37,945 bases of DNA from Reclinomonas americana ATCC 50394 (Eukaryota). The first letter of the stretch is position 1, and every line of letters starts with the position of its first letter. A model generated the notes under the pieces. The model had not been told where the DNA came from. It did no database searches and saw nothing but the letters and a program-made list of their open reading frames with translations. Positions 1-37,945 of this stretch are shown here, one piece after another. The stretch is from contig PS015084.1 of the NCBI GenBank assembly GCA_048213135.1, forward strand, positions 61,406 through 99,350. Direction: 5' to 3'. The position numbers were made by a program, and so were the translations under genes.

Positions 1-529
1 GGGAAGGGGAAGGGAAAGGGGAAGGGGAGGGGGAGGGGGAGGGGGAAGGGGGAAGGGGGAAGGGGAAGGGAGGAGGCAAGGCAGGAAAATGAGGTGAAGC
101 AGAAGGTGAAGCAGAAGGTGGCGAAGGAGAAGGGGAAGGAGAAGGGGAAGGAGAAGGGGAAGGAGAAGGGGAAGGAGAAGGGGAAGAGGGAAGGGGAAGA
201 GGGAAGGGCAGGAGGTGAAGCAGTAGATGACGAAGCAGAAGGCGAGGCAGAAGGTGAAGCAGAGGGTGAAGCAGAGGGTGAAGCAGAAGGCGAGACGGAG
301 GGTGAAGCAGAGGGTGAAGCAGAAGGAAAAGCCGAAAGGAAGCAGAAGATGAAGCCGAAAGCGAAGGCGAAGGCGGCGAAGCAGAAGGCGAGGCAGAAGG
401 CAAAGCACAAGACGAAGCACAAGACGAAGGAGAAGGCGAAACAGAAAGGAGGCAGAAGGCGAAGCTGAAGGAAAACCAGAAAAAATGCAAAAGGCGAAGC
501 AGAAGGAAAGCAGAAGGAAAAGGAGAAAG

Positions 530-1033
530 CTATGCAGCAGAAGACGGGGCCTCATTCTGCGCAAGAAGTACCTCGGCCACTACGATGCACCGCCCATCGA
601 GCATGCTTCCGTGCAGCTCGCGCACCGCCGCGTCGGCTTCGTCCGGCGTCGTGAACTTGACGATTCTGCACGCGAGGTCAGCGCGAAAAAGACAGAGAGA
701 CAGAGGCAGACAGTGAGTGAGTGAGTGAGTCAGTGACGCACGCGTAACGCAAAGAGTTGCCTTGCTCGTCGCGTTTGAGAGATACTCGAACAACTGTTCC
801 GGTCTCTGTCATGAATGCATGTATGCATGCATGATGAGAAAGGGAAGAGAGTGAGGGGAGAGAGTGAGAGAGACGCAACGTTCCATGTGCTTTCGCAGTG
901 AGTGTTCATCGGTCTTGCCTGCACACACACGCGTGCAGTGAGCGCACGTGTGTTTGAGGAGATAGTGAGCGATCTCACCCGCGAGTTTGGCCACAAAGCA
1001 TCGTGTTGAGCGGAGAGCCTCTGATGTGTTGTC
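530..1033 (-). CDS. RRM (RNA recognition motif) protein, spliced; 5' end unresolved (may extend to ~1350-1450)
   Basis: Exons ~1033-979, 918-880, 805-742 and 665-530 join in frame to RCFVAKLAGKTDEHSLRKHMEQTGTVVRVSLKRDEQGNSLRYAIVKFTTPDEADAAVRELHGSMLDGRCIVV, with RNP2/RNP1-like motifs and a typical RRM end. Confidence 0.8.
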
Positions 1034-1684
1034 TGTGATGCTTGTCATGGCGTGCGCGTGTCGACGTTGAGTCAAAGATGTGGGCAGATTGGTGATTTCC
1101 GGCGAGAAAGAGAAAAGCTGTCGTGTTTGCACGTGTCCGGTTTTGTGGTGGGTTGTGCGACGGGTAAAGTGGCGTCGAGTGCGGGCGATAAAGGTGGTAG
1201 GAGGATGGCTGGAGAGGGGTGCCGGGGTTTGGCTTGAGGCGTCGTGAAACAAAAGCAGATTTCGATATCTCGACGTGCAATAGCAGTCTCACAGTTGGCG
1301 AAGTGGTCGGTTGCTTGACCGGACGTTTGGAAGAAGCGCTGGACTGCTCCACTGTCTCCCTCGATCGCTGCCTCTCACCACTTTACTGATGGTGATCACT
1401 GGTAGAAGTTTGTATGGATAAGTAATGTGGATCCATGGATCCACTCTCTTGGTCATGAAGCAGATGGTGCTGCAGGGCCGCACTGACTCCTCCACCCTCA
1501 GTCGACGTCGCTGTCTCTCTCCTACTGTATGTTTGCGTTCGTTTTGCTGATTCTAGATCTCTCGATCAATCTCCTCTGTCACTCTCACCCCTCTCTCTCT
1601 CTCTCTCTCTCTGACACACACCACAAGCAGTCCCTCGCCTCCAGCAGATTCAGAACGACTTCACTCTCGTTCTCTTCAACACGC

Positions 1685-3350
1685 TCAGTACGTGCACCCG
1701 TCGTGCTTTGTCGGCACCACCTTCGAGATGTTGATGTTCTGCGACTTGGCGTAATCCAGCAGCTTCTGCGTCACAGTCGGATCCAGCACCGGCTGGCGCG
1801 ACAGGATCCACAGTCCCTCGCTGACCTCGATGCCCAGCACCGACGAGCACGAGTAGACGAGCGAGTAGGTGGAGTAGTCGGTCTGTGTGAGGGGGGAGAA
1901 GAGAGGAGAAGAGAGAAGGTGAGAAGGGAAGGGAAGGGAAATGGGAGAGAAGAACGGAAGAGAAGAGGAGATGGAGGAGAGGAAAGGAGAGGAGAAAGAG
2001 AAGAGATGTAAAGAGAAAAGAAGAGCGAATGAAGAACATAGAAGAAAAGACAACAGACACGAAAGAGGAGAGAAGCATTGGGAGGAGAAATAGAGAAGAG
2101 AAGAGAGAAGACGAAAACAGAAGAGATGCGGAGTGAAGAGGGTAAAGAGGAGAAGAGAAGAAAGAAAAGCAGAAAGAGAAATGGAGAGGAGAAGAAATGA
2201 TCCGGATATCCGCAGAATAGATGAAGAAAACAAAAGAGAAGTGGAGAATGGAAAACAAAGGGAGAGAAGACAACAGCAGAAGGGGAGACAAGAAAGGGAC
2301 AGCTGTGGAGGAGAAAGAGAAGAAGAAGGACGAGAAGAGAGGAGAAGAGAAGAAAGGAAAGGAGAGAACAAGAGAGTAACGAGAAAAAGAGAAGAAGAAA
2401 AACAGACGAGAAGGGGAGAAGGAACAAGAAAGAGAAATGGAGAGGAGAGTAGACAACAGCAGCGGAGAGGAGAAGAGAAAGAAAAGGAGAAGAGCTGAGC
2501 GAGCAACGAGAAGAGAAGGGGAGAAGGGATACGTAAAGCAGAGGAGACGAGAGAAGACAACAGCAGCGGAGAGGAGAGGAGTGAGGAGTTGGGGGGAGAT
2601 AGATAAGACAACAATAGAGAAGAGGAGACGCATCTGTGAGAAGCGAACAGAAGATACTGTAAGGAGAGGAGAAGAGGAGGGAAGAGGTGAATGCAGACGG
2701 GAACGCCGCGCCTCGACCCCTCCCACTCACCATCAACACCCAGTACGGTCCGTAAGGCGCAAAACGGGAGAAACGCACAGCCAACTGTATGTACACTTGC
2801 ATGTTGAGCAGACACAGTCGCAAAAGAGTGCCAGGACATACACACAGACCTTGGCAGGCACATTGGGATCACGAATGACAGCCTCGCCCACAGCCACATT
2901 CATCGGCGATGTCGCCGAGTCCTTCCGATCGGAGTTCTCCACGCGCACATGCGTCGCTGCGCAAAAAAAAAAGAATAAGACGAAAGCAAGAAGAGGGAAA
3001 AGAGTAAGAGGTGTGTTAACGCACCATCAATCAGCGTGTAATTCGCGCGCACACAGAAGGCATTGGCGTCCTCAAAGGTGAACGGAATGTGCGCCTGATC
3101 GTACCTGCAAATGACACGCGAGTGAGACACTCACACGCACAGAGCAACTCTCTCTCTTTCTCACTCACCAAATGCCGAGGTACTGTTGCACGAGAAAGTC
3201 ACTCTGCACAGGCGGGTTGGCGCAGCTGGCCAGCAGGCGACGTGCGCTCACTGGCTCCGTGGCATGCTCCATGTCCAGTGGAGAGGAGGAGGCGCATGCC
3301 AGTGTGATGCAGAGAGCGAGGGTGACAAGGAGGAGACCTGCGCTCGACAT
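1685..3350 (-). CDS. Secreted lipocalin (ApoD/Blc-like), 5 exons
   Basis: Exons 3350-3169, 3104-3025, 2956-2850, 2784-2731 and 1882-1685, all GT-AG and in phase. Signal peptide MSSAGLLLVTLALC; lipocalin SCR motifs YLGIWY, YWVLMTDY and WILSR; terminal Cys. Confidence 0.92.
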
Positions 3351-5324
3351 GACGAGAAAAAAGACAGGTGTCTGAAAGTTTTTGGACGCGCGGAGCTTGG
3401 CGACTGATGCAATGGCGGTGGGTGGAAGGACGTGGGAAAGGCGTGCGGAGAGTAGGCAGGGAAAGGAGTGCAGTGTCTGCGACGCAAGGCGAGAGCAGAG
3501 AGAGAAGAAATTCGAATGAATCTGCGAAATATTCTTTGGCGGCGTACATAAGGCGAGTACGTATACGTACACATGCCAGCGCAGCGGGTATGTGGATCCG
3601 GACTGTAGAGAGTGCCACGTTAGTGACGGTGCTGTTCAGCGGTGGACTGGTGGTGGCAGTAGAGGACACTACAATTGGTTGTCGAGACTGATAAGTGTGG
3701 AGCAAGCTCAAATACGGAACTCTCTCCAAACGTAGTCAGGAGAGCGCTGCGGTACACTCATGCAGATATATCGACGATATCGATGTGAAATTTTGGTCCA
3801 AAAAAGGGTCCTGGCATACCACCAGTTTCTGCATCTGCGAGACAACAGAAGCAAGGTAAAGCGCTGCTCGTGCACAAATGCCACGAGAAGATCGGGCGTA
3901 CCAGGCGTAACCGTACAATTAACTAGAACAGACACGTGCACGCGCACGCTGCGCTGCGATATCGATGCGAGTCGCGCGCTGCGCGAGTCCGGGGGTGCTA
4001 TTTGCAGACTGCGCGTGGCACTGAGCGGTTCATTTGGCTTGCCCGTCAGCTTCATTGCGCCAGCTGCGCATGCTGGTTCGCTGGGTTTCTACATCTAGGA
4101 CCTGACATGTGATGCATGTGCACACATGGGAGAGATCACAAGGCATTGCACATGCATATGTGCATGCAATTCTAAATCTGCCATGTCGATCATCTGCATG
4201 TCCTTTCACCTCCGGATCGCACGTGTCGATGCAAGTAATAATAGAAACTTCACTGATGCCCATTGTGTATGCATATATACGCGTACGGGTCAGTGATGAT
4301 TCAATTCCTTTCACCTCTGGTGTGAGCAGAAAATGGGTGGCATCTTGTTTTGTCTCAAAAAGGCTGGAAAGGTGGCTGCCAAGGTTTTCCCGGGTGTTGC
4401 AGTGGCGACTTACGTGGTGGGCGGTGCCATGGTGGTGGCTGGTTTGGGAACCGGAAATCCGGGACTCATTTTGGCTGGTGCCGAGGTCCTGCTTCCATTT
4501 TGACCGACCTTGCAAAGTGAGTCTCTCGGTCTCCTGGGGCCGCCAATGTTGCCTTCCGCTGACCCGAAGTTCTCTCTGTTCTGCTGCTTCACAGGTTGCA
4601 ATTGCTCTTGCCTGCGTCAATATCTCCCTCTAATTATTTTTGCAACTGTGTCCTTGTATCTTGACCACGTCTCTCGCTGGTTTCAATGCTGCGCACGCAA
4701 GTTCATGCTATTGTTTGTGTCCGCATTCGTTTGGAGTGAGACCCTCCACGCACGACAGAGGAAGGAGAACTGTCGACGAATAAAACGGAGCCTGCTTGGG
4801 GCTTGCCTTGACATTTGTCGCATTATTGGAATTAATCCGGAATATTTAAAGCCGTGGTTCTCTTGCAGAAACGCCAGCATTAGCCATCTCGACCTTTTCT
4901 CGCTTTTTCCGTGATGTCTGAGTTTCTGGTACTCTCTCAAGATGGTGATCTGTTGCTGTTTGGATTAGTTAAGTTGTTGTTGTTGTCAAAAATTTAAAAC
5001 GAACACCGGTACCATTGCAATGTGAGTTTGTTGTTGGGTTTCGATCCGGAGGCCAGACCGTCGTCGCGTGAGGATGCACATGCAGTGCAACTTGCAATTC
5101 CTTTTTCTTCTTCGCAAGTGACGCGCCTCTGCCCGGATCCGGCTCGCCGAAGTCGACGTCGGAATAACTGAATCTTTCGTTCCTGCACTGGTCGGCAGCG
5201 CATTGACAGTGTAAAGGCAGCGCACATCGCATGCAGGTCTCTCTCAGTGCACAATCACGCTACACACATGGAGTTGTCCCGCAACAAAAAGTGATTCTGT
5301 TGTTTGTGTATTTTTTAGCGCGCA

Positions 5325-5488
5325 ATGGGCGCTGGGGCGGTGGGAGGCACTGCCGATCGCGACCTTGGCAGCGATGCAGTGTATCTTCGTCACCCAGGTT
5401 CTGTCCTCGATTGCGCTGCGTCGCCACTCACTCCCGGAGTGCCGCAGGTTCGTTGTCCGATCACATTTNNNNNNNNNNNNNNNNNNNN

Positions 5489-5582
<94 letters not shown>

Positions 5583-8237
5583 TCTCAGTCTCTCTCTCTC
5601 TCTCTCACGTACACACGCACAACCACACGCACACCGAGGAAGAAGCGAGAGAGGAGAAGGGAGAGATTGATCGAGAAAGAAAACAGCAAGACGAAATGCA
5701 AGCAAAGGTGACGGAGAGAGAGGGAGAGAGAAGGAGAGAGAGAGAGAGAGAGAGCTCCGCGTCTATCCTTCTCCCTCCTTCTCCTTTCTTCTCCTTCCCT
5801 CTCTCCCTCTCTCCCTTCTCCCTCCCCCTCCCCCTCACTCCCCCTTCTCTCTCCCACAGATGGTGGCCACCACCTGCACCGACCGCGCAGTCCGCATCTT
5901 CTCCGCCGACCTGGGCCGCCTGCTGTGCACCCTGAATGGCCACCGCACTCGTCCCACCTGCGTGGCCTTTTCTCCAACCGACGCCTCCATTCTGGTCTCC
6001 GGCGACGCCGACGGTCACCTAATCGTGTGGAGCCTGCAGGTGCTGTCTACGCAGTTGCGTCGGCGACGATGGAGTGGCAGTGGTGGACGACGAGAGTGGC
6101 AGGTGCAGTCGCGAACAACACACGAGTGCGATCCTGTGAGCGCTGTGGCGGTGTCGCACAGCAATCGCTACGTGGTCAGTGTGACCGAGGAAGGCACGCT
6201 GGAGGTGTGGCTGATGGCCGGCGGCGAGTTGCTGCGTGGCACACGAATCAAGAAGACGGTGGGCTTGCGGTTGCACTCGCTGCGGCCGCGGGTGATGTTT
6301 GCGCCGAGGGATGAGTTTGTGGTCACCAGCTACGAGCTCGGTCACGAGTACGGCGACGCGCAAGTGTGTTGGTGGGAGGTGGACACGTTGAAGCGGGTGC
6401 GGCGCACCGTCGCCAGTGCGCGCCGGGGTAGAGTTGGTGCGATTGTGGTGTCGGCGGACTGTGCGATCATGGCGGCGGCGTATGATGAGAGGATCGCCCT
6501 GCATTGGTTGAGTAGCGGCGGCAGTGGCGGCGGCGGGGATGAGGACCAGCGCAAGCAGCGAAAGTTGAGGGGGCACACAAAGCATGTTAATGTGATGGTG
6601 TTTACGGAGGATGCGCGGTTTTTGGTCAGTGGGGGGAAAGGTGAGCTGAGAGAGTGGGTGGGGGGGAGAGAGGGTGGGAGGGAGAAGGTGGGAGAGGGAG
6701 GGAGTGGATTGGAGGGAGAGAGAGGGAGAGAGAGGAGGGGGAGAGGGTGGGAGAGGGTGGGAGGGAGGGAGAGAGGGAGGGAGAAGGAGAGGGAGAGAGA
6801 GTGAGAGAACAGTTGCGTGGTATCTGGTCAGTGGGGCGGAAGGTGCACTGGTGGTGGAAGTTGTGACGAGAGAGATTTTCCTCGTTGTAGTGCGAGAGAG
6901 AGAGAGACAGTGAGTGAGAGACAGTGAGAGAGAGAGAAAGAATATGTGTGTGGTTTCTGGTTAGTGGGGCGGAAGGTGCACTGGAGGTGGAGGTGGTGAA
7001 GAGAGAGATTTTCCTCGTAGTAGTGAGAGAAAGAGACAGTGAGTGTGAGAGAGAGAGAGAGAACATGTGCGTAGTTTTTGGTCAGTGAGGCGGAAGGTAA
7101 GCTGGAGGTGGAGGAGGTGGCGAGAGGCTTTCTCGTAGTAGTGAGAGAGAGAGAGAGACAGTTGTGTGTGCCTCTCTTCTCTGTATTGATGGAGAGCAGC
7201 GGTGTAATCTGCGCCTGCAACGACCTCTTTATTAATTCTGTTTACCGTTTGATCAGCGTTTTTCATTGTACTGCGTGTCGATGTGTGGGGCACATGTGTG
7301 TGGTTAGCTGTGTGCGGTGGAGAAAAGTTGGTTGGGAAGAGCAGTGGCGTGCGTGTATGTGTTTCTTCTCAAATGACCTTTCTCCCATGACTGAGGATGA
7401 CTTTCTCCTTTTTTTCCTTCTACTTTTGGACGCTCCTCCCCGCACACTGCACTACCCGCGTGTGTTACCTCGCACACCACGAGTGTGCCTGTCTGTTTAT
7501 CCGTCTTGATGTCTTCTCAAACCACTCCCTATTTCTTCACATGATCTTACTCTCTTGCTTTTGGTGGACGAAGGATTACTCTCTCGCAGGTTGAACCACT
7601 CGCGTGTGGTACCTCGCACACCCCGACTGCGTCTGTCTGTCTGTCTATCTGTCTAGCTCTTCCTCACTGTCTCTTTCTCTCTCTGTTTGCCTCTCTCCGT
7701 CTGTGACTGTCTCTCTCTCCTTTTTTGTCTCCCTCTCTGTCTGTCTGCACATCCGGCTTCTTCTTCGTCACATGACTTTGTTCTCGCCCCCCCCCCCCCC
7801 CTCTCCCTTTGTTTTCCCCGCTGCTCCCCGCAGACTGCACCACCCGCGTGTGGTACCTCGCACACCACGAGTGCATCGCCGTCTTCACTGGCCACACGAC
7901 GCCGGTGACCTCCTTGGCCTTGTGTGGCGACGGCCGCATTGTGTGCGCCACCGAGAGTCGCACGTCCTCGGTGTGGCAGTCCGGTGCGTTTTCATGCAAG
8001 CCGGAGCGAGTTGAATACCTCCTCATCAGTCGCGCTACAGGTCCGTGGAACGTCGTTTGGTGCTACCAGCGGGAGGTGTGCGCGGTGGTGCAGTCGCAGC
8101 GATGGTTGCGTGAAATGGCAATGTACAGGCGGGGTACGAGTGAACCGCTGCCGCTGCTGGTGTTGCGGTGCTTTATCGAGGAGGATGCGAGGGTGAGGTT
8201 GTGGAGATTTGCGGTTGGTTGGAGCGGGAGTGAGTGA
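5325..8237 (+). CDS. WD40-repeat protein, ~435 aa, 3 exons
   Basis: Exons 5325-5447, 5860-6640 and 7834-8237 are phase-compatible. GH..W repeats: LNGHRTRPTCVAFSP..LVSGDADGHLIVW, LRGHTKHVNVMVFTEDARFLVSGGKDCTTRVW, FTGHTTPVTSLAL. Intron 1 contains an N gap. Confidence 0.85.
6611..7110 (+). repeat. Degenerate tandem copies of the WD40 exon-2 end and donor site
   Basis: TGGTCAGTGGGG(G/C)G(A/G)AAGGT recurs at ~6623 (true junction), ~6825, ~6958 and ~7079; the intronic copies have ~120-135 bp spacing and similar GA-rich spacers. Confidence 0.8.
7440..7876 (+). repeat. Degenerate tandem copies of the WD40 acceptor and exon-3 start
   Basis: CGCA(G/C)..CAC(C/T)..CGCGTGTG(G/T)TACCTCGCACACC(A/C)CGA at ~7441, ~7585 and ~7829 (true junction). 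Confidence 0.8.
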
Positions 8238-8398
8238 GAGGTGAGTGTGGGGAGGGGGAGGGGAGGGGCAATGATTGTCTGTTCATGTTGTTGCACTTTT
8301 CGGTTATGCAGTCATTCATCGGGGTTCACTGGTGTGTGTACGCATTATTACTTGACACACACACAGATGGCGTGAGATAAAGGAATTCGACGAAGTCA

Positions 8399-9258
8399 CT
8401 AAACTTCCTGGCCCCCCGACGCCGCGGCTGTCGGTGGCATCGACACACTTGTGGGAGGAGGAGTCGGTTGCGGTCTGTTGGTGCCGAATGCCATCCTGAC
8501 GCCGCTCTCGACATTTGGGTCACCTCCGTCGCCAACTTCGTCGAAGCAGCCGGCTGTGATTGAGGTACTTGTGAGTTGACGGGCGGAGCACACTGCAGAG
8601 GCGACTGAAAGCGGTGTTGTACGTACCGCAGTTCATGGTGCTGACGACAAAGTCCAACACCGACGCGGCAATCTGCAAGCCGACGTTGATCCACGACAGC
8701 ACCACCACAATGTGCTCCTTGGAGGCGGCATCTTGGTTGATTCCGAGAGCGCCGGACTTGAACAGGGCAAGCAGCGACGACACTGCGTGCAGTGTGTTCC
8801 AGATGGTTTGCAGAACCGGTGGCCAGTTGTGAATGTTGAGCGGAGTTCGATTGCGGTCATCGCCCATGCCGTTGACGTCGCCGGGTGCGGGGGCGACGGC
8901 TCTGCGGTTTGGTGCCGCGGCAGCAGGAGCATCGCTCGCATTCGCCTTGCCCATGACGATGTTGTCGAGAGGACCGGCAATGAGCGCCGGTAATGCCACG
9001 GAGAACTGGGCGACTACCGCCGAGAAGGTTGTGTCGCCTGGGAAGGCCAGATTGAGCACGTTGACCACGATGGTGGCGATGTAGCCAATGTAGTAGCTCA
9101 CAGTGCCACCGCTGATGCGGTTGCAGCCGCTGCACTTGGCCTGCATGATTTGATTCACACGCACACACACACACACAGTGAGTGAATGCAGTCACAGAAC
9201 CGAACCGAACATACATGGTGTGCTTGTGTGCTCTCCAAACCTTGCTGGTTCCTGCCAT
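8399..9258 (-). CDS. Orphan small multipass membrane protein, paralog A (~228 aa)
   Basis: Exons 9258-9241, 9140-8627 and 8553-8399. Several hydrophobic helices; clear similarity to paralog B with identical intron positions. Confidence 0.8.
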
Positions 9259-9786
9259 GGTGGTCTCTGCGTTCTCGAGTGGGATAATAGATGAGGTTGA
9301 ACGATGACAGGTTAATGTCGGATTTTGACGAGCTGGCGTGGCGTCGCACCGGCTCTCTCCGATTGATTTTGAACGTGCGCCGGCATCCCCGATGTGGACC
9401 CATGTCAAATTCAAACATGACGACCAGCTGGTCACTGTGAAGATGAGAATGGTGAGCTTGGGGAGAGAAAAACGAGAGAAAGAGAGAGAGAGAGACAGAG
9501 AATCGCCGTTTCAGCCGCGGACAAACCCGGCACCACAAAAGCCGTGTTCGGTGATAGCCATTTTTCTGTTGTTGTTGATCGCGACTTTCACTAAAGTGAG
9601 TTCAACAGGAGATCCGAGGTACAGCGGTAGCGAGAGAGGATAGGAAAAAGATACCAGAGAATGCCAGGCAAAGGGCAGTGTGCAGATTAATTATGGTGAC
9701 CGCGCCAATTCGCAGCGTTCTCCAGACTCAGCGGGTAACTGGCTTACGGCGCCGCTCCATGAGGCAGAATGTGAGCAGGTCCCCCA

Positions 9787-10758
9787 TCATTCAGTTCCTG
9801 ACGCACCAGAGTTGCGCTGGCGAGGTTGCCCACTGGCGCCTCTGCTCCCTCCGCCGTGTGCGGCTGCAGGTTCACCACTTTGCCCGACACCATCACGAGC
9901 GGCATCGCCTTCTCTTTCCCCACCGTCGTTCCCTCCGGATCCACCACTTGCACCGCTTCCATCGTCATCGCCCGCGGCATTACCTTGGCTACCCTGGACA
10001 TTGCCAGCAGGTGCGGTACCGCCTCTGTCGGCATTGCGATCACCCCTGTCGTCGCCATCGTCGAAACAACCGGCTGGGCGTAGCACAAGTGAGGAACAAC
10101 AGCTGTCATGGACGGGAATAACACAATGCTCCACGCACCACAGGCCATGATGCTGACGACAACATCCAAGATAAACGCTGCCACCTGCAAGCCGACGCTG
10201 ACCCACGACAGCATCACCACAATGTGTTCACGAGTGGCGGCATCCTGACTCATTCCGAGTGTGCCGGACTTGAAAAGGGCGAGCAGTGACGACGATCCGT
10301 GCAGTGCATTCCAGGTTGCTTGCAGCACGGGAGGCCAGTCGTGAATGGTGAGTGGAGTTCGACGGCGATCGGCGGCATTCATGTCTGCAACAGCTGCCTT
10401 GCCTGCACTCATCTTACCCATGACGATGTTGTCGAGAGGGCCGGCGGTGAGTGCCGGCAATGCCACGGAGAACTGTGCAGTGAGGACGGAGATTGTCGTG
10501 TCGTTGGGGTAGGTGAGATTGAGCATGTTGACCACGATGGTGGCGATGTAGCTGAGGTAGTAGCTCACGGCGCCGCCACTGATGCGGTTGCACCAGCTGC
10601 ATTTGCCCTGTGTGGTGACAAGCGCACACACACGCAGAGAGAGAGAGAGAGGAGGAAGGGAGAGCCGAACGGAACCGAACACACAGCAATCGATCGTCAA
10701 CGGAGTGTGTGAGCGTGTGTGCACACACGAAACTCCCCACCTTGCGAGTTCCCACCAT
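9787..10758 (-). CDS. Orphan small multipass membrane protein, paralog B (~257 aa)
   Basis: Exons 10758-10741, 10607-10139 and 10073-9787. Shares KCSxCNRISGG, AQFSVALPALxAGPLDNIVMGK, WPPVLQ, SSLLALFKSG and CAGCFD with paralog A; G/D-rich tail. Confidence 0.8.
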
Positions 10759-11529
10759 GGATGCCTAGTGTGCTTCCGAGTGGCGGGGGGAAAAGCGACT
10801 TCCCTTCCGACTTACGTATATATGTCACTGGAGGACACGCTGCTCTCTTGTGTCCTCTCTTTGGAGTCTGTCTTCTTTCGTTGTCGCCACCGCTCTGGCT
10901 ACAAGGATAGTCTCTCGACCTACAAGTCGGCGCCAACGACAAGTACCTCGCGATCGAAACGATGCACTCCATCACCTGCAGTTCATGTGGAGGGTGGATG
11001 GCGGACAGTGTCGTCACCGCCGGATTGGAGGGAGAAGTGGGTGTGCGATACACGGAGAGAGGCAATGAGGGGAGAGAGAGAGAGAGAAACAGGCAGGCAG
11101 GCATGCAGGCAGTGACACACCACACAGCATGCGTGAAGACTTCCCCATTTCCTCTGCCTGTTCTTCTTCTCCGTTCCCCTTGGCCGTTTCGTGCGTGTTG
11201 TTTATATCAGTGATGCACTGCGACGAGGGGTACCGAGAGCTGACAAGAGACCACCGCTGCGTCGCATGTCGTCGATGGACGATGTGGGGGCGTTGGAATC
11301 GGGAGTTTTCAGTTGCAGGTTCTGGCATCGATGCGTCGCTGCGTGGTGCAGGTGAGCTTGTTTTGTGAGGCAGTTGGGGTGGAGGTGGTAGAGGGCTTAT
11401 TTTGGAAAATGCAGCTGTGCCGCCGAGGTTGCGAAGACGGCAGAGCGTTTGGGTGGGTGAGAGGAGTGATGTGCAGCAGAGTGGTGAGGAGTGAGACAGA
11501 AAGGAGGAAAGGGACACATACTGTGGCAA

Positions 11530-11571
<42 letters not shown>

Positions 11572-12621
11572 AGTCCCTTCTCTCACTCTCCTTTGGTGCA
11601 TGTCTCTTGCAGTTTCACTGCTGCGTGCTGTTTCGTTCTGCATGATTCGCTGACTAGGCTGCCTCTTTCGTCTTCAGTTGACTCTGGCTCAATTCAAGCT
11701 ACTTCTCCCTCTCATCCTCTACCTCTTCCCTCTCATCCTACCTCTTCCCTCTCCTTGTTTCCTCCTCCCTCTTCCCTCCTCTCCTCTCCTCTGCCTCTCC
11801 TCTCCTCTCCTCTCTTCTCCTCTCCTCTCCTCTCNNNNNNNNNNNNNNNNNNNNNNNNNNNNNNNNNNNNNNNNNNNNNNNNNNNNNNNNNNNNNNNNNN
11901 NNNNNNNNNNNNNNNNNNNNNNNNNNNNNNNNNNNNNNNNNNNNNNNNNNNNNNNNNNNNNNNNNNNNNNNNNNNNNNNNNNNNNNNNNNNNNNNNNNNN
12001 NNNNNNNNNNNNNNNNNNNNNNNNNNNNNNNNNNNNNNNNNNNNNNNNNNNNNCTCCTCTCCTCCCTCACCCTTTCCCGTTCCCTTCCTCACCCTTCCGT
12101 CTTGCGGTAGACACCATCGACGACGGCACCACTCGTCGCCCACGCCGGGTGAGTGCCAGCGACGCCGGCCACCAACGAGTGCCGCGGATGGAGATGGAGG
12201 CGGCCGCGGTGCCGCGACAGGCTGGTGGCTTTACCGGTCGTCTCCGGCCGACTGCTTCGAGTGGTCGACTGATGGCACCTGCGATGCGCGCCGCCAGCGA
12301 CATTGAAGGCGCGACGGGTTTCGGTGGGCAGGACGATGGCGCTGCGACGCGCAATAGGCACGACCGGCTGCGCAAGAGGCTGGCGGGAACCGGCAGTGCT
12401 GCTGCTGCCGGGGGGGGGGGGGGGTGGAGTTGTTGGAGTCGCGGTGTGGGGATAAGAGCAAGGGAACTCACTGGGCGATTGACGGGCAGAGGGCGGCATG
12501 TCGATACGGCCGTGAGCAGGATACCGTGTAGCGGTAAAGATGAAAACTAATGTTGGGAACTGCAGTCATCACCGTCATCATCAACAATCAAGACTGAATA
12601 CGTGAGCGTGTTGCCGCTCAC

Positions 12622-12720
12622 CTTGCCGTCGGCTCCGTTATTTCCCTTGTCGTCCTTGTCACCTTTCGGTCCAGCTGGTCCGTTGATGCCCTTGTCTTCC
12701 TTGTCGCCCTTGGCTCCGTT
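12622..12720 (-). pseudogene. Decayed collagen-like Gly-X-Y fragment
   Basis: GAK GDK EDK GIN GPA GPK GDK DDK GNN GAD GK; two Gly positions are replaced by E and D. Confidence 0.5.
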
Positions 12721-12892
12721 CTGCATCGCACCCCCGAATACCGCCCCACGACGATTGTAATGATGTTGATGATGGGGTAATCGTGGTGATGGAGGTGGCT
12801 GAGGTAGTAGAATTGCTGGTGATGGTAGTTGCGACGACGACGATGATGATGAGATGTGCCTGCGTGGGACGCTCGTGTACTTACCGTGGCAG

Positions 12893-13060
12893 TTAATGCA
12901 GCTCATCGGGGAGAACTTTGATCACACTCGAATTATCTTGACTCCCACTCACTACGTGCCCTCCGTCGCGAGTGATGGCGACCGAGGAAACCGCTTTATG
13001 TTTAATGTGCCCTCCCAGTCGTCGCACTTCTTCTCCACTCTTGCTCACTACTGCAGCCCA
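12893..13060 (-). pseudogene. Isolated WD40 repeat fragment
   Basis: SGEEVRRLGGHIKHKAVSSVAITRDGGHVVSGSQDNS matches one WD40 repeat but lacks the final VW and has no supporting neighbouring repeats. Confidence 0.55.
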
Positions 13061-13116
13061 TTGGACATCTGGAGAACTTGGATGTGCCACAGCCCCAACC
13101 TATAGACGGGCGTGCT

Positions 13117-13200
13117 GATGGTCAGCAATCCGAGCTGGAGCCGACAGTGAGCCTGTCGATGGTCAGCAATCCGAGCTGGAGCCGACAGTGAGCCTGTCGA
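13117..13200. repeat. Perfect 41-bp tandem duplication
   Basis: GATGGTCAGCAATCCGAGCTGGAGCCGACAGTGAGCCTGTC occurs twice. Confidence 0.95.
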
Positions 13201-13568
13201 AGATTTGCATGCAAGACAGGAAGACTGTGCCCGAGTTCATCTTTGAGTTTGTTAAGTTGTCTCTCCCTTCAGCTCTCTCTCTCTCTCTCTCCATACACAC
13301 TTGGCGAATCACCGACATGCTCCAATCAATTCATTTCCATCACTAAACGCCGCCAAACAACAACCGCACACGCTCACGGACCACAAAAATAAAGAAAGAG
13401 CGCACAATCTTGTCGCCTCGTCCCAAGACTATCTCTCCCTCTCTCACTCCCTCAACAACAAGACGACCCCAAATAACAGTTGAGAGAAACCAGAAAGAGA
13501 AAACCCACTAGGACGGAAAAAGCACTTTTGACGGAAACAACACAGAAGCACCATCACCAGCCCTCCGT

Positions 13569-16500
13569 TTAGAAGGCGAACGCCAGCAGCGCGGCAATGG
13601 CCATCAGCACCACAGTCCACAGCGACGAGGTCGCGGCGAAACCGGCACCACCAGTCGTCGACACACGCAGGTTGGCCGACGGGATCGACTGGCCGAACGA
13701 GTTGACGGCGCGCACATTCACCACGTACGGCGTGCCCGGCTGCAGGTTCGACTGAGTGAACGTGTAGTTGGCGCGCGACGACGACGTCGAGTCGGTGGCG
13801 TTCTTGTAGCCGAAGATGACGTTGCCGCCGTTCTCCGGGAACGTCTGGATCTGGTAGCTGGTGATCAGACCGAGACCAGTGTACACCGGGGTGGAGAAGT
13901 TGACGGTGATCGAGGTGTTGGTGTTGGTGCCCTGAGTCGGGGCGGCCGGAGCGGCAGCCTGGCCCGTCTGGGTCAGAGCGCCCTGAGTCGGCGTGCCAAT
14001 GTTGTTGTTGGCGGTGCCCTGCGAGCCCTGGCCGAGACCGACATTGTTGCCACCGATCAGCACCATGCGGTAGCGCGACGACGGCTTGATGGTCTGGAAC
14101 AGCTGCACGCAAGTGCCGGCAATGGCCGGGTTGGTGCCGCTGCCGAGCGTGGCAGTGTTCATGCCCAGGCCGTCAGCGGCGGCCGGGTTGCCAGTCGACG
14201 CCAGGAAGCGGGTCGTCCACTGCCAGAACACCAGGTAGTAGGTGGCGGCCGCAGTCGTGCCCGAGCCCACCGCAGTCCACGACACGCGGTACTCGTTGGC
14301 GGCGTAGAAGTCCAGCGACGGGGTGCCAGCAGCCGGCACAATGCCAGTCGTGGTCACCGGCGACGCCTGAATGTAGATCGACAGCGAGCTGTTGCCCGTG
14401 CCAATCGAGTTGGTCGCGTTGAGGAAGAAGCGGTAGAAGTTGCCGTTCACCACCGTCACAGACGCCGTGGTGTCGGCAGCGCCCAACGCCACACTCGGGC
14501 TTGTGGTCGTGGCCGACGCACCAGTCAGAGTCTGCGCAGAGATGGCAGTCGACGCGCCAGTGGCAGTCGTCCACGAGAACGCAATCGCCGTGCCAGTGTT
14601 GCTGGTCACCGCAAAGTTGGTCTGGTCGTTCGGCACCTGGCCCGTCAGCACGTTGTTGTTGAGGCCGTTGCCGATGATACCGTCGCCAAAGGTGGCCTGA
14701 GTGGTCGACGTGCCAATGCCGTTAATGCCGCGCACATCGACAAAGTAGTTGGTGGCGTCAGTGAGGCCGCGGATCACAGCCTGCTGCACCGAGGTGGTGT
14801 TCTGGGTCAGCGTGCTGGCCGTAGCCGCGCGCCATGACACCTGCCACTGGTTCACGAAGCCCTGGCCGCCAGTCTCCTGCGGCTGTCCCCAGCTGAGCCA
14901 GATCGAGGTCGAACGCTTGAGCAGAAGGCTCGACGACAGCGACGTGATGCCGCTCGGGCGCTGCGGCGACGTGGCCGTGGTGATGGTGATGGCCGACGCA
15001 GACCAGGCAGTCTGGTAGCCGTTGAACGACGCCACGCCAATGCGGTACTTGGTGTTGGAGTTGAGGCCGTTCACCAGCAGCGACGAGGTGGTCGAGCCGA
15101 GCGAGCCAGTGAACTGGTTCACGAACGAGTCCGGCACGAAGGTGGTCGAGGTGACGTTGGTCAGGTTCTGCACCAGCACCTGCACGCCGACAAAGTTCGC
15201 GAAGCCGTCCGAGGTGGTCAGCGAGTACTGCGTGCCCTGCACAGTCGACGGCGTCGACAGCGTGAAGGTGGCGTAGCCGGAGCCAGTCGTGCCAGCCGAG
15301 CCGCCAGTGGTCAGAGCCGGCAGCGGGTACGGGCGCACAATCGAGTTGGCAATCTGCGGCAGAGTGCCCGACTGAGCACCGTTCTGCGTCGAGGTCACGC
15401 CAGAGTCCGAGCGGGTGTTGGTGGCCTGCACGGCGTAGGTGTACGACTTGCCCGGAATGGTCGGGAAGTTGAAGTTGGTGGTCAGGTTCGTCCACGTGTA
15501 CGTGCGGTTGCAGTTATTGGTGTTCTGCGTCACAATGTAGCCGTTGATCGAGGTGCCACCGATGCCAATCGGCGACGCCCACGAGATGTTGGAGATGGTG
15601 TCCTGGTAGTAGTTGCCAGAGAAGCCCACACCGCCAGCAGAGCCGCCCTCCGAGTTGGCCACACCGCCAACGAGCGTCGGGGCCGCCGGGGCGATCGGAG
15701 CATCGTCTGTGTGGTGGGGGAGAAGGGAGGCGGTGGATGAGATACTGATATTCAAAAGAAGTAGAGGGTCCCCTGTCTATCTCGCATCCTATATAAGTCT
15801 TTCTCTCCCCTCTCCTCTTTCTTTCTCTTCCCTTTCCCTCCCTTCCCGCCCCCCTCCCTTCCTTCCCCCTTTCACGCAACTGGTGTTGTGAGTGGTCTGC
15901 GTCAGCGGGCCAGCAGCCGTGGCCGAGTTGGTCGACGTCGCAGTGGCGTACACTTGGTACGTGTACGACGTGTTGGCCGTCAGAGTTGTGTCGGAAGCGT
16001 AAGTGGCGGTCAGCGCCCAGCCAGTCGGCAGGGTGACAGTGGCCACAGACACCGGGGTCGCGTTGCCCTGGCCGCGGAAAACGGTGAAGCCGGTCACGGC
16101 GTTGGTGCCAAAGTTCTGCGGAATCGTCCACTGCAGGAAGATGTTGTTGAGGCCGTACTGCGTCACGATCAGGTTGGTCGGCGGGCTCGGCACGACACCG
16201 CTGGAAGCCGGAGTGGTGAAGTTGATGGCAGTGCTGAACGCGCACGTCACCGGGTTGGCGGTGGTGCCAGCCGGGTTGAAGGGCGAGGTCGGGAAGGCAA
16301 TCGAGAATTGGTTGCTGGCGCAGATCTGCAGGTTGACCGAGGTGCCAGCCGGCAGGCCGGTCACGTCGATGTAGTAGGTCGACAGGTTGTTGGTCCACGA
16401 AGGCGCAGCGCCGCTGCCGTTGGTGGCCGGGATGGAGCTGGTGTCAATGTTGGTGGCGGTGCCCGCAGTGGCCGCAGTCACCTGCGAGGCGCTCGTGGTC

Positions 16501-19500
16501 GAGTACACCACACGGTAGTTGGTGACGTTCGGGTTGGGCGTCGACAGGTTGCTCTGTGAGGCGCTCGAGGTGGCAGTGTTGGAGCCGCCGACGCTGATCG
16601 GGGTCGAGAAGTTGAGGCGCACGCCAGTCGAGAACAGGCGCGAGTACGCCACGTTGGTGGGCGCAGCCGGCACAGAGCCGTTGTTGTCGGTGGTGCCCTG
16701 GATGGAGCCGGCCGCCGATTGAGTGGCGTTGTTGTTGACAGAGATCTTGGCCTTGACCGTGTACTGCGTGGCAGCCACAAAGTTGTTGGCGGTGCCGCTC
16801 ACAGTGAAGCCGGTGATCTGCGCGTAGAAACCCGAGTTGTACGAGAACAGGCCGTTGAACACGGTGCTGAGGGTGCTGGCGTTGTTGTTGTTAAAAATGG
16901 CGGTCTGGTCAGCGCTGGCGCTGGTCACCGTGTAGGCGACGGACGGTGCGGCAGCAGTGTCGCCCGAGCCAAAGGTGGCCGGGAAGTTGAAGGCGACGAC
17001 AAACGACGTCGAAGTGACCTGGTCCACAGAGCCAGTGTACGGGGCGACCGTGTAGCCAGTCGGCGTGGCCGGCGCACCAGACGCCAGAGTCACCGTCACG
17101 GCTGTGGCATAGTTCAGGGTGCTGTCCGTAGGACCGGTGCCGTTGTAGTAGGCCGCAGCCACAGTGCAGCTGGTGCCAGACAGGCCAGTGACCTTGGTGA
17201 GCACGCGATTGCGTGTCAGACTAGCGGTGTTGGTGTCGGTGATGCCCAAATCACCCAAATTGGCTGCCGAGGTAGCAATCGTGGAGGTTGAGCCGCAGAC
17301 CGACTTGACGTACCACGCGGCAGCGCCAACCACGCCCACATTGCCCGCCGGAGCCTCCCACTCCACCCACGCCGAGGTCGACGTGACGTAGCGCACGGTG
17401 GACGACATTGTCGGCGCCGTCGGCGACACGACAGCGGTCGCCGGGACAGCGCTCGTGGTCAGGGTGCCGCTCCAGGCCGTGGCCGAGCGGTTGACCTGCG
17501 ACTCAGTCCACACGTTGATGGTGTACGAATAGCCGCCAGTGGTGCCGTTGTTCGTTAGAGTGCCAACGGTGTAGCCGCGCCACGTGCCAGCTGAGTTCGC
17601 ATCAGTGGCGGTCACAGTGGTGGGACCAGTGTTGTCGCCGACCACAAACGCGCGATAAGCAGTGGTGCCTGTGACGAAGTTGCTGGTCTGCTGCACAGTC
17701 AGCGAGGTGTTGATGTCCTTGAAGTTGAGAGCGTTGTTGCCGGGGGTCTGCGACGAGAGACCGCCCTGGCCGACGAGGTTAGTCGGCAGCTGCAGCCAGA
17801 TGGTGGCAGAGGTACTGCTGATGTAGTAGATGGCATTGGTGCCGGCGGTGGTGATCGGAGCGCGGGCTGTTCGGAGGGAGAGCAAGTGTGAGCTCACCAA
17901 TGGCGAGAGGAACAGAGCAGGTATAAGAAGCGCAACTGGTGGCGGTCCAGAACGGGGTACCAGACGGCGCGACAGCGGCAGTCAGAGAATTGGTGCTGGC
18001 GTTGTTCACGACGGAGATATTCACCAGCGGGTTGTACTGGCGGCCGGGGAGGAGGCCCGAGAGGGTGACCTGCCAGCCGTCGAGGTGACCCGTGGCGGGC
18101 TGGCTGCTGTTGGCCGCGGTGGTGAGGTTCGCCGTGGGGACAGCGATACCGCGCACAAAGGCAGAGCCAGTGGCAGTGAAGGAGTAGGAGGCGACAGTTG
18201 CGGCGTTGGAGTTGGCCTGGTTGGCGGTGAACGTCGCACCGCCATTCTTCATGGTGATGACGAAGGTCAGCGAGGTGTCGGTAATGTCGACGATGGTGAC
18301 GGAGTCGGGGTTGGAGAGGGCACCAGCGTTGGAGCCGGCGGTGGAGGGAGTAACAGCGGTGTTGACGCTGGTAACGGTGCCGGCAAAAGCAGTGCCGCCA
18401 ACGACATCGTACAATGTGGCCGCAGCGGCGAGGGTGACAGCTCCAGCAGCAGCGTAGCCCGTGCCCTGGGCGTTCACGCCAGTAACGGTAAGGGCGCCGG
18501 CAGCGCTGATCGAGATGTTCAGAGTGGCATTGCCAGCCTGGTTGATGGCTACACCAGTGTAGTTGGAGGACACGCCGTATCCAGAACCCGCAGTGGTCAC
18601 AGCAACGGCAGTGACTGCACCGACACCTTGTGTGGTGAACAGCAGCGCGCCATTGCCCGCCGGGAAGGTGGCGCTACCGCTCGTGCAATTGGGGGTGGCG
18701 GCGATCTTGACAGTATCGTTGTTCGCATAACCAGAGCCAGCAGCGTTACCGATGGCAACTGCGGCAATGGTTCCGTCAGCACCGACAGTCACCGTGAGCG
18801 TAAGAGCATTGTCACCAGCGCCTGTCTGCTTGGTTGTGGCGCAGTTCGCGAAAACCTTGCGGTAGCCAACGCCGGCAGTGCCAGTAGTGACAGCCGCAAT
18901 ACCGCCAGCAGCAGCGTTGGACACAGCGGCGTTGCCCGTGCAGCAATAGAGCGGCGCAGCGGTGCCGCCGCTGACCAGCGTGTAGCTCACGCCGTAGGTG
19001 GTAGTGGCACCAGGAGCAGCCGCACCGCGAATGGCGACAAGGACCTTGGCAGCCGACACGGCAGACCCGGCAGTGTTGCCGTCGAGGTACTGGAAGTCGG
19101 TGGGAGCCGCACCATTGTTGGCTGCGTTGGTACCAGCGACAAAGGTAATGGCGTTCACACCACCAAGCGGCGCAGAGGTGCTGGCGGCAGTCGCCACCAC
19201 ACCACGGTTTTGCGGCGAGCCAGCGTACATCACGACAAAGTTGTTGCCGAGCGTGACAAAGGCGGCAGCACTGGTGACGGCAGAGCCGGAGCGGTTGTAC
19301 CAGATGGCGTTGGTGGGCGCAGTCACACCGAGTGAGGACTGCATGACAACGTTTTGCGAGACGGCGGTGGTGCCAGGGCCAAGGTTCGTCGCCACAAGCG
19401 TCACGGTGCCGGCAGCGGTGGCCGAGAAGGTCATCGTGCCAGTGAGGTCGCTGGCGCCCATCGTCACAGTGCCGCTTGCAAAGCCATTGACGTTGTTCGG

Positions 19501-21543
19501 GTTGCCAATCGTGTAGGGGTTGGTGGAGGCGCTGAAGCCACCAGTGCCAATGACAGTGGCAGCAGCCGTATTCGCCAGGCATTGAATCACCGTGTTGGCG
19601 GTAGTCACCGTCCAGCAAGCCACCAGAACCGGAGCCGGCAGCGTCGGGTTGGTAGCGGCAGCAGACAATGTGAGTGTCAGCTGAGAGGCAGTGTCGAGAG
19701 CGAGCGTGCCGTCACCAGAGTCGTTGACAGCCGTCACGCGGATGACGTAGGCGCTGATGTTGGTCGTCGTCAGCTTCGAGATCAAAACGTGACCGCCAGA
19801 CACACGGCCAAAGGTCTTGTCGACGACAGGCGTGCCAGTGAACGTGGCGCCAAAGGCGTTGTACAGCGCAGTGCCGCCGTTGGCCGACGCCGCAGCCTCC
19901 ACCTTGAAGCTGCTGATGATACTGCCGCCAATTCGCTGCGGTGAAGTCCAAGTGACCAGACCGCCGTCAGAGGCAGGGGCAACGTTGGCGGTGGCGGCAG
20001 CTGAGGTCGGGAGTGTCTGGGCGAAAGTAGCGGTCTTGTCCGGAGACTGCTTGCCGTCCTGGGTGGTCACCGTGGCGGTCTGCGAGAGAAGAGGAGAGAG
20101 GAATGTGATGTGAGCAAGCTGTTTCACTAACAATACAGAAAATCACGAAAAACAAAGACGCAACAGAGCTCCACGGGCCAAAGCCCCACTGGCCCACAGC
20201 GCGAGCGCGCACCACGTAGCCAGTGCTCGGCAGCAGAATGCTGGTCGCGGCATCGGCACCAGTGCCAGACACCACGCACGTCTGCAGGGAGAACGGGCTT
20301 GAGTTGAACGGGATGGTGGCCGCATTGGCGCCGCCAGTGCCGACAGTGGTCTCAGTGTAGAAGGTCACCGGAGTCCACACCGTCAACGAGCTGCCAGTCG
20401 AGCTGCGGATCTGGACCTGGAAGAACGGAGTCTGCAGCTGGTTGTAGTTGTTGGTGTTGCCCGTCATGCCGGAGCCCGTCTGACCGAGCTTGATCGGCGG
20501 CGAGAACGACAGCACGAACGAGGTGGCCGACGTGTAGCTGATGGCCAGGTTGGTCGGCGTGCGCGGGGTACCGCCGAGCGGCACCGTCACGACCTGCGAC
20601 GAGGTGCGGACGCCCTCACCGTACAGGTTGACCGAGTAGGCCTGTTGGAGAGGAGATGAGTGGGGGATGGAGGGGAGGGAGGAGGAAAAGGAGAAGAGAA
20701 GACACGCAACAGCGATGGTGTACTGCACGCCCTCCTGAATGTTCTGGTCAAAGTAACGCAGAATCATGCCGTAGCAGCCGTTGCCGCCAGTGGCAGGGCC
20801 GCCATTGGCCGCAATGGCGTTGACCGACGAGCACTGTTGGTGGAGGGGAGAGGAAAGGAGAGAGAGGGTGAGCAGAGGAGAGGAGAGGGACAGCGGATGG
20901 AGGAGCAGGCAAGCAGACGCAACAGTGTACTTGGTGGTGCCAGTTGTGCTGGCCACGTCGACACCAAACTCGGTGGGCGGCGCGTTGCCCTGGTTGATGG
21001 GGGTCGTCCAGTTGACCCAGATGGCCGACTGAGAGCCGCTCGGGGCGGAGGTGTCGAGGTCTGCCAAAGGAGAGGGAGGGAGAGAGAGGGAGAAGTGAGG
21101 AGGAATGCACGCATCAAACAGAGAGAGAGAGAGAGAGATAGATTGTGCAAGGCACGCACCATCCTCGCCCACAGCCTTGATGATCTGGAATTGCTCCGGC
21201 GCGTTAGAGCTGCCAGGGGCAAAAGTGGTGGTCTGGGCGTCTGCACATCGTTGTCGAGAATGGGTGAGTGGGACAGATCATGCAGGCGAGCAGAGAGGCA
21301 CTGTCACTCAAATATAATACACGAATCCACTGCCACGCACGCACGCAGGAGATGCACACAACAGAGTCACAAGAGACTTACATGCACATAGACACGCACA
21401 CACACACACACACACTAAAGAGGGGGAGAGAGAGAGTGACATCGCGCGTGTCATCACACACACGCACACAAACACGCAAACTCACCAGCCAAGAGGACTG
21501 CGCCGAGGAGCACGAGGCACACGATGGAGAGGAGCCAACGCAT
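13569..21543 (-). CDS. Large secreted fibronectin type III repeat surface glycoprotein, likely GPI-anchored, ~2380 aa, 8 exons
   Basis: Exons 21543-21486, 21240-21160, 21060-20924, 20833-20711, 20641-20165, 20079-17937, 17866-15881 and 15706-13569 total 7143 nt in one frame. Signal peptide MRWLLSIVCLVLLGAVLLA; many FN3 motifs (e.g. NLQPGTPYVVNVRAVNSFGQS, YVVRARAVGQWGFGPWS); terminal hydrophobic tail LWTVVLMAIAALLAFAF with no cytosolic part. Confidence 0.92.
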
Positions 21544-21964
21544 GACCTGTGTATGGAGAGCCGAGGTGAGTGGAGAGAGGAGGGGTGAGTGGTTTTGAGC
21601 TCGAGCGACATGTCGTGTACATGTGTGAAAGTGTGTGTGATCGAGAGAGAGCGAGTGAGTGTGTGTGTGTGAGAGAGAGAGAGAGTCGACTTAGAGAGGA
21701 GACGCGACAACAGCGAGCAGCGAGTAAACTCATACTTAGCTGTGTCGCGTTGCACGACGCTCACATGCAATATCAAATTATGAGTACGCATGCATATATA
21801 TGTGCAGAGAATAGATATCGATGGAGTGAGCGAGAGAAAGAGTAGAGGAAGATTAAAGGAAGGAGGACCATGCGCAACGGCAAAGAGAGGGAGGGTGCAC
21901 GTGAAACGTAGAGATCATGATCAAGATAGAGCAAGAGAAGGCAGGAGAGCTCGAGAGAGGGAGG

Positions 21965-22019
<55 letters not shown>

Positions 22020-22047
22020 GAGAGACGAGTAGACGACGACGAGACGA

Positions 22048-22078
<31 letters not shown>

Positions 22079-22370
22079 GAGAGACGAGAGAGAGACGAGA
22101 GAGAGAGAGAGAGAGAGNNNNNNNNNNNNNNNNNNNNNNNNNNNNNNNNNNNNNNNNNNNNNNNNNNNNNNNNNNNNNNNNNNNNNNNNNNNNNNNNNNN
22201 NNNNNNNNNNNNNNNNNNNNNNNNNNNNNNNNNNNNNNNNNNNNNNNNNNNNNNNNNNNNNNNNNNNNNNNNNNNNNNNNNNNNNNNNNNNNNNNNNNNN
22301 NNNNNNAGTAGTAGTAGAGAGTAGAGAGAGTAGAGTAGAGTAGAGTAGTAGTAGTAGTAGTACGAGTAGA

Positions 22371-22412
<42 letters not shown>

Positions 22413-23998
22413 AGAGAGACGGAGAGGCGCCGACTGCGGGCGGTAGAAGCGGGTCAACTGCCAACTCACCACGGATGTGCAAAAAAGTGAATGAACATGG
22501 TGAGTGGTGACAGTCAACTCTTATTGTCTACTTTCCACGAACGGGGTTTCGCTCTCTGCGTGCGTTCGGATCCGCAAGACAGTGCAGTCACGTTTTCTTT
22601 GTCACCCTCCTGTTTTCGCGTGCACATGCGAGGGTCCACGTGCTCGCCAAGAGACGGCGCACCAGGTGAGAGTGCGTCGTCCATTGGCAGCAGCAAGAAT
22701 CGCAGTCACCGGAGACGAGGGGATGGTCCACGGGCGGTTTTGGTGCATTCGGAAGCTCCGTTCTGGTGGTCGCCAAATTACGCCCCATTGGTTCACCGCA
22801 AAACTCCGGTTTGGCGACGCAGGCGGCCAGTCCGGACAGGAATTCTGCCTCCGGGTGGACACGCACGCAAAACAGGATCCGAACACACGCCCGCATCTTC
22901 ACTGCAGACACACAGATAGAGTGTGTGTGAGAGGGTGGCCTGGCCATGGGCTGATCATGATGCGAAACCCACGCCCCCCCACCCCTTCTCTTGTGAGTAG
23001 CGTGTGTGTGTGTGCACGTGCACGGTGGGGGGGGGGGGTGGGGGTGGGGGGGGGGAAGAGAATGCTTGCTTTAAATTTGCGCACACACGTTCCTGCAGTA
23101 GAGCGCGCGTGGCCATGGCCTGCATGCCGATCGCGATGCCTCTATTGTCCGCCATTTATGCGCTTTTACCTCTTCTGGATCTTGATCACTCAATCGATAT
23201 CACGCCTGTGTGTGTACATGTGTGTGTGTGTGTGTATATCGATGAGAGTGGAGAGCTCATGTCGGTGCCGGCCGCGGCAGATCGATATCGGCCCTGGCAA
23301 GAAGTGATCATGAGACACGCACGCAAAACAGGATTCGAACTCACGCCTGCATATATTCCCTGCATATGCGGTACCGGTGCAGATCCTATATTGATCCGAA
23401 CGCGTTGATGAAGACCGTTGCGGTTGTCTAGATCTGGGGGACGCGAACAAGAACATTTCTTTATTGATCCGAACCCACGCACCAATATATACTCTGTGCG
23501 GCGGACAATACCACCTGCACAGACGCCACACTTTTGGGCCACTCGCCGCACGCGCGCTCGAGCACATTTCGACATCATGACGTGCGCTATCGCGCACGCG
23601 CACCCGATCGATATATCGCGACGTCGGCATATATACGAATAATAATAGAAACTTCACTGATCCATACACAACAATGAGCATCTACCAGTGATCACCAACA
23701 ATATATATCAGTTAACGTTCTGGATCTTGATCATCACGTTGTTACGTACGCGTGCACTCGCTCACTGCGTGCACATATGCGTATTCCATGGATATATATG
23801 TCACATGCTTATCGATACAGCATTCTGCTGGCACTGGTCGGCAGCTGCAGCTGCAGTACTAGTGCATGCGCACGTGGCGTCAAGCTTGGCAGGAGCGTTG
23901 CGCTCGTGTCGACGCCGTGTACATGTACTATAGCTAGCGCTAGCGCTGTCGCAGAGAGGCCTAGCTATATAGGGGGTGCACGAACGCGTGCACGTGGG

Positions 23999-24133
<135 letters not shown>

Positions 24134-24160
24134 NNNNNNNNNNNNNNNNNNNNTGATCAG

Positions 24161-24716
24161 GTTGCTGCCAGTGCTGCTGCAGGCTCCTCCTCTTCCTCCT
24201 CTTCCTCCTCGCGCGCAGTGTTTCCCGGTGTGGAGTGGCAGGCCAGCTCCAAGTCGTTTGTCTTGTCGATTCGCGTCACTCCCAAGGCCGATGTCACAGA
24301 GATTGTGCGTGCAAGAAGACAACTCACCAGCGCATCATGCATTTTCTCATTGTGCGTCTTGATGGAAAAAGGTTGGTCTCGAGGAAGACGAGATTCGTGT
24401 GCGTGTGGCTGCGGTGCCCGACAAGGGTCAAGCCAACAAGGAGCTGGTCAGTGGACTCTTGTTATCTGCACGTACTGCTGGTGTCTTCCTCTCATTCCAC
24501 TCTCGTTCCGCGCAGTGCGATCATCTTGCCAAGCGACTCGGCGTGCCAAAGTCCAAGTCGCGTCTTCTTTTCGTCGTATCGCTCTTTGTTTCAACTGTCC
24601 ACTCACCGCTTGTCAGTGTGACCATTGTGTCGGGCGACACGGCTCGCTCCAAGCGCGTCAGTGTGACCGGCTGTGACGAGGAGCGACTGGGGAGCGTGCT
24701 CGGATTCAGCGGCTGA
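24161..24716 (+). CDS. DUF167/YggU (UPF0235) family protein; start lost in the upstream gap
   Basis: Exons ~24161-24304, 24372-24446, 24516-24556 and 24617-24716 give LSIRVTPKADVTEIVGLEEDEIRVRVAAVPDKGQANKELCDHLAKRLGVPKSNVTIVSGDTARSKRVSV. Confidence 0.9.
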
Positions 24717-24767
24717 CACATTCACTGCAACATAATCGATCTGGCGACTGTACCCCGGTGGCGTGAG

Positions 24768-26919
24768 CTAAAGCTCCTGGAATTCGAGTTCCTTGGTGGC
24801 ATCGGCACGTGCTCTGCGCGCCGCGATGCCCTCGGTGAACTGGCGGCGGATGCGGTCGGGATTGGATAGGCGCGTTCGCAGTTGGTCCTTGACCAGGCCA
24901 AACTCGCTAAAGTGACGTTGTTCTCGGTTCCTGTTTCGTGTGTTTTCAGTGAGCCGGGCCACGTGCTTCTTCTCTCCGACCACAAACTCACCACTGCATC
25001 AACAAGTCGAACCAGGCCGCCACGTAGAACTCGTTGACCGCCTGGAACACGCTGCCGATGCGATTGATTTCGGCGTTCAGCTTGCGCTCGCGCAGCACCT
25101 CCAGCGCCATGCCTGTGATGTTGATGCCCACACAGGCCATGGGGAACTCGGTGGCCTCCACGCGGCTCACACGCAAAATGTCCAGTGCCAGATCCTGATA
25201 GTGCGACGACAGGTAGTACAGTTGCACGAGCGCAAACAGACCGAGACCCGTGCGCAAGTCGGTGGCCGGATCCGTCCCCTGGAAGCCAATCGTCATCCAG
25301 TGCGACCCGCACACCGGACACGAGCGTGCATCGCCGCTCAGTTTGCGATACAGTGAGAGCGCAATGCGATCGTGCACGACCGCGCCGTGCGACATGGGAA
25401 TCTGGCACGATTGCAGCAGAAAGTCGCGCTCCAACTCCAGGTCGCGCGTCGCCAGCCGCGGCGGCCCAAACATGCCACACATGAGGCGCGAGAAGAAGCC
25501 GCCGGTGGAGACCTCGCGCACAATCTTTCTCTGTGCGCACAATCATGTCAGTGTACCGCCGAGGAGAAGTGCTTGTGCTCGTGCACGCACACCGAACCTC
25601 CTGCTCCGAGTACTCGCGCTCACGAATGTACTGAATGATTTCGGGCATGGAGATGGCCGAGTACACGCTGTCGGGATCTTGCACAACGCCCACTCTTCTC
25701 GTGGCGTCTGCACCAACACGGCGTGAGAGAAGGAGAAAGGGAGAGGGGGGAGAGAGGAAGAGATGGATGCTGTCAACCTTCTTGTCGCCGGAACTCCTCC
25801 AACTGCGTCCACTCGGCCTCGGCCTGCGCCAACTCGGCGGCACTTGGTGCGTCGACAAGGAGGCCCGCCATGCCTCCACCAGCAGGAGGTGGTGCGGCTG
25901 CGGTGGCCGCTGCGGTGGGTGCGAGGGTGGTCCGCGCCGCTGCCGCCGTCTCTCGTGCGGCGTTGTTGGCCACTGCCGCGGAGAGCGGTGTGACGGTTTG
26001 TGGAGTGGCCGAGATCACGGTTAGTGTGGGTGCCGGTGGCAAGTCCGCCAGCGTCATGGCGACGATTGGTCGGGCGCTGCGGTGGGGTGAGTAGTGGAGA
26101 AGGGAAGGGTACACAAATGCACGTGAAGCGCCCAACTTATCGGCTGTCACCACGGGCGCGGGGAACGCTGGCGGCGGTAGCGGGTGGTGGTGGTGATGGT
26201 GGTCTGTGGGTGGCGGTGGTGGTGTCGGTACCTCTTCCGAGTCGTCGGTGGCGGGTCCGTCGGAGGGAATGCGCAAAAGCTGCGGCGCCTCGATTTCCGG
26301 TGGTGGTGGTGGTGGCGGCGTGGGTGGCTTGGCGACGACTTCCGGTTCCTGCGCGCACACACAATGTCAGCACGTGCAGCATCGTAAAGAAGGTGATGTG
26401 GCAATACCTCGAAACGAATGGCACTTCGTTGCCTCCTTTCCGCTCGCTTCCTCTTCACCGCCTCCTGCCGTTGCTGCTTCTCGCGTTCCTCTTTCTCGGG
26501 GTCCCACACCTCGAATTCGTCGTCGTCGTCGTTGGTCTTGCCGCGGGTCTGCGGGTACAGAGAGGAAGGGAGGGGGAGGGTGGGAGGGTGAAGAAAGGCA
26601 GAAGGGAAAGAAAAGACACAGAGAGTTGGACAAGAAAGAGTTATACGACAGGATTCTGTCGACGAGGGAGGAAAGAAAAAACACTGAGAAGAAGAGAATG
26701 AATGGGTGTCGGCATGCTCTCCGACACGATGATAACATGCGAGACGAGACGAAGAAGGATAAAAGAAAAATGAGTCGGGAATACACTGAGGAGAGAGCAA
26801 AGGAAATGGACAAGGAAGTGGTGCAACAGAGAGGGAAGGAGAGATACGAACGGAAGAGGACGCGATTGACAAGTCTCGCGTGCATCTTGGCACGGAACAG
26901 CATGTGGGAGGAGACAAAG

Positions 26920-26954
<35 letters not shown>

Positions 26955-27232
26955 GTGAGTGTGTGTGAGAGAGAGAGGAGAGACTGAGCAAAGACTGACG
27001 CGAAGTAAAGTGAAAGCGATGGACAGACGACACGCTGTCCGACGCGATGGTAACACAAGTGAGAGAAAGCGCGGAAAATGAATGAGAGAGGGGAGGAGAG
27101 TGAGAATNNNNNNNNNNNNNNNNNNNNGAGTCTGAGCGAGGACTGACGAGAATCGAGGAATAGAAGGGTGATTCGCGTGCTTCCTGACACGACTTTGTCG
27201 CCATCTTGTTCAAGAAAGACAGCTATACAGGC

Positions 27233-27281
<49 letters not shown>

Positions 27282-28838
27282 ATGAACGAAAGAAAGCAAG
27301 AAGGAAGAGAGAGAGAGAGAGACTGAGCAAGGACTGAGAATGGAAGAGTACAAGGGGAGTCTCTCGAGCTTCCAGACACGATTATCTCTCTGGCCACCAA
27401 TCCGCACCAGCGCATCGAGATCCACATCGTCCTCAAAATCCGATCCATCCTCCTCCTCGTCCTCTTCGCCGTCGCCACCAGCCGCTGCTTTCGGTTGCGA
27501 TGCGACGGGAGAGGTCTTCTTTGCTGCCGCACTCACGGCTTTGACGATTGGAGGTGGAGGCGGAGGTGGAGTGGGGGATCTGTGAGGGAAAGATGAGAGA
27601 GAAGGAGCGTGTGAGAAGCGAGAGAGCAGGGAATGAGGGAGAGAGAGGGAGAGACGAAGGAAAGCGAGTGAGAAGCGAGAGAGCATGGAGTGAGAGCGCT
27701 GAGGGAGAGAAAGGGAGAGCGTGTGTGAGAGAAAGGAGGGAGTGAGAGAGCTGAGTGAACAGAGAGTGTGTGGATGCGTGAGTGTGTGAGGAATGCCAAG
27801 CAGGGAACGGAGAGGGGAGGTATAAGAGCGAGAGAAAGAGAAAGATCGTGCGTTGTGAGTGAACAGAAAAGCAGAGAGGGTGTGTGCAAGAAGAGTTGAA
27901 AAGCAAGTGAGTGTGTGAGAGAGAGAGGAAGAGAGGGAGGGACAGGCGGAGCGAAAGAGAAAGGGCGTGCTTTGTGAGTGAACAGAAAAGCAGAGAGCTT
28001 GTGAGTTGAAAGAATGCGCGTGCGAGAGAGCGAGAGAAAGAGAGTGTGTGAGTGTGGAAGTGAGGGAGTGTGTGCAGAGCCGAGACGACAACAAGCAGTT
28101 CTCTTCTTCCCTCTCCCCCTCCCTCCTCCCCCTCCCTCCTCCTCCTCCTCCTCCNNNNNNNNNNNNNNNNNNNNNNNNNNNNNNNNNNNNNNNNNNNNNN
28201 NNNNNNNNNNNNNNNNNNNNNNNNNNNNNNNNNNNNNNNNNNNNNNNNNNNNNNNNNNNNNNNNNNNNNNNNNNNNNNNNNNNNNNNNNNNNNNNNNNNN
28301 NNNNNNNNNNNNNNNNNNNNNNNNNNNNNNNNNNNNNNNNNNNNNNNNNNNNNNNNNNNNNNNNNNNNNNNNNNNNNNNNNNNNNNNNNNNNNNNNNNNN
28401 NNNNNNNNNNNNNNNNNNNNNNNNNNNNNNNNNNNNNNNNNNNNNNNNNNNNNNNNNNNNNNNNNNNNNNNNNNNNNNNNNNNNNNNNNNNNNNNNNNNN
28501 NNNNNNNNNNNNNNNNNNNNNNNNNNNNNNNNNNNNNNNNNNNNNNNNNNNNNNNNNNNNNNNNNNNNNNNNNNNNNNNNNNNNNNNNNNNNNNNNNNNN
28601 NNNNNNNNNNNNNNNNNNNNNNNNNNNCCCTCCCTCCCCCCCCCCCTCCCCTCTCTCTCTCCCCTCTCCAACGCAACAACTCATCCTCCTCCTCCTCATC
28701 ATCGCGAATATCCAACTCGAAATCCTCATCCACATCCAAACCATCGACGCTGTCAAGAGAGAAAGACACAAGAAGAAGAAGAAGTCGTGTGAGAATGGAG
28801 AGCAAGAATCCAGCTTATCTTTTCTCGCGCAACTCCAT
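24768..28838 (-). CDS. ELMO-domain protein (ELMOD3-like Arf/Arl GAP), ~570-590 aa
   Basis: Exons 28838-28834, 28749-28678, 27579-27408, 26548-26408, 26348-25778 (possible extra 60-nt intron 26136-26077), 25707-25598, 25530-24992 and 24930-24768. GAP motif HWMTIGFQGTDPATDLRTG with the Arg retained, then FPMACVGINIT. Two introns contain gaps, so hidden exons are possible. Confidence 0.88.
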
Positions 28839-28886
28839 GATTACAACGTTCTTCTTTTCCCGCGCAAATCGCTTTTAATTGTGATT

Positions 28887-29225
28887 ATGGAGTCGCCCTT
28901 GTCTGCAGCTGTAATGGAGCGGCGACGACAGCGACAAGTGGAACAAGAAGAGGAGGAGGAGGAGAGGAGAGGAAAGGCGAGGAGATTGTCACAGGCAGAG
29001 GAGGAGGAGGAGGAGGAGGATGGGGAGGGTGAGAGGCAGCAGGAGATTGAGCAGGTGTTGCGGATCTTGTCGCCGACGAAGCATGGTGAGTGGTAGGGGG
29101 GAGAGAGAGGGAGAGAGGGAGGGAGAGGGCGCAGAGAGTGAGTATGCAAGCAAGAAGGCTTGGGGAACAAGGGCGAAACGATTGGGAGAATGTGGGTGTG
29201 TGCATGTGTGTGTGTGTGTGAGTGA

Positions 29226-29278
<53 letters not shown>

Positions 29279-30553
29279 NNNNNNNNNNNNNNNNNNNNCC
29301 ACCGGATCGCCGTATGGTGGTGGCGGTGGTACCGAGCACGAGTTGGCCATGCGACGCTTGCAGCAGCGTGTGGAGGAGTTGGAGCAAGAGAACGGATTTT
29401 TGCGCGACCAGTACGCCGTGGTGGTGAGACGAACATTCTCTTTCTCACTCTCTCTCTCCCCTCTCCCTCACCCTCTCCCTATTTCGCTCTCCCTCTCCTT
29501 CCCCGTCTCTTTCTCCTTCTCCTCTCCTCCCTCTCCCTCTACCTCTCCCTCACCCTCTCCCTCTACCTCTCCCTCACCCTCTCCCGCTTTCCCTCTCCCT
29601 CTCCCTTTCCCTTCTCCCTTCTCCCTCTTTCCCTCTCCCCCCTGCCCCTGCCCCTCCCTCCCTCCCCACCCCTTATCCTTGCAGTGCGCGGAGCGCGACG
29701 AGTGTCGTGAACAACTCGAGGTGCTGCAGCGCGGCTGCGAGCGGCTGTCGCGGCGCCCACTCCCCAACGAGAGTGAGCTGGTGCAGGAGATGGCCGCTCT
29801 CCGACGCGTGCTCGAGGAGACGCGTGAGCTGCAGCGTGTGCGGCGCGAATCACGTGGGCCACCGTCGCACCCACCCGGTACCACCATTGACAACAGCGAG
29901 GCGCGTGAGCTCCGCCTCCGAGTGCATCGTCTGGTCAAGAGTCTGCGCAAGGAGAAGGCCGTAATCGAGCGGAACATGGATGTTGCGTGGGGAGGATGGG
30001 CGACGAGGGCCTGTCTAGCGTGTGTGTGTGTGTGTGCGTGTGTGTGTGTGTGTGCGGCGGGGGTGGGGGTGGGGGTGGGGGTGGGTGTGTGGGTGTGTGG
30101 GTGTGAGTGCGTGTTTGTGTTTGTGTGCATGTGTATGTGTGTTTGTACATTGCGTGCCATGCTGTGATCTCTCTCTTCTTCCACCTCTCTCTCACACACT
30201 CTCTCTCCTTGTCGCAGATTGTGCTGGCGGAGAACCTGGAAATGCGTGCACAGTTGGCACACATGCGTATCGTTGAGGAGAGCCGATCGCGTGCACGCCG
30301 ACGCGTTGTGCGCGCGCGCAGCCGGTCACCACTGCGATCTACGTCGCCCGCTGGCGCCGGTACTTTGGTGCTGTCTTCCCAGCACCAGCAGCAGCAGCAG
30401 CATCAGCAAGCTCGTCACCCGCGTAGACGGCAGACAAGTCGGACGCCATCGCGTTCTCGATCGGCATCGCGAGGAGCCACAGTGCCGTCGGCGCCGAAAA
30501 CCGCGTGGCGAGCCGAGGCCTGGTACAACCCGCTTCCTTGGGTGGAGTCGTGA
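28887..30553 (+). CDS. Hypothetical coiled-coil protein
   Basis: Exons 28887-29085, ~29299-29423 (acceptor in a gap), 29685-29981 and 30218-30553. E/R/L/Q heptad-like stretches (RRLQQRVEELEQENGFLRDQ) and an RS-rich tail. Confidence 0.75.
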
Positions 30554-30581
30554 GGTGCGTTGATGTTTATTGCCTTTTTTT

Positions 30582-33219
30582 CTACAACCCATGCTCCAAA
30601 TCCCCGGCAAAATGATTCGGTAATTGTGCAGGTGCTGCTGCGAGTGCGTTAACTGGCGGTTGGTCACCGACCGCACCTTCTCTGTCATCGTTGCCGTTGT
30701 TTTGGTTGTTGCGGTCACCGCCGGCACCGTCGTCTTGGCGATGGTGGTCTCCTCCGCCGCCGGCTTCTCCGCGGGAGTTGCGGAAAGTGTTCCTGTCCTT
30801 TAGTGGTATATGCTGAAATAGGGCGTACAGGAAGACGCCAAGCATCTGCAGATTGGTCAGGTAGAATTTGACTACGAGAGGGGTGGCCGTGGAGTTGCCT
30901 GTTTCCGCGAAAGAGTGAGCTCGGGTGATGAATGAAGCTGCTATTCTAGTTGATGCGCGCTCACCAGCCTCGGTAACAAAGTGGAGTTTGGGAGTCAACT
31001 TGTCGGCCATGGTGCGACCGAGGCGGAACCACATGGCTGTGAGACGAACCATTTCCATCAGTGCGCACACGGAGACAGCGATTGGCGATGTCGACATGCA
31101 ACGAACCGCAAAAGAAGATGGACGCAAAGAAGACAGTAAAGACCCACGACAACCATGGGCGTTTGCCTCGTCGCGATTGGCGAATGTTAGTTGTGGAGAT
31201 GGCGGGATCTTCGTCGACTTCGCCAAAGAGTCTGGTCGACTGCTCGGCCACACGACTGCAAACAGTGACAAGGAAATGAGTTTCGCAGCACTTGCACTTC
31301 CAAACGGTGCATCGACTCACTCCAAATTCTTGTACACCATCCACAGCACGAGCGGAAAGAAGATTTGGTTAACGAAGATGTATGCCGATGTGCCGCCACG
31401 GACAGAGTCGATACCGCGCACGCCGGGCACCGGGGAAAACCAGAACATGATGTTGGAAAACGTGGCGCATTCTTGCGCAATCCACGAGATCGTGTAAAAG
31501 CCGTCACTGGCAAATGTCCAACGCATGGAGAACTGCACACGAGGTAAGGAACAATGTGAGCCTCTCGACAAGAGATCCCACTCACCTCCTCGTGGCGTGT
31601 GATGCGGGCGCGAGCGAGTGGCCAGACAAGACCAAGGGCACCAGCAGTGGAAACAAGTGGAATAGTAAGACGCGCCCAGCCCCGAGTCAACACGCCAAAC
31701 ACCTCCTCTGCGTCACAATGGGTGCTCGTGAATGCCAGGTCAAGAGAGAGAATGACTGATGTTGCTCACCATTGTTGACGGCCGCCATGGCACCTGCCAA
31801 CACGAACAGTCCGAAAATCACCAATGCCCACAACCACATGGACTTCTTCCTCAAGTTCGGATCAGCGGCTGCAAGGTCGTTCGATGAGGTGGGTCGAGCA
31901 GCTGCCGACGCAGCATGCGGCATCTCGCGCATTTCAACTGCCACGTGCTGCGGCGCGGCAGGCTCGACGATCAGCCCTCCCACCCCTTGTGGCGGGTGAG
32001 ATTGCTCCTCTGGTGGCGCATCCACGTCCTCCATCTCAACGTCGGCACTCAACATAAGCCTGTTGTGCTCCATTTCCTCCTCATTCGGCTGCGATGGCGA
32101 GCCCTCGAAGGCACGGAGAATGCCGAAGAAGCTCTGCAGGTGAAAGATGCCTCCGAAGAGCACCAGCAGGCGGTACCACTCCTCGCGAGTGCCCTCGATG
32201 TTGTGTAATAGCCCCCAGCTGTGTACCAGAACGAGCGGGCGAGTGAGATGGAAGACGAGGAGGACGAAGGACTCTGCGCATCGCAACTTGATGATATCAT
32301 TGCGGAGAACGAGCACCACTCCCAGCGAGCCATGAAAGCCGATGAGAACCACCAAGGCAGCATAGTAGAAGCGGCCTCGTCTGCAGTGGTCGCATGGTCC
32401 GTGCTCCACCACCATCCTGGTGGGATCGTGAGGATCCGGCTGTGGCCCCGGTCTCGTTGGGCACACTGGCGCCGTCCGTGAACACAGCGGGTACGTGACG
32501 GGGCGTCCGCGAATGTTGTTCAGCACAATGAACCACGACGCGCTGCAGGAGAATACATCGAACACGCTCAGTCCAACGCCCAGCACGAACGCCGCAGCGC
32601 CGCCTGTGCTGGCGCACACGACCATTTGCAGGATCATGGCAGCGATCTCCAGCATGCATGTGGCAACCAAAATGACCTCGTACATCACTGCCTCGTACAT
32701 CACCACCAAAAGGAAGCGTTCATCCAGCGATACCTTGGTACGCTTCTGCAGCCGCGGAGAGAGAAAGAGATAAACAGTGAGAAGATGATTTGTCCGCCAT
32801 TTCGCGCAGTGTGTGCACTCTTGCAGAAGTCTCACCCACAGCGCCAACAAGGCGGCAAACGTGCATATCATGGCCAGCAGGCCGGCGACGTACACAAACG
32901 GCTGCGGGTCGGCAAAGATGGCAGGCAAGAAACTGGTCGTTGAGTCGTCCGCGTTCATCGCTGCTCCATCGCTGGTGCCATATGCCACCACTGAGAAGTG
33001 GCGAAGGTGAGCTGGCAGTGAACCAACGCGCACACACGCAAACACACACATGCTTGCGCACGACCACGCCACACCTCCCATGAGCAACGGAACCGGAACA
33101 CCCAGCAAGAACGGCATCATGCTGCGTAAGCTGAAGCGCCAGCACCGTCCGCAGGTCATTTGCGGTTCATTTTGCACCGCTCGATCGAGCGCAACATGTT
33201 GCGTCGCCGCCGCCGCCAT
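30582..33219 (-). CDS. Orphan multipass membrane protein, multi-exon
   Basis: Consecutive minus-strand ORF segments are joined by short phase-compatible GT-AG introns (e.g. ALW|KRTK, VNN|EEVFG, HEE|FSMRW). About ten hydrophobic segments and a G/D/N-rich tail ending at TAG 30582. No family recognised. Confidence 0.7.
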
Positions 33220-33563
33220 GCGAAAGATTGTTGTCAGAATTTCCTGTCACAACCCGGCAACGGGACAAAAAATGCGTCGACACCCATCGTCGGGTGGCAT
33301 GTTTCACGAACTTAACGGGATGGATGGCGCTGCATGTTCGTGTGTACATTTAGCGGACTGATACAACCGCAGGATTCGTACGACGATTTCTGCAGTCTCG
33401 TGCATGCATTCATGATCCGACGTGGCCCGACACGTGCCCAACGCCAAGCCCGAGTTCCATGAGGCAACCGCGCACACACTCGACACCACGTATCCGCAGT
33501 TCCGCGAGCTCTTCAGCAGCAGCCGACCAGTGGCGCAGCTCGTTCCCAACCGCCGACCAAGCA

Positions 33564-36500
33564 CTACCTCGACGCCGATGCGCCGCGCTCTTCCATCGCC
33601 AGGCACCGCTGGTAGCACGCGTACAGTTCCTCTGCAGCCTCCTCCGTGGACGGCCGCTCATCTCGTCGTTGCTGAAAACAAGTGAAACGTGGAAAACTTG
33701 TCAGATGGCGCGACACAAATGGCAGAAATAGCGACGGAATTGCTCACCCAGCAGCGAGAGATCAGCACGCCGAGACCAGCAGGAAGCCGTCCCAACTCCT
33801 CCACGGTTGCAGCCCTCCGTCCGTCAATGATGCGGTCACGAATCTGAGGGCTGAATGAGCAACGGAGCACCAGCCGAGCGGTGCGGGAACAGCACACAAA
33901 CGTAACCAGCATGTCGGCCTGTGGACCATCTGGAATGTCGGCGAACGGGATAGACCGCGTGCAAGCACACCACAGGATGGTGGCCAGAACGAAGACCTCA
34001 GATCGGCGGTTGTAGACCAGCGACTGAAATGCATAGTAAGAGAACCATACGCACGTCCACACAGAGGCGGAAAAGGTGTCTTCTCACCAGCGGATCTTCG
34101 ACGAGGTCCTCTTCGGGGCACGTTGCACAGTTCTCTGGGCACCAAAATCGCGCAGTGCCAACTCTCTCCATAAACGACTGCTGCGTGAGACTGGCCGACA
34201 CTGTGGACAGCCCAAAGTCGCCGAGCTTGGCCACTGGCAGCCGTGGATCCGTCACATCCAGGAAGACATCTGTTCCGTGGAGTGTCAACAGAGATCTAAC
34301 AACACAGGCAGGTCACATGCGATGTAACTTGCGGTCTTCAAGTCGCGGTGGAGTAGCCGCTTTGAATGCACAAACGCCAAGGCTTGGCACACTTGCCACA
34401 CCACGTGCACACGCTGGTTGGAATGCATAAGAAGCCTTCCTGTCGTGCAGAAGAACCCCCAACGCAAACATACCGTGGAGAGCGGGACGTCGCGGAACTC
34501 ATTGAGCCACTGCTCCAAATTCAGCGGATGATCGCCACCAACTGACTCCAGCACGAGTCCCAGTCCTTCTCTCCCACGATGACTCATGCCATAGCATCGA
34601 ACAATGTGCGGATGCCACTCGTCCACACCACTGTGCATCACTCGCTGTCAGCGCCCCCACACGAGAGTCGCAAACACATCTCCACGCAACTGCAAGTACG
34701 TCATAACCACCGCTTCCTTTCTACATGTCTCCTCGGGTGCATTAACACCCCAGAAACTCTTCAACACTCTCGTGGTCACCGTCCCGTTCGGCGACCGTAC
34801 ATTGACGAGACGCACAGCAGAACGAGCTGGCCAAACCACTACAATCAGCACCAAAGCTACAGTTGGCGCAACATGCATAGCATCACTCAACTGTTAGGGA
34901 AAAGACATGCATCGTCTCTCTCGATCACGTTCTCGCTCGGAATCAAGGGGATGGAGGCCACCAGCGTGGTCCAGTTGCCGTCGAGCAGCTCCACGATCGC
35001 ATTCCGCGGTCGGTATTCTGCAGGCAAACATGAGTCCTTAACTGCGTGAGCATGGCACTGAGACAGGAGTCATTTGCGCACCGACAGGGATGTCGTCGAA
35101 GCATACAAGGTCGTCAGCGTTGCCAAACATCTCCACACATGCGCGCAACGCTCGATTGGCGTCGTTGTAAAAGTCACGGGTGAACGGCAGATCGCCTTTT
35201 GCCAAGTGCGAGATCGAATTTCGCAGGCTGCGCACAGACTTTATCAGCTGTCGCTTCTCCTGCACCCGCAACAAATGACAAGAAAAGTGAGAGATATCAA
35301 TGGATACAATTCAGTCGGCATCGAACATACCACGGATTCTGGCAGCAGGTCGACAACACAGATGGCAAGCACGTCCTTCCGCGACTCTGGGTGAAGGCGC
35401 ACCTCAGCGTTGCCCAGCGACTCATCCGGGACCGACATGAGCACAAAGTAGGCCTTCAGCAGCAGCTTGATGATCAAAGCCAAATCGAGAGCTGGCGTTG
35501 GTTCTCCAGCCTGGAGGGCGGCTGCAAACCGCGTAAAATGCCCGCTGCTGTCGGCGTCGACAAAGAGGTAACGCTTGCCGCGATTATACTTTCTCCATTT
35601 GCAATATCTGCACACGTGAATGACGATCAACGAAAAACAAACCTCACAGCGAGCAACCACTCCAGGTACCAACCGATTGTTCGTGCGTCCATCCACCAGC
35701 TTGGCGAATTCCAAGCCCGCACACTCGGCTCGTGCCATGAGAGATTCAAAGAGGCGCTGTAACACAGGACCAACGACCTCCTGCAATCGGTGTCGGAGCA
35801 CATCTCTGCGTCTCCGATAGCTGCGCCAACAGTTATTACAAGGGGCATATCTACACAGATCATTCCTCACTACTGGCACGCACCACGCTGCCACATCGTC
35901 ACTGCCGTCGTCGACTGTGGTCACACAAACAGGTGCATGAGCAGTGCGTGCACCACTATCAAATCGGGCGACGCTCACCGGTATCCTTGACGGCGTCAAT
36001 CATGCGCACATCGAGATCCATCCTGGTGAGCCTCTCATAGATACGTCGCATGGACGGCCGAGTTTCTACTGTGGCGTCGGCCACGGTGCCGTAGGCGCCA
36101 GCGCAAAGTGGTAACAGGCACTCCGGGATCAGTTTCCGCAGGCAGATCGGCGCATTCGTTACCACCGATGGCAGGAGGCTGCGGAATGCCTTCGCTATCG
36201 CATCCGCGGTCCGATTCTCACAATTCTGTTCTACCAGCCACTGCGGCACCAGCTGCCACATGTTGACATGTGCAAAAATGAAGAGTAGCAACAGACCAAA
36301 CTGGAAGACATCGGTCCGCATGATGTCAGTGATATCGGCAACCTGCAATACACGCTCGGCGTGAGTGACGACGAGAATAGTCTCCTCAGGCCGGCGGCAC
36401 TCTGCCAAATCTGTGCATTCACACTCTCACCTGACCTCGTTCCTCCAGGCGCAACAGTTCCGGATCCAGAAGGATCATGTGCTCCTTGGAGGCGTCATTG

Positions 36501-37945
36501 GCGATGGTGCGCCACGGCTTGCCAACCAAAATAAGCTGACACCACGGTCCTCCGCCAAGGTTGCCACCGTCGCGCAAAATACCAGGATGGCGCATACGCA
36601 CGGCTACGTGGACGTGAGTCAAAGCACAACGCATCGCAAACAAGTGTCAATCGATCGCAGTACGCACCGTGCGGGTAGAGACTGCCGTGCGCCAACTCTC
36701 CGTCGTGCAGAGCGGCGAGAGCACTGGCCAGCTCGCGAGCGACTTGCACCTCGACCAACAGGGTGCGATCGCGCATTGATTGTGACTCCTTAGACGCGGA
36801 ACTGAGATCGACAACGCGCTCCCCGCTGCTTGCAAATGCTCGCCCCTTGCGCAAGTCCTCCTCCTGCGCACCGATCGCAAAAATGTGTCAGCATTTCGTG
36901 TCCTTGCGACTGGCGATTCGTTCTTGTTTGGCGTAACTGGTGGGGGCGCGGCCGCCGACTGTGGTGTTGCCTGTCAGAGGGAGATTAGACGAAATTCACA
37001 CGGTGGCGATGAAGCAAGCGAGACGAACTGTATCCACATAAGGCTGGTAGGGAGGTGGAACCCTGTCATTCGATGAAGCCGCCTGCATGCAACACGAAAC
37101 AGTGAGGGGCGGATGATTACTGATGGCGGCGCTCTTGCGCGTTTGCAAGGGGGGCAGAGCGAAACAGCATGCGGCTGGTAGGGAGGTGGAACTCTGTCAC
37201 TCGACGGTGTCTCCTGTAGACACGCCACAGTGAGGATTTGCACTTTGTGCAGGGGCACATGGGGGACTAACCGAAACAACATGTGGCTGGTAGGGAGGTG
37301 GAACTCTGTCACTCGACGGTGTCTCCTGTGCACACGATGGTGTGAAATGCTGCTTGCACGTTTCCGCACCAAGCAGGGAGACAAACCGAAACAACAGGAG
37401 GTTGGTGGGGAGGTGGAACTCTGTCACTCGATGGTACAGCCTACATACAAACACGCAAAGGTGAGAACTGTTTCTGAACACTGCCTGCACGTGAATGTGC
37501 ATTGGTCATACCGACTCCGCATACGGCCGGCGGGGAGGAGGTATTCTGTCACTTGAAGACGCCTGCAAACAAGCACGTGAGGACTGCGGTCAACTTTCAA
37601 GATCTTTCATGGAATGCATGACACACCGAACCACTGGGGCCCTCGTTTGTCTGCACAGAGACTTGTGAGCAGACGCCTTCGCATTAGATAGCATGCGAGT
37701 GAAACGTACCGGTGGAAGGCAAAGGACACGTGGCTGAGTGGTGAGCGGCAGCATAGAGACTGGACTTAGTGTAGGCATCGATTCGGTTTTCTTGTCGCCA
37801 GTCAGCCGGCCAGTCGCTCGCTCATCAACAACTGTGCCTCGCCGCCATGTTGCTTTGAGTACGTACTCACTGCGCGAAGTGCTGCGCACGCATATGCACA
37901 CTTACCACCGACGCTCCCACCGTGAAATGTGCGGCGCCGCGCGAA
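33564..37945 (-). CDS. Multidomain protein: PPxY repeats, pseudokinase C-lobe, HEPN-like domain, TKL-like kinase; 5' end uncertain or outside the window
   Basis: Kinase ~34830-33564: RVLKSF, CRKEAVVM, HPHIVRCYG, HRDLKTANV, KLGDFGLS, GTARFWCPE, LISRCW..ERPS. HEPN-like ~35600-35080: LDLALIIKLLL...IKSVRSLRNSISH. Pseudokinase ~36860-35980: ARELASALAALH, HGSLYPH, LLDPE, TDVFQFGLLL, RPSMRRIYERL. Some linking junctions (~35980-35600 and ~34910-34830) are ambiguous. Confidence 0.7.
37029..37562 (-). repeat. Five tandem exon-intron units encoding SDRVPPPYQP-type repeats
   Basis: Phase-0 exons 37562-37512, 37440-37387, 37325-37272, 37213-37121 and 37082-37029, each preceded by YAG. Confidence 0.85.

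Follow-up and report, generated by a model that had tools for sequence, protein, structure and literature searches.

Does GTTGCG, which reads like the local GTGCGT donor with one extra T behind the initial GT, mark genuine 5′ splice sites in Reclinomonas americana, and, if so, how would such a site be recognised? The whole stretch analysed, 37,945 nucleotides of a draft assembly with seven runs of N (hereafter, the window), yielded 38 introns curated by reading frame, domain continuity and length, of which 33 are well supported; all splice junctions were placed from reading frames and domains, and are predicted rather than RNA-mapped. GTTGCG starts eight of these 33 introns (donors at 879, 20923, 20710, 20164, 17936, 15880, 29982 and 34690) and the variant GTCGCG starts one (24557). 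Fifteen different donor hexamers were seen in the well-supported introns, GTTGCG being the commonest single one.

Five of the eight GTTGCG sites are located in one large gene with FN3 repeats, where they begin five out of six introns (a slash marks the exon-intron boundary):

20834..20923, minus strand: intron, FN3 gene, donor T/GTTGCGT, 90 nt, phase 0, in frame and stop-free; support good
20642..20710, minus strand: intron, FN3 gene, donor T/GTTGCGT, 69 nt, phase 0; support strong
20080..20164, minus strand: intron, FN3 gene, donor T/GTTGCGT, 85 nt, phase 0, frame change required; support good
17867..17936, minus strand: intron, FN3 gene, donor A/GTTGCGC, 70 nt, phase 1, frame change required; support good
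15707..15880, minus strand: intron, FN3 gene, donor A/GTTGCGT, 174 nt, phase 1; support good

Once the introns at 20923, 20164, 17936 and 15880 are removed, the gene reads as a single frame of 2373 codons with no stop. The intron at 20923 falls within the F-strand of one FN3 repeat; it is 82% pyrimidine and has a CAG end. At 20710, splicing at the GT restores the Y-x7-N-x2-G spacing seen in five intron-free repeats of the same protein, while the unspliced form and an intron start at the GC three bases downstream both break it, the latter by one residue. The exon upstream of 20164 stops at position 78 of the 84 in the fn3 profile; the one upstream of 15880 has an fn3 match (1-75) near its end, with an in-frame stop following the donor, and a frame change is required there. 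The sole canonical alternative to 17936, G/GTGAGC at 17897, would leave an intron of only 31 nt, the shortest curated one being 53 nt. Pfam applied to two small FN3 exons singly gave no supporting match, protein searches with an FN3 exon (near and longer lengths) returned no homologues, and no relatives came up when metagenome contigs were scanned with a WD40 and an FN3 query exon.

The same start, in one case as its GTCGCG variant, was found in four other, unrelated genes:

806..879, minus strand: intron, RRM gene, donor C/GTTGCGT, 74 nt, phase 1; support strong
29982..30217, plus strand: intron, coiled-coil gene, donor T/GTTGCGT, 236 nt, phase 0; support good
34631..34690, minus strand: intron, protein kinase gene, donor A/GTTGCGT, 60 nt, phase 2; support good
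24557..24616, plus strand: intron, DUF167/YggU gene, variant donor A/GTCGCGT, 60 nt, phase 2; support strong

Splicing at 879 gives the RRM 43 residues up to RNP1, compared with 42 in Pfam RRM_1, and the downstream exon matches RRM_1 43-69 with 24.4 bits. The coiled-coil intron connects two heptad-like ORFs lying in different frames, and contains a GT microsatellite followed by a CT tract before the CAG. In the kinase gene, splicing at 34690 connects the alpha-C region with a stretch matching Pkinase 56-126; an alternative GTACTT donor of the same phase is present nine bases upstream, at 34699. Pfam gave no supporting match on the single short kinase exons flanking 34690, and a protein search for homologues of the kinase ORF at longer lengths had no hits. 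Splicing at 24557 preserves the KS-x-V-x-I-x-x-G region of the DUF167 family, and a neighbouring exon matches DUF167 24-45.

A first-pass annotation had listed twelve such sites: ten GTTGCG donors on the basis of frame and domain continuity, a probable further GTTGCG case at 32287 and the GTCGCG variant. All twelve motifs are present in the position and strand claimed, each preceded by A, C or T, and support is good or strong for the nine introns listed above. The remaining three sites are supported by the motif:

28750..28833, minus strand: possible intron directly after ATGGA, donor A/GTTGCGC, 84 nt; weak, with motif and CAG acceptor and no homology support
28672..28677, minus strand: possible donor T/GTTGCGT; weak, motif only, acceptor beyond a 473-N gap, frame open into the gap
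32219..32287, minus strand: possible intron, membrane-protein ORF, donor A/GTTGCGA, 69 nt, in frame; ambiguous

The ELMOD support claimed for the first two is weak: the ELMO domain is found at 24991-25542, with the sites about 3 kb upstream, in acidic low-complexity sequence beside the 473-N gap. The ELMO exon itself reached a best identity of 48% in a full library search (46% for the top-scoring match), and the names of 20 top clusters are those of ELMOD3-like proteins (animals, Andalucia, Mesostigma, Nonionella) and of unnamed metagenome proteins. The segment 32219..32287 is stop-free, a multiple of 3 in length and pyrimidine-rich, and lies within a 519-codon ORF, so that it may equally well be coding; an Atlas search with the 519-aa ORF gave no usable hit.

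Overall, GTTGCG is not enriched in the window, with 34 copies against 29.2 ± 5.5 in shuffles. It accounts for 20 of the 1510 sense-strand GTNNNN sites in gene spans, yet for 8 of the 33 intron starts (binomial 1e-8), and when frame-compatible GT/GC donors were enumerated at six junctions (3 to 10 at each), it was among the candidates at all six. The heptamer GTTGCGT occurs 12 times in the window; seven copies are well-supported donors and an eighth is the motif-only site at 28677. At least seven sense-strand copies of GTTGCG are not donors, two heptamers of this kind being as follows:

6054..6060, plus strand: A/GTTGCGT, WD40 gene, no usable donor, no right-phase acceptor beyond 27 nt
8105..8111, plus strand: GTTGCGT after G, apparently no donor, phase-compatible acceptor 38 nt downstream

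The copy at 6054 may lie inside an in-frame G/GTGCTG intron. The copy at 8105 is the only sense-strand GTTGCGT preceded by G, and its single phase-compatible acceptor was found by reading the frames by eye. Introns of the GTTGCG class resemble the others; curated lengths bunch at 59-76 nt, and CAG ends 30 of the 33 well-supported introns. Judged from frames, domains and position, the GTTGCG(T) sites are genuine 5′ splice sites and make up a major donor class, used by roughly one intron in four within the window. This class is real and unusual, its mechanism being a matter of inference; its extension to the whole lineage would be an extrapolation from 38 kb.

The base preceding these introns also agrees with the first-pass annotation, which had confined the class to non-G exon ends. 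Within the window, G occupies position -1 in 0 of 9 class donors (eight GTTGCG and the GTCGCG) versus 21 of 24 other donors (Fisher 5.7e-6, or 1.4e-4 if only six independent events are counted). To the exceptions already named among the other donors, 741 and 24305, we add 34328, a further donor with T at +3 after a non-G exon end:

666..741, minus strand: comparator intron, ordinary class C/GTGCGT, without -1G; RRM RNP1 continuity
24305..24371, plus strand: comparator intron, ordinary class T/GTGCGT, without -1G; DUF167 continuity
34270..34328, minus strand: comparator intron, A/GTTACA; kinase motif continuity

Splicing at 34328 forms the kinase motif HRDLK-x-x-N between exons that match Pkinase 102-126 and 137-168.

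On the intron side, 21 of 24 ordinary donors carry G at +5, while all nine class donors, with junctions assigned from frames and domains, have C at +5 and the consensus G at +6. The exon-side composition of the class is likewise displaced by one base: C is found at -2 in 6 of 8 class sites and at the ordinary -3 in 7 of 24 (p = 0.04). Ordinary donors have G at -2 in 3 of 24 cases. Under a shift the class -1 corresponds to the ordinary -2, and 0/9 with G is therefore to be expected (0.875^9 = 0.30); under an unshifted or bulged reading the same outcome has a probability of 0.125^9 = 7e-9. The earlier suggestion of a shifted or bulged register is indirectly supported as to the displacement by one base, with +5G moving to +6G in 9/9, but not as to the bulge, given the 0/9 with -1G and the fact that a bulge is never the best fold of a GTTGCG site with standard U1.

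We infer, with a probability of roughly one half, that GTTGCG(T) is the local G/GTGCGT donor recognised in a register displaced by one base. The terminal exon G of ordinary donors would then correspond to the first intron base of the GTTGCG class, with T in place of G behind it and the UGCGU core next. Instead of -1G and +5G, the snRNA positions making these contacts (C9 and C4 of U1, later U6) would meet +1G and +6G, cleavage would go to the only GU present, and the C at class -2 would face G11 of U1.

Pairing with U1 was modelled by duplex folding. Against a standard U1 5′ end, the class is predicted to pair with a mean of -1.2 kcal/mol versus -6.7 kcal/mol for ordinary donors. Three of the eight GTTGCG sites, namely the three CA/GUUGCG sites, fold best in the shifted register; the other five form no meaningful duplex (+0.5 to -3.3 kcal/mol), the bulged register is chosen at none of the eight, and +1G is unpaired at four of the nine class sites, all four among the GTTGCG sites. 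The two GTGCGT donors without -1G likewise pair weakly (-1.4 and -2.2 kcal/mol). Given a hypothetical U1 adapted to GUGCGU, all eight GTTGCG sites pair from +3 to +6 in the shifted frame, seven of them on to +7, and the mean energy becomes -7.6 kcal/mol for the nine class sites versus -7.9 kcal/mol for ordinary donors; for the GTCGCG variant, the bulge pairs better than the shift. Given such poor predicted pairing with a standard 5′ end, we consider it likely that the 5′ end of U1, or of an additional U1 copy, is adapted to GUGCGU. The window contains no U1 or U6 gene, as Rfam and tRNA scans came back empty. That U1, or two U1 variants, with a 5′ end tracking GUGCGU would routinely bind donors in two registers one base apart is a tentative and somewhat unlikely extension of this idea.

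The donors could also be real but recognised mainly without U1 pairing, by virtue of short intron length, branch site, CAG acceptor and U6/U5 or a protein factor, with GCGT read by a non-U1 reader and the offset tolerated at catalysis. The near-zero pairing predicted for the class with standard U1, weak as well for two non-G GTGCGT donors that are used, would agree with such recognition, as would short and uniform introns with their prevalent CAG ends. We regard it as unlikely, in that seven conserved bases imply a sequence-specific reader, and the exon-side shift signal, with C at class -2, points to positions 10-11 of U1.

More doubtful still is binding by a standard U1 in which the additional T at +2/+3 forms a bulge and -1 still faces C9, even though such a register exists in human cells according to the text of PMC4856993, and a bulged fold is obtained for the one GTCGCG site when paired with the hypothetical adapted U1. 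A bulged register would keep the benefit of -1G, which the class lacks altogether; sites of this kind are defined by one bulged base next to canonical pairs at -1, +1 and +2, an arrangement that was not found.

Alternatively, the introns could start at the GC three bases downstream (GTT/GCGT), which would make them GC-AG introns behind a conserved exon end GTT. This start keeps the frame at five of the six enumerated junctions, namely the five in the FN3 gene, and apparently also in the kinase, DUF167 and coiled-coil genes. At 879, however, it produces a TAG with the only good acceptor, and at 20710 it is incompatible with the FN3 strand spacing; a GTT conserved in exons in all three phases is also implausible. 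GC-AG introns, excluded at two sites, were rejected as very improbable. An equally low probability is assigned to common descent, be it from mobile introner copies or from duplication of FN3 repeats, rather than a donor class. While the concentration of sites in the FN3 gene, where 20923 and 20710 interrupt the same strand of two repeats, would be compatible with such an origin, 28 pairwise comparisons of the intron interiors gave no more similarity than shuffled controls did (z at most 2.2), so that the introns are not copies of one element, and the start recurs in the unrelated genes. Chance, faulty gene models or single-base assembly errors in GTGCGT, to which the unremarkable overall hexamer count and the gapped draft assembly might point, are hardly credible in view of the positional binomial and the presence of the hexamer among the candidates at every enumerated junction, and an inserted T would leave the loss of -1G unexplained. 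U12-type (minor) introns, characterised by the donor /RTATCCTT and a rigid branch site, were dismissed, since none of the 38 curated donors resembles a U12 donor.

If U1 does bind routinely in two registers in this lineage, cleavage would fall one nucleotide upstream of the position indicated by U1 in roughly one intron out of four, and the uncoupling of U1 binding from the cleavage site, so far a rarity of human splicing, would extend across a whole genome. An organism using such a register on this scale would offer a natural system for studying what fixes the cleavage site once U1 has left, and the extent to which snRNAs and splice signals co-evolve. Gene finders with standard donor models would mis-predict many genes here, as exemplified by five of the six introns of the large FN3 gene. 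No earlier description of a GTTGCG/GUUGCG donor consensus was seen in the titles and abstract openings of the matches listed; sequence logos in figures are unsearchable, and a prior description may therefore exist.

Shifted-register 5′ splice sites of mammals were reportedly described by Roca and Krainer in 2009, and the bulge +2/+3 register of human 5′ splice sites by Roca et al. in 2012. Only a small fraction of human splice sites use shifted or bulged U1 registers, whose existence was shown with minigenes and suppressor U1s. In the text of PMC4856993, mammalian shifted-register sites resemble those described here in that the GU is cleaved, +3 is U and the usual +5 G lies at +6; U1 pairs one position downstream, which uncouples binding from the cleavage site. 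By comparison with that text, the human shifted sites amount to a handful, with a GUUAAGU-type core and good pairing to standard U1, whereas in the window their share would be about a quarter of the introns, and the GCGU core is predicted to pair poorly with standard U1. The human bulge +2/+3 sites covered there (68 predicted, 54 after curation, out of 201,541) likewise have one extra U right after GU in an otherwise normal donor, but they keep the -1G pairing that is absent here; all validated noncanonical registers together make up 1.5% (PMC4856993).

The ordinary class of the window (G/GTGCGT or G/GTGAGN) resembles the GYGCGY-type donors of Mamiellales green algae and the +4C donors of Thecamonas, lineages which, according to the text of 10.1101/2022.06.08.495308, keep a standard U1 despite GYGCGY-type donors; that text, figures and logos aside, mentions no GTTGCG class in them. 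By analogy, retention of a standard U1 in the GYGCGY-donor lineages examined so far would count against an adapted U1 in our case. The same text gives the Entamoeba donor as GUUUGU(U) with U1 ACAAAC, and that of Mastigamoeba as GUACGU with U1 ACGUAC (10.1101/2022.06.08.495308). These amoebae share with the present class a +3 U as a normal donor feature, and provide a precedent for a U1 5′ end following an atypical consensus. As described there, however, each has one near-universal consensus in the ordinary register, while the window, in which the class accounts for 8-9 of 33 introns among its many donor hexamers, has two coexisting classes offset by one base.

A recurrent 5' splice site beginning GTTGCG, put forward in a first-pass annotation of this DNA, is real judging from the sequence, and it forms a major donor class within the window. 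All of our results rest on the window sequence, protein-family matches and literature. Genes were read in three-frame displays anchored by Pfam matches (Pkinase, WD40, fn3, DUF167, and ELMO_CED12 at 24991-25542), and 38 introns were set by coordinate, each being checked for GT...AG and for the joining of open frames. A change of frame, a stop codon or the continuity of a domain demands 33 of them (tiers 1-2); the other five (tier 3) lie in frame or have motif support alone. The last RRM exon corresponds to RRM_1 43-69, two small kinase exons to Pkinase 102-126 and 137-168, and the large FN3 exons have an fn3 match at their ends; with its curated introns, the FN3 gene becomes a single 2373-codon frame without a stop. 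Tier 1-2 introns are mostly 59-76 nt in length (23/33; minimum 53 nt) and end in CAG in 30 of 33 cases. Several introns (within 20642-20923, 32746-32835 and 26077-26136, minus strand) are multiples of three and, because they are CT-rich, stop-free in frame, so that ORF-based gene calling would miss them and read through.

The window (37,945 bases, seven N runs) is part of a draft eukaryotic scaffold, and its local GC content, taken per 2 kb, ranges from 44 to 63%; scans of its whole length found no Rfam families or tRNAs. Low-complexity sequence of the (GA)n/(CT)n, (CA)n and GGGA types is abundant in introns and spacers, and adjoins all seven N runs. The ELMO domain (24991-25542, minus strand) is ELMOD3-like, with a best match of 46-48% identity among 1.84 billion cluster representatives, which suggests that public protein sets contain essentially no samples of the source lineage; among the matches listed, the named top ones are ELMOD3-like proteins of scattered eukaryotes. 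Word-indexed searches with the FN3 exon and the kinase ORF, an Atlas search with a 519-aa ORF and two metagenome scans with the WD40 and FN3 exons revealed no relatives. Likewise, the word-indexed searches yielded no homologue of the giant surface protein at 13572-21277 (-), which has at least 2373 residues, is rich in Thr, Ser, Ala, Gly and Asn, and carries several FN3 domains as well as a hydrophobic anchor at its C-terminus. Two tandem paralogous genes (8523-9270 and 9747-10770, minus strand) code for a membrane protein that matches nothing in Pfam; the first exon of each is tiny, at six codons, and their homologous first introns differ in donor (G|GTTTGG vs G|GTGGGG). At 33570-36900 (-), the Pkinase-matching region is preceded on its own strand by a kinase-like region (36900-35900) that lacks the usual catalytic motifs and a Pfam match, and the two possibly constitute one gene of at least 12 exons. 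In the 1193-nt WD40 gene intron at 6641-7833 (+) there are microsatellites of the GGGA type and a 121-bp unit repeated about twice in tandem. The unit is derived by decay from the end of the preceding exon plus its donor, and the start of the next exon recurs, also decayed, at ~7445 and ~7590.

Donor hexamers of the 33 tier 1-2 introns
GTTGCG, 8 of 33 introns
GTGAGA, 4 of 33 introns
GTGCGT, 4 of 33 introns
GTGAGC, 4 of 33 introns
GTGAGT, 2 of 33 introns
GTATGT, 2 of 33 introns
Nine further hexamers, GTCGCG among them, 1 each of 33

The eight GTTGCG donors lie at 879 (RRM gene), 20923, 20710, 20164, 17936 and 15880 (FN3 gene), 29982 (coiled-coil gene) and 34690 (kinase gene); together with the variant GTCGCG at 24557 (DUF167 gene) they are treated here as one class, and the remaining 24 donors as ordinary. 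Every site listed in the first-pass annotation was found at its coordinate and strand, preceded by A, C or T as claimed. Three of its sites fared less well as donors: 28833 and 28677 are weak, motif-only candidates in acidic low-complexity sequence, which adjoins a 473-N gap and lies upstream of the ELMO domain by about 3 kb, and 32287, in an in-frame, stop-free stretch within a long ORF, could be coding sequence.

With 34 copies on both strands, as against 29.2 +/- 5.5 in shuffles, the hexamer per se is not enriched. It occupies 8/33 donors, compared with 20 of the 1510 sense-strand GTNNNN sites in ten gene spans (binomial probability 1e-8). These 20 copies comprise eight tier 1-2 donors, three tier 3 donors, two copies within introns and seven elsewhere; for comparison, donors make up 6/49 sense-strand copies of GTGCG[TC] and 11/36 of GTGAG[ACT]. 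Tier 1-2 donors account for seven of the 12 GTTGCGT heptamers on both strands, and the weak site 28677 for one more. When all GT/GC donors and AG acceptors fitting the flanking frames were enumerated at six junctions, one in the RRM gene and five in the FN3 gene, each junction offered 3 to 10 donors, with GTTGCG always among them.

The RRM produced by splicing at 879 is a textbook one, in which 43 residues precede RNP1 (42 in the Pfam profile), and splicing at the GT of 20710 regains the Y-x7-N-x2-G strand motif seen in five intron-free FN3 repeats of the same protein. The C-terminal motif of DUF167 is retained on splicing at 24557, and at 34690 the kinase alpha-C region is joined to the part matching Pkinase 56-126, with a rival GTACTT donor of equal phase 9 bases upstream. 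The systematic alternative, a GC donor three bases downstream of each GT, keeps the frame at most sites; joined to the sole good acceptor at 879 it introduces a TAG, and the FN3 spacing is disrupted by its use at 20710. Inheritance of the common start from a mobile intron or recent duplication is ruled out by the intron bodies, which are unrelated within the class (28 pairs, z at most 2.2). A possible in-frame intron of 66 or 72 nt in the WD40 gene (6041-6112, plus strand; G|GTGCTG ... CAG) would trim an over-long linker between two WD40 repeats, and has a GTTGCGT 13 nt inside it. The donor of the ELMO gene intron at 25529-25597 (-) may be either G|GTTCGG or G|GTGTGC; these two sites are separated by 5 nt and go with different acceptors, themselves 2 nt from each other. 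For a GTGCGT just downstream, no acceptor phase fits.

The exon ends in G at 0/9 class donors vs 21/24 others (Fisher 5.7e-6; 1.4e-4 with six independent events, namely RRM, two FN3, coiled-coil, kinase and DUF167), the exceptions being 741, 24305 and 34328. The association of GTTGCG-type donors with non-G exon ends, and of most others with G, was thus borne out. By our tally of the tier 1-2 hexamers, +3 T occurs in 11/33 donors overall. GTTTGG at 9240 and GTTGAC at 25777 follow G, and the rule therefore applies to the GCG(T) class rather than to all +3 T donors.

Either a shifted register, in which U1 pairs one base downstream, or a bulged one, in which the extra T at +2/+3 is looped out and -1 still faces U1, had been proposed, or else a variant U1 or U6. 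Aligned with a one-base offset, both classes read G-N-T-G-C-G-T, with N = G and cleavage after the first G in ordinary donors, and N = T and cleavage before it in the GTTGCG class. +5 is G in 21/24 ordinary donors; the class instead has +5 C and +6 G in 9/9. Under a +1 shift, class -1 equates to ordinary -2, which is G in 3/24, so that 0/9 would be expected (probability 0.30 by our arithmetic, as against about 7e-9 if the reading were unshifted or bulged). C occupies class -2 in 6/8 vs ordinary -3 in 7/24 (p = 0.04), and would face U1 G11 under the shift. The +5/+6 displacement, the -1 G counts and the -2 C excess lend indirect support to the shifted form over the bulged one; the proposal is reasonable as a mechanism that we infer, with its shifted version favoured.

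Duplex folding with the standard U1 5' end, as printed in PMC4856993, gave mean energies of -6.7 kcal/mol in ordinary donors (24) vs -1.2 in class donors (nine); only the three CA|GUUGCG sites folded best in the shifted register, and +1G was wholly unpaired at four class sites. Such weak duplexes mean that standard U1 would hardly account for seven conserved bases. A hypothetical U1 5' end adapted to GUGCGU, analogous to the Mastigamoeba case in 10.1101/2022.06.08.495308 and serving purely as an illustrative prediction, gave -7.9 (ordinary) and -7.6 kcal/mol (class); in the shifted register it would pair with +3 to +6 at 8/8 GTTGCG sites and on to +7 at 7/8, and GTCGCG would fold with a bulge. 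Given the poor fit to standard U1, a variant U1 is worth seeking.

A search of the running text of papers retrieved no relevant account of GTTGCG/GUUGCG as a splice site. In humans, validated noncanonical registers are reported for 1.5% of 201,541 donors, and the +2/+3 bulge class for 68 predicted sites, 54 after curation (PMC4856993); that survey dropped +5G sites as canonical, whereas the GTTGCG class here lacks +5G. Entamoeba is described as combining GUUUGU(U) donors with a U1 of complementary sequence, and Mastigamoeba as having GUACGU donors with U1 ACGUAC; Mamiellales (GYGCGY donors) and Thecamonas (+4C donors) are listed with a standard U1 (10.1101/2022.06.08.495308).

Follow-up and report, generated by a model that had tools for sequence, protein, structure and literature searches.

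A predicted gene of Reclinomonas americana with two kinase-fold parts and a putative HEPN-like module between them

Does a single gene of the protist Reclinomonas americana encode a ribonuclease that is controlled by kinase folds? To our knowledge, Ire1 and RNase L are the only eukaryotic cases in which a kinase fold is coupled to a HEPN RNase; in these two the coupling underlies the unfolded-protein response and the RNA decay driven by interferon. A preliminary description of a 37,945-nt stretch of contig PS015084.1 of strain ATCC 50394 (the window; all coordinates below refer to it) proposed a further case, in which a pseudokinase, a HEPN-type RNase motif and a kinase follow one another on one strand.

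We predicted a gene at 33564..37778 on the minus strand of the window, composed of 19 exons and 996 codons. The motifs on which the preliminary description rested were all recovered on that strand, in the same order and at the same coordinates. Their succession in one frame, from dead C-lobe through motif helix to kinase, holds in the predicted spliced model, but the raw reading frames differ, and a single ORF emerges only once 18 short GT-AG introns are spliced out. The proposed domain order would be possible PPxY proline-rich repeats, a dead kinase C-lobe, a middle of ∼285 residues (381-664) with two Cys clusters and several helices, and a divergent Ser/Thr kinase. Rfam and tRNA scans of the whole window found nothing, and the scaffold contains 7 N gaps. 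The features are as follows; individual kinase motifs are placed by the gene model.

33564..37778, minus strand: whole gene model, from the start ATG (37778-37776) to the TAG (33566-33564); provisional upstream of 36863
36938..37562, minus strand: six short provisional exons, comprising five repeat units and a closing 33-nt exon
35979..36863, minus strand: kinase C-lobe-like region, aa 137-380, in exons 36863-36668, 36603-36431 and 36342-35979
36689-36678, minus strand: HGSL, in place of HRDL
36529-36512, minus strand: LVGKPW, in place of DFG
36466-36452, minus strand: DPELL
36312-36295, minus strand: DVFQFG
36060-36049, minus strand: RPS
35331..35914, minus strand: 194-codon exon with Cys clusters and a helix; no recognised family
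35882-35829, minus strand: Cys cluster in the 194-codon exon
35807-35790, minus strand: Arg-rich stretch with a second R-D-x3-H, same exon
35648-35637, minus strand: CxxC, same exon
35612-35598, minus strand: CxxC, same exon
35486-35457, minus strand: helix DLALIIKLLL, same exon
35082..35259, minus strand: 59-codon exon, a predicted alpha-hairpin and HEPN-like element (AF2, Atlas, Swt1 profile)
35223-35206, minus strand: R-N-S-I-S-H (R588, N589, H593), exactly where it was first noticed
34929..35017, minus strand: short exon linking the HEPN-like hairpin to the kinase, its frame joined by introns 35081-35018 and 34928-34891
33564..34890, minus strand: Ser/Thr protein kinase domain, aa 665-996, in six exons (Pfam and catalytic residues)
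34839-34813, minus strand: VVWPARSAV, at the place of the Gly-rich loop
34770-34759, minus strand: RVLK
within 34725-34705, minus strand: alphaC Glu
34350-34336, minus strand: HRDLK
34219-34211, minus strand: DFG

At the C-terminal end, the 120-aa piece encoded by 34285-34647 matched Pfam Pkinase at 34.2 bits (cut-off, 31.7; E = 2.4e-8) and PK_Tyr_Ser-Thr at 30.2 bits (cut-off, 23.1; E = 3.5e-7), while the piece bearing DFG matched Pkinase at an E value of 0.034. The predicted protein has the catalytic residues of a kinase (K708, E723, HRD 802-804 with D804, and DFG 826-828 with D826), carries CPE where APE is expected, and lacks the Gly-rich loop. A PDB sequence search with the kinase ORF gave only weak kinase matches (E ∼1e-3). 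The preliminary description had reported a kinase here with Lys, alphaC Glu, HRD and DFG and without a clear Gly-rich loop, which was borne out: as judged from its sequence, the domain is confirmed as a genuine protein kinase, albeit one that may bind ATP poorly because the Gly-rich loop is absent.

The N-terminal kinase-like region retains DPE, DVFQFG and RPS, and its catalytic residues are absent. When aligned locally with the C-terminal kinase, it was colinear from alphaE to RPS with z scores of 2.7 to 3.1, values whose underlying scores were reached by 4 and 3 of 300 shuffles, and the alphaE and catalytic-loop stretch matched the C-terminal kinase by BLASTP at an E value of 0.011. None of the three C-lobe exons matched a Pfam family, and a PDB sequence search with the C-lobe exon returned no match. 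The identification as a dead C-lobe thus appears to exceed chance modestly. A pseudokinase would comprise a complete N-lobe plus C-lobe fold; here only the equivalents of alphaE to alphaI are visible, and no N-lobe was found in any frame of 36864-37945. Of the pseudokinase proposed earlier, then, a C-lobe without catalytic residues stands (z ∼3), but neither an N-lobe nor a Pfam family goes with it.

The two kinase-fold parts are separated in the model by a middle region whose larger piece, the 194-codon exon, was assigned to no family by Pfam, PADLOC or NCBIfam and gave no usable Atlas match over its residues 30-194. AF2 run on this exon alone, without an alignment, returned a pLDDT of 36.5, which is not usable. 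A HEPN domain here would run across the intron 35330-35260, with the 194-codon exon having to provide its helices 1 and 2. A complex prediction in which each middle exon formed its own chain and zinc was added scored 0.12 against a mark of 0.34, a result that speaks neither for nor against the arrangement. PDB matches of the two middle exons (phycocyanin, talin and ribosomal) were set aside as chance level.

The 59-codon exon carries the motif that raised the question. The HEPN fold is a four-helix up-down bundle of two alpha-hairpins, with a conserved acidic Ex3[KR] in helix 2. Its Rx4-6H motif lies between helices 3 and 4 and has a polar residue (N, D or H) after the Arg, N being the commonest, according to the excerpted text of the source (PMC3710099). 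R588-N589-S-I-S-H593 fits this definition, with a polar N after the R. For the 59-aa exon, AF2 predicted (pLDDT 77.5) a helix at residues 2-20 that contains the motif at 13-18, a loop at 21-27 and a second helix at 28-45. At the level of predicted secondary structure, the motif would thus occupy the HEPN position, closing a first helix, with a loop and then a second helix after it. The nearest Atlas language-model neighbours of the exon were Csm6 HEPN (0.90 and 0.89), Apea, Csm6_HEPN, Ymh, DUF4209 and DUF4145. Among the named clusters, 8 of the 10 best that have a family share the family or clan of the best match, and almost all are HEPN. The top score of 0.90 (166 shared features) sits at the edge of what shuffled proteins occasionally reach and is not independent of the motif itself. 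The RN...H pattern alone is weak: shuffling produces it in 2.8% of cases for the middle region and in 6% for the whole protein.

Comparison with family profiles concentrated the resemblance in one helix. Pfam HEPN_Swt1, whose cut-off is 27.5 bits, reached 12.4 bits over profile positions 75-108 of 115 (E = 0.2), and was not listed when the exact 59-codon exon was scanned. HEPN_DZIP3 and KEN (Ribonuc_2-5A) were not listed for either middle exon at E values up to 10, a range in which HMMER filters may hide very weak matches, and no HEPN family rose above its own threshold. We also built a bacterial Swt1-type profile from 30 cyanobacterial loci, HEPN_Swt1 being present in 46 of the 401 cyanobacterial genomes searched. 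This profile matched the motif helix only, at 3.2 bits in hmmsearch (E = 0.005 for a search of one sequence), and hhalign aligned 32 columns to it at 38% identity (P = 0.049); a global hhalign result was meaningless and was discarded. In an ungapped scan with helix 3 of the profile, the top position in the entire protein was the motif helix, which scored 26.4 compared to a shuffle maximum of 11.6 ± 3.9, a score reached by about 1 in 300 shuffles (fraction, 0.003). Helices 1, 2 and 4 of the profile did no better than shuffles (fractions reaching the score, 0.52, 0.48 and 0.62). The candidate helix 2 has no clear Ex3[KR], and in our model reading an E-x3-K straddles the exon boundary where helix 3 begins. 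The HEPN assignment of the preliminary description stands as a candidate: the motif, its placement at a helix end, the Atlas neighbours, the sub-threshold HEPN_Swt1 match and the helix 3 match speak for it, but no family threshold was reached and helices 1, 2 and 4 are unlike those of the profile.

Our preferred reading, to which we assign a probability of roughly 0.4, is that the gene encodes an orphan protein with two kinase folds and a divergent HEPN-type module, an analogue of the kinase-controlled RNases. The last ∼110 residues of the middle region, from DLALIIKLLL through the R-N-S-I-S-H hairpin, would form a minimal, highly divergent module of HEPN type, akin to Swt1/Abi2. By analogy with other HEPN RNases, two such modules would have to pair before a cutting site arises, and the flanking kinase-fold domains would both provide and control this pairing through self-association or autophosphorylation. 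The outcome would be an analogue of Ire1 or RNase L that was assembled independently of them. Taken on its own, a four-helix HEPN-type fold for the middle part falls just short of an even bet, and that the protein is an active, kinase-gated RNase is doubtful. Also unlikely, in our estimate, is a fully specified protist counterpart of Ire1 and RNase L, independently evolved, in which a Swt1-type HEPN with a zinc-binding insert sits between the dead C-lobe and the live kinase and the kinase halves act as a dimerisation and phosphorylation switch. Gating by dimerisation or phosphorylation, like an antiviral or cell-death role, is an analogy, and any role in defence or stress is putative.

The strongest competing account is a plain signalling kinase, in which the dead C-lobe is left over from tandem duplication of a TKL-like kinase (compare JAK and GCN2), the middle serves as a lineage-specific zinc-binding and helical linker or regulatory domain, and the R-N-x3-H helix resembles HEPN by coincidence and has no RNase function. 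This account is tentatively credible, well short of an even bet. It accommodates the mutual alignment of the two kinase-fold parts, the lack of a recognisable family in the 194-aa exon, the failure of every HEPN family to reach threshold and the confinement of the resemblance to one helix, and the 3 to 6% of shuffles that yield RN...H leave room for coincidence. It does not readily explain why the motif helix should exceed shuffles so far against the HEPN helix 3 profile (fraction, 0.003), why the motif should close a helix and precede a loop and a further helix, as in HEPN domains, or why the language-model neighbours are so consistently HEPN families.

The HEPN-like part and the kinase could alternatively be separate proteins, if the 38-nt interval 34928-34891 were retained: the frame of the linker exon would then run into the stop at 34889-34887, so that the upstream product ends after the hairpin, and an ATG at ∼34878 would start the kinase as a product of its own or as an alternative one. 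An intron of 38 nt is unusually short, and the alternative in-frame donor at 34961, which gives a 71-nt intron, has the weaker sequence GTGGCC. We nevertheless consider separate products improbable. There are three in-frame GT-AG solutions that use the same strong acceptor, in which CTAACAG follows a pyrimidine tract; in an intron-containing eukaryote it would be unusual for a second gene to begin some 10 nt past a stop; and codon usage favours the model frame on both sides of the junction.

The spliced frame has 0 stops in 996 codons, the two remaining frames of our first model having 28 and 31, and 15 of the 18 introns measure 58 to 88 nt. Initial choices of 20-, 33- and 55-nt introns were dropped for wrong frame or length. 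A codon-usage test ranked the model frame first for 10 of the 12 exons that run downstream from 36863, both middle exons included, but for only 1 of the 7 mini-exons upstream. An independent 462-nt contig, probably from DNA, is identical to 33567-34028 and is unspliced across intron 33747-33672, so it is uninformative about splicing. An in-frame ATG at 36776-36774 on the minus strand offers an alternative start. The best explanation of the model is a predicted protein of ∼830 to 1,000 residues, encoded by an intron-rich single gene and having two kinase-fold parts.

The upstream mini-exons include a repeat block whose frame the codon test does not support. Its five units, of ∼110 to 130 nt with a core that is conserved on alignment, each encode S-[SN]-D-R-[VI]-P-P-P-x and alternate with short introns, with a 5' CAG|G junction in all five and GT after the core in four. 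Three of the five read PPPY, that is, PPxY, and such motifs could link the protein to WW-domain partners.

The preliminary description had called for a search for paralogs and for this architecture; our homologue searches came back empty. Word-index searches gave no match for the 194-aa exon, the kinase ORF or the 59-aa exon (the last at E values up to 10), phmmer found none for the 194-aa exon among 1.84 billion representatives, and metagenome contigs matched neither the 194-aa exon nor a kinase exon. Because no homologue was found in the collections searched, selection may not be acting on the motif. A locus that is decaying or mis-modelled, meaning a duplicate in a draft scaffold that evolves fast, may lack a function and owes its open frame in part to the choice of introns, would suit this lack of relatives, the degeneracy of both kinase-fold parts (one without an N-lobe, the other without a Gly-rich loop), the N gaps and the 6 of 7 5' mini-exons that fail the codon test, but it is improbable given the stop-free spliced frame, the narrow range of intron lengths, the intact catalytic Lys, Glu, HRD and DFG and the identical independent contig.

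What can be regarded as secure is that the locus is a divergent, lineage-restricted kinase gene that carries a decayed internal duplicate. The unusual part of our preferred reading concerns one helix, in a protein without known relatives. If true, the reading would add a second, independent coupling with another domain order, pointing to a recurrent control logic, and would supply a compact model for a HEPN site that is switched on by kinase-fold pairing.

Several known systems resemble parts of this arrangement. JAK and GCN2 are tandem pseudokinase-kinase proteins; in them, as in the predicted protein, a dead kinase-fold domain precedes a live one within a single chain, an arrangement that apparently goes back to an internal duplication. 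They differ in that the dead copy here is a C-lobe only and that ∼285 unrelated residues lie between the copies. In the HEPN family of DZIP3/hRUL138, which is eukaryotic and lineage-expanded, a hydrophobic D-x-x-L-L helix precedes the motif, and this was the lead followed by the preliminary description; the corresponding Pfam family is the one that failed to match either middle exon. The Swt1/Abi2-like clade takes in Ava_2192-type proteins of bacteria as well as CXorf38, whose HEPN carries a zinc-ribbon insert, and the partners of the clade include PIN, AAA+, dsRBD, NACHT and DEATH, a protein kinase not being among those named in the excerpted text (PMC3710099). It is the sole HEPN family with a profile signal here (E = 0.2, and helix 3 of our own profile), and the CxxC...CxxC upstream of the candidate helices recalls the zinc-ribbon insert of CXorf38 as that text presents it (PMC3710099). 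Against this likeness, the score lies far under the family cut-off and helices 1, 2 and 4 show no recognisable similarity.

In Ire1 and RNase L, activation proceeds through the pairing of kinase-fold domains, and KEN is a HEPN RNase that follows the kinase or pseudokinase. The predicted protein departs from them in several ways: the KEN Pfam family is undetected, the motif lies ∼230 residues past the RPS of the C-lobe rather than immediately after the C-lobe, the module is flanked by a dead half-kinase and a live kinase instead of lying at the C terminus, and ankyrin or lumenal sensor domains are absent. Shared with both, as far as the excerpted source describes them, is a kinase-fold domain and an R-N-x3-H helix in one polypeptide, here a predicted one (PMC3710099). 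If the HEPN reading holds, activation by kinase-fold pairing would, by analogy with these enzymes, be its natural mechanism.

Between 33564 and 36887 of the minus strand, six-frame translation before any splicing gave open pieces chained across changing frames, which is the pattern of a short-intron gene. We built a gene model by placing GT-AG introns to join these pieces, and two doubtful introns were revised after all in-frame alternatives had been listed. The model ends at 33564, the first coordinate given in the preliminary description, and the order described there, a dead kinase C-lobe, a helical region with a HEPN-like motif and a kinase in a single gene, holds at the level of this model and its predicted splicing.

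Features of the window (all minus strand)
33564-37778: kinase gene, predicted; ATG at 37778, TAG at 33566-33564; 19 exons and 996 codons in the final model
36971-37562: five tandem units of ~110-130 nt each, with a conserved core and diverged flanks
35331-35914: 194-residue exon with a Cys cluster, CxxC-x9-CxxC, an Arg-rich stretch and the helix DLALIIKLLL
35790-35807: second R-D-x3-H, within the Arg-rich stretch and close to where a long helix predicted in the 194-residue exon begins
35082-35259: hairpin exon, 59 residues, with R-N-S-I-S-H at 35223-35206
31687-33246: uninterrupted 519-codon open frame, separated by ~320 nt from the 3' end of the kinase gene
13569-21277: candidate giant FN3-repeat gene with few introns; four long open pieces in changing frames

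The 18 introns of the kinase gene measured 147, 71, 61, 58, 38, 58, 74, 64, 88, 64, 71, 64, 38, 69, 60, 59, 64 and 76 nt. In the initial model, splicing gave a frame with no stops, compared to 28 and 31 in the other two frames. Among the 12 exons from 36863 down, a crude codon-usage test trained on neighbouring large ORFs ranked the model frame first in 10, both middle-region exons (the 194-residue exon and the hairpin exon) among them; the test is noisy, because its two misses among these 12 are kinase exons verified by Pfam. Upstream of 36863 it backed the model frame in one of the seven short exons proposed, and the 5' end is therefore provisional, with an in-frame ATG at 36776-36774 as an alternative start. 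The sole DNA contig compared with this region was identical to the window and unspliced.

The window, a draft eukaryotic scaffold, is broken by seven runs of N that total 961 bases and contains numerous purine-rich microsatellites; repeats of the (GA)n, (AG)n and GGGA types abound in its intergenic DNA. The gene layout is compact, 15 of the 18 modelled introns being 58-88 nt long. CAG stands at nearly all acceptors of the kinase gene, and CT[GA]ACAG terminates three of its introns, where a branch-point-like motif would fall 7 nt from the 3' splice site. The tandem units near the 5' end have a core reading in frame S-[SN]-D-R-[VI]-P-P-P-x, with PPPY (i.e., PPxY) in three of the five; a CAG/G 5' junction is kept in all five, and four have a GT directly after the core. 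They look like a tandemly duplicated exon-plus-intron unit. Several substitutions in the core are synonymous in that frame, to which the codon-usage test gives no support. The open pieces at 13569-21277 (735, 730, 787 and 436 aa) carry fibronectin type III repeats (fn3 E down to 1.4e-24) and look like a single giant gene, and the 519-codon frame, which matched no Pfam family, probably encodes a membrane protein since it is rich in hydrophobic stretches.

By its predicted sequence, the C-terminal domain of the kinase gene is a genuine protein kinase. A 120-residue open piece at 34285-34647 runs across one 60-nt intron that is in frame; it matched Pkinase with an E value of 2.4e-8 (34.2 bits; cut-off, 31.7) and PK_Tyr_Ser-Thr with 3.5e-7. 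The piece containing DFG matched Pkinase at 0.034, and solved kinase structures gave weak matches (E ~1e-3) around alphaE and HRD. The catalytic residues described from the sequence were all found (K708, E723, HRD 802-804 and DFG 826-828), as was the lack of a clear glycine-rich loop, VVWPARSAV standing in its place; CPE replaces APE. HRDLKxxN and DFGLS suggest what is presumably a Ser/Thr, TKL-like kinase.

The N-terminal kinase-like part has HGSL, DPE, DVFQFG and RPS and is missing DFG, as had been described. Pfam matched none of its three exons at E values up to 10, and its largest exon matched no solved chain. Its alphaE/catalytic-loop stretch matched the protein's own C-terminal kinase (BLASTP E, 0.011), and local alignment of the two parts was colinear from alphaE to RPS (z, 2.7-3.1; matched by 4/300 and 3/300 shuffles), with two control pairs scoring at or below the shuffle mean. 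No N-lobe was found upstream in any frame, and a Pfam scan of 37590-37901 was empty. Given the colinear alignment and the missing N-lobe, we infer that this part is a dead C-lobe remnant, incomplete as a pseudokinase, which probably originated by internal duplication.

The R-N-S-I-S-H motif was confirmed at residues 13-18 of the hairpin exon, at the end of its first predicted helix. Folded alone with AF2, this exon gave a pLDDT of 77.5, with helices at 2-20 and 28-45 and a loop at 21-27. In their passages on the definition of HEPN, Anantharaman et al. (2013; PMC3710099) describe a four-helix up-down bundle, an Rx4-6H motif between helix 3 and helix 4 with N, D or H as a polar residue behind its R, an acidic Ex3[KR] that is often present in helix 2, and inserts that frequently separate helix 2 from helix 3. 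The hairpin exon agrees with the first three sequence-level points of the definition as set out in those passages; no clear Ex3[KR] was seen in the candidate domain. By chance, RN...H arose in 2.8% of middle-region shuffles and 6% of whole-protein shuffles.

Pfam listed HEPN_Swt1 on the stop-to-stop ORF (E, 0.2; 12.4 bits; cut-off, 27.5; profile positions 75-108 of 115) and did not list it for the exact hairpin exon. HEPN_DZIP3 and KEN, to which the preliminary description had likened this region, were never listed in the Pfam scans. In the Atlas, a language-model protein neighbour search, the nearest neighbours of the hairpin exon were Csm6 HEPN clusters (0.90 and 0.89), and further ones included HEPN_Apea, Cas_Csm6_HEPN, Ymh, DUF4209 and DUF4145; 8 of the 10 best family-bearing neighbours belonged to the same family or clan as the top one. 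On the tool's calibration this neighbourhood counts as a lead bordering on chance, and it does not stand independently of the motif.

The candidate domain is interrupted by an intron at 35330-35260. For a test on its spliced sequence, we built a HEPN_Swt1 profile from 30 cyanobacterial loci, the family being found in 46 of the 401 cyanobacterial genomes searched. With hmmsearch run without filters, the motif helix scored highest in the whole protein, though at only 3.2 bits, and hhalign aligned 32 columns that cover helix 3 and extend into helix 4 (38% identity; P, 0.049). An ungapped scan with helix 3 gave a clear result: it scored 26.4 at residue 575, whereas the maximum in shuffles was 11.6 +/- 3.9, and about one shuffle of 300 (fraction, 0.003) scored as high. 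Scans with helices 1, 2 and 4 gave nothing above shuffles (fractions reaching the score, 0.52, 0.48 and 0.62); their best or near-best positions, 415 and 518, lie upstream in the correct order. Because helix 3 beats its shuffles whereas helices 1, 2 and 4 do not, the similarity to HEPN is real for one helix, and the domain as a whole is a candidate.

The middle region spans aa 381-664 in all, and its first exon is the 194-residue one. This exon had no relative among 1.84 billion representative proteins, in a word-index search or in metagenome contigs, matched no Pfam, PADLOC or NCBIfam family and had no usable Atlas neighbour; its AF2 model without alignment was uninformative (pLDDT, 36.5). 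In 0.28% of shuffles the middle region contained two R[NHQD]xxxH motifs, for a pattern picked after the data were seen, and the R-D-x3-H takes a helix position different from the HEPN one. The main rival explanation is plausible, if somewhat doubtful: the gene would encode an ordinary signalling kinase whose duplicate has decayed, together with an orphan linker.

The observation in the preliminary description is thus confirmed and its interpretation partly supported. HEPN is a candidate reading of the middle region, to which we give a probability of about 0.45; that the protein would be an active, kinase-gated RNase seems unlikely. In the portions of the literature covered on HEPN with a pseudokinase, or fused with a protein kinase domain in eukaryotes, no matching architecture was found. 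The partners given for the DZIP3 and CXorf38 families in the relevant passages of PMC3710099 do not include a kinase, and a Ser/Thr/Tyr kinase partner in eukaryotes is named there for KEN only, the RNase domain of Ire1 and RNase L.
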